Shown: piece after piece, positions 1-64,000 of the stretch
How the letters are laid out: the number at the start of each line of letters is the position of its first letter
How positions within the stretch are numbered: the first letter of the stretch is position 1
Assembly (NCBI RefSeq): GCF_026571515.1
Contig: NW_026853157.1
Location: forward strand, 124,001-188,000
Length of the DNA: 64,000 bases
Source: Ruditapes philippinarum
Lineage: Eukaryota
Direction: 5' to 3'
Position numbers and translations under genes: made by a program
Notes under the pieces: generated by a model
Databases searched by the model: none
The model's input: only the letters and a program-made list of their open reading frames with translations
What the model was told of the DNA's origin: nothing

Positions 1-1383
1 ATAGAGGATTGCGGGGCGCCGTGTTTCGTGCAATAGTCAATGTGTGTAGGTATGAAAGAAACCACTATAACTATTTGCTTTCCAGTTAGCGGAATTTTGT
101 GGTGGAAAAACAGTAATATTTTGCCCCATAGTAAACAAAAAACAACATTTACGTAATGCAACTTATTCACCATAAATGTAATGTTAAAAATGTAAATTTG
201 AAATTGCAATACAGCTTTACCTCTGACAATCCACGTAAATCAGTCAAAATATTTAAAACATATTCAAAAAAAGTGACAAAATGGCTTACGTATTCACATA
301 ATCGTGCCGCAAATAGGTCAGTTAATACATTTAAATATTCTGGTCTGAAAATTGTCAACAGAATCATCATCATCAACAACAACAACAGGAGCAACAACAA
401 CAAGAAAACAAAGGAAACATTAAAAGGGGAACAGTAAAATCTTATGTATTTTCATGGCTTAATCTAAATACTTATTTCCAGCCTTTCAAGGCATTGTGGT
501 CAAGGGGCTTGTTTTGTATACGTAAGGATCGTTGGTTGAACCATCTATAGCCTTTCTCGTTATCAATAATTAAAAATTGAAGGTTCGATAATTACGGGCT
601 TAAAATTTGACTGAAAGCATATACAATGCATAATGAAATTGTTATAAAATTTTTATTATACTTTATGTTGATCATTATCACGTTTGAGTGTCTTTCTCCT
701 TATAATAAATATAATTAAAATGCGATAAGTACAGACCAAGTTATTTATCAAGATCCGTAAATTATGCACCAATGGGCGACAACCGAGATACATCAGCATT
801 GAAATTTATATTGAAGAGTTGACGTTCGTTGCCGTCGCCTGTAAGCGGTGTCTCAAATGATCAAAATAAAGCAAGGTTTTGCTTAAAACTAACTGACTTT
901 AGGAACTTTAATTGTTAGTGGTTTTGTCACTATACACAAAGAAGAAAAAAAAACGGCGTTAAACTGCAAAGGGACTAGTTGTATATGCGGCTGTTATATT
1001 TTCTCCCTCTGTATAAATAGTTTATAAAGGCATCAGTAATAACGCATTTTATTGATTTTTTCGTTCTAATTATGCTTTCTTTTCATATGATTCTAAAATG
1101 CACTAACGCAACAGGTTTGATCCATATCAGATGATATAATTGATTAAGACAAATCGGCGCCAATTTCGGAAGCAGCGTACTGTAATGACGTCACCCTAAC
1201 TCATACATAACGGCGCCAGAATGACGCCATTTTAAACTGACATGAGTGGGGTTTGAAGACTGATTTATCCGACACGGATGTTAACACAATACAATAAGTA
1301 AGTTTAAGTTGTTGACAACTTGATAAAATACATAATTCTTGAGTAAGGTAAACATTTTTTCTATTTTTGTTTTGGTTAAATAA

Positions 1384-2455
1384 CACCCCGTTCACACAGA
1401 GCTGCGACTTTTGGACGATCATGCCGATCAAGCCACGATCTGAAAAAGTATTGGATCGGGGCCGATCGAGGCCGATCGTCGTCGAAATCGAGCAATTTGG
1501 CAACTTTTGGTCTTCATTACGACTGTACTACGATGTTCCCACGTCTAACGCGCTGCTGACACGCTTCTACTACGATGTTACGCTGACCGATGCCGACCAG
1601 CGACCGCGTTTACTGCGTTTATACTACGCTGCCGCTACGACATTTAAGCTCGCACTACGACGCTATGCAGACCTAGAAGACTGTACGACGATATAGCTAC
1701 GACGGTGCCGATCATATCACGCTTGAAGTACGCTTCTGGTACGATTTTGGCAATGATATATATATCTTGGGTTTCAAAAATTATTTTCCAAACTTCAAAC
1801 ATGAACGAACGTATTAATGCTGATCTGATTCATCTGGCTTTACTTCAGCAAGAACAAATATTGGTTGAAATTGAAATTGCACAGATTTTTAACAGGCGGC
1901 GGAGCTGCAAATGGTCGTCAAGTAAAGTGCCGCAGTTGTTGGCAGATTATGATTGGTTAAATAGCAGCGCTATAAAAACAAACTGCTACCTGACAGGTCG
2001 TGGTATGATCGTCGTAAGGTCATGGTAGGTCTTCGTAGGATCGTCATGAACGTAGAGATATCGTAGTGGGAACATAGTAAGAACAAAGTGGGAACGTTGT
2101 AGAAGCGTACTCGGTATGTTCCCGACTGTACTACGCTTTTACTGCGCTTTTACTACGATCATGAAGAACTATCCACGATGCTTCCGCGCTGCCTATACGA
2201 TTACGGCGCGTCTACCACGCTCTTTTTACGACTTTACCCCGATCCTTGTTGGCCACGATCCCGCTACGCTTGTTTTGAGCACGTTCAAAATAAACGTGGC
2301 GAGAGCGTAGAGCTTTCCGATCATGAAGACGCTACCGCGATCATACTGCGCTTATGTAGACTCCACTACGTTTCTCATGCGATTTGCCACGATCGACCAC
2401 GTTTTTGGCCACGCTTTGATCGTAGTAGAAGCGGCGTCTATGTGTGAACGGGGAG
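1384..2455. mobile_element. Non-autonomous PIF/Harbinger-type DNA transposon (internal deletion derivative)
   Basis: 15-bp TIRs: CACCCCGTTCACACA at 1384 vs revcomp CTCCCCGTTCACACA ending 2455 (1 mismatch). 3-bp TAA TSD at 1381-1383 and 2456-2458. CpG-rich subterminal CTACGA/CCGATC motifs. Short internal ORF remnant MNERINADLIHLALLQQEQILVEIEIAQIFNRRR at 1801 may be a truncated transposase N-terminus. Confidence 0.75.
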
Positions 2456-2580
2456 TAATTTCTATACCTTAGCGACAGTAGAGTGCGAAATAGAACATCG
2501 TTATACGAAAATCGGCGACGGAAGTAATGTTCGCTTGAAAAAATAGCAATAAGTGGTCTTTACTTGCCTTGTAAGAATCG

Positions 2581-2708
2581 AAATAATATCAGTCTATGCG
2601 GTGTTTATCGGCTATTTAACACCGGTTTTGTCGTTTTGGTGAGAAAACATTAACCACTCAGGCCTGCTGTGATATGTCCGATAAACACCGCTCAGACCGA
2701 TATTATTT
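2581..2708. repeat. Inverted repeat/hairpin with 31-bp arms, probable end of an older non-autonomous element
   Basis: AAATAATATCAGTCTATGCGGTGTTTATCGG (2581-2611) pairs with CCGATAAACACCGCTCAGACCGATATTATTT (2678-2708). Confidence 0.6.
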
Positions 2709-3599
2709 GTTTTATCATATCATTTCTGTAGTAATCTATCATTTAATTATAGCTTTATTTTGGTTCAAGGTGACCTTTAGATAACGTACAAGTAGAAAAC
2801 AGTAAAATAGTGATGTGTCGGGTAAGATATTTTTGCGGATATCTTATTGAATTTTGAATATATTTGCATAAGCCGAGCTGCTTATGACATCTCTGATTTT
2901 CATAATCTGGCCCATGATGCAGCATAGGCTTGGATATCAACTTTTATTAGCGAAAATCTTGCAAACACTAAAGTTTTGACTCGTGGCACCACCCATTCCC
3001 CCTCCTGAAATACAAGTACAATGTAAACGCCAATTTTGGAATATGGATTGACCGTTCTTGCGCATGTGTATATTGTCAGGTTTAGAAGTTTGATTTCTGC
3101 GATTTCACTGTATACAAATATATCTATGATTTTGTCGACATCATACCTTCCTCTAGCAATGACATTGCTACTGTCTGACAATACGTTTGAGAAACGTTTA
3201 TAAAATGCCCAACGCAGTACCTCCTTTCGGAAGTGTATTCATTTTCAGGGAAGGAACAGATTATGCGTTGGGCGTTTGTTCGAATCCCATTGTTGGCAAA
3301 CGTTTATATTTTACATTTTGATATAGTCAGATTTAGGTTTACTATTTTATTTTTCTGAAGACGTTTTTATTAAGAGATATTTGTTACAGTAGTTTTATTT
3401 GTAATTTTAAGTGTAAAATGATGTTAAACAAGATTACATTACAAATTAAAATGTAAATATTTCTAAACTCGTATGGTAAATCTCCTAATGCATAATATGT
3501 ATTAATTAATTAATAATTTATAAAGCAAGATGATATTTTTTGTTGTTTTTCTGTTGTAATTTTGTAAAGAATATGATAAAGTTTGTTACTGCTAAGTTT

Positions 3600-4162
3600 T
3601 AGATAAAAAACAAAGATCTCGATATTGAAATAAGGCGTGGAATGGTCTTAGTATGTGCTACCGATTCATTTCCGACGGTTTTCATGTTTGTACTATCCTT
3701 AGTTTTATTTAGGCTGTTAGGCTGCCAGGCTGCTAGGCGGCTAACTTCACAAATTTCGAAGCATCTGAATGACAAAATTATGTTAAGATAAAGTTCAACA
3801 TCTTAAAAAAAGATCACGATATTGAAAAAAGATATGGAATGATCTAAGGAAGTGCTACTATATTTCCAATTGTTTTCATGTTTGTACTATTCTTAGTTTT
3901 CTTTAGGCTGCTAGGCTGTCAACTTCAGGCTGCTAGGCTGCTAACTTCACAACTTTCGAAGCGTCAAAATGAAAAAAATAAAGTGCCATATTTATAAGAA
4001 AATAAAGATCGCGATATTGAAATAAGACGTGGAATGGTCTAAGTATGTGCTACTGATTCATGTTTTTATTTTTTTACTATCCTTAGTTTTCATTAGGCTG
4101 CTAGGCTGCCAACTTCAGGCTGCTAGGCTGCCAACTTCAGGCTGTTAGGCTGCCAACTTCAC
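3600..4162. repeat. Three-copy tandem repeat, unit about 195 bp, with internal AGGCTGCT subrepeats
   Basis: AAAGATCnCGATATTGAAA recurs at about 3612, 3808 and 4003. Each unit ends in an AGGCTG(C/T)TAGGCTG...AACTTCA array. Confidence 0.8.
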
Positions 4163-4167
4163 GAACA

Positions 4168-4286
4168 TGTTTCTACTCAGGTGCCTCCCCGTTCAAAGCC
4201 TTCCTCCACCAGTAAAGCTGGTACGTCGCCATGTGACCTATATTGTATCGGTGTGACGTTGAACCCAATAAACAAACAAACAAACA
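4168..4286 (+). mobile_element. SINE 3' fragment with (AAAC)n tail; paralogous copy at about 15198-15368
   Basis: CTTCCTCCACCAGTAAAGCTGG...GTCGCCATnTGAC...GGTGTGACGTT.AACCCAAT followed by a simple-repeat tail. Resembles mollusc SINE 3' ends recalled from memory; not searched. Confidence 0.6.
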
Positions 4287-4850
4287 GCGTGGACAATTTT
4301 TACCGCGCACTACTCATATTTAATATGACCATTCTTATTGAGCACAACTCACCACAAAACATTACTCTCTTAGCAAAACGTACATGATCACACCTCTTAC
4401 ACCTCTTTCTCCATGGACAAGTACAGCTTACAGTAGGAACATTATTTATTTGCAAGTATTACCGATTCACTACCTAGAATACAGGCTAATCTAGATTATA
4501 AAATGAATTACGGACGTGAACTATCAGATGTTAATCAAATAAACTAGTTTTAATAAATTAATATTTACTAATGTTTCAATTTTGAGAACAACTTAACATA
4601 GCGGAAGTTGTTTAATAGTGCTTGCCACCTATATAAACCCTCTGTATGCATGTATTATATGAACACTTATAAGTCGCGTCATGTCATGGGATTGGTCGTT
4701 ATGTACATATGTATTGTTGCATGTCGTGATTCAATAGTTAAATAGATAAAAAAACGCGTTCTTTGTCACTGTAGTTCCAATTTGATGTTGTTCCCTAAAA
4801 CAAATTAACTGCAAGTTTTCAATGTTCGAATATTTAAATAATGTAATGCT

Positions 4851-4970
4851 ACGGAAGCGCGTCCTGGTGCCAGATTTTCATAATGTTCTACAAATAGATC
4901 AATTCCTATTTAGGAGATAAAAAGCCTCTTTTTTATAGACCATTATGAATTGGCACCAAAACGCTTCCGT
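4851..4970. mobile_element. 120-bp palindromic MITE-like element with ACGGAAGCG termini; duplicate at 15861-15980
   Basis: ACGGAAGCG..TCCTGGTGCCA...TTCATAATG pairs with CATTATGAATTGGCACCA..ACGCTTCCGT. Same terminal motif as the element at 62018-62483. Confidence 0.55.
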
Positions 4971-6269
4971 GCCAGGACGCTTTCGTCTACGTTATGACGC
5001 TGTTTTTCTTTTTAGATAATAATGTAAAAATTTTATTGTGTATGTTTGCAAAATTGAAAACGTAAATCAAACCAATAAATTCAGTTAATTCTTTTTAAAC
5101 TTATCATGTTTGAAATCAACCCAACAGGATGTTAATAATTTCTGAAGATACAATGTATATACAAAACATTTCACTTATACATGTATATGCATGTATATGC
5201 AGTAGATAATTTACAAAGTTTTACATAACATTTTAAACTATGTTCGAAATTTATCAACCAGGACGTTTATAATTTCTGAAGATGAATACAAAACATCTCA
5301 TTTATACATGTTAATGCAGTAGATAAAACTTAACATCATTTTTTTCTACAGAAGTATTTCACTTTGGCGAAAGTAGTAATAAATCGGCAAAAAGAATACT
5401 AAATTGGCGTAAGAAGTAATAAAATGTCTTCAGTTTTTATGACTGGGTATAAAACAATAACTGAAAAGTTATTTGATTGTCAGACAAAGTTGTCTTATTT
5501 GGTCACATGACAGACACGCGGTAGTAATATTGTACTTGCAACTTGTTATTTAACTGATATTTTACTTTATCGGCATTAAGCGTCCCTAATTGGTAAACAA
5601 TAGGTCAAAACGTCTGTATAACCATCTAAAAGTAAAAAGAATAAAAATATACACATACAAATAAAATTAAAAATAAATAAATAAAAATGAATTAAGGAAC
5701 AACAATGTGAGACTTTAATAAATGTTACATTGTATTTCTTTCATGCCAGCTATGACATGTATTCTTATTTTTATCACCGTATTTCTACACCGTTTCTGAC
5801 GGAGTTAGGGCTCAAAATGCATCTGTTAACACAATTTATAAAACCTCTTAAATTGTCGGAGACATGCTGCTTTAAACAACAACGTTACATGTACTTTCAA
5901 GGCATTTGAACTTATACACTAAACTATTTATGCATAACTTGATAAGTACACTTTTTTATGGCAAAATTTCCTCAAATATATCTTCCTCAACTAAATAACC
6001 ATATATTTATTATTCTAAATGGCAAACAATATTTCTGACAACAAAAGCTGTAGTGTTTGGTTTTAAAAACAACAATTTTAACTCGAAATTGTAAATTGCA
6101 ATTTATACTTTTTAATTGGTAAGTATAATTACAAATCAAAGTAACCTTATATAAACAAGAACATTATTGTTGATAGTGATTTCAAAATGAAATGATGAAC
6201 ATTAAAAACTTTTTCTAAGACCTATGTGAAGAAAATACTAATTTATTTTAAAATTCACGATAGATTTGT

Positions 6270-6420
6270 TTGGCCGCAACGGTGTGGCATGCCGTTGTTT
6301 CCGTGAGCAGGAAACTTTTCATTCATTGCTTATACTGGTTGGTTTCCGGAACGGATTCGAGTGCTTCATTATGCTTATAGCTTCCTACGCAATCGATCTA
6401 GAATGAAATAGTATATACTT
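6270..6420 (+). mobile_element. SINE fragment (CORE-like central domain); paralogue at about 17180-17330
   Basis: GTTGTTTCCGTGAGCAGGAAACTTT...TTGCTTA(G)TACTGGTTGGTTTCCGGAACGGATTCGAG matches the reverse complement of 31520-31595. Confidence 0.55.
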
Positions 6421-7401
6421 ATACATCTATATGTTTCAAAACACTTAAGAAGCTGTATCTTCATATATTGTTACACTGAAAATACGTACATTAAAACAAG
6501 ATAAGATGTGGCAGTGACAATGACAATGAATTGTATTTGCATAAAACATTAACAAATGTTAACAGCAACAAATGATGAAAACAATATATTACACATCCCA
6601 TATATACAAATGGTGTGCAGTAATAAGTCCTCTATCTTCCATTAAACATTGACGAATGGAATGCATCTTCAGTACAATCTGACTAAAGTTCAGCTCTACT
6701 TATTTCTGTTGTGTAGATCTGATGACGATCGTATATGTTTCGCCTTCTTTATCAATCGGATTCCCGAGAAGGCTATTTTAGTCATGCAATCAAACCGGTT
6801 TGACATAGACATGAGAAGAAGTAACAAATTTTCAAGGATTAAAATTAGAAACCACATCGCTTTCTTTCAAAATTATGAAAGCTCGTCGATGATTGGCAGC
6901 GTCAAAGATCACCAGAAATGACTTCATATTTGGTCACGGTCAGATCTAAAAGCGGGGCGTTATTTAGAGCTGATTTTAATCCGATTGTCTTCAGTAAGCA
7001 TTAAAGTATTTATGGTACAAATACAAGCATTAAAACACGAATAAATGTACCATAATTGAACTGTTCGGTCGTTTACTGAATTTACTAAGTTTACTACTGC
7101 ATAGAGAATATTTAATAATTTAGCTTGCAAAATAAGAAACTGAATAAAGAAATGTTTCAATAAACGTATTTAGTTAAAGTGATTAAATAAATGTATATAT
7201 ATAATGTAGTACCACGCAATTCAATTTACTCAAGTCCAAATTAAAATAAAGACAACAACAACAACAAAACAACAACAAGAAAAACAAAAACAACAAAAAC
7301 AACAGAAAACAAAAGAAAACAAAAAGAAGATTATTTCACGAAGAAAAGAAATATGATTAGTGTAGTTTAAAAAAAAAATCTGGATGTAAGGTTATACACA
7401 G

Positions 7402-9264
7402 TTAATTTGATAAAACACGTGAGAATCGAAGTCTTATATGATTTAAAACGTTATTTATTACTAGTAATCTCCGAGTTGTTCCTTTTATAATAGTTATTTT
7501 ATGATTTCTCAGCATAACCCTCAGCTCTTTTCTAAACCTCTGGCCTGTTAAGCAGTATAGAAAGAAATGAATTGAATTGTTAATATACTGTAACATATTA
7601 ACAAGAGCCCACCAGAAATTATGCCAGGCTATATCTTTGGGTGTTTCATATGAGTACCAGTACTCTTGTCCAATCAGAAACACCATGATTGGTGATGTTG
7701 TTATGAGAAAAACACAGTTTACTGTTAGAAGCATAACTGTTAGTGTAGAAATCCTTCGAGCTGGTGAATAATTTTTGAACTTTGACGTCTGCCGCGATTT
7801 CTGCTTTGACGTCATTTGTGACGTAATTTCCTGTGACAGCATTTCACTTGATTGCTTTGCGTCTTGTATTGTCATGGATTGAACGGTCAGATCTGAATTA
7901 CTTTCTCGTGTTAACGGGCTATCAAGCTTTGTTGCTAAAGATGATTTCCGTTGTAGTGTCTGTTGTGACAACATTTCACTTTTTTGCGTTGTGTCTGGCA
8001 TCGTCATGGATTGAACATTCAGATCGGAATTATTTTCTCGTGTTAACGGGCTATCAAGCTTTGTTTCTAAAGATGGTGTCCGTTGTAGTGTTTGTTGTGA
8101 CAACATTTCACTTGTTTGCGTTGCGTCTTGCATTGTCATGGATTGAACGGTCAGATCTGAATTATTTTCTCGTGTTAACGGGCTATCAAGCTTTGTTTCT
8201 AAAGATGGTGTCCGTTGTAGTGTTTGTTGTGACAACATTTCACTTGTTTGCATTGCGTCTTGCATTGTCATGGATTGAACGGTCAGATCTGAATTACTTT
8301 CTCGTGTTAACAGGCTATCAAGCTTTGTTTCTAAAGATGGTGTCCGTTGTAGTGTCTGTTGTGACAACATTTCACTTGTTTGCGTTGTGTCTAGCATCGT
8401 CATGGATTGAACGTTCATATCTGAATTACTTTCTCGTTTTAACGGGCTATCAAGCTTTGTTGCTAAAGATGATTTCCGTTGTAGTGTCTGTTGTGACAAC
8501 ATTTTAGTTGTTTGTGTTGTGTCTAGCATCGTCATGGATTGAACGTTCAGATCTGAATGTACATCTCTAGCCGATGGGCTACTGAGTCTGGGTGCTAATG
8601 TTGGTGTTCGGAAGAATCCAAGTCTTCTTTGGGAACTGGTCATCTCGTAGATGATTTTTACGTTGCACGCTATCATAATTGAAAACGGAATAAAACAAAA
8701 TGATGAAAAATCAATCCATGGCCAAATATATTTCATAAAATCATTTGGTTTGCCACCACACCTTATTTCCAAGGATCCGGCAAGCTCCATGTTCCAAAAG
8801 AAATGAATGTTCTTCACGACAAAGAGAAAAATAATCACGGCTATTACCAAGCCTGATCTTTTCAATGTGCACAAGATCTTTGCTTTAAATGGAACAGAAA
8901 CCGATAAAAATCTATAAATGGTCACAGTGACCAGAACCCAGACGGTGAAATCAAGGGATAAGTAGACTAAGAACGTGTGAATCTTGCAAGAAGCGTTGGA
9001 AAAACTCCTCACATCCACATCGAAAGCTTTTATTATCCAGTAACGTAGCAATCCAGTGTACAATGTAAATAAATCACCAAAACTTAAACAGGTCAGGTAA
9101 AACATTGCTGTGGAAAAGCGAAATTTTGGACGCAGGAGGACACATATGGACATAATATTACCAAATGTGCCCAATATTATAAGAATGGGTGAAACATAAA
9201 TCCAAAGAAAGTTCCCTATATTGTACTGTATAAAGTCTTCAAGATCTTTCTCTGTTTCATTCAT
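7402..9264 (-). CDS. GPCR1: class A 7TM receptor, FMRFamide-receptor/srw-like, 620 aa, expanded ICL3
   Basis: Seven hydrophobic segments. TM1 GTFGN, TM2 LSFGDL, ECL1/TM3 Cys (ASCKIH), TM3 end TIYRF, ECL2 Cys, TM5 FIPF, TM6 TTSP, TM7 NNSIHFFLY, helix 8 RFRKEL. Uninterrupted ORF. Confidence 0.95.
   Translation of the reverse strand: MNETEKDLEDFIQYNIGNFLWIYVSPILIILGTFGNIMSICVLLRPKFRFSTAMFYLTCLSFGDLFTLYTGLLRYWIIKAFDVDVRSFSNASCKIHTFLVYLSLDFTVWVLVTVTIYRFLSVSVPFKAKILCTLKRSGLVIAVIIFLFVVKNIHFFWNMELAGSLEIRCGGKPNDFMKYIWPWIDFSSFCFIPFSIMIACNVKIIYEMTSSQRRLGFFRTPTLAPRLSSPSARDVHSDLNVQSMTMLDTTQTTKMLSQQTLQRKSSLATKLDSPLKRESNSDMNVQSMTMLDTTQTSEMLSQQTLQRTPSLETKLDSLLTRESNSDLTVQSMTMQDAMQTSEMLSQQTLQRTPSLETKLDSPLTRENNSDLTVQSMTMQDATQTSEMLSQQTLQRTPSLETKLDSPLTRENNSDLNVQSMTMPDTTQKSEMLSQQTLQRKSSLATKLDSPLTRESNSDLTVQSMTIQDAKQSSEMLSQEITSQMTSKQKSRQTSKFKNYSPARRISTLTVMLLTVNCVFLITTSPIMVFLIGQEYWYSYETPKDIAWHNFWWALVNMLQYINNSIHFFLYCLTGQRFRKELRVMLRNHKITIIKGTTRRLLVINNVLNHIRLRFSRVLSN
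7818..8610 (-). repeat. Coding minisatellite, 132-bp (44-aa) unit, about 6 copies, in GPCR1 intracellular loop 3
   Basis: GGCTATCAAGCTTTG recurs every 132 bp (about 7917, 8049, 8181, 8313, 8445). GPCR1 minus GPCR2 length is 620-444 = 176 aa, exactly 4 x 44. Confidence 0.95.
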
Positions 9265-9800
9265 AGCTGAATAAAATCATTAAATCGCGTTGTTTATAAA
9301 GGTAAGATCCCTGTAATGGGTATATTTAGGAACCTGATCAAGCTTAATATTTTATCAAAGTTCTCTATTTAATTTAATATGTATGTTGTTTGTCCTAATA
9401 TCCTATTTATTAAGTAAAACTGTCAATTCACATTTTAACTAACGTTGTCAATACACATTATACCGTCGATCATTAATTGCTGTTGTATATGGCAGTGAAA
9501 AAGTTTTGATCAGTATTCTTTACATCTCACATTATATGCACACTACAGCATCAAATTAATAAAAGTGTTCAGATTATCCGCCAGTTTATTCATTTAAAAC
9601 TGTAATTAATCTTAATAATTTTAGTTATGTATATTATAAATCTCTTGCATACAATGATATACACAAGAAAATATATATCTATTTATATTATAAATTACCT
9701 ACGTGATGAATATCTGCATTTCTGAAAGACGGACACGAGTCATTAAGTGATTTGTCTACTTGGTTATTGACAAGTGCTTCTAACAATGACCCTGTGGGGG

Positions 9801-9971
9801 TGTATAGTAACTAGACAAAATGCGTTGTAGTTTCCAGATTCGACCTTTACTTATCAACAATCATATATAGTGTAAACAACAATACAATGTTAAGTCGGAA
9901 GTGACGTTAACGTAAGCGCGGAACGTCACGTTATGCAAGGCTCTATAAATTGTCGTTATCAGTTCCCGACA
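9801..9971 (-). repeat. Probable 3' LTR of the BEL/Pao element (171 bp)
   Basis: On the minus strand it begins TGTCGGGAAC after GCGCCCCGAGTA, ends GTTACTATACA and contains AGTAAA. No second LTR is available to confirm the ends. Confidence 0.6.
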
Positions 9972-12900
9972 TACTCGGGGCGCGAAATGTTATTTAAAGT
10001 TTAGTAATAAATCCATTATTTGAACACTACAGTTGCTATAGTATCTCATATAAAGTATTATTAATTAAAAAGCAGTCATAAATATATTGAATACAGTCTC
10101 TTATTCATGTATCACCTTTCCTTTGAAATTTTAGATTAATTCATTTTGATGGGGTAATGTTTTACAATAGCACGATTGCTTCGAATAAGTCCATCTTTTC
10201 CTGGCACGAGTTCTTCAACCACAGCAAGTTTCCATAATAAGCGGGGAACATCGTCGTGGACTAATATAACGTCTCCAACGGATATCGTCTGGTCATTTTT
10301 GCCAGTAGTCTGATGACGTTCTCGTAAAGCTGTCAGGTATTCGTGACGCCATCTATCCCGGAAGTGGTTAAATAACTTCGTTTGTATCGTAGCATGTTTG
10401 ATAACTGACGATCGGTCACTTGGCGTAGGAAATGTACATGTAAGGACATCCTCATAAGGGAGTTTGGTTATTCGTCTGCCATAAAGTAAGTGTGATGGTG
10501 TAAGTACTTCCGGTTTATCTGAATTACCAGAACACACATATGTCAACGGCCTATCGTTAATCATTGCCTCGATTTCTGTGATAACAGTCTGTAAAGTTTC
10601 GTAGGTTACATAGGAATGTCCTAGCACTATCTTTATTGTTGTTTTCGTCAGACCTATGAGACGTTCCTACATTCCACCAAACCAATGGGCGCGTTTCGGT
10701 ATCATCTTCCACTCAATTCCTCTGTTGTTGAGTTCTTCTCTAACTGTGAGTGAGTGAAACAAATCTCTTAGTTGTTTTGAGGCTGATATGAAGGTGTTAG
10801 CGTTGTCTGACATCATGACATCTTTTCTGCTACAGTAACATCGGAAAGCTTGTAGGAATAATTCTGCTGCTAGGGTTGAAACAAGTTCTAGGTGAACTGC
10901 TCTCGTAGTAGCACATGTAAACAAGCATAAGTAAGCTTCTATGTCTCTTTTGTTGCTATCCAGAACCAGTAATGCTCCAGAGAAGTCTACTCCTGTATAA
11001 GTAAAGGGTTTGACGTCAGAAACTCTACACTTTGGTAATGGAGATGGGTCAGGTGCTGAATAGGGTTTCACAATAATCTTCACACATGTACATTTACATC
11101 ATATGTTTTTTACAGTTTGACGAATCGAGGGAATCCAGTACTTTTGTCTTAAAAACGTAATAGTTGAACTAACGCCGGCATGCAATTATCTGGAATGTGC
11201 GTTGTTGACAACTAACTTTGTAAATGGATGTTTAGCTGGTAGTAGGTACGGAAACTTGGTCAGCTCGTCTAATGGAGCATTGTGGATACGACCACGACAC
11301 TTTAATATGCCATTATCTAAGAATAACTGAAGTTGTCTACATAATGGAAGTTTGTTTCTTTTTGATTTTGTATCTTCTATTTCTGCTTGATATTTGGACA
11401 TCTGGCAACACCGTAAACACATCTCCTCAACTCTGCGTAGTTCATCTGTAGTTAACAAGTCTAATCTTCCAGTATGACTCCCGCCTCGACACTTGAATAT
11501 AAAACGCAGGACATAAGCTGTAACCCTGAGTAGCTTTGTTAACGAACTGAATCTTGACATGTCTATAAAACTGATGTTGCTTAATCTTTTGGCTCGGTTG
11601 CTGGGTGTGGTAAGCAATGTAGGTCCATGAAACCATAGATTACTGTTCTTGAAGTGAGTCACAGAGATTCCCCTCGTAAGTAAATCGGCAGGGTTTTCTT
11701 TCGTCGGACAATAATTCCATTTCCGGTTTTCGGACAGCGCGTGGATTTCAATCACTCTGTTCCTTACAAATTGTGAAAGGGTTTTAGGCGTCTGAAGCCA
11801 AAAAAGCACAATCTGACTATCTGACCACAGGTATATCCGTGTTATGCTGGTGTTTCGCTGCATATGTTTTCTGAGCCGGTATCCAATTACTGCCACCATT
11901 AGCTCTAACCTAGGTAACGTTAACTTCTTCAATGGAGCAACCCGAGTTTTAGCCATTACCAGAGTAGATTGGTTGTCTCTACAGATGTAAGCCGTAGCAC
12001 CATACCATACCAAGCTAGCGTCGCAGAATATGTGAATGCACGTGTTACTTGATGCGTTTAATGTATTTTTGAAGTAGTATCTAGGAAACGTAGTTTTTGT
12101 CACGGATTTCAAATTTGTTATTAAACTACGCCATTTTTCTTGAATACTGTCAGGTAATGGCATATCCCATTCAAACTTCTGTTGCCATAACTCCTGTAGA
12201 CGTAATTTAGCTCTGATGGTAACTGGACTTAGTAAACCTAAGGGATCATAGATTCGAGATGTATGTTGCAATATTTCTCTCTTTGTTACAATCTGGGTAT
12301 TTGGTATATTTCTGACAGGATACAGTAAAACGTCACTATTTGTGTCCCATTTCGTTCCAAGTACCTTAGGGAGTTTGTGCGTTATCTAATACTGAATCGT
12401 TGATTGCCTGTATTTGAAGCATTTTACTATTTGAACTCCAGGACCTAAGGTTAAAACCTGCAGATGACATCAGCTCACGTGAATCGCTGTAGAATTGTAG
12501 AAGTTGTTCTTCCTGTTGGAAAATTGATATCACGTTATCAATGTATAGATCTTGACGTAGGTATTCACTAGCTTGCTTGTCGTTCTTAAGTTCAAGGTGC
12601 TTAAGTATAGTTGCGCAGAGAGTAATAGGGGACGACGTAGCCCCGAAAAGGACTGCTCGGTATCTATATGTTGTCGATTCGCTGTTGGGGTTACTTGGAT
12701 CACTGAGCCATAGAAATCGCGTCACATCTCGGTTGTTCTCATCAAGAGTAATGTTGAGGAAGGCTTTCTCAATATCGGTTGCTATGGCGTATTTATTCAT
12801 TCGAAAACGAATAAGAATTCCAGTTAAATCATTCAGTTCAGGTCGTGTCGACATCAAGCAATCGTTCAGACTAGGCTGGTCACGTGACTTTTAACTGCAG

Positions 12901-13717
12901 TCATACACGATGCGGATAAGTGTCGTGTGCGAGTCCTTCTTTACATAATGATGTGGTATATAATGTACAGGGTTTGATGTGGTAACATTTGTATCACACT
13001 CTCCCCTTAAGATTCTAAACCCCGGATGTAGTTTTCCATTTTGTCGTGAAACCTGCGTAGACTCGTTACACTGTTGTCTGGAATCGGCAAATCTAAAAGC
13101 GACTGCATGTACTATCTATTATTTTATGAGACTGTCCGAATCGTTCTTGTAACAAATCTATTGCATTCTGGTAATTTCCGTTAGTTAATGGAAAACCTGC
13201 TATGGCGGTATATGCAGTGTCTTGTAGTAAGGAACCTACAACTTTTGGACATCAGATAGTGTTTGGTTCAAATGTATAGCAGCCTCATACGAGTCCCAGA
13301 ATGACTGCCATTTTTCAACATCTCCATCAAACGTAGGCAAAGTCAGTTTAGGTAGTCTGTGAAAAGATGAATTATCAGACGACACCCTTAAGTTATGAAT
13401 AGAAAAGTTCTCACTTGATAACGTTCTAGCACTACCGTTAATGTCCTGTGAATTACGGATCACGCTGCCGCTGCCAGTGTTATTAGATTTGGTAATATCT
13501 ATCTTCGTAGTTTCAATCGTAAATCAATTAAATATTCGTCACTCTCTATTAATTCTGTTTCCAAATCGTCTATATTTGCATGATAAACAATCTTATCGTT
13601 GAGGTTCTTGATAATCTCGGCTTTTTCTTCCATGATTTCGAGCAGGGCTGACTTCTTCGAAAGTGACAACTTGTCTTTAAATTTCTCCAGTTGTCTAGAA
13701 ATAAGACGTCGCTGGTC
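9801..13717 (-). mobile_element. Degenerate BEL/Pao LTR retrotransposon (5' LTR missing, internal deletion between gag and RT)
   Basis: Minus-strand order: gag-like (LPKLTLPTFDGDVEKWQSFWDSY, 13236-13463), RT (DIEKAFL...FGATSSP...LYIDN, 12366-12857), Pao RNase H (YDPLG...FCDAS...LPRLEL...WSDS...NPADLLTRG, 11186-12271), integrase (GVDFSG...RAVHLEL...SDNA, 10667-11083) and Pao C-terminal region (LTPSHLLYGR...WRHEYL, 10136-10627). Many stops and frameshifts. Absent from duplication unit 2. Confidence 0.92.
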
Positions 13718-14039
13718 TTTTAATATGATTATACAGTAGGCTACATAAACAGGTAAAGTCAGAATTGAAATTGTTAGAATAGTATTTATCTAGTTTCATG
13801 GTGGTGTTAAGAAATTTAGTACACGCTAAGGCAGTCTTGACTGTATACGAAACAACTGAAATGTTCCTTCATATTATGACATTCTTTTCTTTGAACTTGT
13901 ATAGATTTAATTGGTTTATATGTTTAGTGTAGATTTTCAACAATCGATCACTCGATACTCATTCATATCCTCTGAATCAGGTAAACAAATCTGAGAACGA
14001 GGCTCTTGATTGAATTAAAAAAAAACCCACAAAAACCCC

Positions 14040-14099
14040 AACAAATCAACAACAAAAATAACAGCAATAACAACAAAAACAACAAACAAGAACAACAGC

Positions 14100-14142
<43 letters not shown>

Positions 14143-14143
14143 C
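14040..14143. repeat. (CAA)n microsatellite
   Basis: Direct run of CAA/ACA triplets; the source of the poly-C and poly-L ORFs in the track. Confidence 0.9.
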
Positions 14144-14651
14144 AAAACGTTCGCTGAAATCAAAGTCTAGTATAAACAACAACTTAAATGCAACGCACGT
14201 CCCTATCATTTAATACATATATAATTAACAGTACCAGAATTTTATATTATTTCTGTGCTATTTCAATATGCCCAGCCCATAGACGCGCCTGATTAGAACG
14301 GTGAATATCTATTTGTAGTTTAAAAATTGCCTCGTTTTAAAGTATGCATCGGATTTTAATTACGTTTACTAAAACCAGCTACGCCCACACTTCTCTTTGA
14401 ATAAGAGTTAAAATCTAAAAAGAGTTGCAATGGGGTCCTGTAAAATCATGGAGAGTATCAGGTTTTGTTATTAGCTCCTGGGCTTGCCTTATTTTTTAAC
14501 AAACGATATACATGTATCTCTAGTTTTCAAAGTGGGCGTTCGGATATAATATTATGAACGCAATGTCGTCAATTTCTGTGAAGTACTTAAACCAGTGCAT
14601 ATTTCAACATTTTAAGGACGACCGAAAAGTAAGCTCAAGCCTCTGCCTGAA

Positions 14652-14810
14652 CAGAATCCATGCTGTTCGCTTACAAACCCTATTTCAAATAGAGAAACCG
14701 ATAGCGAACAGCATGGATCCTGACCAGACTGCGCAGATGCGCAAGCTGGTCTGGATCCATGCTGGTCGCAAATGAATTACGTTGGTTTTGTCGTGACGTA
14801 GCTCATATAT
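14652..14810. mobile_element. Truncated copy of the palindromic MITE family seen at 22472-22701
   Basis: ATCCATGCTGTTCGCT...CTGGTCTGGATCCATGCTGGTCGCAAA...GTTGGTTTTGTCGTGAC. Lies right at the end of duplication unit 1 homology. Confidence 0.75.
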
Positions 14811-15209
14811 AAAATCATCAGTGTCATAGCAGCTTGTAGTCTTTTGGACCATCGAAAAATTGACATTGTCATCTTTAAAGATCTTAAAAGACCCTTTCAT
14901 GATATTTAAATCAAGTCCAGGGGAGGCTTATTTGTTTATGACACGGCCACTTCCATAATATTGCCCTTAATATAAAGCGTGTATGCCAAATTTACTAGTT
15001 CTTACTCAATTGGAACTTTTCAGTCATGTATTGCTCACGTATTTCTAATTGAGCAATATTCATCAAGTGAACATTATTTACTTCTCAATTCTCACATTTT
15101 ATGATCATTTAGATAAGCAAAACTCATGTTTAAATACTACCCACTTCACGAGGATTACTCACTTAGCAATATTTACAGTGTGGACAGCTAGCTTATGGAT
15201 CGTCGGTGG

Positions 15210-18200
15210 TTTTTCTCAGGGGCCTCTCCCTGCAAAGCCTTCCTTCACCAGTAAAGCTGAAAAGTCGCCATATGACATATATTGTATGGGTGTGACGTTA
15301 AACCCAATCAATCAATCAATCAATCAAACAAACAAACAAACAAACAAACAAACAAACAAACGAACAAATGACCATTCTAATTGACCACTACTCGACAAAT
15401 AAACTGTCTTAACTTAGCAATACTCACAGCGTGGACAATTTTTACCGCGCACTTACTTATTTGCAAGAATTTCCGATACAGTACATAGAATACAGGCTAA
15501 TCTAGATTATAAAATAAATTACGGACGTGAACTATCAGATGTTAATCAAATAAACTAGTTTTAATAAATTAATATTTACTAATGTTTCAATTTTGAGAAC
15601 TACTTAACACAGCGGAAGTTGTTTAATAGTGCTTGTCAACGATATAAACCCTCTGTATGCATGTATTATATGAACACTTATAAGTCGCGTCATGTCATGG
15701 GATTGGTCGTTATGTAAATATGTATTGTTGCATGTCGTGATTCAATAGTTAAATAGATAAAAAAACGTGTTCTTTGTCACTGTAGTTCCAAATTAATGTT
15801 GTTCCCCATGACAAATTAACTGCAATGTTCAATATTTGAATATTTAAATAATATAATGCTACGGAAGCGCGTCCTGGTGCCAGATTTTTATAATGTTCTA
15901 CAAATAGATCAAATCCTATTTAGGAGATAAAAAGCCTCTTTTTTATAGACCATTATGAATTGGCACCAGAACGATTCCGTGTCAGGACGCTTTCGTAAAA
16001 TGCAATGTCTACGTCATGACGGTGTTTCTTTTTTTTGAAAATAATTTAAAATTTTAGTGTGTATGTTTGCAAAATTGAAAACGTAAATCGAACCAATAAA
16101 TTCAGTTAATTCTTTTTAAACTTTTTAAACTATGTTCGAAATTAATCAACCAGGACGTTTATAATTTCTGAAGATGAATACAAAACATCTCATTTATACA
16201 TGTTAATGCAGTAGATAAAACTTAACATCATTTTATTCTACAGAAGTATTTCACTTTGGCGAAAGTAGTAATAAATCGGCATAAAGAATACTAAATTGGA
16301 GTAAGAAGTAATAAAATGTCTTCAGTTTTTATGGCTGGGTATAAAACAATAACTGTTAATAAGTTATTTGATTGTAAGACAAATTTGTCTTATTTGGTCA
16401 CATGACAGACACGCGGTAGTAATATGGTACTTGCAACTTGTTATTTAAATAATATTTGACTTTATCGGCATTAAGCGTTCCTTAATTGGTAAACAATAGG
16501 TCAAAACGTCCGTATAACCATCTAATAACAAAAAGAATAAAAATATACACGTACAAATAAAATTAAAAATAAAGAAATGAATTGAATTTCAGAACAACAA
16601 TGTGAGACTTTAATAAATGTTACATTGTATTTCTTTCATGCCAGCTATGACATGTATTCTTATTTTCATCACCGTATTTCTACACCGTTTCTGACGGAGT
16701 TAGGACTCAAAATGCATCTGTTAACACAACTTATAAAACCTCGTAAATTGTCGGAGACATGCTGCTTTAAACAACAACGTTACATGTACTTTCAAGGCAT
16801 TTGGACACTACATAAACTATTTGTACACTAAACTATATATGCATAACTTGATAAGTACACTTTTTTATGGCCAAATTTCCTCAAAAATATCTTCCTCAAC
16901 CAAATGACCATATATTTATTATTCTAAAGTGCTAACAATATTTCTGACAACAAAAGCTGTAGTGTTTGGTTTTAAAAATAACAATTTAAACTCGAAATTG
17001 TAAATTGCAATTTATACTTTTTAATTGGTAAGTATAATTTCAAATCAAAGTAACCTTATATAAACAAGAAACATATTGTTGATCGTGATTTCAAAATGAA
17101 ATAATGAACATTTAAAAACTTTTCCTAAGACCTATGTGAAGAAAATACTTATTTATTTAAAATTCACGATATATCTGCTTGGCCGCAACGGTGTGGCATG
17201 CCGTTGTTTCCGTGAGCAGGAAACTTTTCATTCATTGCTTAGTACTGGTTGGTTTCCGGAACGGATTCGAGTGCTTCATTATGCTTATAGCTACCTACGC
17301 AATCGATCTAGAATGAAATAGTATATACTTATACATCTATATGTTTCAAACAGTTAAGAAGCTTTATCTTCATATATTGTAACACTGAAAATACGTACAT
17401 TAAAACTAGAAGAGATGTGAAAATGACAATGACAATAAATTGTATTTGCATTAAACAATATCAAATGTTAACAGCAACAAATGATGAAAATTGTGGGCAG
17501 TTATAAGTCCTCTATCTTCCATTAAACATTGACGAATGGAATGCATCTTCAGTACAATCTGACTAAAGTTCAGCTCTACTTATTTCTGTTGTGTAGATCT
17601 GATGACGATATGCTTCGCCTTCTTTATCATTCATTCGGATTCCCGAGAAAGCTATTTCTAGTCATGCAATCAAACCGGTTTGACATAGACATGAGAAGAA
17701 GTATCAAATTTTCCAGGATTAAAATTAGAAACCGTATCGCTTTCAAAATTATGAAAGCTCGTCAATGATTGGTAGCGTCAAAGATCACCAGAAATGACTT
17801 CATATTTGGTCACGGTCAGATCTAAAAAGTGGGGCGTTATTAAGAGCTGAATTTAATCAGATTGTCTTCAGTAAGCAATAAAATGTCTATGGTACAAAAT
17901 GCATACATTAAACACGAATAAATTGAAGTGTTCGGTCGTTTACTGAATTTACTAAGTTTACTACTGCAGAGAGAATATTTAATGATTTAGCTTGCAAAAT
18001 AAGAAACTGAATAAAGAAATGTTTCAATAAACGTATTTAGTGAAAGTGATTAAATAAATGTATATATATATATAATGTAGTACCACGCAATTCAATTTAC
18101 TCAAGTCCAAATTAAAATAAAGACAACAACAACGACAAAAAACAACAAAAAAGCAGAAACAACAACAACAAAAACAACAGAAAACAAGAAGAAGATTATT

Positions 18201-21200
18201 TCACGAAGAAAAGAAATATGATTAGTGTACATGTAGTTTAAAAAAAAAGATCTGGATGTAAGGTTATACACAGTTAATTTGATAAAACACGTGAGAATCG
18301 AAGTCTTATATGATTTAAAACGTTATTAATTACTAGTAATCTCCGAGTTGTTCCTTTTTTAATAGTTATTTTATGATTTCTCAGCATAACCCTCAGCTCT
18401 TTTCTAAACCTCTGGCCTGTTAAGCAGTATAGAAAGAAATGAATAGAATTGTTAATATACTGTAAAATATTAACAACAGCCCACCAGAAATTCTGCCAGG
18501 CTATTTCTTCTTGTGTTTCATCAGAAAACCAATACGTTTGTCCAATCAAAAACACCATGATTGGTGATGTTGTAATGAGAAAAACACCATTTACTGTTAG
18601 AAGCATAACTGTAAGTGTAGAAATCCTTCGAGCTGGTGAACGATTTTTGACCTTTGACGTCTGCCGCGATGTCTGCCGCGACGTCATTTGTGACGTAATT
18701 TCACGTGACAACATTTCACTTGTTTGCGTTGCGTCGTGTATTGTTATGGATTGAACGGTCAAATCTGAGTTACTTCTTCGTGTTAACGGGCTATCAAGCT
18801 TTGTTGCTAAAGATGGTGTCCGTGGTAATGTCTCTTGTGACAACATTTCACTTGTTTGCGTTGTGTCTAGCATCGTCATAGATTGAGCGTTCAGATCTGA
18901 ATGAGCATCTCGTGCCAATGGGCTACTGAGCCTTGGTGCTAATGTTGGTGTTCGAAAGAATCCAAGTTTTCTTTGGGAACTGGTCATTTCGTAGATTATT
19001 TTTACGTTGCACGCTACCATAATTGAAAACGGAATAAAACAAAATGTTGAAAAATCAATCCAATGCCAAATATCTTTCATAAAATCATTTGGTTTGCTAC
19101 CACACCTTATTTCCAAGGATCCGGCAAGCTCCACGTTCCAAAAGAAATGCATGTTCTTCACGACCAAGAGAAAAATAATCACGGCTATTACCAAGCCTGA
19201 TCTTTTCAATGTGCACAAAATCCGTGCTTTGAATGGAACGAATACCGATAAAAATCTATCTATGGTCACGGTGACCAGAACCCAGACGGTGAAATCCAGG
19301 GATAAGTAGACTAAGAACGCGTGAATCTTGCAAGAAGCGTTGGAAAAACTCCTCACATCCACATCGAAAGCTTTTATTATCCAGTAACGTAGCAATCCAG
19401 TGTACAGTGTAAATAAATCACCAAAACTTAAACAGGTCAGGTAAAACATTGCTGTTGAAAAGCGAAATTTTGGACGCAGGAGGACACATATGGACATAAC
19501 ATTACCAAAAGTGCCCAATATAATAAGAATGGGTGAAACATAAATCCAAAGAAAGTTCCCTATATTGTACTGTATAAAGTCTTCAAGATCTTTCTCTGTT
19601 TCATTCATAGCTGAATAAAATCATTAAATCGCGTTGCTTATAAAGGTACGATCCCTGTAACGGGTATATTTAGGAACCTGATCAAGCTTAATATTTTATC
19701 AAAGTTCTCTATTTAACTAAATATGTATGTTGTTTGTCCGAATATCCTATTTATTAAATAAATTAGTCAATTCACATCTGTTGTATATAGCGGTTGAAAA
19801 ACTTTGATCAGTAGTCTTAACATCTCACATTATATACACACTACAGCATAAAATTAATAAAAGAATTAAGATAATCCTCCAGTTTATCCAATTAAAACTG
19901 TAATTAATCTTTATAAATTTAGGTATGTATATTATAAATCTCTTGCTAACAATGATATACACATGAAAACATCTATTTATATTATAAATTAATTACGTGA
20001 TGAATATCTGTATTTCTGAGAGACGGACATAAGTCATTAAGTGATTCGTCTACTTGGTTATTGGTAAGTGCTTCTAACAATGATCTTTTATCCTAAACGC
20101 CAACGTAAATTAAATAGATAAAAGTAATGTTATAATAATCTTATATTCAAAACTTGTTTTGCAGTAAGTATGAACAAGTTCTTTAAATACATAACAGTGT
20201 ATACATACTATCATTAAATAATTTCTTTGTAGGCAACTCCCATAATCATATTTTCAAATCCTGTTTTGCGATATGAACAAGTTGTTTATATAATAGTGCA
20301 TACATACTATCTTTTAAATTAAATCATTTCTTACTAGGCAACTCCCACAAATATCTTGAAAACGGAAGATTCCTCTCAAACAATGATAACAATTAAAATT
20401 AAATGAAATATGCAGATTCGACTTGTTCATGAGAGATAATGTAAAAGTGCAATAGCTGTCACAATCCTAGATTCGTCATAACCGGTATTCGACATAAAAC
20501 TGACATTATTTTGATATGACATTTTATAGGTTTTTCATTATGATTTTAATATAGTAGGCTACATAAACAGGTAAAGTCAAAATTGAAATTGTTAGAAAAG
20601 TACTTATCTAGTTTCATGGTGGTGCTAAGAAATTTAGTATACGAAACAACTGAAATTTTCCTTTATATTATGACATTCTTTTCTTTAAAATGGTGTAGAT
20701 TTAATTGGTATATATTTTTAGTGTAGATTTCCAATAATCAATCAGTAGATTCTCATTCATATTCCCTGAATCCGATAAACAAATCTGAAAACGAGGCTCT
20801 TGATATAAAGGTAATTTTATTTATTATAAGTAAGATCAATTTGTTTTCATTCTGGGAAAATTGACTGGCTTGATAGCATGGCTAAATAGCAAACAAAAAC
20901 ATTCGCTGAAATCAATGTCTAGTACAAACATGAACTTTAATGCAACTTGCGTCTCTATCATTTAATTATATATATACATATATAATTAACAATACCGGAA
21001 TTTTATATTATTTCTGTGCTATTTCAATATGCAAAGTCCTTAGGCGCGCCTGATTAGAACGGTGAATATCTATTTGTAGTTTACAAATTGCCTCGTTTTA
21101 AAATATGCATCGTGTTTTAATTGCGTTTACTAACACCAGCTACGCCCACACTTCTCTTTGAATAAGAGTTAAAATCTAAAAAGAGCTGCAATGGGGTTCT

Positions 21201-21567
21201 GTAAAATCATGGAGAGTACAGTTTTTGTTATTTGCTCCTGGGCTTGCCTCTTTTTTATCTTTACTTATCAATCATTTACATGTAGATGTACATGTATGCA
21301 TAATATTATCGTCATTTTTAATGATTCTTAAAGGGTGCCATTTGTGGTACATGCATTTAATTGCAATCAGTTATGCGCTGGAACAGTTTTAATTTGATCA
21401 TTTATTTTTGTTTAGATACATTTAGAAACAAGCGATATACATGCATCTCGAGTTTTCAAAGTAGGCATTTTAATATTATGTATGCACTCGTCACTTTCTG
21501 TGAAGTACTTAAACCAGTGCATATTTCAACATTTTAAGGACGGCCAAAAAGCAAGCTCAAGCCTCTG
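15210..21567. repeat. Tandem segmental duplication, unit 2 (contains GPCR2)
   Basis: Long near-identical non-coding stretches shared with unit 1, e.g. 4476-4980 vs 15486-15990 and 6625-7250 vs 17505-18125. Confidence 0.9.
18274..19608 (-). CDS. GPCR2: class A 7TM receptor, FMRFamide-receptor/srw-like, 444 aa
   Basis: Close paralogue of GPCR1. TIDRF at TM3 end, 2 ICL3 units, NNSIHFFLY in TM7. Confidence 0.95.
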   Translation of the reverse strand: MNETEKDLEDFIQYNIGNFLWIYVSPILIILGTFGNVMSICVLLRPKFRFSTAMFYLTCLSFGDLFTLYTGLLRYWIIKAFDVDVRSFSNASCKIHAFLVYLSLDFTVWVLVTVTIDRFLSVFVPFKARILCTLKRSGLVIAVIIFLLVVKNMHFFWNVELAGSLEIRCGSKPNDFMKDIWHWIDFSTFCFIPFSIMVACNVKIIYEMTSSQRKLGFFRTPTLAPRLSSPLARDAHSDLNAQSMTMLDTTQTSEMLSQETLPRTPSLATKLDSPLTRRSNSDLTVQSITIHDATQTSEMLSREITSQMTSRQTSRQTSKVKNRSPARRISTLTVMLLTVNGVFLITTSPIMVFLIGQTYWFSDETQEEIAWQNFWWAVVNILQYINNSIHFFLYCLTGQRFRKELRVMLRNHKITIKKGTTRRLLVINNVLNHIRLRFSRVLSN

Positions 21568-21836
21568 GAAAGGTGACATCGTTCGAGGGCATTGAAAACA
21601 AGTATAAAAAGCTTAAAACTAAATGTCAGTTCATGAGTGATAATTCCGAGTGCCGAATTCAATCCCACTTTGTATATTAAAATTGTTAAGTCACCTTATG
21701 CTGAATTACAACACTTCCGCTTTAATTACAGATGCTATAAATAATAAAATTATTTTTTTTACATTTTATGTAAGAAAATGGCACAATTAAAGGGCCATTA
21801 TGCTAAAGATATGCTTCTGTTTATATTTGGTGTCCT

Positions 21837-21980
21837 GTTAACCCATTACTCTATATACACGCCTTTTAACGCCTTTTTCATCCCAAATAAGTTGTCTCAA
21901 ATGGTGAAAAAATGCCTTATTTAGGCCCCCAACACTTGTTTTTGTTTAAGAAATGTTGTTTAAAAAAGTGACAACTTTTT
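21837..21980. repeat. Dispersed repeat, probable DNA-transposon end beginning TTAA-CCC; inverted copy at about 61445-61591
   Basis: GTTGTCTCAAATGGTGAAAAAATGCCTTATTTAGGCCCCCAACACTTGTTTT is the exact reverse complement of sequence at about 61482-61533. Both copies end at TTAACCCATTAC. Confidence 0.7.
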
Positions 21981-22139
21981 CGGCGCCGCCCCTATCCAAA
22001 AGAAAATTTGGACTTGTGAGATGCTAAAATGACCCCAGGTCAATCATAAGGTAACGTGTAGCCAACGCTGAAGAGCCTTTGACTATCTCAATCCATTGAG
22101 AAGTTGCAGCACTTTGAAATCTTTTTGATTGAAAAAAGT

Positions 22140-22380
22140 TTGATTCCCGGATGGTGTAGGTCTCTTTCACTGTGATTGATCATGAAACCGTTACTACGGT
22201 CATTCGAACCGTACCTTTGCTCTGGTACGTACATAACTTATCAATTCCTTGCAAGGTAAGCAGTACTGGTAAACTACTTGACAGCCTGCCCAGTACGAAA
22301 CGCAGGCTGAACTGTTCTCTGGTAAATTCAAAGTAACTTACTGTCAAAATTCAGAGAGTTAACAACCAACACCACCAACA
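22140..22380 (+). mobile_element. Degenerate SINE remnant
   Basis: GATTGATCATGAAA...CTACGGTCATTC core, then TACTGGTAAAC...AGCCTGCCCAG and an (ACC/AAC) tail. Resembles mollusc SINE bodies recalled from memory. Confidence 0.45.
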
Positions 22381-22471
22381 TAAGTTATATTCTCATAATT
22401 ACTTTAAAATAAATCTTGAATATTTCTATCAGATAATATCAACAACATACGAGTATGTACAAGTTTTATAC

Positions 22472-22701
22472 ATTTGAGCCGCGTCATGACAAAACCAACA
22501 TAGTTGGTTTGCGACCAGCATGGATCCAGACCAGCCTGCACATCCGCGCAGTCTGATCAGGATCCATGCTGTTCGCTATCAGTTTCTCTACTTGTGATGG
22601 GGTTTGTAAGCCTTGATCAGACTGCGCGGATGCGCAGACTGGTCTGGATCCATGCTGGTCGCAAACCCATTATGTTGGTTTTGTCGTGACACGGCTCAAA
22701 T
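22472..22701. mobile_element. Palindromic (foldback) MITE, about 230 bp
   Basis: ATTTGAGCCG.GTCA.GACAAAACCAACATA...TTTGCGACCAGCATGGATCCAGACCAG mirrored at the right end, arms about 90 bp. Confidence 0.85.
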
Positions 22702-25191
22702 GTTGAATATTTCTACCAGATAGCATCAACAACATACGAATACATATAAGTTTTATACATTTATAATTTTCAACTCATGCATCTTTTAAGTTGTTTCTCC
22801 ATTAGTACTCGTTTACTGCCTATTGCCACATAAATATCGCAAGCGTTTTGAATAATGAAGGATAATGTCAAAGTTTTATTGCGTTTGTTTTTGCAGTTTT
22901 GTGTCCCTCTCAGTTACTATATTTTGCTGTTGTCATTTTCTGTATTGGATTATACTGTTCCGACGCAAAATCGAAGAACATTAAATGTAATTATTATAAA
23001 AAGCATAAAACAGTGATATGGCAAGACTTAAATCGGTTTAATAAATTCTAACATTTCCCCTTAGACCTATCTCTTGTTTGAAATTTCTTATATAAAACAG
23101 CTCACCAGGATGTTTTATTATTTCTGAAGATGTATAACAAACAGTTAAATACAAAAAGTAGATCAAACATTTATTGTCACGTATTTTGTAAGTAGTATTT
23201 CAACTAGGTGAAAGTAGTAATAAATTGGCGAAAAGAATAATAAATTGGCGTAAGCAGTAATAAACTGTCTTCAGTATTTATGACTGGGTATAAAACAATA
23301 AATGACAAGTGATTTGATTGTTGGGACAAATTTGTCTTATTTGATTAAATGATCGACACGCAGTAGTACTGTGGTAAAATCGATGTTTATACGGACAGTT
23401 TGACCTATTGTTTACCAATAAAGTAACACTAAATGTCAATAAAGATAGAATAAAATATTAATTAAATAATTGAATGGAAGTGCAAGAGACCAGTTCGATA
23501 GTAATTATAAACAAAGGTCTATGAAATTAATCTGAAAACTGAAACTTCCTGTCTGTTTGGTGCATTTGTGGTTTTATTGGTCTATAGTAAATAAAGAATA
23601 CCAATTTAATAATAATAAGGAAAAAATTGTTTGAAATGTACACATTGTAATTAAAGAAAATAGGCGAATGCAAACTTTAAGTAGACATATTTTATAAAAT
23701 GTGCTAACTGTACTTGTATTGGTCAAAACAGAAATAAATAAATAAAATATATTATATATTAATATATATTAATAATATTTATAGAATTAATGTAAGAGTA
23801 TTATAAATATCCACAATGCATGTGACATTTTGTATTTTCTCAACATATTACTACCCTGATAATTACGGAATGAAGCTTATTACATTTTTTAAAAGTTATT
23901 AAATTTCATGGACAATAAGTATTTTAGGCAGTCTAATTGATATTTTCCTTTATTTAGAACTATATATTAAAAATGGAATATTTCGAAGGTATCATTTCTT
24001 TAAAATATTACATAACATATAAGATATAGTGGTTTAACGCCGACCACAAGTATTTCTTTTGATCACATGTTCTCACATATTTATTCTTAAAATTGATAAA
24101 TATCAGAAAAAAAAATATCCATCGGAAGCACCAAAAGCAGCAAAATAACTTGAAAATTGCAGACTTGGTTTTATTGAGTTTGTACATGAGGGATTATGGA
24201 AAAGTGCAACATCCCTCACGCCCTCTAGCATCAGCTTGAGCGGTAGTCAATTTTTAACAGTGCCGAAATCAATGCATTTTTGTTCTAAAGTGCAAACATT
24301 ATTTCCAGAATCAATGCAACAAAAAGCGATAATTATTTTTTTTTAAATGATAATGTTTACTGGAAATTTATTATACCTTCAACAGCTACTTATAAATTGC
24401 AAATTAAAGTATTAATGTTTTGTAAACTGCACACTTATTGAATGCATTAAAGAATTGCACACTTAAATTAATATACAAGTATGTATAAAATGTTGGTATT
24501 ATAATAGCTGTTCCATGACGTTTTTTTTTAAAGAAATACTAATCTATTACTATATGACAGTTAAGAGGCTTTTGTCATACACCGAAAAGCCAAAGGTAAA
24601 ACAAAACAGGTCAAGGTTAACCTGATCAAAACATTTTCTATATTCTCAAACAAATCATAAAATTACATTATCGGGATATACAAAAGCAAATATATACAGA
24701 GTGAACACATTTCGATATTAATGTTGAGGGTTGCAGATCTTTAGTTTATTACAAGTAACACGTAAGAAAATTACAATTAATTCAACTGACAATTTCTGGG
24801 AGATGGATAAACAGCTTATATTATATAGGATTCTGTGATAATATTATGAAATATTAAAGTAAATTAGTCTACAAAGTGCACAATTTTCATAAATAATATA
24901 AATATTGATCAAAACATCAGATCTGTTCCTATGAAATATTGCTCACAAATGTTTGTAAAGTTCAAAGTGATTTTGTAAGAACATCTATATGTTGAACAAT
25001 GATATTTAGTTCTAGAACACACTATTTTCTGCTATATAATTATATATAATATCGGATCATGTGTCTTACGTGCCACAGACATCCATAAATAATTCTTTTA
25101 TGGTTAGTTGTTATGTCTGATACTACATTCTTTAACCATAATTATTCTTTTTTATGCAGACCTTCCTTTTAAGACCATTTCACTTTAATAG

Positions 25192-26349
25192 TTAGACTTC
25201 AGTTCCACCAGATGGTTCTTTTACAACAGATATCTTATGCTTCCTCAGAAACATACTTTTCAGTTCGTTTCTAAATCTCGGACCGGTTACGCAATATAGA
25301 AAGAAATGAATTGAATTATTGATATATTGTAACATATTAACAACAGCCCACCAAAAGTTATGCCAGGCTATTTCTTCTGGTGTTTTATCTGAATACCAAT
25401 ACTCTTCTCCAATCAAGAATGTCTGAATTGGTGATGTTGTTACAAGAAAAACACAATTAACTGTCAGTAACATAGCTGTAAGTGAAGAAATCCTCCGTGC
25501 AGGTGAACGATTTCTAACCTGTGACGTCTGCCGCAATGTTTGTTGTGATGTCATTTGTGACGTAATTTCCCGTGTTTGCGTTGTGTCCTGCATCGTCATG
25601 GACTGAACGGCCATATCAGAATTACTTTCCCGTGTTAACGGGCTATCAAGCTTTGTTGCTAAATTTGGTGTCCGATAGAAATCATTGTGTTTATCAAGCT
25701 TCTTTTGAGAACTGACCATTTCGTAAATAATCTTTATATTGCATGCTATCATGATTGAAAATGGAATCAAACAAAATGTAGAAAAATCAATCCATGGCCA
25801 AACATATCTTAAAAAGTTATTGGCAGCTTCCGTTTTGGCATCACACCTGAATTCCCAGGTATTTACAAGTTGAAGGTTCCAAAAGAAATGCATGTTCTTG
25901 ATGACCAAGAAAACTATGATAGCTGCTATAACCCAGCCTGCTCTTTTCAAAGTGCACAAGATCTTTGCTCTGAATGGAATCGATACTGATAAACATCTAT
26001 CTATTGTCACAGACACCAATACCCAGACAGTAAAATCAAGGGACAAGTAGACTAAAAACGTATGAATCTTGCACGAAGCGTTTGAAAAATGTCTCACGTC
26101 TACATCGAAAGCTTTACTTATCCAGTAACGTAATAATCCAGTGTACAGTGTAAACAAATCACCAAAACTTAAACAAGTTAGATAAAACATTGTTGTCGAG
26201 CAACGTAATTTTGGACGTAGGAGAACACATATTGAAAGAAAGTTTCCAAATGTTCCAACTATTATAAGAATTGGTGAAACATAAATCCAAAGATAGTTTC
26301 CTATGTTATACTGCCTAAAGTCTTCAAGTTCTTTCTCCGTGGTGTTCAT
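25192..26349 (-). CDS. GPCR3: class A 7TM receptor, FMRFamide-receptor/srw-like, 385 aa, C-terminal TEV
   Basis: Same 7TM motifs. TIDRC, one ICL3 unit, N-terminal NTT sequon, ends GGTEV*. Confidence 0.95.
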   Translation of the reverse strand: MNTTEKELEDFRQYNIGNYLWIYVSPILIIVGTFGNFLSICVLLRPKLRCSTTMFYLTCLSFGDLFTLYTGLLRYWISKAFDVDVRHFSNASCKIHTFLVYLSLDFTVWVLVSVTIDRCLSVSIPFRAKILCTLKRAGWVIAAIIVFLVIKNMHFFWNLQLVNTWEFRCDAKTEAANNFLRYVWPWIDFSTFCLIPFSIMIACNIKIIYEMVSSQKKLDKHNDFYRTPNLATKLDSPLTRESNSDMAVQSMTMQDTTQTREITSQMTSQQTLRQTSQVRNRSPARRISSLTAMLLTVNCVFLVTTSPIQTFLIGEEYWYSDKTPEEIAWHNFWWAVVNMLQYINNSIHFFLYCVTGPRFRNELKSMFLRKHKISVVKEPSGGTEV

Positions 26350-28250
26350 AGCTGTAAAATCATTAAATTATTCCATTTAGTAAGTTGTTTTGCACATCAA
26401 AAAATACGATACGTAATTAATATGTCATTATATTGTCCGAATGTCCTATAAATGTCATAAAACTGTCAATGCACATTGTAACGTAACCTTTCAAAACACA
26501 TTGCAACGAAGGTCTGCGCATTCTTTATTCTTTATTTCTTGACATGTCTTAATCCTGTGTAATATCATATCATATACTTCAGCGATCTTTTTTATGCCCA
26601 ATAAATATTTGTGTCTTGTTTATTCAATTCGAAAAATCATAACTTAAAAAAAAATAACTTTAAGGTAGCGAAATCAAATTGTTTCAGGTTTTTGATAAAC
26701 CGTCATGATATTTTATTGAATCTTTAAATTAACGTTTTCATTTTGTTTTAAATCTTATCTTTACATACTATTGAAACTGTTTGTTCATAAGATACATCCA
26801 CAATTTTGAGCACATTTTCCGGCTTTTAAAATGTTCGGAAATATTTGAATATGATTCCGTAACTCCATTCACTACAAAAGATGTCTGAAACTCAATTAAT
26901 TTGCGCTGGTATAAGGTTCCATAAATCGTATCCCAACGAAGATTTGATTGTTCACATTTGCATATCAACACTACCACTCGACTGTTTTATTACGCCTTTT
27001 GTTTATATCAGTTTAACACAACGGTTCGCAATCAGTGTATTCTGAGTACCCGTTTATTTAATCTAGCGTTACATAAATGTTTCTGACCAGCTTAGTCAAC
27101 ACGCTTTTCATTGTTAATGGTATAAAATTATCATTTATGATTACCATTATTTAGCGCGTGCCTATTGCCGCCATAAATATTTACAATCGTGTTGTCAAGT
27201 TTGGTTTTATTTTCAAATTATTACTTCCTAAGTTTGTAGAGTGGATAATGAAGTCGGTTGTTCAAAGTTTTATGGGTCTTATCTATAGATGACCGACAAA
27301 GGTTGCAGCAAGGTTGCATGCAATGAGTAAGTGTTTGCTTTAAATTGGACCCAAGTATTCATGGACTAAAACACTTTTCTCATAAATGTCCTATTTATTT
27401 TGTCTTAAGTATTTTTGGACTTCATGGATATACATTAATAATAAATTCGATAACAGGAGTGAACTGCACTATCATTCTATTTAGAAATAAATACTCATTC
27501 TTCTGCCATTATTAAAGATGATTTCGAAATACGTCAGACAGGAAAGGAAGATAATGTAAATCACCGATAAATGCTTGGATATGTTCTTTGCTATTTCCAT
27601 GCCTGTGTAAAACCATCTTATTGACGAGGCAATGCCAGAATAAACAGCAGATAAGACTTTGGCTCGGTGTCCCTGCTTTCACCTGCACTGCCAAAGGAAT
27701 ACGGACTGAGGTCTAAATGGAATGATGCATAATGATTTAAATGTAATGAATGCTTGTTATAATATAATGTTTAATGCCACTGTTCATATATGTATAGTTT
27801 TGGAAAAAGTCTCTCATAAACTGTTTACTGTTCAAATGTTTTTCCCCAATTGATTTTTCACTGTATCTTTTGTCTACTATGTACCAGCAAAGCTGCATTA
27901 TGAATTTAGAGAATCATCAGATTTTGAGCCATTTTATTAGAAGGCTATTGTTCACATGAACTCATAAGTTGGTAGATTTTGAAGAGTTAAGAAATCTTAC
28001 ATACGACTGAAAAATTTCCAGAAATAATGCAAACACGATTGTAAATATTTGTCACTATTTCGCTAGCAAAACTCCTCTCCAAATTACATATATGCCTTAA
28101 TAAGATCTTTTTTTCCAGCTTTCATGTAGATGCATCGGCGGCATGAATACTTCGTCATTTATCTTATTTACATTTTTTCCTTTAAACGATAACAGACACA
28201 TTTTGAGCGAAATAAATTGAGGGTTGACGTTTCCGTTTTGTTTTTAGTTA

Positions 28251-28890
28251 CGAGGGTGTGTAATGCAATATGGTCAATAAAGTAACACTAAACAATTTGC
28301 TAACATCCCTCATGCCCCTTTCACCGGCCTGAGCGGTACTCAATTTTCTGCACTCAAAGGTGCAGGATTCAATTGTCCCGAATGACCAGAAAAACAACAT
28401 ACTGAAGTGATAACAACGCTTCCAAATAATCGTTTGCTACAGAAATATAGATGTTTAATTACATTTTTAAACGCTTTAACAGTGTCATCCTTAGCTATAC
28501 CTTCAATAACGGACAAATGGCCAATCAATGACCATTTCTACTCAGAAAGCATTGACCTGCAAGGTGTTTTTGACAGTCTAGGAGATGGGAAAAAGTCACA
28601 GGGTGCTACGTCTGGAGATTACGCTGGATATTTAAGAAAGTTTTTTTCTTGAAAATAAATCAATCACAGTAGCTATATTACTAATACTTTATTGTTGCGA
28701 TAAATAATACAAATATAATTATAACCATAAAAAGCAGAATTTTTTGCGTTCTGCTTGTGCCTTTATGTCTGCACGTATTTCAGCACCATTAACTGAGTGT
28801 TCACTGGCCATACGTTTGATGAAGTTACGCCTGTATGTCAATAAAATTCTTAATCGGTTGACTACACATTATGATTTGGGCACCATTTAA
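28251..28890 (-). mobile_element. Decayed mariner (Tc1/mariner) transposon relic
   Basis: Minus strand at about 28590-28625 reads PA*SPDVAPCDFF, a degenerate form of the mariner YSPDLAPxDF motif, followed by KHLAG and GIAKDDTVKAFKN. TA|CGAGGG terminus at 28249. A related end fragment lies at about 24185-24260. Right boundary uncertain. Confidence 0.65.
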
Positions 28891-29558
28891 AGGAGATACT
28901 TTGAAGCATAGCATTGTTTATACAAACACACGAATCACCAGCCAAATTAGATAATATACTTCATATTGCATTACATTTTGACTCACCGTCGTATTTGTCC
29001 GTGAATATGAACTTTTATTTTACAATTTTGAGGCTTATCAGCTTACAGTCACGGTACTTAGAATATTCTGCTGATAATGTGTTATTGTTATGCAAGTTGG
29101 TAGTTATAAGAGATAAATATGGCTTCTACAAGTAGCACTGTACCTTTAAGGAATTACTTACAATTTTCTGCTGGATTTTAATTTCATTAAATATACACAC
29201 AATTATAACTACACGCATTCACTTTCTTTAATTTGCAATTTTGAGAATTCATGCAGACGTAAAAACCCGAATTTATGAAATTAAGATCATAAAAGCGTGA
29301 ATTTATAAAGTTGAAATAGTAAAGTAAATGCTCATGTTGTGAAAACGTTGATATGTGATTAGAACATGAAATCATAAATTCACAAGGTTGAAATCGTTGA
29401 ATTTGTAAAACTGAAACATAAGCCGTAATCTATCACTACCGGCAAGTGGTCAGATAAATAAAGATAAGTAATGTATTCAAATAATAATTAATAATTAATC
29501 ATCTCCAATATGAATCTATAGTTATATCATAATGAAAGTTTTCAGTAATATTTATCAT

Positions 29559-30671
29559 TTAAACTTTTGTTCCACCAGACTGTCCTTTTACAATATCAAG
29601 GAGCATCGTCTTCAGTTCGTTTCGGAATATCGGACCTGTCAAACAGTAAAGAAAGAAATGTACAGCGTTGTTAGTATATTGCAACATATTCACAACAGCC
29701 CGCCAAAAATTACACCAGGCAATTTTTTCTTCTGGTGTTTTATCAGAATACCAATATTCTTTTCCAATCAAAAACGCTTGAATTGGCGATGTTGTTAAAA
29801 GGAAAACACAATTAACAGTCAGTAACATAGCTGTCAGTGAGGAAATCCTTCGTGCTGATGAACGTTTTTTGACACGTGACGTTTGCTGCGATGTCTGATG
29901 TGACGTCATTTGTGACATCATGGACGTCGACTGAACAGACTTTTCAGAACTATTATCCTGTGATAACGGGCTATCATGCTTAGGTTTTAAAGTTGGTGTC
30001 CGATAATAATCTTTGTGTTTGTTCAGCTTCTTTTGAGAACGGATGATTCTGTAAATGATTTTGATATTGCATGCTATCATAATGGAAAACGGAATCAAAC
30101 AAAATGTTGAAAAATCAATCCATGGCCAAACATATTTCAAAAGGTTACTGACTGCTTCCGTTTTGGCATCACATTCCGACGTATCGACAAGTTGAAGGTT
30201 CCAAAGGAAATGCATGTTCTTGATGACCAGCAAAAATAAGATAACAGCTATTACATAGCGCGATCTTTTCAGAGTGCATATAATCTTAGCTTTGAATGGC
30301 ATGGACACCCGCAAACATCTATCTATTGTCACAGACACCAGAATCCAAACAGTGAAATCCAGGGATAAGTACACTAAGAACGCATGAATCTTGCAAGTGG
30401 CGTTTGAAAAATGTCTCACGTCCACATCGAAAGCTTTACTTATCCAGTAACGTAACAATCCAGTGTACAGTGTAAACAAATCACCAAAACTTAAACAAGT
30501 TAGATAAAACATTGTTGTCGAGCAACGTAATTTTGGACGCAGGAGAACACATATGGATAGAATGTTCCCAAATGTCCCAACTATTATAAGAATTGGTGAA
30601 ACATAAATCCAAAGAAAGTTCCCTATATTGTACTGTCTAAAGTCTTCAAGAGTTTTTTCCGTGACATTCAT
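29559..30671 (-). CDS. GPCR4: class A 7TM receptor, FMRFamide-receptor/srw-like, 370 aa, C-terminal TKV
   Basis: Same 7TM motifs. TIDRC, shortest ICL3, TM7 NNAVHFFLY, ends GGTKV*. Confidence 0.93.
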   Translation of the reverse strand: MNVTEKTLEDFRQYNIGNFLWIYVSPILIIVGTFGNILSICVLLRPKLRCSTTMFYLTCLSFGDLFTLYTGLLRYWISKAFDVDVRHFSNATCKIHAFLVYLSLDFTVWILVSVTIDRCLRVSMPFKAKIICTLKRSRYVIAVILFLLVIKNMHFLWNLQLVDTSECDAKTEAVSNLLKYVWPWIDFSTFCLIPFSIMIACNIKIIYRIIRSQKKLNKHKDYYRTPTLKPKHDSPLSQDNSSEKSVQSTSMMSQMTSHQTSQQTSRVKKRSSARRISSLTAMLLTVNCVFLLTTSPIQAFLIGKEYWYSDKTPEEKIAWCNFWRAVVNMLQYTNNAVHFFLYCLTGPIFRNELKTMLLDIVKGQSGGTKV

Positions 30672-31499
30672 AGTTTCAGAAATTAATACAATTTAGCTTT
30701 TTAATGACTCCTTTCTACACAAAAACACACCGAAGTAAATATATCATATGTCTTTCCGAATTTAGTATTTTATTCTTTGCTATTGTCAATATTGTTATAA
30801 TGCAAATTGTTAAGAAAATTGTCAATGTTTTAATAATTTGTAGATTTGGGTATGCGTGTTATATGGCAGATACAAATATTTAAACTAGTTTATTCTTATC
30901 AGGTAACTTATACATATGCCTTTTGTCGTTTGCCAATTAATAAACACATTGTTTGTTAATCTAATGTTCAACTCACACTAGTATTTTGTATAAACAATTT
31001 AGAAATTTATTCTACAAATTTAGCAAAATCAATTAATATCACTTTGCGAATATCCGTAATTTTACTCACACCAATAAAGCTTAGTATTCACTTTTATATG
31101 TTGTTAATATTTGTTCTATTATAAGTTCATTGAAACCTTTTCCTTGCTAAAGTTACATAATGTTATTTATTTTCTACATTGTGTTTGTTTTAAAACATGT
31201 TCGGATTCTTTAAAAAATGAATCTGCTCAGTCAGCTAACTGTGAAATATGCAACAAACGCACCATAATCACACCCTTTTAAAGTTTCCACTATGAGAAGT
31301 ATCTCACTAGAGACTTGCTATTTTCATATGAATTTCACTACTTCAGTGTTTGTTTGTAATTATTTATTTAACACTTATCGCAACTACTACATTTGAAGTA
31401 CCCGTGTGTTTATCATAGCCCAGGTACATAATTCATTCATGGAGTATTTCTGGCTAAACTTTATACACTCAGAATTTATTTTAGTTGGATTGTGTAGGA

Positions 31500-31668
31500 A
31501 GCTATTAGCTTATTGACATACTTTCGAATCCGTTCCTAGAACCAACCAGTACTGAGCAATGAGTGTAAAATTTCTTGCTCATGGAAACAACGACTTGCCC
31601 CTGACGGATTTTGAACCCCATGCGGCAAGCGTTCATTAGATTACTTATCAGACGCGTTAACCACTCGA
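31500..31668 (-). mobile_element. tRNA-derived SINE (CORE-like)
   Basis: Minus strand: A-box-like CGAGTGGTTAACGCG, B-box-like GGTTCAAAATCC, then TTGTTTCCATGAGCAAGAAATTTTAC...AGTACTGGTTGGTTCTAGGAACGGATTCGA shared with copies at 6290 and 17200. Confidence 0.6.
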
Positions 31669-33039
31669 ACATCATAACTTATACATGCATCATAATTTTC
31701 CTTGTTAAAGGCAGGCATACATTTATCATATCTGATCGCGTGCCTATAGTCACTGTTAAAATTTACAATTTATATTCAAATAAAAGTATAACCATTTATT
31801 TTATTTGACCAAGAATTTGTGTATAAATCAGAATTGATACGTTTGAAAACAGAGTAAAGCAACGATATATTATGTCTTGTATTTGCTGTATCGGATTAAA
31901 CTCAGGCGTCATGTATTTCTATCAAATAGGGAGATGTCGTGCTACTAGAAGAAAGCCCCTAAACAATCGTAAACGGCAACAGTGCTAATTATGATTCGCT
32001 AAAATATAGCCATTGCCAATATCGCAAGATGTGATATATGACTTAGACTTTATGGAAAATAAATTTTTTATTACCTCCCTTTATTTACATGAAATGTTAA
32101 ATTCGGTATTATCTTTAAAAATAATGCTTTTTGGGCTTTACAAAATTGATAAATCTTAATTTGAGCATCGTATTTAGGATATAAACCAATAAAAATGTTT
32201 GTTACTCATTTAAGATAATCCACCAACCTGAGATCTATCTACATTTTCATGCAATGATACTTAAAAATGCACAAAATCATTATACGGAACTAATGGAAAA
32301 TCATTATTTTTACTCTGTAATGAAGAACGCACTGAAACTTAGAATTGAAATAAATATATTATGAAACATGAGCATGTACAACGTTAATTGCTGTTATATA
32401 CAGTAAATGTCCTTGTATCTGTTTTACGTTTATGTGTGTTCTTTTATGAAAATATACATTTATTTAATATTATTGGACACGGTATCTTTTCGTTCAATAA
32501 GACGTAGCATATACCATTTTGCCTTGTTGATCACCGTTAAAGAGTATTTTTCATCTGTAGTTAACAGTTAAAACAATTGAAATAAAAGCAAACTGCGGAG
32601 AGATATTAACAGTATTTTAGCACATAGTGCATTCATGATTTTATGAAAATTTATCTATCTAAATTTTAATTATATATGTATAATAACACAATTAATAAAC
32701 GATTTAAACACTACGCTTTTCAAGTAATCGGCATACAATTGGACACCAAAAAAACACCCCAAAAAACGACCTCTCGTCCAGTCAGTACTTGCGTGTTTAA
32801 TTTTATTATATCTAGACTATTTATCACATACTAGTAGATAACATGTTAAAAGCGTTTCTTAAAATTACCGTCTTTGTGTACAGCAAAACCCGAACAACTG
32901 TCAATTTGAAATCTTTAAAAATTTGAGGTTTAAGGACGAACGGATTCAGTTGTTTACTTTAGAAAGAAACTAACAACAACAACAGCTTGACTCCTTAAGC
33001 AGACAAAGACGTGTGTATTATCGTATTTAATGAATAATT

Positions 33040-33260
33040 CGCAACTAGAGAAAATAAGAATCCCTAAAGAAAGTCCCAAAAACGACAAAATTGAAAATGT
33101 TGCAGGCTCAGTTTGATTGGGTCTGTTGTCAAGGGCTAACTACCGCCCACGTCCCTCCCGTAGCACCGGCTTAAGCAGAATTCAACATTTAAACATGAAA
33201 CTGGTTTTTGAATTTAGAAACATCCGGAGATGTGTTCATACGGCGGTTATCATGGAACCT
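33040..33260. repeat. Dispersed repeat with an inverted copy at about 36090-36315 and a fragment at about 36930
   Basis: AAAACGACAAAATTGAAAATGTTGCAG and AGATGTGTTCATACGGCGGTTA match the reverse complement of about 36259-36285 and 36103-36125. Confidence 0.7.
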
Positions 33261-33942
33261 TCAATGTGGCACGGTAGTGTAATTCCATGAAAAGCGGCGT
33301 ATGGTCCCCAAGTAATAGAAAGCGTGTGCCCTTAACGAGAAAACAATTGGCGGAACTAAACATAATGGAATTTTGGAAGGGAATCAGAGATTATGAACGC
33401 AAGATCTCTGTTGAATTGGAATTTACAATTCAGGATCGGAGCAGTACCTCTAGACGCTTGCAGAAATAACGGTCACACAATAGACAAATATCCTTTTTTT
33501 CGCCGATACTTACCATTTTTCATTCATTATCGTATATAAATCTGTGATGAATAAGTTGTTTTAAAAAGATTTTCATTCCGTTGGCCGCAAAAGCGAGATT
33601 ATATCATTTAATCATACAATGGTCTTTAGAGGGATATTTAGTGTGGTGTTTTAGCCTTGAATTTGACACTATAGAGAGAACGAATACTCATTTGTTCATC
33701 ATGTCTGCTTATGCAAATTTACATTGTTATTTTGTAATTAGTGTAGATAGGGAAAAATCACCCACGGATGAATAAACTAATTAAAGGCATTTACCATTAC
33801 ATAACTTAATGATATATCAAAATTATTATTATGTTTCCACTAGATAAAGTGGTCTTTTTAAGTATGATTTGATTAATAATAGCCGAAGGAGAAAAGAAAA
33901 AGCCTTTTTGATAATTTGAAACCTATTGTTAGAAATATTAAT

Positions 33943-36900
33943 ATGAGTAATTTCTATACAGCAGCACTTGTTTTTGGAATAACGCTGACTCGTGTATCAG
34001 GTAAGATTTCTCATGTTAGTACATAAAAAGTTATATTTCAACTATATTCTGATCGTCCTTTTCATGTTTTCATGTCTTCTGCAGAAATATACAGTGATAC
34101 TCCATCTTACGGGCACTCCTTTAGTTAGGACATATCGATCGTCAGGGTATCTTCATAAAAACGGACAATATAAGATCTTCTTGATTTGTTATTTTTCGTA
34201 TTAAAATCAACAATACCTGAACTGAGACTATCTTACTTGTAAGCAATACATGATTGAACAAAATGATAATTGAAAACAAATTTATGTCACTATAGTACAT
34301 TTTGAGTAATCGATCAGAATGCGACATTTTTTGCTCTTTTTTTGGTCATTTTCGAGACAACGTGCTAAAAATTAAGCATTTTGATAACTTATTTTGTATA
34401 ATTTATTTATTGTTATCTCGTTTTAGTTACTTTGCAAAGCGTTAAAAAATTCTATCCAGCAGCCAATATACTATAATACAGCAGCCAATATACTATGCAT
34501 ACTACATTAATATATTGCATATTAAACATGTTGAAACAATGGGGAGCAAAAACTTTGGGACAATTTCTACCTTTTACCATTAGCAGCTATAGTATTAAAA
34601 AATTACATAAAAGTTCAACAAATATTGCAACCTACAAGGGAATAATAATATCTGTAAATAATAAAAAACAATCTTGCCACGGTTTTGAATGATCTGCTTT
34701 TGAAAATGAGCTACAAACTCATTTTTATTGGCAGATTACTCAAAAAGTGGTGTATTGGAACACGCAACTGTTAACAGGAACTTGTTTTTATTATGCTTTC
34801 TTATAATAATTCAAAGTTCAAGAAAATTCTTGGCACTTATTTCAACTATTTACCTATGTAAAAGTGCAGTACTATTTGCTATAAAATATCAAATTAGCGG
34901 TTGACTAACTTTGACATATTTCAGACCTGACTTTTTTCTGCGATAAAGTTACAAAATTTTCAAACAATCTATAAAATATATTGACCAATAATCTTTTTTC
35001 TGTATTTACTTAGTCTATATTTACTTAGACAATAACTAAGATGTAGGTGACCTGTTAAAAATGTGGTTAAATGTTTTTACGAAATAATTTTGAGATGACA
35101 GATAGTTAATATTACCATGCACTTTTTAATTTAAATGGTGTAAAAATTAAATGGTCGATATGCGTTATGCAGATTTGAAAAAAGAACAGAAAGAGAAAAA
35201 CAACAACAACGTAGAAGAAAAAAAAAACAAAACAAAAAACAACAACTTTTTTGAGGCCCCAACTGGGTAACCCCGTTTATTTACCCCGTAATAGGTATGA
35301 GATGGTCGGGGTCATCCCCCTCATACCTTACATTATTTATACATGCATATCACATTGTAATATTTACAAATAAATTATCATAAAAATACCTTAAACTTCT
35401 ATCACATTAATTAGAGAAGGTTTACAAATTATCTATTTTACACATGTATGTAAGTTATTTATTTAAAAGAAATACATCACATAAATATAGAATACCAGTG
35501 TAATTTATTCAAGTAACAATCTTACAATTTGCCATCTTTTAATTTCAGAGTCAGTCAAATCTGCATTTTTGTAAATAGTCCAAGCTAATTTTAGGTTATT
35601 TTTAAAGTCATGAAATGTGGGTAGCATTTTTTCTCTAAGACAAATATATGTATTTTCCCCCACAAACTATTAAATTGATACATGTAACTATAGTCCCCTT
35701 ATCAGATAAAAATCTTAAAACGAGGCTATTAATTTAAAATAACGTAACATTGTTCAATCGTTGAAAATGGAAATCGAATATATATTATTAAAGCAACGAA
35801 TTGCTCGTGGTTGAGCTTTATAAATTTGTTGACTTAATTGCAAATATATTATTCATGACTGTTAACTCTGCAGGCTTGGTAAAGAAGTGGCATATGTGCA
35901 TGTCTGCAATTGAAACACTTAATTTTCATGATAAGTGATTGATTCCAATGATTATATTTTTTCAGGTGTTACTTAAACAGATACAATTTTAAGCCAATGT
36001 AATGTGGTTAAACGGCAGCTTGCATTGATCACCCTCAAAATGCCAAGTCTTACCGATTCTAAAATTTTTTCCGTGATGAGCGTTCTTTAAGGCTTCCGTA
36101 TGGTAACCGCCGTATGAACACATCTGCCCATTTTAAATTCAAAAATTATACCAATACCATGAATAAATGTTAAATTCTACTTAAGTCGGTGTCTGGGTGC
36201 ATGGACAGTAACTTGCACTTTCCAGTACCGTCCATGAAAAGCCTCAATCAAACCGTCTCTGCAACATTTTCAATTTTGTCGTTTTGGGCGTTCTTAAAGG
36301 TTCCGTTTTTCTCTATTTTATTACATTCCATTTATTGTATTTGAAATAGAACTTTAAATATTTATACATTTGATGAAATGTTGAAGTATTAAATAATCAC
36401 TTATTTGAAATAAGATCCTTGAATTTATGGAAAAATATTTGTAAAAAGAACTGTTATTTTTTATATAATTTTATGTTCAATGGATTTTACAAAATATGAA
36501 CAAAAAAGAGTTATTATGGCCAACTTTAACCACTTTAATTATGACAATACAATAAATTGTAGTACATGTACATAATGGAATTCCACTGAAGTCCAACAGC
36601 CTAGAAAAGAACCACTGAAATTGGAATCTTTACATAGACCATCTAACGGACTTAAAACAGAAAGATATGCAAAATATAATTGAGAAATATACTCTGAAAT
36701 TAAATTGAAAATCGTACTTTTGTGCTAGCCCGATATTTAGGTAACTTTCCTTAATTAAAATAATTATTCTGGAATAACGGAGTTGTTGGGTGAATTATAT
36801 GAAATTTTGCACACAGTATCAGTAGGTGTGGCAGCTGTAAAAAGTTTTGTTATATTTTTCTGGTCCTTCGGGATCATTGATTTCAGCACTTTTAAGTGTT

Positions 36901-37946
36901 TTAAAATTGAGTACGGTGTCCCTCATGTACAGACTCAATCAAACTGAGTCTGCAATTTTCATGTAATTTTCTTGTGATCAATGCTTTCGAGGGATCACTT
37001 TGTTTCCAGTAACCAGTGCATATTTAAGTGGTCTTCATGAAAAGGTGAAAAATAACAGCTATTGTTTTAGCTATGATATTTACATTGTAGTTTATAATTG
37101 ATATATAACAGTGGCATACAATGACTGTTTCTTTTGCTCAGTTGGTTGTCCTGTTGAAACTTTAGTAAATTGTGATGGTGGTTTATGTACAAAGGCAGTT
37201 GATGACACAGGTGGTAGGTTCCTTTTCTAATTTGTTTTTGATAATTTTTTTCTAGTGTAAATCTAGTACAAAACGTGTATCCTGATAATATATTCATTCA
37301 TGCCAACTGTGACATTCTGCGAAGGAAACGTTTAAAAAAAACAACTATTAGTAAATAAAACAATGTGGCCATACCATGTGACTTTTCGGGTAATCGCATT
37401 TTCGCCATATCTGATAAAAAGCGGTTGAGTAATAAATAAGTTATAAATAAAAACATACCTGAATCGGGTGAAAAACCAACGTGCTCCGTACCCGCAAATT
37501 CACGTGGTATGGCCACATTGTAAAAGGAAAACAGAAAGAAAATACTAATTATTTTCAACTTGTCAAGACATTTCTTTACTCATTATACAAATATTACTTT
37601 TGTGCATTAACAGATGCCATTTGTCTTGGCTAGTATGGAAATCATCTTTAAACATTTTATAATTTCGTTTATTCATTCATTTTTCAAACTTCAAGTTATC
37701 AGCAAAGGATGCATACAAGAGGAAAAAACTGTAGGTTGCACAACGATCAGCGGTAGCAGAACCGTCAAAAACAGCAGCAGCAGCAGCAGCAGTAGCGGCG
37801 GCAGCAGCAGCAGCAGTAAAAACAAAGAAAGACACCTAGTGCTTTGTGTATGTAAAGGACATATGTGTAATGGGAGCATTGCTCACACAACAACAGCAGT
37901 AACATCGATGTTGCCCGTTATTGCCTTCGTCGTGTTAATACTTTGA
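33943..37946 (+). CDS. Ly6/uPAR (three-finger) GPI-anchored protein A, 3 exons: 33943-34000, 37112-37213, 37696-37946
   Basis: GT-AG introns, both phase 1, join to [19 protein letters not shown]|[34 protein letters not shown]|[83 protein letters not shown]. Signal peptide, 10 Cys, terminal CxC...CN and hydrophobic GPI-type tail. Exon layout matches paralogue B. Confidence 0.85.
35245..35700 (-). mobile_element. 5'-truncated L1/Tx1-like LINE relic in Ly6-A intron 1
   Basis: Minus strand reads [34 protein letters not shown]...KRWQIV, similar to the ORF2 C-terminus at 48636-48770 (NGLILNGKHYIYYCR...PSISNFK). T-run at the left end. Confidence 0.55.
37361..37520. mobile_element. 160-bp MITE in Ly6-A intron 2
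   Basis: About 32-bp TIR CAATGTGGCCATACCA(T/C)GTGA.TTT.CGGGTA. Flanked by TAAAA on both sides (37356-37360 and 37521-37525). Confidence 0.8.
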
Positions 37947-39227
37947 TTTATACTACCGCACGTTTGTCACGTTGCTTTTCATTGGATAAACGTGACGTTT
38001 AATACTGCAATTCTGTAACGTCGCATTTCATTTGATAATCGTGATGTTCAAAGCGGCTCGGGTAATATTTTCAAACAACCATTTATATAGGGCCATATAA
38101 CCTGCCAAAAATCTTTATAACTAACAGTATACATGGCTGCTGTCAATTATAATGTTAAGGCAGTAACCTTACGTAATTTCCCAAGACACACTATCGACAT
38201 TTTAAAGTATTGTTTTAACTTTGTGCAAAGTCTTAAAGAACGTAATCATTTTCGCCCCGTTTGAGGTGCCATGCAAGAGTGAAAATGACATTGAACGCAT
38301 AATAGTTGTGAGATGAAGCTGAATAAAGCGAAACATGTTTTGATACTTAAATTTGTGTTGGTTTTTGATCCAATTGTCCTATGTAATATCTGTAGTAGAA
38401 ATACAATTTTATTTTGTTGAAAACCCTATCTTTGTATAACAGTAGCAAACATACTCAGTTTGGATGGCTATTTATTACTGATCGCTGCTTAAAGTGACTT
38501 GTTAACATAAAATTACACGGATAATAAATTGATTTAGAATAACAAAGGAGTTTTTCTTTTGGAAATGATACATATTTCTGTGACTGTAAAACATATCTTC
38601 GAGTTGTATAAGTTTGACTTTTTTAAGAAGATAAGCAGTGACGTACGCAGGCACAGCTTGACAGGGGATCGGTTTCAAACTGGTGACCTTAATCCAATAG
38701 TAAATTGAACCTTATATTAATAATATAAAATTACAAATAAGCTGTTTTCTTAAAGTTATATTGATATATGTATGAATAAATTAATTAATGTTATTTCTGA
38801 CTAAGTCTCATCTTTTTAGTTACAAGTTTTTCACGTAGAAATCATAAAATAACAAAGTTACTGTGGTTTTAACAAAATTAAATCACGGCAAAATGCTAAA
38901 TCATTGTTTTATAATGCCATATAAAGACTTTCAACGAAAATTCATCTTATAGTTATAGAGCTGATTTTTTTTAGAGCAAATGAATTCATACCCAACTAGT
39001 AAACTAAAGGCTAAAAGCCATTATTATTCCAGAAAAAAAAAACAACAACAACAAAAAACATCATAACTGTCTATGCAAAACTATTTCACGTATATTTTGG
39101 AAATACATGTTTATAAAAATGTTTAAAGGAAAACAACAATTAAACGGTCATATTAATATTTCTATGGACGATTTAAGTCAAAGAAGTTTCGAATACTTCA
39201 CTTGGAGAGTCCACATAAGAAAGAGTT

Positions 39228-40330
39228 ATGTCAGGAGAATCTGTAGAAATTGATGATTTAGGCCAGCCATTTTTAATTGAAGAAATTTCAAAAACAATAT
39301 CTAGTCTGCAAAGACATAGACGTAATGATTATACCGGAAATGTTTCTATTTATTTCAAAGACTCAAATTCTTTTATTACCCCATACTTAGTAAGCATGTT
39401 CAATAAGATCGTTTTATTCTTGTTGTAATCCGGAGCAGTTGTGTAAAGGTATGATAGCATTAATTTATTAGAATTGTGATTATTCTTATCCGGCTAATTA
39501 TTGAGGCATTACTTGAGTAAATATCATTGCAAATAAATTCTCATTGACTCTCAGGGGTAGGCTTCATATATGATTAACAAGATTAACAAGGAAACGCGGC
39601 GTTCCACGAACGCAACTTCTACACGCCACAGCAACAAGAACCAGTGGCAAGGAATAGTGCTTTTATATGAATACCAGCCCGATTCTTGAGAGAAAAACCA
39701 TTTAATTAACTGCGTTTTCGTTGACTATGAAACAAGCTTTTGATACGGTTATTAAAGATGCTTTATAGATAAAATTGTATAATATAAATAGATCTAACCT
39801 TTGACTTGAATAACAATACATTTAACCACAAACATTGACATGTGCTCTTTAATTAACAAACATGTTGTGGTGAAATTATTATTGTATCCACTAATCTGAT
39901 AATTAGAATTAAACAGGTCAGAGATCTATGCATTGGCATTTATTGTAAGAATAACATGATAATTCTTTATATGATAAAGCTTAATCTTGTTTTAATCTTT
40001 CTTTACTTAAATTTTACTTTCAATTATTTTTATGCTCCACTTTGATTAAAACAAGGGAAACCACTCTCGCCAAAACTTTTTATCATTTTTTTGTAAATCT
40101 TATCATGAGTTGTCTGGACTAATACTTTAGTAAAATGGGCGTAAATGTCTTAAACTTGCTATGTATGTATAAGCAACATTTTGCAGACGACAAAGTTCTG
40201 TTAACTACTAATCCTAAAAAGTTCTACAAGCACAGCTAAATAGTTTATACATGTTTTCTTCGAAATGGGGTTTTAAGAATAATACCTACAAAACAAAAAT
40301 CTTTATTTTTGAAAAACGAAAAAGATTTTA
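39228..40330 (+). pseudogene. Highly decayed LINE reverse transcriptase (CR1/L2-like)
   Basis: Fragments in RT order: PFLIEEISKTISSL...PYLVSMFNKI, PANY*GIT, KQAFDTV, KQGKPLSPKLF, FADD. Many stops and frameshifts. Confidence 0.7.
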
Positions 40331-42313
40331 TTATAATATACAAATAAACTATGTGAAAGAAATGAAATGTTTACTTCTTCACACTACAAGTTTACTATCC
40401 TATTTAATTTAAAATAATTTAAAAATGAAATTGTTTCTAATTATAATAATTTTTATAAAAATACATTGCTGTTGAGTGAATGTTGATAATAATTTCAAAT
40501 AGGTATGGATAAAACCAATATTACTTTTAAAACACCATAAAACCATTAAACGGAACAAATGGGACACTAAGTGATGAAAAGCGCACTGAAACAGAACATT
40601 TTAATATAAAGGACATGAAATGTCATTTTTTCATCGTTACTCGTATGTAAGTACTCTTGTTTTATCAGGTTTGTAATCAATAATTTTTATAAAAATATAC
40701 TACTGATGACCTATTTTTAGCGTGTGGATTTATAAAAAAACAAAAAGAAAACACGTTTTTTATATTACATACATGTATAAATTCAATGTAAACACTTATT
40801 GTCAACCTCCGTCTTCTTGCATAGTCTAATTTGTTATAACTAAGCGTATATTAAAGACTCCTCTATTTATTGAATATAAATTATTTGTGTATGAACTTAT
40901 GTTGAAAACACTGATGTCATGGAATTTATTATTTATAATTTAATTATCTTTAGAATTAAATTATTGTTCTGTCTTAAGTTAATCTATTTTCTTGCTTGTT
41001 TGTTTATGAATGAAAACATGAAATCGAGGTATTACGAGTTTACTACAATATCTATTTTTTAACATTAATTTCTTAACATAACATTGTTTTAACATTATTT
41101 TTGAATCAGTGTACGTATATAGTTAATAAGCATGTGAATTACATTTACTTAAAACAAAATTTATTAAATTTAACCATTTAAATATGCAATGATTATAGCG
41201 GCTATAAATATGATATATATAATATATAAGCTATGATTCAAACACGCACTTAGATTTTCTTGTGAAGAATGTTTTTTATGAGAAATTAGTTCGTGATGTA
41301 AAAAAGGTAACGGTACAACAAGCGGAAGGCAATTTCCATGCTAGGTACAGCAAGTAAAACCAACTCCTGACCAAAATTTAAGCAAACACGCAATAAAGAA
41401 GTCACCTACAGATTGATATTTCTATAAAATATTACTGCAGAACAAATTTACCTGAACCACTTAAGTTATTGAAATAATGTTACATATAATTACTGATTAC
41501 ACTTTTTGAATTTTACAAAAGCCTATTTAACATTTTAGAAAGGTTCCTAGGTAAAGAAACAACGGTACAATAAGTTAATTTTCATCATCATATATTGGGA
41601 ATGGCCCTAAAATGTCGACCAGGGGAGATAACAATTGCTATGTGAAAGCATCGATTGCTTGCCAAACTAGAAGTGGTATAAGAAGCTAAATGCAAATCGT
41701 TGACAAAGTACATCACGCTTAACTCAATTACATGACAAACTAACTCATACACGCAGCAAAAAAGTAGGGATATTATTAATATTATAATAGTTGCAGTAAA
41801 ATACCTTTACAGCATTATCGAAAAAAACTCTAAGATACGAAAATATAAAGTTACATATTTACAATTTGGTTAAAATTTTTACAAGCGAATATTTTAGACT
41901 GTTAGGTCAATTAAAGGCCTTAATAAAAATAAACGTGATGTAGAAATTGAGTTTTCATTTTTTTCATCACATTCATGTCGACCTTTGTATTGATTCAAAT
42001 TTATAAAAACAAGATAATAAAATATTTAATACTTAAAAAGCTAACAATGATGATTATTTAAACTAGTCTAGATGGTTTTCAATTATCATTAAAAACCAAA
42101 CAGAGCACAGCTTAGTACATATAATACATTCACGGATGATTTAACAACTGATTACAGCCTCCACAATTACGTAAATGAAACGATTTATCAAAAATTATTC
42201 AAATGTATCCACTGTATCACGAATCTTAAGTAAATGAACTGAATCAAGCGAGAAGGGTAAAAAGGAGAAACAGTTTTGTAACATATAATTTCACCCTTTC
42301 ATAAGTCGGCAAA

Positions 42314-45300
42314 ATGAATTCTTTGGTTATTGTATCGCTCTTTGGAATTGTTCTGGCTCAACTATTAGGTAAGAGAAATGTTTTTAAACTTATTCAGTTC
42401 TTTATCCTTATTCTTTTCTTAAAATTTGATAAGTCTACAATGTGAACATTTTCCGTAAAATTTTCAAATATTGAGAAAAACAATATAATTATATCATTTG
42501 GTTATCTTATTAAGAGTTGTTTGAACAAAATGTTGGCATACTTCTCTTTGACTTAGAATGAACATTTATATGATGAATAATAATATTTTGTTCTAGAACA
42601 TTTTATTATCTGCTATATAATTATATATACTATTTGATCATGTTTCAATATGTCCTTCGTGGTCTGACACTAAATACGTTCAACGAAATTTTTCATTGTA
42701 TGACAAACGTTTTCTTATAGACCAATTCACGTTAAGTCTCGAGATAATAAAAATATTTTTTATCTGAGCTCTGTGTCAAGTCGTTCAGTATACATTATAA
42801 TAATTATACTAGTTTCTGGCCGATCTGGTACCCGCGATCTGAGTTTAAGCTTAAAACATTAAAATTTTTAGAACTTCTGACCAAGCACTTAGACGTCATA
42901 GTTGAGATGCAAAGGAAACACTCTTTTATTATCCAGTTGCCAAACGTTTTTAATTAATGGTCACAAAGGAATATGTTTTGTTAAAACAGGATCACGAGTA
43001 AATGTTTGTGTTCCTTTTATCCATCTCGTAGACACGAATCTATCCTTTGACTATTTAAGGCTCGGTCACACCGCAAGAACTTTGCTGGAGCGTTCCTGGA
43101 GCGGTGAAAAAAAAAATCATCACCGCTCGTTACCGTTCACCAGAAGTTGGCCCCCGTTAAGGCAACGCCGTATACGCTCGGTCACCGCTTATGGTCCCTC
43201 CTACCGCTCCGAAAGTTTTGAGCTGCACAAAATATTGCGAGCGGTGAGGAGCGGGAAATATTCCGCTCCGGCAAAGTTCACCACCGCTCTGACAACGCCC
43301 AGTCAAAGTTTGGCACCGCTAGACGCAAGTTCGTGAAATTTTGAACGCTGGACCACCACAGCTTTACCCAGGCGGTGATTAAACGTTGTACAAACTTTGT
43401 CAGAGCGGATTCAAGCATTTAACGAGCGGTCTCGGGATTGCTCGAACGGTGTCAGGCGTTGAAGCAGCGGTCCATTGCGGTAATAAACTTTGGTTTGGCG
43501 TTGGTATGGAGGTGTCATCGCTAAACCAACGCTCGCTACCGTTAAGCCAAAGCTATAACAACGCCAACTGCAGCGGTACACCGCTAAGGCAACGCCCGTG
43601 TTTTCGATTTTTTTTCCCATTTTGTGCGCGGTAACGAGCGTTGTCTATTTTTTGTCCCTCTCCCTACCGTTTAAGGAACGCTACAACAAAGTTCGGGCTG
43701 TGTGACCAGGCCTTTATCTCCAACCACGTGACAGCCTCTTGATTTTCCCCCACATTTTATTATCTCGTAGACACGATTAACCTTTTGATAATTTGTTTTC
43801 TTGTGTAACAGAACTTGTATTATACCAATTATTTATTTTCTTAATGCGTAAATAAATTAATATTCAAATAAACTTAATACACATGCATTTTGACAGATTG
43901 GCGTAGCGACACTTGTTTTCCCTATTGTATAGATGCTTTATTTGTGAAAGTTATCCTGTCTAATTTATGGTAATTTATGGTAATTTATGTAAATTTACAT
44001 TTGCGTTCTATTGACTGTCCGCCTGAATAAGATGGAATTAATTTATTATAAAGTGATATCTGTAATAACATAGCATAGATAAAATTACTTTACTTGTGCA
44101 CAATACAATGATTACAGTCAACATGTCAATGCATCCATTTTTTTTCATGACAGTTCACTTCATGAATATTATTGAAGTTATTTAAAGTAGATTGGTGTAC
44201 AAGGCGCACATTTTCCATATTTATTTAAAATATTGATAAAAACAGTAAAAATTTACAATTCTGATAATGTTACGAAATACTTTTGAAAAAAAAAAAATGT
44301 CGAGTTTTAAAGTGACTTATTATGAATATATATATGATGAGTAATAATATTTTTTCTAGAACAATTTATTATCAGCTATATATATATTTGTTGACAAGTC
44401 ATATCGGATCATGTATCTAACACTAACAAACAACATCCATATATAATTATTTTGCGGTTTGTTTTCAGGTATGATACTGATTACTATCAACATAATTATT
44501 ATTTATGGTATTACAGACTATTTCACTTTAAAATATACTCTAATATCATGAATACTAGGGACCGCTAACAATATATTGCTATTTGCACCAGATTTATGTT
44601 CATAGTGACTTGTCTAGTCTACAAATCACACTCTTTTCTAACAATGGCCTATCCTCAACGCCAACGTAGATAGAAAATAATAGTTAATAAAACTGGTTTG
44701 TAATTTTAAATTAATTTACTAAATGCATACCTTAATTAAAGCGTGTAAATTTAAAACTTGATTTACGAGGCAACTCCTGTCACATCATTTGCATTGCTCA
44801 ATATATCTTTTTTATTAATCTTATTTTAAGATGTTTAATGTAATGGCTTGTTTGAAGATATTTAAACATGATACAAGGTTAAAGTTTATTTGAGAATAAA
44901 AATGGTTATGAAAGTTGTAAATGGAGAATAATCACATGAACACAATTGACGCAGTATGTCTATACTTATAAATGAAATATCGAGAAATATTGATTAAAAA
45001 AAATGCGTATTTGTTCTGTATTTTTAATGTAAAAAAATATTTTTTCACTGCAGTGAAACATATATTCCGTATTTCCACTGGTGTCATGTCGGACTACTTT
45101 CTTTTAAATTTAACCAAAACACAAAGTTTTTGGGGTAGTTATTCAAATTGTAATGTCAGAAAGAGAAACGTGCATATAACAAACAGAAAATTCAAGTTTT
45201 TTTTCCATAAATTCAGGATTTATTTTAATCTTGTGATTTGAAAACTTTTATATTTCACTCGTGGCTGCCACCGCTCATGAAATATTTATTTTCATACAAT

Positions 45301-48300
45301 TCGATGAAAAAAAATCCTCTATTTATCGTAAAATACTGAAATGTCCTCTATATATATGATATAAATATATTTTTCTATCATAGTTTGGCCGATATAACTT
45401 CGATATAAACGGTTCATTCTATCATTCCATTGTGTTATTTTTAATGATAAAAAGTTGAAGCGGTTCTGTCTTAAATACAATTCATCGATGATCGTTTANN
45501 NNNNNNNNNNNNNNNNNNNNNNNNNNNNNNNNNNNNNNNNNNNNNNNNNNNNNNNNNNNNNNNNNNNNNNNNNNNNNNNNNNNNNNNNNNNNNNNNNNNN
45601 NNNNNNNNNNNNNNNNNNNNNNNNNNNNNNNNNNNNNNNNNNNNNNNNNNNNNNNNNNNNNNNNNNNNNNNNNNNNNNNNNNNNNNNNNNNNNNNNNNNN
45701 NNNNNNNNNNNNNNNNNNNNNNNNNNNNNNNNNNNNNNNNNNNNNNNNNNNNNNNNNNNNNNNNNNNNNNNNNNNNNNNNNNNNNNNNNNNNNNNNNNNN
45801 NNNNNNNNNNNNNNNNNNNNNNNNNNNNNNNNNNNNNNNNNNNNNNNNNNNNNNNNNNNNNNNNNNNNNNNNNNNNNNNNNNNNNNNNNNNNNNNNNNNN
45901 NNNNNNNNNNNNNNNNNNNNNNNNNNNNNCAAATAAAATAAATAATAAATAAACTTTAATCAGCAACGACAACAACAAGAAACAGCAGCAGCCAGAGAAA
46001 CAGCAACAACAACAGTAACAGTAACAAAAACAACAACATTACCATCATTATGAAACTCTTGATTATAGGGTTCAGTGAAGTAATGTTGTGTTATAAAACT
46101 TGTATTACAATATTTATTTTCTTAATGCGTAGATAATTTCAAATTTGAAATACACTTATACACCTGCATTTTCGCAGGTAGGCACATCAACACATGTCTA
46201 CCCTTAGGGGTAGTTACTGCATTTATAAATGTTATCCTGTCTTATTTATGGTTATCACTATAAATAAAATTTCGCATTTTATCATTCATTAAACAGGAAA
46301 TATTAATTAAATTAAGTAACTGGTTATTAAAATATATAACTACAAAGGTTACTGGGCATATTTAGCCTTATATAAAAATCTTCACTTTTATCAAGGCATA
46401 ACGATTTTGTGCATATCTAACATAAAAACTCGTACTCGCTCGTTTTAAATTAATTTTCTGGCAATTTACTTTTTAGTTAATTACTTTTAAAAACAAATTG
46501 TGAAAGTAATCATCTTGTGAACATTACAAATTACTTTCTAAAGTCGAATAATTTTTTTTAATAAACAAATATTCAAATATATAAAAAACAATTCATATTA
46601 TTTAATGGTTTAAGTTTCATAAACGTCTGCGCTAAATGATTGTATCTCCTGGTTTTATATCATATAAGTTATGACCGTTTCGCAACAATCCTACATATGA
46701 ATTCGTAAGGTACTATCGCTAAATCGTTATACGTTATAAACTTTCAGTAATCTAAAATAAATAGCTTTTTAAGTTATAAAAACCAACTATGTGAAAGTCG
46801 TTTTCGTATCTTTATTTAGTGATTTCAATTTTGGCGCAAATATATCCAGTTTCTTTTTTTCCCGGCATGCTTGATGTATCAAGGTATACGTCCTCCCCAG
46901 TCATATATATATATATATATAATATATAAAATTACAGTATATTTTAACTTACTCGCCATGTAAAATGTATCTTCTTTTAAAAGTTAATGATCGTATTTTT
47001 TTTAGCTTTAGAAGGTAGCTGTTTGTTGGTTTGCATATTTGTTATATGTGTATATACATGCAGTTGTCATAACCATGATATCAAACCGATTTTCTCACTA
47101 GATTAATTAACTCTTCATTTTACATTTGGAACACCTCGCCGATAATTTATAATCTTTATCTCGAAACTGACGGAAAGAACCTAAACGTTGCGACTGCTCA
47201 TTTTATTTAGAGATACTGCTTATTTTGTTTATCTTATAACAAAAAAAGCAAGATATTTGCATGCTAAATTTTAAAATATTGTATCAAAGAATGTATCTTA
47301 AGGAGCCAGATCTTTTTTTTTTGTAATTAACATTTTATTTCCCATATTGTACAAAACATGTAACAGAAATATTTTTTGGTCAATATAATGTATTGGCAAT
47401 CAATAAACAGTCAAAACTGTGTCAAAACCACCAAACTAATTTTTCATTTTCATAACAAAAGCCACCCTTACTAACCCTACAGTGCTTAACAGATAGAGGT
47501 TTCTCTTGATAAAGACCTCTTCTTGTCTATAGAGGAAATGTTATATTTCTCCTCTGTAAGACCCTGGTCACAGGTTTGACTGTAATCATGCATCAAAGTA
47601 CATAGTCAATACAAATTCAATACTCTCAATTAAAGCCAAAATTAATCAGTACACATACAATGGTTTTAAATGGAGCCATATTAATCAGTACAAATATACT
47701 ATTAATCAGTCCAAAAAGAAAACCCCAACAAAACAGTCTCGAAAGAAGCAATATTAATCAGTACCAATATAATGGTTTCCCACGAAATTATATTAAACAG
47801 TACCAGTACCACATTAACCAGTACAAATACAATACTTTCAATTGAAGCAACATTAATCAGTACACATATAATAATTTTAAATTAAGCAATATTAATCAGT
47901 GCAAATACAGTAGTTTTGGATGAAGCAATATTAATCAGTACAAATACAACTGTTTTGAATGAGACTATATTAAGCAGTTCGAATACAATAGTTTCAAATG
48001 AAGCCATATCAATCAGCACAAATACAGTAATTTCATATGAAACCATATTAATCAGTACAAATACATTGATTTCAATTGAACCTGTATTAACCATATCATT
48101 TGTACATAACTATTATCAATATTGCTTTATTCTGATGCAGTAGAGAGAATTCTAAATCAATCGAGGATTTTCATATTGTACAGTGATTTTGAGAAGAGGA
48201 AAGGAAAAAAAAAACATTCCTTCCTCCCCCTTTAATAATATTTAGAGTTTTACTCTATAGCTTGAAGTAATGTAATAATGAATGCTTAAATTTAAATACC

Positions 48301-51300
48301 ATATTTAAATTTTGTACCTATGGGATAAATATGCTTTTTAAAGAAAAAGGATATAAAAAATGGAGAAAATAAAAAGGGTTCGGTGAAATCTACTAGAAGG
48401 GTTTTTATCTCAGATTCAAATCTGAAATTTCAAATAATAGGGAATTTTAGATTTTTTTTGGTGGTGTCTCCCGGTGCCGCAGCAGTGACGTGCAAAGTTG
48501 TAGAATAATAATACATGACTTAAACTTCATTAATACACAGAATACACAAACACTATTCTAAATTTACTTGGTTTTTGTTTTTCTGCCCTGATGTCTGAAA
48601 CAACTCATATGTATCATTCTGTTTAGCTATGTATTCTATTTTTCAATTTTATATCTGGCATATATTTGAGTTTTAAAATTAGAAATAGAAGGCCTTATTT
48701 GTTTAACTCTACAATAGTAAATGTAATGTTTTCCGTTTAAAATCAAACCATTTAAGACTTTGTCATATTTTGTATTACCAAAAAGAATGTCAGTAACATT
48801 CCAATCATCACAAGTAATATTACATTTATCTTTGACATAATTTTGTAATATTCTCCAAAAGTTTTTGACAATTTCACAATCATAGAAAAGATGAATAAGA
48901 GTTTCACTCTCAGATTTACAAAAAGTGCATATATCGTTATTTACAATGTTCATTTTTTTCAACAAATAATTTGTGGCAAGTATTCTGTGGTTCAGTCTAA
49001 ACTGGAACCAGATTATTTTGAATCCTTTGTAAATTTATATGGTAATTCATATATTGAATTAAATTGAAACTCTGTTTCTACAGCCTCTGTTAAATCATTT
49101 TTCCATTTCAAAAGAGAGTTAGGATATTGTCCGGTTTCAATCATAGTTTTATAAATCTGTTGGCAACCTTTTTTATCATGAAGAATTATGCCTAGTGTTT
49201 GAGGAATATGTACATTATACTTATATTCCTTAGGTAGATCTCTGGCATGAATTCTTTCTAAAAACTCATTCAGTGCTCTAATAATCCCCATATATTCTAG
49301 AAAGTTGCTTCTTATGTTATATACTTCATTAAATTCATTGAATGAATAAAAATCACCTGTCTGACTGATTAAATCACCTAAGAATAGGACTCCTCCATTA
49401 ATCCATCTAGTTAGATGAACACAAGAATTTCCAATTTTTATGCCAGGGTTGTACCATAAATTAATAGAGTAAAATTCTTTACTTGTTTTTGGCTTAACTT
49501 TCATAGAAAGACTCATATAACTTTTCATTACATCTTTCCAAAAAGGATTTATATCACAACTTAGTTTTGTTTTTATGAAATCTGTTCCATACTTAAAAAT
49601 ATTATGTATACAAGGCAAAGTACTTTCTACCAACTGACTATATTTATTGTCATTATGAACAATACGTCTTAACCAAGTCAATTTTAAACTATTCATAAAA
49701 CAGCTCAATTCTACCATTTTAAGGCCACCGTATTTATAATCTTGAGTAATAATAATTCTTTTAACTTTATCTATACCATCATTCCATAAAAATTTGTAAA
49801 ATAAACTTTGAATTTTATTGATTTTTTCAGTAGGTGGATTAGGGATACTTAAAAAAAGGTGGTACAATTTTGCCAAGGCCAAAGACTTTATAACTACTAA
49901 TTTTCCTAATGGAGAGATTAGTCTTTTGGACCATGAAGCAAATAATCTTTTTAATTCCTCAATTTTTAAATCAAAGTTTAAATCTACAATTTGTTTCAGA
50001 TCTGTTGAGAATTTAATACCTAATACTGTAAAAACTTCAGTGTTCCAATCTAGATTGTAGTCAGGACAAAGAACTACTTGGCTATTTCTGTAGGAGCCAA
50101 ACCAGACTACTTTGGTTTTTTCCATATTAATGTTAAGGCCTGATATCTCTGCATAGAATTTTAAAACTTCCATGGTATTCTTTAAAGATTTGGCTGTGCC
50201 ATCTAAAAATATACTAGTATCATCAGCATACTGTGAAATCTTATACTCTTTCTCATTAATTATAACACCTTTGATATCTTTGTTTTTTCTTATTAATATT
50301 GACAGTACCTCTGCACAAATGATGAACAGGTATGGCGATAGGGCATCACCTTGACGAAAACCTCTTTGAAGTTTGAACCAGTCTGACATGTGGCCATTTA
50401 TAATAACACATGATTCTGTATTAGTATAGAATAACTTGATCCAACTTCTAAAAGAGGGACCAAAATTAAAAAATTCTAGTACATGATGCATAAATTTCCA
50501 AGAAACAGTATCAAACGCAGCGGCAAAATCAATTAGTAATAACAATCCTGGAATATTATATTTTTCAGAGTGAAATAAGATGTCATATAACATTCTAACA
50601 TTTGACGCCATTAATCTACCAGGAAGAAAACCAGTTTGATCATGATTTATGATTTTATCTAAGGCATTTTTTAAACGAGATGCAATTGATGCGGAAGCTA
50701 TTTTATATGCTACATTTAGAAGAGATATTGGTCGCCAATTTTTAAGTAATAGCTTATCCTTATTTCCTTTTGGAATACAAGTTATTACCCCTTGTTTCTG
50801 TGTTACTGATAACTCACCAACTGAATAAGCATAATTAATTGACCTGACTAAAAATATACCAATATCAGACCAGAAAAATTTGAAAAATTCTGTGGTAAAT
50901 CCATCGTTACCGGGACTTGTACCATTTGACATACGCTTTAGAGAATTCAACATTTCTTCATAAGTTAAAACACCTTCAATTTTTTGTTTGTCTTGTTCAG
51001 TAAGTTTTTGAATATCTTGATTTTCTGCAAGTAGACTAGTTAAAGAAATATCACTGGTTTCTCTTAAGTTGTACAACCTTTCATAATGATTCTTTGTTTC
51101 TTTCAAAATTTTTTCTTGTGTATTTAAAATTTCCCCTTTGACATTTTTAAGCGAACTCATAACTTTGGAGACAAAATTTCTATTTTCGAGGTTACAGAAA
51201 TAACGAGTTGGCTTTTCACCTTCATTAATCCACTTAGCTTTTGATCTTACAAGTACACCATCCATTTTCTTTTTCCTCAAATTTGAAAGTTCTAATCTTT

Positions 51301-54300
51301 TGTTTTGCAATATTTCATAATTTATATCTTGTTCTTTTTCTATTTTTTCTATTTCACTTAAAATAACTCCCTCTTTATCTATGTCTTGTTTTTTCCTATA
51401 TGATGAATGCGATATTGTTATTCCTCTAATATTCATGAGTAAAGTTTCAAAAAATAGTTGTTCATTGATATTGAAAATTAAATCCTGTGCTGGGATTTCA
51501 TTTAATTCATCTAGATTTTCTACAATATTAGTTGAGTATTGTCTTTTAGTTTCCGAGATGACTTCTTTTACCTTAACAATGTAAGCCTCATCACGTAAAA
51601 GGGAATTGTTAAATTTCCAGTAAGATCTCCCTTTCCTAAATTTTCCAAATTCTAAGCACATATAAATTAATGAATGGTCGGTTCGATACCCTGGTAATAT
51701 TTTTGTACAGTCAACTTCAGTATATAACTGATCTGAAATAAGAAAGAAATCTAAACGTGCTTTTTTATTGGATTATGCCTAAACCATGTATATTCTCTTT
51801 TTTCTATGTTATTTTCACGCCAGACATCGATTAAATTTAACTCTGAAATAATAGAGTGAACTTTATCCCGAGCATTGGGATTATTCAAATGTAAGTAATT
51901 TTGGCAATCTACTTCTTGATTAAGCACTAAATTAAAATCCCCAGCAAGAATATACAAAGAATTTTCATATTTAGAAAGTCTGTCCAAAATTGAGTCATAA
52001 AACTGAGGAGTATCTTTATTTGGTCCATATAAGTTTACTAGTGTTATGTCTTTTTCACATATTTTACAATTAAGGATAAGTAAATTACCATCATTATCTT
52101 TTTCAATAGCATTTACGTTACAATCAAAATTATTATTAATAAATATGGCAACTCCACGTGACTGGGTATTGTAATTGGAAAAATAAGTTTCATATCCCCA
52201 CGTTGAGCGTATAAAATGTTCTTCTTGACTTGAGAAATGTGTATCTTGCAACATGCAAATAGAGTATTTTTTACTTTTAAGAAAATTTATGACATCTCTA
52301 CGCTTTGCCCTATCAGCCATACCCTGAACATTCATTGAAATGATTGATACCTTATTTGTCATAATAAATAATTAAAATACGCTAATTCGTATGCTTTAGA
52401 TATTGTCATGTAATTACAGTAGCACCATTTACTACTAAGAACAGTTGAAATAAAATCAATAACCTTTAACTTTGCATACCCACAACTGTGCACCACACTC
52501 CCATCAACCCCAAGAGACACCCACCATAAGACAATTCTTTTTTTAATTAAATTCATTAAAAGGATATGGACATTTACTGAATTTTGGAAAAATTGCATAA
52601 AAAGTCATTATCTTATACAGAGAAAACTAGGCATCAGTACTACTTTACAGGTACTTGCCCAAAAAATATTTCATATAACAATATCCAAGCAGAAGGTTAT
52701 TTACACTTCTGCTACAATCTAAACAAAAAGTGAACACAAAATTACCTTATAATATTACATGCTGTGCTACACGGATATCTTTGCTTCCCTTAGTTTTGAC
52801 TGTTTTCTTCAATTCGCTGCAAGAAAAAATCTATCACAAAGTAACGCGTTCATTCATAAACAAAGTAAAGAAAATTCTTTAGGGCTTTTAACTTACACAA
52901 CATTAAGATGTCGCATACTTTATAAAAATTATGAATAAATAAAATAGATTATATTTCATTTACAACCTTACTGATGTCGATGATTAAATTCATTTCTTCG
53001 CGATTTCATATGACAAAGTTATATAATCGGGGCCATTAATCTCGCGGTATCACTAAACTCGCGGTGTTTACAAAAGCGCCACCTAGCCGTTGTAAACATA
53101 AACAATCGTGACCCGATTTCTTCACGCTTACAAAAGAAATATTTTTCATCAACATGCCGCCAATTTGGGTAAGTAAATATACACAATTAATAATATTTTA
53201 ACGTTTTCAAACAAAACTATCAATAATTTCACTCACATGTTCCTGAAAATAACCCAAATCCAACAATGACATCCATCGTCTGTCAAACAACTGAGGCTCA
53301 AAGTGCTAAATTTTATGCAAATTAAGTAGACTGTGTCCAGGCCACTAAATTTGGTGTGAAACCACTAAATATTTTCCATCATTAATATATTTCAACAAAA
53401 ATTAGCTTTACTTATTTGAGTTATTTCCTCTGGGATAAGTTATATTATTTTTTTTTTCAGGACTTAAAAGTGAAAACTATCACCGATAGACAAAAGCCTT
53501 ATGATAGGGAAAATTTGCAAAGGGCATACCAGGCTTACCTTAATGGAGCATCAGTGTATAAAGCCTCAAGGATGTTTGGGGTGCCAGAGAGCACTCTTAG
53601 AGATAGAACAAGAAATAATGTTGCCATTGATTGCTGTTTAGGGGCACCACGTCTCTTCAGTGAGGCTGAAGAGAGACAGCTAGTCCAACATATTGTTTAT
53701 ATGTCGTCTATAGGTTATGGTTATGGCTCCAGTGAACTCCGAGTTATATCAGCAGATTATGCCAAGTCAATTGGAAACTTAACATTAAAAACTCCCTAAG
53801 TAAAGGATGGGTGCAAGCGTTCATAAAGAGGAACTCGGATGAATTAAAAGTTGTGAAACCACAGAAGTTATCCTTAATCGAGCAAAGAATGCCTCAGCAG
53901 AAGTTATCAAAAACTACTTCAATGAGCTGTCCACAGTATTAAGAGAAAATGACCTATTAGACAAACCTCAAAAATATATACAATGTTGATGAGAGTGGAT
54001 TCTCAACTGAGCACAGACCTCCAAAGATTGTCTGTGGAAAGCAGTTTAAGCCCCAATGTGTGGTATCAGAAAAATCAAAAAATGTTACAGTAATTGGATC
54101 TGCTAATGCCATTGGAAATCATATACCCCTTTTTATGTCTTCCCTGGAAAACGCTGGATTGATGAACTTCTTGAAGGTTGTGCCCCTGGATCTGATGGAG
54201 ACATGTCTGAGAGTGGGTTTGTAAACCGTGGGCTGTTTGAGTCATACATGATAACCACTTTTCAAAGCATGTCAATCTTAGAAATGATACTAAGATTATT

Positions 54301-57300
54301 GTTTTATATGATGGATGCAAAGCACATATCTCCTTGACTTTAACAGACTGGGCAAAAAAAAATAATGTTATTCTCTTTGTACTGCCGCCACACTTCATCT
54401 CATCTTACACAACCCCTTGATGTTGGCATATTTGGCCCTATGAAGCGCCACTTTTACAGTGAATGCAAATTATATATGCATGCCAACCCAGGACGGTATA
54501 TTTCCAGATATGAGGTTGCAAAAACTGACTGCCAGGCCATATGCTAAGGCTTTTTGCCCTGACAATATTATACATTCTTTTAAGAAAGCTGGATATATCC
54601 CTTTAATCCAGATGTGATATCCAATAAGCAAACTGCTCCAGCAGAGATATACCTATCAGAGCATGCTCCCTGCACAACAGAGGTGGAAAATGTAAGTTCA
54701 CAGGTTATTAATAGTCCTGTTGAAACTGCTTCCCCTGAAATATCAACTCTTGAAAAAGGAAATCAATTCCTCAAAAGTAAAAAAATCACAACCACAGTTG
54801 TAAAATCAAGACCAAAGAAAAAATCTATTCCTCCAAAAAAAATTATTGGAAATCTTCATTCTGAAAAAAATCAGGAGATTCTTAAAGAAAATCATGACAA
54901 ATCAGGAATTAAGAAAACACATCAGGCAAATAGTCTGAAATCTGAAAAGACAAAAGTAAATGCAAATGTTAGTCAAATAAAAACTAACCCTAAACCATCA
55001 ACATCAGGACTAAATAGTAACAAAGGTGGACCAATAAATCTTGATGAAAGCACTGAAAGTGAGGACTCCTCTTTAGAAGATGATTCTGAGCCCTGTTGCC
55101 AGTGCAAAAATTCTTTTACACCACATTTGAAAGGATATCCAGGTCTGGTAATCCTTAAGTGGGCTCAATGTGACACATGTGGTCACTGGGTACATCTCAC
55201 ACACTGTTGTGAAATATCAAGTATCAGAAGAGGTGTCAGTTTCTTCTGCAAATGCTGTGAATAAATTAAGACTGTCTGTTAAAAATGCAAAAGTTTTTAT
55301 GTTATTGTTGTTGAATTTACTAGTTAACTTGTTGTGACAATGATATGATTTGAAGTTCTTCCTGACTTAAAAAAAATAGTTGTTTTTAACCTTGCAATAG
55401 ACAAATGTGCTTGTATACCAGTCTACCGCGAGTTTAGTAGCCTCCCCTGATTGCAAATGGCTGCCACAATATGACATTTGGTGACCTAATTAAACTGTTA
55501 CTGAGTGACTTCTTCGTTGTACGAATGTGTCATTTTGAAGAAATTGGATGAAATTTAAAGTTTCTGAAAACTATTAGATTTGGTAAGTTTATTTACATAA
55601 ATTATTCGTTGTAAAAGCGTTATTGCCGCGAGATTCGTGGCCCTCGGTATACTATGCATAATTTCTTACGAATTACCGTTACATAAATAAAGAGATTAAT
55701 ACCACAGTGAACCAATAACTAGAATATGCGCTTTATACTTATCTAAAGTTATTGCTAACGGCCTTTTCCTCTTTTTTTCAATATATCCCTTCAATGTCAT
55801 GGGCGCGGCCATTACTATTTACACACGATGCGTGATAAATTGACGTCATAGTTCAACAGAGGTTAGCAGACGGTCATGTGACGAATTTAGAGTTCGTGAC
55901 CTATCAATCGACTTTGATTGGTTAATAAGTTCCCGCGTTTCTTAAAATAGAAAATCTAAAACGCGTCACAGCCATTAGAAAGCCAATGAAACCCGTGTAG
56001 CACTGGTAAACAATAACAAACCCACGTGTTGTTCAATTGACAATAACAAAACCACATGTTATTCAAATTGTCTGAAAAAAGGAAGAAAAAACCCAAACAA
56101 TATAAACAATTAAATGAAGGGGAACAAGTTTTAAGTTATCTGCAACATAATATCAAATGAGCTGCCATGTCTTTCTCATTACACTATCAATTAAATATTA
56201 TGGAAACTACAGCTATTTTACATAAATTTGCACACACACAAACAACAACAACAACAACAAAAACAGTATAATTATATCTGATGAACTGTTTTCGTTAGTA
56301 AACTTGACTATCTGTCCAGAATGAATATCAATCGTTTTAAATTCCAGTTGTTTCAGACTGACACAAGTTTATCTATCAATATCATTTAAAGAAATCAACT
56401 GTCACCCACAACACTTTATACACTTTTAGAATATAGTTACTAAACCTGAAGTACCCTTAGGAGTGGAGAATCTGGTTGTTTTTCCAATGGTGAGTGCCTT
56501 CGATCCTGGAGGGGGTATTTCAATAGCCACTTTGTTAAGCTCTTCTATACTACGGAGGGCGATCTTTCGATTGTCTTTAAGCATGAAGTAAAGCAATAAT
56601 TTTCCCTTCATGGCTCCATACAGATTCCACTTTATCATTGTAATCAAGTGCATCAGATAGAAGTTTTGCGTTATGATGGATGAGATCCTCACGAATGCTT
56701 TTGCCAGAGTCTTTCAAGTTTCGTCGGGCTCGTATGATGTCAAATTTTGTGGTTCGTCTGACAAATTTAACAAGAACCGGCCTGTGACTCTTTGCATCGA
56801 ATCTTCCTAATCTGTGGCAAGCATCTATATCTGAATTTGAGAGGGTTTTCTGTAGTTTGTTTTGAAGAAAAGTTAGAACCTTAGCCAAAGTATCTGTGTC
56901 TTTCTCATTAAATTCGTCTTCTAGCCCATATATGCGTACACTATTGCGGCGTGTATATTGTTCCAGTGCATTGTTTTTCTCTTCTAGCGCTCTGAGCTTT
57001 AGCTCTCGATCATTTAGTCTTTCTTCTAACTTGTCGTTCTCCTGCTTGAGGTCCTTAACCTTTCCATAAAGACACATGTTTTCTTCGTTTATGTCCAAAA
57101 TATTGTTTCTAAGTTCAGTTATCATAGTTGTCATACCCGAAACATGGTCAGATAGAACTTTTACCTCATCTTTTATAACATATACTTCTTTCATAACCTC
57201 TTTTGTAACTTCATCTCTAATCACAATTTTCATATCTTCTAGCTTTTGATCCATGAGGTCTGCTGTCAACATTCCTTTTAGTTTATTCTCTATATACTCC

Positions 57301-60208
57301 TGGGTCACCAGAGTGTTTATAGTTTCTTGCATCTTTCTCAACATATCTCTCTCTGATAACTCTTCTAGCTCTGCATAAGACTTTATATGCTTATCAAGTG
57401 TCTGTTGCCCAACTTGTTGATCATGTTTCTGCCCTTTCTGTGGTTTCGTTGGTTTAGGACTTTGTGCGACGGAAGCGACGGAAGCTGAATCTTCATCAGT
57501 TCCCTTGTGCGTTTTCTTTGAATTCGACCGTGTACTCTCTTTAACCATTTTCATTATTTATTTTCAGTTAACACTTCACGATAATGTATTGTACTCCAAT
57601 AATGTAACACAGTGTGTATTAATAGTGTGTATTAAATTGATAGGTGCATTTATATCTTTCACGAAAACCACGTGCTAAAAATCTACCTGTCCATTGTTCT
57701 TCAAATAAGCCTTAAGGAGCCAGATCTAGTACAAACAAATTGCAGTATACGATTTAAACTACATACATATTATAAAACAGACTTAAATAACCCTTTTTAT
57801 GTTTTAATTGTATTCAAAGCAAGCATGTATGAACAAGCTATGTCCATGGATATTACGTTTTACTTTTGTCAGTGCTGTATAGTATAATAAAATCAAAGTA
57901 GACAATTTTGCGAAAATGCAAACTTACTGCCATTGACAGTGAACAAGTTTTAAATTGATAACTTAAGTAATTTTAAGAGAAAATGTTAACTGAGTCTTTG
58001 TGTCGAAAAGGGGCATAAATGAGCAACATTGAATAACGCAAGTACAAATACAAGTCTCAAATTTTAAAAGTATTCTAAGCCTAAAGTAAAAAGTTGAATA
58101 TTGCTCATTAAGACGGTGCAAAGATGTGTGGACGATAGCTTGCATTAATCACTTCTTTCCATGAAAGGGATCAATGAAATCTCTTTTGTATTTTGAAATT
58201 GCATTCATTATATTTTAATAGTGAAGATAATATATGAATTAAAAGAAAATTCAATTGCAGGAAATTGTGTAAGGAATTTGTGTAATATTTGTAACATTAA
58301 ATTACATCTATAAGGAATAGTATTGTTGAATCAATCACGTTATTTCTTTAATTTACAATACTATCAAATGAAAGCTAAAACATGCTGAACAGTTTAAATG
58401 AGAGAAGTGTCATATCCTTACAACTTATGATATAATACTCATTCTCGGTAGGTCCTTTTATCGTAATGATCGAAAATATGCAACGAAATTCTTGTACACC
58501 ATGTTTCTTATTACAATATATCAATCACAACTGTCATACTAAACATTCCTCCTAGTGTGTGTTCTTTTTCAAAATATAATACATGGAACGATTCTTTACG
58601 GGGGATAGATTAGTATATGACAAGACATCACTTTCATAATAAAAGCAAACATTAGGTTTACATGACAGAAGTAAAATGTTCACATGCGTTTTACTCCTCA
58701 TTATTATCATGTGATTAAATTTTTTCTCATTATATAAACTGGGTTTGGTTAGATTATGCAAAGGATTTAAGATATTAAAAATTTTAAGTGTGGGAAAAGT
58801 TATGTAACTAACTTTTGGCCTGGTGGTGAAGGTGTCTGTAACTACTTTAAGCCTTCTGTGGATACCAGTACTGGTTGTTTAAAGGTTCAGACTTTAGAAT
58901 GGTTCAAATAAGGTGTTAACCTTCTCTACAAAATAGGGCTAAAATAAACATTTTACAATAAGCAATAAGCATACTTTTAATGAACCCAAACTTATATTAA
59001 CACACTTTTGTGTAGTTGCAAAACTTATCATGCTTGTCTGGTTTAATGAAATATAAGTACATGAAGTACAAGTGTTTCATGCTTATATCATTATTTTGAA
59101 AGGTTTAAACAAGCCAATAGACATTGCAAACGACCATTTATATACGGCCATAAAACGTATCAGGAATTTTTATATCGAATTTATTATACAGGTAACTTCC
59201 TTTTTAGAGGATAAAAATGTGATTTCTTCGTTGATTGAAAGCTGCCTTGTATATAAGATTATACGAGTATAAACGTCACGACTATCCAGTGAAAAGCGAC
59301 ATTACAACCTTAGGTAAAACTGGTGGTCTCAATACATTACATTATAATGTATACATAATTATCAACGAACGATAATTGGTCTGAATCTTAGTTTCGTTAC
59401 AACCACGTTGCCACCGATGACTATAGAACTGGTTAGTCCAGTGAACGATTGAAACTTGGTGCTGAATAAATTGGAAATCAGAGTTAAGACATACAGAATA
59501 ACAAAACTAAAATACATGTATATCATAACAATAAAACATATAGAGTGTTATAAAAATATTATATACACATCCATGTATATTGATGATATAATTTATATTT
59601 TACAGTAGTTGACGGTTTAAAGTGCTACACCTGCTCAACAAACTGTGGCGCAGACACTGATAATCTAAATAAGGTAGACTGCAATGGTGGATTTTGTACA
59701 AAGACTGCAGATCAGAATGATAGTAGGTTTTTTTCTCTTTCTTCTGTTCTTGAACTCCTTAAGTATAAAGGCAATTCATACATTGAAAAATAAGAAGTGA
59801 GTATTGTACCTTAAAAACATATTGATTCAAGACAACTGTAAAAACTTTGCGAAAATGTTCTTGAATGAAAATTTATAATAAGAATTTGTACGGAGGAAAC
59901 TGAACTATATCTCTTATGAACGACATTTTCGTTGCCAATAATGCAAAATTGTTACATTAACATATACAATCATGTTCAAATGAGCTTCAAAAATTGTTAT
60001 TTTAAACAATTTATTTTTCATACTTATAGCTATAATCAATCGGGGCTGTTCGAAAACGGCAAAATCTGCTGGATGTAGCAACACCAACAACTTGAGAATA
60101 TGTGTATGTAACGATGAGGATCTGTGTAACGGAAGTAGAATGCAAACAGCCACAGCAACATCTACGATCTTTCTCGTTATTGTCGCCATTATGCTTACAG
60201 TTATGTAA
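42314..60208 (+). CDS. Ly6/uPAR (three-finger) GPI-anchored protein B, 3 exons: 42314-42368, 59606-59722, 60030-60208
   Basis: Phase-1 GT-AG introns join to MNSLVIVSLFGIVLAQLL|VVDGLKCYTCSTNCGADTDNLNKVDCNGGFCTKTADQND|TIINRGCSKTAKSAGCSNTNNLRICVCNDEDLCNGSRMQTATATSTIFLVIVAIMLTVM*. Canonical LKCYxC start, RGC, CxC...DLCN, 10 Cys, GPI-type tail. Exons 2-3 are strong. The link to exon 1 crosses 17 kb and an assembly gap and is inferred. Confidence 0.82.
43058..43713. mobile_element. PIF/Harbinger-type MITE, 656 bp
   Basis: About 40-bp imperfect TIR (AGGCTCGGTCACACCGCAAGAACTTTGCTGGAGCGTTCCT vs AGGCCTGGTCACACAGCCCGAACTTTGTTGTAGCGTTCCT). TTA TSD at 43055-43057 and 43714-43716. Internal ACCGCT/AGCGGT motifs. 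Confidence 0.85.
45499..45929. other. Assembly gap (431 N)
   Basis: Run of N. Confidence 1.
47610..48095. repeat. 39-bp minisatellite in the LINE 3' UTR
   Basis: AAGCAATATTAATCAGT(A/G)CAAATACA recurs with a 39-bp period (e.g. 47884, 47923), about a dozen degenerate copies. Confidence 0.85.
48636..52362 (-). pseudogene. LINE ORF2 (APE endonuclease, RT, C-terminal Cys/His zinc knuckle), split by two frameshifts
   Basis: EN: SMNVQG, LQDTH, SRGVAI, NLYGPN, GDFN, then RLDFFL...TDH after a frameshift at about 51760. RT: GEKPTRYF, PGNDG, NWRPISLLN, DFAAAFD, RQGDALSP, QYADD. Frameshift at about 49015, then WFQFRLNHRIL...CTFC...ETLIHLFYDC. Confidence 0.93.
53022..55651 (+). mobile_element. pogo-superfamily (Tigger/Fot-like) DNA transposon nested in the LINE inter-ORF spacer
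   Basis: TATA at both ends (TA TSD). 26-bp imperfect TIR TATAATCGGGGCCATTAATCTCGCGG vs TATACCGAGGGCCACGAATCTCGCGG. Perfect 14-bp subterminal inverted motif ACTAAACTCGCGGT at 53052-53065 and 55425-55438. Confidence 0.88.
53154..55264 (+). pseudogene. pogo-type transposase: HTH_psq, CENP-B-type HTH, DDE_1 and C-terminal PHD finger; one intron (53169-53460); several frameshifts
   Basis: MPPIW|gtaagt...ttttcag|DLKVKT joins in frame. ASRMFGVPESTLRDR (psq HTH). Catalytic motifs NVDESG (about 53985), LYDGCKAH (about 54305), HLTQPLD (about 54405). C-terminal CCQC...WAQCDTCGHWVH..CC...FFCKCC. Confidence 0.88.
56426..57554 (-). CDS. LINE ORF1 (coiled coil, RRM, CTD; L1-type), probable frameshift near the 3' end
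   Basis: Heptad-rich region, then LEQYTRRNSVRIYGL, DIDACHRLGR, RPVLVKF, IREDL, WSHEGKI. The main ORF stops at 56577 and an overlapping frame continues KDNRKIALRSIEEL to 56426. Confidence 0.88.
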
Positions 60209-60365
60209 ATTATATGAACCATCACGCTTAAAGATGTGTAAATGATATGAGCCTTCACGCTTAAAGATGTGTAAATGATATGAACTTTCGTGCTTAAAGA
60301 TGTGTAAATGATATGAACTTTCGTGCTTAAAGCTATGTTAATTATATGGACCTTCATGCTTAAAG
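60190..60365. repeat. 33-bp minisatellite overlapping the Ly6-B stop codon and 3' UTR
   Basis: GCTTAAAGATGTGTAAATGATATGA recurs every 33 bp. The first unit is the coding end GCTTACAGTTATGTAAATTATATGA. Degenerate units continue to about 60525. Confidence 0.85.
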
Positions 60366-62017
60366 TTTAATAAATTACATAATATCATGCTTGAAGTTTG
60401 ATCATTGATATATATCAGCATGCATACATTTTTGCTGTATCATTAAAGTTGTGTGAATCATGCAATATATCATTACGCTTAAAGATTTATAAATGATACT
60501 CTTAATATGCCTAAAGCTTTGTTAAAGATAAAAACAACGAATTTATACTACTTAATGCATAATTGTAATAGAAATGTTTCACTTAAAATGTTGCATTCTT
60601 TAAAAACTGTAAACGACATTCGACTATGTTCTGAAACATAAAAGAAATGATTGATCTATGTTGCAATAATTCAGTAAATGTGTAAATAATTTTATTAATA
60701 TGGTTATATAAATATGAATTCATGTAAAGACATTTTATCAGTAAAAGAACAATTGGAAACGAACTTCGTTTTTGAATCTGGTAGCTTTTACATGAGCAAA
60801 ACATCGATGAAAAACCTATCTGTAGTTGTCGACCTGAAAATAGTCATCTTTAAAACTCGGACATCAATGATGTCGAAAGATTATCACAGATGTAAAAGAT
60901 CTTACCCATCAATGTACTACCATACTTTGATTAGAAAGTGATTGTATGCTATTAAGTGGTAAGCAAACCACCTTCTTTACCTGATCTGTCACATACTTTT
61001 GTTGGACGTTTCAATGATCAATGCTTCAAACAGAAACCAAAATAAAATCAATAAAAGCTTTTTAGTGTTTGGTAAAATGTAAAAAAAAGTGTGTGGGAAA
61101 GTCAAAGTACTAGTAATTTTTAAGGACACTCGATCATGGTGACTCATTTAAATGTTGACATTGAAACCTTTAGATAGGTGCTAACCAATTACTGCATGAG
61201 CATTTTGTGAAAATGGCTGTTTTCATTGAAAAGTCTCTCGTTACAAGTTCAAATTGCAATAAAACTATAAAAACTGCTTCAATTATAATCAAACTTGGCA
61301 CAAATCTTGACTGGTCCATTGCCTTTGTAACAACATGCTCAGTCTTAAATTTCCTGTTACCATGGCAACGAGGGGACATCTCAAAATTGTCAAAAATCAC
61401 TATTTTGCGTTGATTTTATTCATCAAAATTGATTTCAAAGTACTGAAAAAGTGGTAACTTTTTTAAATAACGTTTCTCAAACAAAACAAGTGTTGGGGGC
61501 CTAAATAAGGCATTTTTTCACCATTTGAGACAACAAAAAGGGAAGGGGTGAAAAGGGCATTTAAAGGCGTGTATATCTGGTAATGGGTTAATTGTTATTA
61601 TTATTATGATAATAATGATCAAAATAAAAACAGCATTTCGAACACATAAATGACCCAAAACATTTGTTTTTCAAATTCCAGTAAACTTCAAATAAACATA
61701 ATATTGAATAGAACACAATAAGTACGCAGTCTATATTATGATAACATGCAGTATACAAACGCACTGAAATAAATATCGTACAGTGTTTAAAATTGTACAG
61801 AACCTATGAGAATATACATCACATATGATTGGATATTTCTCCGACCATGAAAATATTGCGAAAGAATGGAGCAGAAAGATACAATCATAATGTTAAAATG
61901 GCAGACTATATAAGAAATAAAGTGTGTTGCAATGAAAACAAATTTTAATTTAAAAACACCAACACGTTCTACTTATTTAAGAAATACTTTTAACAAATGC
62001 GAGTTTAATAGGTATTT

Positions 62018-62483
62018 ACGGAAGCTTATCAGGGCCTCCACTTATCTAAACGTTTTACGTCATGTCAACTTGTCTCTTCTCGTTTTGACCAAAAACATTC
62101 CATGAAAACGTTATCATTAATACGTAATACGTAAAACATTCCATGAAGAGGTTATGATTAATACGTAATACGTAGAAGTTTTTAGTCATTGCAAAAAAAC
62201 CTTGTTGAATTACGTGAGCTATTTGTCAATGCGAGAAACGTCTTTGCGTCTTACTAAATATTTCAGCAAAGTCGTGAAATCAAGAAGTTTTGACAGGATT
62301 TTTGTCAAAGAGACAAAATCTTCAAGCATATCGAAAAAATAATTCAGTTGCAATGCCTAAAAGCTTCTCATCTTTGTCAGTAAATTTTATTGAGAAATGC
62401 AAAAACATCTTATCAATGTGAATAAAAATAAGTCGACTTAGCGCAAAACATCTCACCAACTGTAGGCCCTGATACGCTTCCGT
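62018..62483. mobile_element. 466-bp MITE with 8-bp TSD
   Basis: TIR ACGGAAGC(T/G)TATCAGGGCCT(C/A)CA(C/G)TT. TSD AGGTATTT at 62010-62017 and 62484-62491. Confidence 0.85.
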
Positions 62484-64000
62484 AGGTATTTGCATATTTT
62501 TTATTGTTTATTAATGTTCCTTTACTTCACATTGCAAAGGTACTCATGTACACAGTAAAACATAATAAAAATATTTAAAATTATTGCTTTTGTGTTGTTC
62601 ACAGTTGCTAACTGAAGTGGATAAATCTGATCATTCTGCATCATATTTTATGATAAATTTATGATGTGTAGTCATACTTAAAAACTTATAAATTTGTAAG
62701 GAAATAAGAAACTAACACACTTTTTATGAGCGAATAAAAAATTGCAATTACTGACGAGGTATGATTCCATAAACAAGAATAAATGATTTTAAAGATGTTT
62801 CTATTAATTCGTGAAGTATCACCTAATTTTAACTTTGAATATTTCTCTGAACATAAATAAGGCTTACAATGATTTCGTTCTAAAAGGCACAAAACTTATT
62901 CGTAAAATGTCTATATTCTTGCGGATTCGAATTCATAAGACAAGTACTGCAAAGTCGTTTAGTCTAATTTGAGATAAAATATTGTTTATACAAATGTAGT
63001 AACTTAATCCGAGTGACGTACGGAATTCTGTTTTATGATTGATGAAATTAAAGCGATAAAACGAAAGAAATCGATTCTATTTTTGCTTTTCATCGAAAAT
63101 CACTAAAAGGAAGTTTTGTTGACATGTTGTTTTGTAATTACACGGACTTTAAGTGCTTGAGTTTATTATAACATGAGAAAAAAGTATTTTGTTTCGATAC
63201 ATTCATATGTAAATAGTCTAAAGGTATAATACCTACTTCTTTAAACTTATAACGTCCTTGAAATAAGGATAGAAGTGGGGAATGAACATCATTCAGTTTT
63301 ACCCAACGTACTCATTTGTTTGTCTGCACCAATTAAAATCAAGCCTGTTATAAAGTCAGATATAAACTTTTTGCATTAAATGGAATGGCTAAGTAAAGTC
63401 AGTGATACAGAGAAGAATAATTTCACCCCGGCGGGATTGCAGCTTTTATTTTGCAAATATCAATTAAATTAAGTTATTAAATAAAACAGAACATAACGGA
63501 ACGACGAAAAGCTGTCTTTGGATATATTTATATTCAATTTCTGATGGATATAAAATCAGCAAAGAAATTATGAGCAAAAAACATCAAAGACCACTGTGAA
63601 ATTTCTATCATAACACATGTACCAAATAAGACAATTAGATATATGTCTATAGTTATGTGTTTTCCGGCGGATTATTAACACTATTTAGCATTGATGAATC
63701 ACACCGTGGAGACAAAATTGTGCTTTTGCGATAACACATAGATGCAATAAGTTAGAGGTTATTTCCGTCTTTTGGTGACAAAATCACAAAAACAGACTGT
63801 CGTGCTGTTTATTTATTATTTCCTGGAAAAAGAAAATTGTTTAAGAAAGGTAATAACGTTACATCATTTAAGACTTAAACAAGATATTTGAATGTTCGTT
63901 TTTTTAATAACAGGAGTTAAGTAAGTAGTAATATGCGTTTATAACTAGTGAATTAATATAACAAAAGTCGTGTGCCTTCTGACCTTAAAGATAGTAAACA

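What the first reader, a model, noticed from the sequence alone, without database searches (positions are those of the whole stretch)
7818..30671. GPCR array whose paralogues differ by a 44-aa Ser/Thr-rich ICL3 repeat (about 6, 2, 1, 1 units)
Seen: the four receptors share a conserved 7TM core, but ICL3 is built from a 132-bp unit (RTPSLxTKLDSPLTRESNSDLxVQSMTMxDxTQTSEMLSQQTLQ). GPCR1 is exactly 4 units longer than its recent duplicate GPCR2, and the frame is intact throughout. Established: Ser/Thr clusters in ICL3 are GRK phosphorylation and arrestin-recruitment sites in class A receptors with short tails, such as muscarinic and alpha2-adrenergic receptors. Inference: a coding VNTR could set desensitisation or G-protein coupling separately from ligand recognition, and may be length-polymorphic between individuals.
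Basis: partly seen in the sequence, partly recalled or inferred. Interest (0 to 1): 0.8.

Follow-up and report, generated by a model that had tools for sequence, protein, structure and literature searches.

The report
Repeat-expanded inner loop in clam receptors
Four neighbouring, recently duplicated orphan receptor genes of a clam differ mainly by 1, 1, 2 or 6 copies of a 44-residue Ser/Thr-rich module in their disordered third intracellular loop; the copies arose by unequal crossing-over and so far appear to drift neutrally.

Summary
Four intronless class-A GPCR ORFs lie on the minus strand: G1 7402-9264 (620 aa), G2 18274-19608 (444 aa), G3 25192-26349 (385 aa) and G4 29559-30671 (370 aa). 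They carry a 132-bp in-frame repeat between TM5 and TM6 with 6, 2, about 0.9 and about 0.65 units. G1 is exactly 4 x 44 aa longer than G2.

The six G1 units all differ. The four internal units are hybrids of the two ancestral units, which is the footprint of unequal crossing-over and argues against an assembly artefact.

The array is a lineage-specific clade of a venerid bivalve; orthologues in other species have one unit. The loop is predicted to be disordered and is 32% Ser/Thr. It is 295 aa long in G1.

The functional reading is not supported beyond plausibility:
- The new units evolve at dN/dS of about 1.
- Four of their seven private replacements remove a Ser or Thr.
- Phospho-code motifs are no more frequent than composition predicts.
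- All four paralogues already exceed the roughly 45-aa ICL3 gating threshold.

G1's 7TM core is still under constraint (omega 0.32) and G1 is probably transcribed. However, G1 alone has Tyr in place of the DRY aspartate.

Unit-number polymorphism could not be tested. The closest known case is the DRD4 exon-3 VNTR. I class this as a new member of a known kind, of moderate interest.

The parts
7402..9264 (-). G1: intronless class-A GPCR ORF, 620 aa, with six ICL3 units and YRF in place of DRF at residues 117-119
7819..8610 (-). G1 ICL3 minisatellite: six 132-bp (44-aa) units. u1 8479-8610; u2 8347-8478; u3 8215-8346; u4 8083-8214; u5 7951-8082; u6 7819-7950. u1 is ancestral type A and u6 is ancestral type B. 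u2-u5 are hybrids with a B-type 5' part and an A-type 3' part.
18274..19608 (-). G2: the recent duplicate of G1, 444 aa, with two ICL3 units and an intact DRF motif
18691..18954 (-). G2 ICL3 units: u1 (type A) 18823-18954; u2 (type B) 18691-18822
25192..26349 (-). G3: 385 aa. It has the shortest branch and is closest to the ancestral form. It has one unit with a 5-aa deletion at about 25558-25674, and its C-terminus ends in TEV.
29559..30671 (-). G4: 370 aa, with one truncated unit of about 29 aa at about 29916-30002. Its C-terminus ends in TKV.
4168..9789 (.). G1 copy of the segmental duplication, about 82-91% identical to 15207-20083. It includes both flanks of the gene.
15207..20083 (.). 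G2 copy of the segmental duplication. Homology resumes at 20529-21256, matching 13714-14496.
9790..13713 (-). Insertion found only in the G1 copy, about 525 bp upstream of the G1 start codon. It holds broken BEL/Pao retrotransposon pol ORFs at 10136-10627, 11186-12271 and 12366-12857.

Best explanation
This is a real in-frame 132-bp coding minisatellite. [quoted passage not shown] The array consists of four intronless orphan class-A (Srw/peptide-receptor-like) GPCR genes in a venerid clam.

History shown by the sequence:
1. The orthogroup's ICL3 holds one 44-aa Ser/Thr-rich module with a conserved S-D/E-x-x-x-Q-S-x-T core.
2. The G1/G2 ancestor duplicated that module into units A and B. The same ancestor evolved fast and lost the conserved C-terminal T-x-hydrophobic motif.
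3. A segmental duplication of about 5-11 kb then produced G1 and G2 (dS about 0.12).
4. In G1, unequal crossing-over between B and A created hybrid units with a B-type 5' part and an A-type 3' part. There are two junction classes. Further duplication of these hybrids took the array from 2 to 6 units and ICL3 to 295 aa.

Mechanism (inferred): the loop is a flexible, phosphorylatable tether that tolerates changes in length. Expansion multiplies Ser/Thr acceptor sites and the conserved core motif, and it lengthens the ICL3 'gate' over the G-protein pocket. The effect is probably quantitative and small, and the new units currently drift neutrally. G1 itself remains a constrained and probably transcribed receptor gene, but its D3.49Y change suggests altered basal activity or coupling.
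For: Repeat and frame.

Location: the repeat lies between TM5 and TM6 and is predicted disordered (pLDDT below 50 for residues 231-492).

Unit history:
- All six units differ from one another by 3-44 nt.
- At 25 sites that distinguish A from B, u2 and u5 switch from B to A between nt 52 and 64. u3 and u4 switch between nt 91 and 122. This is the expected product of unequal exchange and is not what an assembly duplication would give.

Taxonomic spread:
- Orthologues from other species carry one unit (P0003, P0004 from Mercenaria, P0005).
- The four window genes form one clade that excludes those orthologues (support 98/96).
- The unit occurs nowhere else in the 1.4-Gb genome.
- No multi-unit protein appears in the 5.8-billion-protein word search.

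Constraint:
- G1-G2 core omega is below 1 (Fisher p = 7e-5).
- The G1 lineage has 12 synonymous and 14 replacement changes (omega 0.32, p = 0.005).
- The new units have 2 synonymous and 7 replacement private changes (omega about 1.1).

Composition: ICL3 is 295, 119, 74 and 65 aa in G1-G4, with 32% S+T against 14% elsewhere. C-tails hold no phospho-codes.

Transcription:
- Runs X1 and X11 lack the high-copy DNA repeats that dominate the DNA runs.
- X1 nevertheless holds contigs across 7332-9600, including the repeat bins; the long contigs listed for the non-repeat parts differ from G1 by 0-1 letters.
- X11 holds a near-exact contig (6 differences in 795 nt) at 8516-9310 but has no depth at 7338-7671.
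Against: - Unit number on a single molecule is not independently verified. The Logan contigs break in the repeat, and only one assembly contig carries it.
- That X1 and X11 are RNA runs is the tool's guess. Both also cover some intergenic DNA.
- The neutrality estimate rests on 9 substitutions. An intact frame is uninformative here: the probability of no stop arising in 9 random changes is 0.62.
- The core SD-x-x-VQSMT motif is unchanged in all six units. This could mean constraint, but it is not statistically distinguishable from chance (my estimate is p of about 0.4).
Confidence: 0.6

Rival explanations
1. Adaptive rheostat. Unit number is selected because each unit adds GRK or other kinase phosphorylation sites and arrestin-docking sites. 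The paralogues, and possibly alleles, would then differ in desensitisation, internalisation or G-protein coupling while sharing a ligand pocket.
For: - C-tails are short and poor in phospho-codes, and ICL3 is long with 32% S+T.
- Arrestin recruitment through ICL3 is documented for M2R (PMC13105114).
- ICL3 length gates G-protein access (PMC10033409).
- The core motif S-D/E-x-x-x-Q-S-x-T is conserved across heterodont bivalves and is intact in all six units.
- The G1 core is under purifying selection.
Against: - The new units show omega of about 1.1, and 4 of 7 private replacements remove a Ser or Thr.
- Phospho-code counts equal the shuffle expectation (25 observed against 24.1 +/- 5.1).
- All paralogues are already above the roughly 45-aa threshold.
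- No polymorphism or functional data are available.
Confidence: 0.2
2. G1 is a decaying or signalling-dead duplicate, and the expansion is a symptom of lost constraint.
For: - G1 alone among 36 homologues has a non-acidic residue (Tyr) at D/E3.49 of the DRY motif. The Tyr codon is also present in contigs of X1, X11 and X4.
- A BEL/Pao retroelement fragment is inserted about 525 bp upstream of G1.
- G1 and G2 lost the conserved C-terminal T-x-hydrophobic motif.
- The new units drift neutrally.
Against: - The G1-lineage core omega is 0.32 (p = 0.005), lower than for G2.
- The 1,863-bp ORF has no stop or frameshift.
- G1-exact contigs at depth 38-110 are present in a run that behaves like RNA.
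- From general GPCR knowledge, D3.49 substitutions often give constitutively active rather than dead receptors.
Confidence: 0.15
3. The six-unit count is an assembly artefact, either an over-expansion of a 2-3 unit array or a chimera of haplotypes.
For: - Only one contig in the assembly holds the locus.
- Short-read contigs cannot bridge the array.
- Run X2 has no depth in the bin 8173-8339.
Against: - Every unit is distinct.
- The units form an ordered hybrid pattern: u2 and u5 are one class and u3 and u4 another.
- The frame is exactly preserved with no indels.
- The unit-specific bins are all covered in X1, X11 and X4, which come from three studies.
- 19 runs from 11 studies hold at least 59% of the locus's words.
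Confidence: 0.05

Closest known systems
Human/primate dopamine D4 receptor (DRD4) exon-3 VNTR (PMC3164202; PMC9911804)
   Same: Both are imperfect in-frame tandem repeats in the DNA that encodes the disordered third intracellular loop of a class-A GPCR. In both, repeat number varies (2-11 in DRD4) while the ligand-binding 7TM core stays unchanged.
   Different: - The DRD4 unit is 48 bp (16 aa) and Pro-rich. The unit here is 132 bp (44 aa) and Ser/Thr/Gln-rich.
- There is no sequence homology, and the receptor here is an orphan, not an aminergic receptor.
- The variation shown here is between paralogues. Allelic variation was not tested.
ICL3-dependent arrestin recruitment in receptors with short tails (M2 muscarinic; PMC13105114) and ICL3 length gating of G-protein access (PMC10033409)
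   Same: Both have a short C-tail without phospho-clusters and a long, disordered, Ser/Thr-rich ICL3. ICL3 exceeds 45 aa in all four paralogues.
   Different: - There is no evidence here for phosphorylation, arrestin binding or gating.
- G1's 295-aa loop exceeds the 10-240 aa range quoted for human class-A receptors.
- The loop is built of repeats rather than unique sequence.
[quoted passage not shown]
   Same: - The genes are intronless and tandemly arrayed, and they form a species- or genus-specific clade.
- They belong to a family with at least 85 matches in this genome.
- They have Srw-like Pfam matches.
- Automatic names in other molluscs are inconsistent.
   Different: - This orthogroup is conserved as a single gene across heterodont bivalves (57-86% identity), so it behaves more like an endogenous-ligand receptor that duplicated recently.
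- The other paralogues examined in this genome have short ICL3s of about 30-40 aa, and some have long C-tails instead.

Membership tests
Rhodopsin-like (class A) GPCR, Pfam PF00001 7tm_1 | Match to the 7tm_1 profile above the gathering score, over its full length | tested here: met
   scores of 45.6-73.9 bits against a cut-off of 30.5, covering profile positions 1-255 of 260 in all four proteins.
Rhodopsin-like (class A) GPCR, Pfam PF00001 7tm_1 | Seven transmembrane helices plus helix 8 in a structural model | tested here: met
   helices at 12-43, 52-81, 90-123, 134-158, 175-217, 507-536 and 542-573, with helix 8 at 575-587. pLDDT is about 83-97 over most of the core.
Rhodopsin-like (class A) GPCR, Pfam PF00001 7tm_1 | E/DRY motif at the cytoplasmic end of TM3 | tested here: inconclusive
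   35 of 36 homologues have D/E-R-x, including DRF in G2 and DRC in G3 and G4. G1 has YRF.
Coding VNTR in GPCR ICL3 (DRD4 type) | In-frame tandem repeat located in the ICL3-coding DNA | tested here: met
Coding VNTR in GPCR ICL3 (DRD4 type) | Repeat number varies between individuals of one species | tested here: inconclusive
   four runs from four studies were laid on the locus. Their contigs break inside the repeat, and none of the joints listed lies in the array (13 further joints were not shown). The depth hole in X2 at 8173-8339 proves nothing.
Coding VNTR in GPCR ICL3 (DRD4 type) | Homology to DRD4 or to aminergic receptors | tested here: not met
   the best solved relatives are generic class-A receptors (CysLT1 at E = 7e-11). 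No dopamine receptor appears among the 60 matches shown. This is an analogue of DRD4, not a member of its family.
ICL3-phosphorylation/arrestin-recruiting receptors (M2/alpha2 type) | Short C-tail without Ser/Thr clusters, together with a long Ser/Thr-rich ICL3 | tested here: met
   tails are 18-40 aa with 0 phospho-codes. ICL3 is 65-295 aa with 28-33% S+T.
ICL3-phosphorylation/arrestin-recruiting receptors (M2/alpha2 type) | Agonist-dependent ICL3 phosphorylation and arrestin binding | not testable with these tools
   This needs biochemical assays.
Lophotrochozoan lineage-specific class-A GPCR expansions (candidate chemoreceptors) | A species- or lineage-specific clade of tandemly arrayed paralogues | tested here: met
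   the G1-G4 clade has support 98/96; segmental duplicates; at least 85 family matches in the genome.
Lophotrochozoan lineage-specific class-A GPCR expansions (candidate chemoreceptors) | Expression in chemosensory tissue, or an exogenous ligand | not testable with these tools
   No tissue-resolved raw reads were available.

The most novel reading that the evidence does not exclude
Copy number of a conserved ICL3 linear motif (S-D-x-x-V-Q-S-M-T within a 44-aa module) acts as an evolvable dial on receptor regulation. On this reading it is length-polymorphic in clam populations and produces, in G1, a class-A ICL3 (295 aa) longer than the 10-240 aa range quoted for human class-A receptors. Together with the D3.49Y change and the replaced C-terminus, this would make G1 a receptor with a rewired intracellular interface and an unchanged ligand pocket. 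It would be an invertebrate counterpart of the DRD4 VNTR, with the advantage that natural 1-, 2- and 6-unit versions sit side by side.
Probability: 0.15. Interest if true: 0.6.

Novelty: new member of a known kind. Interest (0 to 1): 0.35.

Why it matters
If unit number does change signalling, this array is a natural allelic-series-like set. It offers 1, 2 and 6 copies of one ICL3 module on nearly identical 7TM cores (G1 and G2 are 91% identical). That would allow a direct test of how ICL3 length and phospho-site multiplicity tune arrestin recruitment and G-protein gating. That question is currently studied with artificial insertions and with the DRD4 VNTR.

If unit number does not change signalling, the locus is still a clean, datable example of how unequal crossing-over grows a disordered loop inside a working membrane receptor. 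It also shows how much length ICL3 can tolerate.

Tried and rejected
1. Independent verification of unit number and of polymorphism. The look-up of sequencing runs and read laying returned only Logan short-read contigs. The longest pieces in the array are 117-119 nt, so no contig bridges it.

2. Search for other carriers of the unit.
- Own genome: the unit occurs only in this array.
- Word search of 5.8 billion proteins with the repeat region: only G1, G2, G3 and the single-unit protein P0003.
- A 20-nt pattern against metagenome contigs: one hit, in an unrelated bacterial glycosyltransferase-like ORF. This is a chance match.

4. Other long paralogues on contig C15416 (ORFs of 433-546 aa). Their extra length is in the C-tail, not in ICL3, and it is not repetitive in the same way. 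ICL3 expansion is therefore not general in this genome's family.

5. Arrestin 'phospho-code' motifs as evidence of function. Rejected, because the counts equal the composition-shuffled expectation.

6. The Pfam Tex55 match on G1 residues 364-439 (E = 2.3e-6). I treat it as a compositional artefact of the repeated S/T/Q-rich units. The other three paralogues lack it.

7. The 224-aa plus-strand ORF at 7833-8507. I reject it as a gene: it is a by-product of a unit that happens to lack stops in that frame, and that frame has stops elsewhere in the array.

8. A frameshift origin of the G1/G2 C-terminus. The alignment with G3 is too weak (about 12 of 26 nt after a 1-nt shift, judged by eye) to claim it.

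9. Earlier scan notes. They concern other parts of the window and did not bear on this finding.


Full report
**Observation**

The window holds four uninterrupted minus-strand ORFs:
- G1 at 7402-9264 (620 aa)
- G2 at 18274-19608 (444 aa)
- G3 at 25192-26349 (385 aa)
- G4 at 29559-30671 (370 aa)

All four match Pfam 7tm_1 over the whole profile and above the gathering score. G3 and G4 also match the Srw serpentine family.

Tandem Repeats Finder reports a 132-bp period at 7832-8558, with 5.5 copies, 92% matches, no indels and a score of 1202. It reports the same period at 18705-18951 with 1.9 copies.

Cutting the G1 protein every 44 residues from residue 219 gives six units. G2 has two. G3 has one with a 5-aa deletion, and G4 has about 29 aa of one. 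The length difference is 620 - 444 = 176 = 4 x 44 aa.

An AlphaFold2 model of G1, built on 36 homologues, gives a confident 7TM core. TM5 ends at residue 217 and TM6 starts at 507. Residues 231-492 have pLDDT below 50. The repeat is therefore ICL3 and is predicted to be disordered.

**Organism and family**

The best named relative is a Mercenaria mercenaria protein (78% identity). More distant hits come from Mya, Dreissena, scallops, oysters, abalones and Lingula. The automatic names contradict one another: neurotensin-, psychosine-, TRH-, GHSR-, FMRFamide- and CysLT-receptor-like.

Against solved structures there are only generic class-A matches, with a best E-value of 7e-11. This is therefore an orphan lophotrochozoan class-A receptor of a venerid clam.

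The window is part of a 310-kb contig of a 1.4-Gb assembly. The wider family has at least 85 matches in that genome. This fits the lineage-specific class-A expansions described for Lophotrochozoa (PMC11886862).

A maximum-likelihood tree places G1-G4 in one clade (support 98/96). That clade excludes the nearest foreign sequence P0003, Mercenaria P0004 and P0005. G3 sits on a very short branch (0.036). G4 (0.20) and the G1/G2 stem (0.21) sit on long branches. The array therefore arose by local duplication after the split from those species.

**History of the repeat**

Orthologues in other species carry a single copy of the module. Its core, S-D/E-x-x-x-Q-S-x-T, is recognisable as far out as Mya.

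Within G1 all six units differ, by 3-44 nt. G1 u1 pairs with G2 u1 (type A), and G1 u6 pairs with G2 u2 (type B). The G1/G2 ancestor therefore had two units, A and B. A and B are old relative to the gene split: dS between them is 0.5-1.0, against about 0.12 between G1 and G2.

At 25 sites that distinguish A from B, the four internal units are B-type at the 5' end and A-type at the 3' end:
- u2 and u5 switch between nt 52 and 64.
- u3 and u4 switch between nt 91 and 122.

This is exactly the product expected from unequal exchange between a B unit and an A unit in a two-unit array, followed by further duplication. It gives at least two junction classes. Synonymous divergence among the internal units (0-0.15) places these events between the time of the G1/G2 duplication and the recent past.

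This ordered mosaic, together with the absence of any indel, argues strongly against an assembly artefact.

The G1/G2 duplication is segmental. Region 4168-9789 matches 15207-20083 at about 82-91% identity, and 13714-14496 matches 20529-21256. A 3.9-kb insertion is present only in the G1 copy. It carries broken BEL/Pao pol ORFs (Peptidase_A17, RVT_1 and DUF5641).

**Constraint**

Outside ICL3, G1 and G2 differ by 26 synonymous and 33 replacement changes. Omega is below 1 (Fisher p = 7e-5).

Polarised with G3 and G4 as outgroups:
- The G1 lineage has 12 synonymous and 14 replacement changes (omega 0.32, binomial p = 0.005).
- The G2 lineage has 7 and 17 (omega 0.67, not significant).

G1 has therefore been a constrained gene for most of its life.

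By contrast, the private substitutions of the new units number 2 synonymous and 7 replacement (omega about 1.1). Four of the seven replacements remove a Ser or Thr: T>K, T>M, T>K and S>N.

The open frame carries no information about selection here. Only 5% of single-base changes in the array create a stop, so the probability of no stop after nine random changes is 0.62.

**Composition**

ICL3 measures 295, 119, 74 and 65 aa in G1-G4. It is 28-33% Ser+Thr, against 14% in the rest of G1. The C-tails are 18-40 aa and hold no arrestin 'phospho-code' patterns.

However, the number of phospho-code patterns in ICL3 equals the shuffled expectation (25 against 24.1 +/- 5.1 for G1). The patterns therefore follow from composition alone.

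Sadler et al. report a threshold of about 45 aa above which ICL3 gates G-protein access, and a range of 10-240 aa in human class-A receptors (PMC10033409). All four paralogues are above the threshold. G1 is above the human range.

1. G1 alone among 36 aligned homologues has Tyr instead of Asp/Glu at position 3.49 of the E/DRY motif: YRF against DRF or DRC. No difference at that codon (8914-8916) is listed for contigs of X1, X11 and X4, which cover it. It is therefore not an assembly error.
2. Twelve of 14 heterodont members of the orthogroup end in T-x-hydrophobic (TEV, TKV, TEL, TGM and similar). This resembles a class-I PDZ ligand; that reading is my inference. G1 and G2 instead end in a 25-aa basic segment (…TTRRLLVINNVLNHIRLRFSRVLSN) that is modelled as a helix.
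3. The retroelement lies about 525 bp upstream of the G1 start codon.

**Reads**

Nineteen runs from 11 studies hold at least 59% of the locus's sampled words. All are stored as short-read contigs.

Four runs from four studies were laid on 5000-10000. The contigs break inside the repeat, so neither the six-unit count nor length polymorphism could be tested.

Runs X1 and X11 are labelled RNA by guess. They have essentially no depth on the high-copy DNA repeats at 5167-5333 and 9843-10000, where the DNA runs reach roughly 70-1100-fold. X1 nevertheless covers 7332-9600 at depth 38-111. Its long contigs listed for the non-repeat parts show 0-1 differences from G1, which is far closer than G2 would be. 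X11 holds a near-exact contig (6 differences in 795 nt) at 8516-9310, with no depth at 7338-7671.

That pattern is what an mRNA of about 2.3 kb would give. I rate G1 transcription as probable but not shown. No joint that skips units is among the joints listed for the laid runs.

**Interpretation**

The shown parts are the anatomy and the history. One ancestral module became A plus B, and then unequal crossing-over expanded the array to six units in G1.

The functional part is inference. A longer, more Ser/Thr-rich and multivalent ICL3 could change kinase or arrestin docking, or gating of the G-protein pocket.

The available signals point to a tolerated, near-neutral expansion rather than a selected dial:
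- omega of about 1 in the new units
- loss of Ser/Thr in those units
- motif counts at chance level
- all paralogues already above the gating threshold

G1 is not obviously dying, given its core omega of 0.32, its intact ORF and its probable transcript. Its D3.49Y change and its altered C-terminus do suggest that its intracellular behaviour has shifted.

**Comparison and novelty**

The nearest known system is the DRD4 exon-3 VNTR, a 48-bp (16-aa) unit present in 2-11 copies in ICL3 (PMC3164202; PMC9911804). This locus works like that system at the DNA level but is not homologous to it. Its unit is three times longer and is Ser/Thr-rich rather than Pro-rich. So far only paralogue-level variation is shown.

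I file it as a new member of a known kind (a coding minisatellite in a GPCR ICL3), inside a known kind of gene family expansion. It is of moderate interest, mainly as a natural 1/2/6-unit series for testing ICL3-length effects.

**Limits**

- The metagenome scan gave only a chance bacterial hit.
- The BEL/Pao element was only described.

Noticed in passing
window 8914-8916 (G1 codon 117): G1 has TAT (Tyr) where G2 has GAT (Asp) at position 3.49 of the E/DRY motif. It is the only non-acidic residue at this position among 36 homologues. No variant is listed at this codon in contigs of three runs from three studies.
   Followed up: partly
window 7402-7480 and 18274-18352 (3' ends of G1 and G2), compared with 25192-25215 and 29559-29582: G1 and G2 lack the C-terminal T-x-hydrophobic motif (TEV, TKV, TEL and similar; PDZ-ligand-like). 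That motif is kept in 12 of 14 heterodont orthologues. G1 and G2 end instead in a 25-aa basic segment modelled as a helix. The origin of the change (frameshift or not) is unresolved.
   Followed up: partly
window 9790-13713, with minus-strand ORFs at 10136-10627, 11186-12271 and 12366-12857: A degraded BEL/Pao retrotransposon pol (RVT_1, Peptidase_A17, DUF5641), split into at least three ORFs. It is inserted only in the G1 copy of the segmental duplication, about 525 bp upstream of the G1 start codon.
   Followed up: partly
window 5167-5333, 6169-7003, 9843-10000: High-copy interspersed repeats. Summed contig depth in two DNA runs is about 70 to over 3,000, against about 5-20 on single-copy flanks. 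Many contig joints and loose ends occur at 6675-6987. The repeats were not classified.
   Followed up: no
window 7833-8507, plus strand: A 224-aa antisense ORF inside the repeat array. It is a by-product of a repeat unit that lacks stops in that frame and is not a gene.
   Followed up: yes
G1 residues 364-439 (window about 7948-8175): A Pfam Tex55 (PF17819) match at E = 2.3e-6, just above its gathering score, found only in the six-unit protein. It is most likely a compositional artefact of the repeat.
   Followed up: partly
Proteins P0040 (Gigantopelta, 438 aa) and P0041 (534 aa): Distant family members also have enlarged ICL3s. P0040 has a short tandem 'IESKEGIK' repeat, and P0041 has a Lys/Asn-rich loop of roughly 200 aa. 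ICL3 growth therefore seems to recur independently in this family.
   Followed up: no
All four window GPCRs, TM7 (for example G1 residues 562-570): The canonical NPxxY motif is replaced by N-x-x-H-F-F-L-Y (His at 7.49 and Phe at 7.50). More distant paralogues in the genome have N-F-F/I/L-L-Y. This is a family-level oddity of the activation switch.
   Followed up: no
window 5364-5423, 16261-16315, 23210-23264; also 7252-7330 and 18119-18187: The same 20-bp microsatellite (GAAAGAAGTAATAAA…) lies about 2 kb downstream of each of G1, G2 and G3. ACA/CAA low-complexity tracts lie just 3' of the stop codons of G1 and G2. These are landmarks showing that the duplications included the flanks.
   Followed up: partly
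window 3603-4139; 47808-48090; 60191-60365; 45499-45929: Other tandem repeats, with periods of 190 bp, 117/39 bp and 33 bp, and a 431-base N stretch. None was examined, and the N stretch was left untouched.
   Followed up: no

What the first reader, a model, noticed from the sequence alone, without database searches (positions are those of the whole stretch)
33943..60208. Two spliced Ly6/uPAR three-finger genes hidden from the ORF track
Seen: two three-exon genes with the same layout (signal-peptide exon, 5-Cys exon, 5-Cys plus GPI-tail exon; all introns phase 1; donors GTAAGA then GTAGGT in both). The domains are compact and quite divergent from each other while keeping the Cys spacing (NCDGGLCTK vs [20 protein letters not shown] vs CVCNDEDLCNGS). 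Established: this pattern defines Ly6/uPAR proteins such as Lynx1, CD59, Drosophila quiver/sleepless and C. elegans ODR-2, which regulate receptors, channels or complement. Small divergent exons like these are easily missed by annotation.
Basis: partly seen in the sequence, partly recalled or inferred. Interest (0 to 1): 0.7.

Follow-up and report, generated by a model that had tools for sequence, protein, structure and literature searches.

The report
Two ordinary clam Ly6 surface genes
Two neighbouring Manila clam genes have the classic layout of small three-finger (Ly6/uPAR) proteins, predicted to be tethered to the cell surface and likely to bind and tune another membrane protein; one is already catalogued without a name, the other has an unusually long serine-rich finger and is not yet shown to be expressed, and both belong to a large, ordinary animal family.

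Summary
Observation confirmed. Both three-exon models are open, GT-AG, phase 1, with ten cysteines, a CN motif and hydrophobic ends. Gene B's spliced product is identical to RefSeq XP_060578219.1 (Ruditapes philippinarum, 'uncharacterized'). One contig of a probable RNA run shows its 17-kb first junction. Its mature domain folds confidently (pLDDT 92.7), and the top 39 of 50 listed structural matches are three-finger folds. Gene A was not found in the protein collection, showed no listed junction in 7 runs, and carries a 35-residue serine-rich stretch between cysteines 7 and 8 (8 in B). It may be tissue-restricted or decaying. The genome holds at least 40 related last exons on 15 contigs; molluscs average 83 such proteins (PMC13719153). 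No partner was tested. This scan noted similar pairs before in scallop and octopus DNA. Verdict: new members of a known family, low interest.

The parts
33943..34000 (+). Gene A exon 1, predicted signal peptide; phase-1 donor GTAAGA
   Evidence: only candidate in 30700-37100; hydrophobic core; aligns with B exon 1
37112..37213 (+). Gene A exon 2, Cys1-Cys5 of the LU domain; donor GTAGGT
   Evidence: single copy in the assembly
37696..37946 (+). Gene A exon 3, Cys6-Cys10, CN motif, predicted GPI signal, stop
   Evidence: hhalign to the family profile, probability 95.5
37772..37816 (+). In-frame (CAG)n microsatellite giving a serine-rich insertion between Cys7 and Cys8 (finger 3) of gene A
42314..42368 (+). 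Gene B exon 1, predicted signal peptide; phase-1 donor GTAAGA
   Evidence: (X9 contig joins 42368 to 59606)
47297..57727 (-). LINE-type retroelement with 17-bp target duplication and a nested DNA-transposon remnant; about 10.4 of the 17.2 kb of gene B intron 1
59606..59722 (+). Gene B exon 2, Cys1-Cys5; donor GTAGGT
60030..60208 (+). Gene B exon 3, Cys6-Cys10, CN motif, predicted GPI signal, stop; first AATAAA at 60369

Best explanation
These are two tandem three-exon Ly6/uPAR genes of the Manila clam whose products are predicted to be GPI-tethered, disulfide-locked three-finger proteins on the outer cell surface that likely bind a neighbouring membrane protein (receptor, channel or adhesion molecule) through their variable fingers and tune it. 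Shown: exon structure, open frames, cysteine pattern, B's identity with a RefSeq model, and B's first junction in one contig. Predicted: the three-finger fold (B's domain only), signal peptide and GPI anchor (by hydropathy and pattern; no SignalP or GPI predictor was on hand). Inferred from the family: disulfides 1-5, 2-3, 4-6, 7-8, 9-10; removal of the tail and GPI transfer at or near the N-G-S after Cys10; binding of a membrane partner. B is likely a working gene. A is likely its old tandem duplicate, whose finger 3 grew by a microsatellite and which is tissue-restricted or under relaxed selection (about 60% that it makes a protein).
For: Layout matches the archetypal LU gene: three exons, phase-1 introns, GPI signal in exon 3, 10 Cys, Asn after Cys10 (PMC6600238, passages; sequence). 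B equals XP_060578219.1 letter for letter. Junction 42368/59606 in an X9 contig. 10 of 13 members of B's homologue alignment match Pfam QVR and 6 of 13 match CD59 at E<=0.1. A profile of that alignment finds CD59 at E 2.5e-7, then LYPD3, SLURP1 and BMPR1A. Atlas neighbours by features score 0.91-0.93 and are Ly6, QVR, CD59 or activin-receptor clusters; the nearest structure cluster is mostly Mollusca, TM 0.71. AF2 model of the 73-residue domain: pLDDT 92.7, pTM 0.81, six strands. VIA-align ranks 1-39 of 50 listed are three-finger folds: irditoxin Z 8.2 (rmsd 2.7, 64 aligned), GPIHBP1 7.6, C4.4A 7.5, PSCA 7.0, CD59 7.0, Lynx1 6.8; the first unrelated row is Z 2.9. Tails of 24-25 residues after CN are hydrophobic to the end with 0 charged residues in the last 15, which fits GPI rather than a stop-transfer helix. 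Paralog last exons show purifying selection, dN/dS 0.43 over 12 pairs.
Against: No binding partner, tissue or localisation was tested. B itself scores below every Pfam cut-off (Toxin_TOLIP E 4.7), and Foldseek gave 0 matches at E<=0.001 (best 0.016). The full-length model was poor (pLDDT 65) and matched no three-finger fold. For A: no junction listed (4 runs; depth 0-6, alike over exons and flanking introns); the joint list was cut (15 shown, 115 hidden); no database protein; of 11 listed read differences in exon 3, 9 change the amino acid and 2 do not, no better than neutral for 130 N and 41 S sites, though the sample is small and mixes individuals. The tree did not join A with B.
Confidence: 0.78

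Rival explanations
1. B is a working Ly6 gene but A is a decaying, silent duplicate whose microsatellite insertion is drift.
For: No junction listed for A in 7 runs, only sparse unspliced reads; absent from the protein collection at 45-2000 aa; mostly amino-acid-changing read differences; long branch, 0.83 against a median of 0.19.
Against: All 10 cysteines, all four splice sites, the signal-like exon and the GPI-like tail are intact although A and B are far diverged. None of the 11 listed exon-3 differences is a stop or removes a cysteine. Only 4-6 in 100 of each raw run was read, and tissues are unknown.
Confidence: 0.35
2. The proteins are CD59-like shields against complement or pore-forming attack on the clam's own cells.
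For: CD59 is the best solved-sequence match of the family profile and among the fold matches (Z 7.0); large tandem families are typical of immune genes (own knowledge).
Against: CD59 is tied with many other three-finger folds. Schistosome CD59-like proteins were tested three ways and do not inhibit complement (PMC3812095, abstract). Paralog exon 3 shows dN/dS under 1 overall, so no sign of diversifying selection in that exon.
Confidence: 0.12
3. They are neuronal modulators of nicotinic receptors or Shaker-type channels, like Quiver/Sleepless and Lynx1.
For: QVR is the commonest Pfam family among B's homologues (10 of 13), and the first Atlas cluster is named 'Protein sleepless'. QVR/SSS acts on Shaker and nAChR through loop 2 (PMC4735452, abstract).
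Against: The genome's QVR-profile hits (15 rows, 2 over the cut-off) do not include C1644, so A and B are not its closest quiver-like genes. Automatic names carry no functional test.
Confidence: 0.2
4. They are accessory subunits or co-receptors for the four intronless rhodopsin-type GPCRs that lie head-to-head with gene A.
For: The nearest GPCR frame begins about 3.2 kb from A's ATG on the opposite strand. LU-7TM fusions exist in molluscs (PMC13719153, section 5). C. elegans ODR-2 acts in olfactory signalling (recalled).
Against: 0 of the 14 other contigs with family exons appear among the 150 best-scored of 645 candidate relatives of this GPCR, so the neighbourhood does not recur; with that many GPCR genes, chance adjacency is plausible.
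Confidence: 0.06

Closest known systems
Single-domain GPI-anchored Ly6/uPAR (LU, three-finger) proteins, e.g. CD59, PSCA, Lynx1, GPIHBP1 (PMC6600238)
   Same: Three exons with phase-1 introns, signal exon, 10 cysteines, Asn after Cys10, GPI-like tail in exon 3, small tandem clusters, predicted three-finger fold.
   Different: Only 16-31% identity over the structural alignments of ranks 1-39; C-x-C rather than the adjacent CC of many vertebrate members (recalled) before the last cysteine; A has a 35-residue serine-rich loop between Cys7 and Cys8.
Quiver/Sleepless family (Pfam PF17064 QVR) and related invertebrate LU proteins
   Same: Commonest Pfam match among B's homologues (10 of 13); Atlas neighbours 'Protein sleepless' and 'crooked'.
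   Different: A and B score below the curated cut-off (A exon 3: 12.1 bits against 27.3; B: no QVR hit) and are not among the genome's QVR hits. No orthology shown.
Trematode Ly6/CD59-like families (SmLy6, FgLy6; PMC8763315, PMC3812095) and starfish Lystar proteins (PMC11595613)
   Same: Lineage-specific multigene families of single-LU proteins that meet the same screening rules (10 Cys within 120 aa, C-x-x-C, C10-N, signal peptide, GPI).
   Different: No orthology tested. Their functions are unresolved or differ (not complement inhibitors in schistosomes; an integrin-like target suggested for Lystar5; abstracts).
Snake three-finger toxins
   Same: Same fold; best single VIA-align row is irditoxin, Z 8.2, tied within 1 with GPIHBP1, TEX101, C4.4A and AMHR2.
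   Different: A and B end in a hydrophobic GPI-like tail after CN; the toxin chains listed are 57-77 residues and are secreted (recalled). Nothing suggests a venom role.

Membership tests
Ly6/uPAR (LU domain) | Ten cysteines within 60-90 (at most 120) residues, C1-x-x-C2 at the start | tested here: met
   A: Cys 25-111; B: Cys 25-90; both C-x-x-C (criteria)
Ly6/uPAR (LU domain) | Asn directly after Cys10 | tested here: met
   CN in both
Ly6/uPAR (LU domain) | Three-exon gene, phase-1 introns, domain split over two exons | tested here: met
   B junction 1 in one contig; A's junctions not shown by reads
Ly6/uPAR (LU domain) | Three-finger fold | tested here: met
   B's domain only: pLDDT 92.7, ranks 1-39 three-finger. 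A was not folded; its exons match the family profile
Ly6/uPAR (LU domain) | Disulfides 1-5, 2-3, 4-6, 7-8, 9-10 | not testable with these tools
   Model coordinates were not returned; connectivity is inferred from the family
GPI-anchored single-LU subclass | [quoted passage not shown] | tested here: inconclusive
   Hydropathy and pattern fit (best 9-residue N-terminal mean 2.4 and 3.0; tail 24-25 aa, best 12-residue mean 3.2-3.3, uncharged), but no SignalP or GPI predictor and no experiment
Quiver family (PF17064) | Score above the Pfam gathering cut-off of 27.3 bits | tested here: not met
   A exon 3 alone 12.1 bits; whole B no hit at E<=10; whole A could not be scanned
Quiver family (PF17064) | Regulation of Shaker channels or nAChRs | not testable with these tools
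   No assay
CD59 | Score above the Pfam CD59 (PF25152) cut-off | tested here: not met
   No CD59 hit for B; 6 of 13 homologues match at E<=0.1
CD59 | Inhibition of membrane attack complex assembly | not testable with these tools
   No assay
Secreted three-finger toxins | Secreted domain ending at or just after CN, without membrane anchor | tested here: not met
   24-25 residue hydrophobic tails follow CN
TGF-beta/activin receptor ectodomains | Transmembrane helix followed by a cytoplasmic kinase | tested here: not met
   Stop codon directly after the hydrophobic tail in both genes; RefSeq B is 116 aa

The most novel reading that the evidence does not exclude
Gene A is a working Ly6 protein whose third finger has been turned into a long, microsatellite-encoded serine-rich (possibly glycosylated, length-variable) loop, and A and B serve as co-regulated accessory subunits of the four-gene GPCR array that lies head-to-head with them, a linked Ly6-GPCR module in a bivalve.
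Probability: 0.05. Interest if true: 0.55.

Novelty: new member of a known kind. Interest (0 to 1): 0.2.

Why it matters
Modest. It names one uncharacterised RefSeq protein, adds one probably unannotated gene, and shows a clam family of at least 40 last exons of which the two members scanned here fall under Pfam's cut-offs, so profile-based counts of mollusc three-finger proteins may be too low. Finger 3 of gene A is a natural test of how much a microsatellite can lengthen an LU loop. It opens no long-standing question until a partner is found.

Tried and rejected
Run search: no RNA holder listed on record for 59590-60260. Twenty contig runs from 11 studies hold 0.34-0.43 of its words, near the 0.449 expected from exons alone, but none was laid on that stretch, so this is not counted as evidence. 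First lay (33700-42600) was swamped by intronic repeats. Full-length AF2 model of B (pLDDT 65): Foldseek and VIA-align gave no three-finger match, signal and tail helices dominated; replaced by the trimmed domain. Alignment A3 misplaced the exon-2 rows and was not used. A hidden intron removing A's serine-rich insert: four in-frame GT-AG pairs exist, but the acceptors are purine-rich (pyrimidine share 0.21-0.29), so rejected. Further copies on contig C1644: none in the 246 kb outside the window; one exon-2-like motif lacked splice sites. Second copy of A: none by protein or DNA search. Tree of 27 joined clam models plus 8 outside proteins: three supported clam clusters, A and B unresolved outside them. 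Diversifying selection in paralog exon 3: not seen (dN/dS 0.43; 0.50 without cysteines; 12 pairs from 33 of 40 exons with standard spacing). Recurring Ly6-GPCR linkage: not seen. No complex prediction was run, as no partner is claimed. Literature searches listed no paper on these genes or this clam family; the supplement of PMC13719153, which lists sequences, could not be read and may contain B.

Full report
Observation. Gene A (33943-34000, 37112-37213, 37696-37946) gives 136 aa and gene B (42314-42368, 59606-59722, 60030-60208) gives 116 aa. All introns are GT-AG and phase 1, with donors GTAAGA and GTAGGT in both genes. Cysteine spacings are 2,3,7,4,13,8,35,1,4 in A and 2,3,11,4,14,8,8,1,5 in B, each ending in CN and a 24-25 residue uncharged hydrophobic tail. 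Exon 1 is the only candidate for A and the only clearly signal-like one of 2 for B, and the two align with each other. 0 of 100 shuffles of the window gave both an exon-2 and an exon-3 motif, against 2 and 2 observed.

Source and annotation. The window is G000:C1644:124001-188000 of a 1.41-Gb assembly. B's last exon found one protein among 5 candidates, P0001, identical to the spliced model and labelled by its source 'uncharacterized protein LOC132735293 [Ruditapes philippinarum]', XP_060578219.1. A's last exon found nothing at 45-144 aa and 0 of 103 candidates at 145-2000 aa, so A is probably unannotated; the collection may be incomplete.

Expression. One contig of run X9 (RNA is the tool's guess) leaves the window at 42368 and continues with letters equal to 59606-59635, 30 of 30, with 255 loose letters in all. 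For A, 7 different runs were laid. In one search repeats filled the tables (15 joints shown, 115 hidden). In one search (X21, X22, X2, X8) no joint was listed; raw reads covered exons and flanking introns alike at depth 0-6, which looks like DNA or pre-mRNA background. Only 4-6 in 100 of each raw run was read and tissues are unknown, so silence is not shown. Of 11 listed read differences in A's exon 3, 9 change the amino acid, 2 do not, none is a stop and none removes a cysteine (31 further rows were hidden). Against 130 N and 41 S sites this gives no sign of constraint, but the sample is small.

Fold and family. B alone is nearly invisible to Pfam (Toxin_TOLIP E 4.7; A exon 3 QVR E 0.42). phmmer over 1.84 billion representatives gave 18 proteins at E<=0.001, 17 besides B, all weak (E 5e-5 to 9e-4); those with names come from nematodes, crustaceans and a crinoid. 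Of 13 aligned members, 10 match QVR and 6 CD59 at E<=0.1, and the profile finds CD59 (E 2.5e-7), LYPD3, SLURP1 and BMP receptor ectodomains in the PDB. The Atlas places B among Ly6, QVR, CD59 and activin-receptor clusters (0.91-0.93), with a mostly molluscan cluster nearest by structure (TM 0.71). The full-length AF2 model was poor and matched nothing relevant. The 73-residue domain folded at pLDDT 92.7. Foldseek gave no match at E<=0.001, but its listed rows are almost all three-finger proteins (best E 0.016). VIA-align ranks 1-39 are three-finger folds (Z 8.2-3.2), with the first unrelated row at 2.9. A was not folded; its two exons match the family profile (probability 44 and 95.5).

Family in the genome. 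Three single-protein searches and a pattern scan of 104 fetched loci gave 40 intact last exons on 15 contigs, 39 with a phase-1 acceptor, and 28 middle exons with phase-1 sites. This is a lower bound: 17 hits were not fetched as new loci, some of them at places not otherwise held. It may also include alternate haplotypes. Clusters of 3-9 lie on C4071, C12998, C15778, C10375, C4709 and C8527. A and B are the only copies found on the 310-kb contig C1644. A's best match among 27 joined models is B (130 against 83); B's best is a C3558 gene (149), with A at 130. Only A and B of 28 middle exons use the GTAGGT donor. The tree leaves both unresolved outside three supported clusters, so their origin as a tandem pair is inferred, not shown. 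The Cys7-Cys8 gap is 8 in 36 of 40 exons, 9 in 2, 12 in 1 and 35 only in A, where it holds a 15-unit CAG repeat. Twelve close paralog pairs give dN/dS 0.43 in the domain part of exon 3.

How it likely works. By the family's established biology (PMC6600238, passages), exon 1 sends the chain into the ER, five disulfides lock a small beta core with three loops, and the exon-3 tail is swapped for a GPI anchor, probably at or near the N-G-S after Cys10 (inferred). Such proteins use their loops and concave face to bind other proteins (same paper). I commit to a surface-tethered binder that tunes a membrane partner (0.78 for this reading as a whole; about 0.6 that A makes a protein). The partner is open. 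Ion-channel modulation as in Quiver/Sleepless (PMC4735452, abstract) is possible, but A and B are not among the genome's 15 QVR-profile hits. A CD59-like role is weakened by the schistosome precedent (PMC3812095, abstract). An adhesion partner was suggested for starfish Lystar5 (PMC11595613, abstract). The head-to-head GPCR array is suggestive, but 0 of the 14 other family contigs appear among the 150 scored of 645 GPCR candidates.

Novelty. A 2026 survey found three-finger genes in all 387 invertebrate genomes examined and 2086 in 25 mollusc genomes, 83 on average (PMC13719153, abstract and section 5; supplement unreadable). Trematode families are screened by the same rules that A and B meet in sequence (PMC8763315, passages). 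Seven literature searches listed no paper on these genes. This scan's notes record similar tandem pairs in scallop and octopus DNA (unchecked), and one note led me to the survey paper. The finding is real and ordinary: new members of a known family, with one small oddity, A's microsatellite finger.

Noticed in passing
window 7402-9276, 18274-19620, 25192-26367, 29559-30692 (- strand): Tandem array of four intronless rhodopsin-type GPCR frames, 72-91% identical to each other and at most about 50% to other genome copies; the two scanned match 7tm_1 and weakly Srw. One has a 132-bp tandem repeat (5.5 copies, 7832-8558) expanding a probable cytoplasmic loop.
   Followed up: partly
window 47297-57727 (- strand): LINE with ORF1 (56577-57557), endonuclease (51751-52371) and reverse transcriptase (49013-51772) frames, a poly(A) tail and a perfect 17-bp target duplication at 47297-47313 and 57711-57727; L1/Tx1-like by recall, not tested.
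   Followed up: partly
window 53052-55438 (+ strand): DNA-transposon remnant with 14-bp inverted ends, an HTH_psq frame (53386-53799) and a cysteine-rich end (54584-55264), nested between the LINE's ORF1 and ORF2.
   Followed up: partly
window 10136-13789 (- strand): Broken LTR-retrotransposon remnant in several frames, BEL/Pao-like by recall, between the first two GPCR genes.
   Followed up: no
window 60191-60365: 33-bp tandem repeat (5.3 copies) starting at the end of gene B's coding region and filling the 3' UTR up to the first AATAAA.
   Followed up: no
window 36076-37009, 37350-37535, 42556-42595: Short intronic repeats heavily represented in RNA runs, with reads that skip or go back, likely miniature inverted-repeat elements.
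   Followed up: no
G000 C4071, C12998, C15778, C10375, C4709, C8527 (loci L002-L104): Clusters of 3-9 related single-LU genes with the same exon layout; some hits carry stops (L060, L062, L085, L100), suggesting birth and death.
   Followed up: partly
L038:2945-4018 (G000 C1644 about 32.9-34.0 kb): Intronless 358-aa frame that looks like a WD40 protein, perhaps a retrocopy; not scanned.
   Followed up: no
L039-L040 (G000 C1644 about 48-53 kb): Frames resembling a DIRS-type element (reverse transcriptase, tyrosine recombinase, SGNH-like), by recall; not scanned.
   Followed up: no
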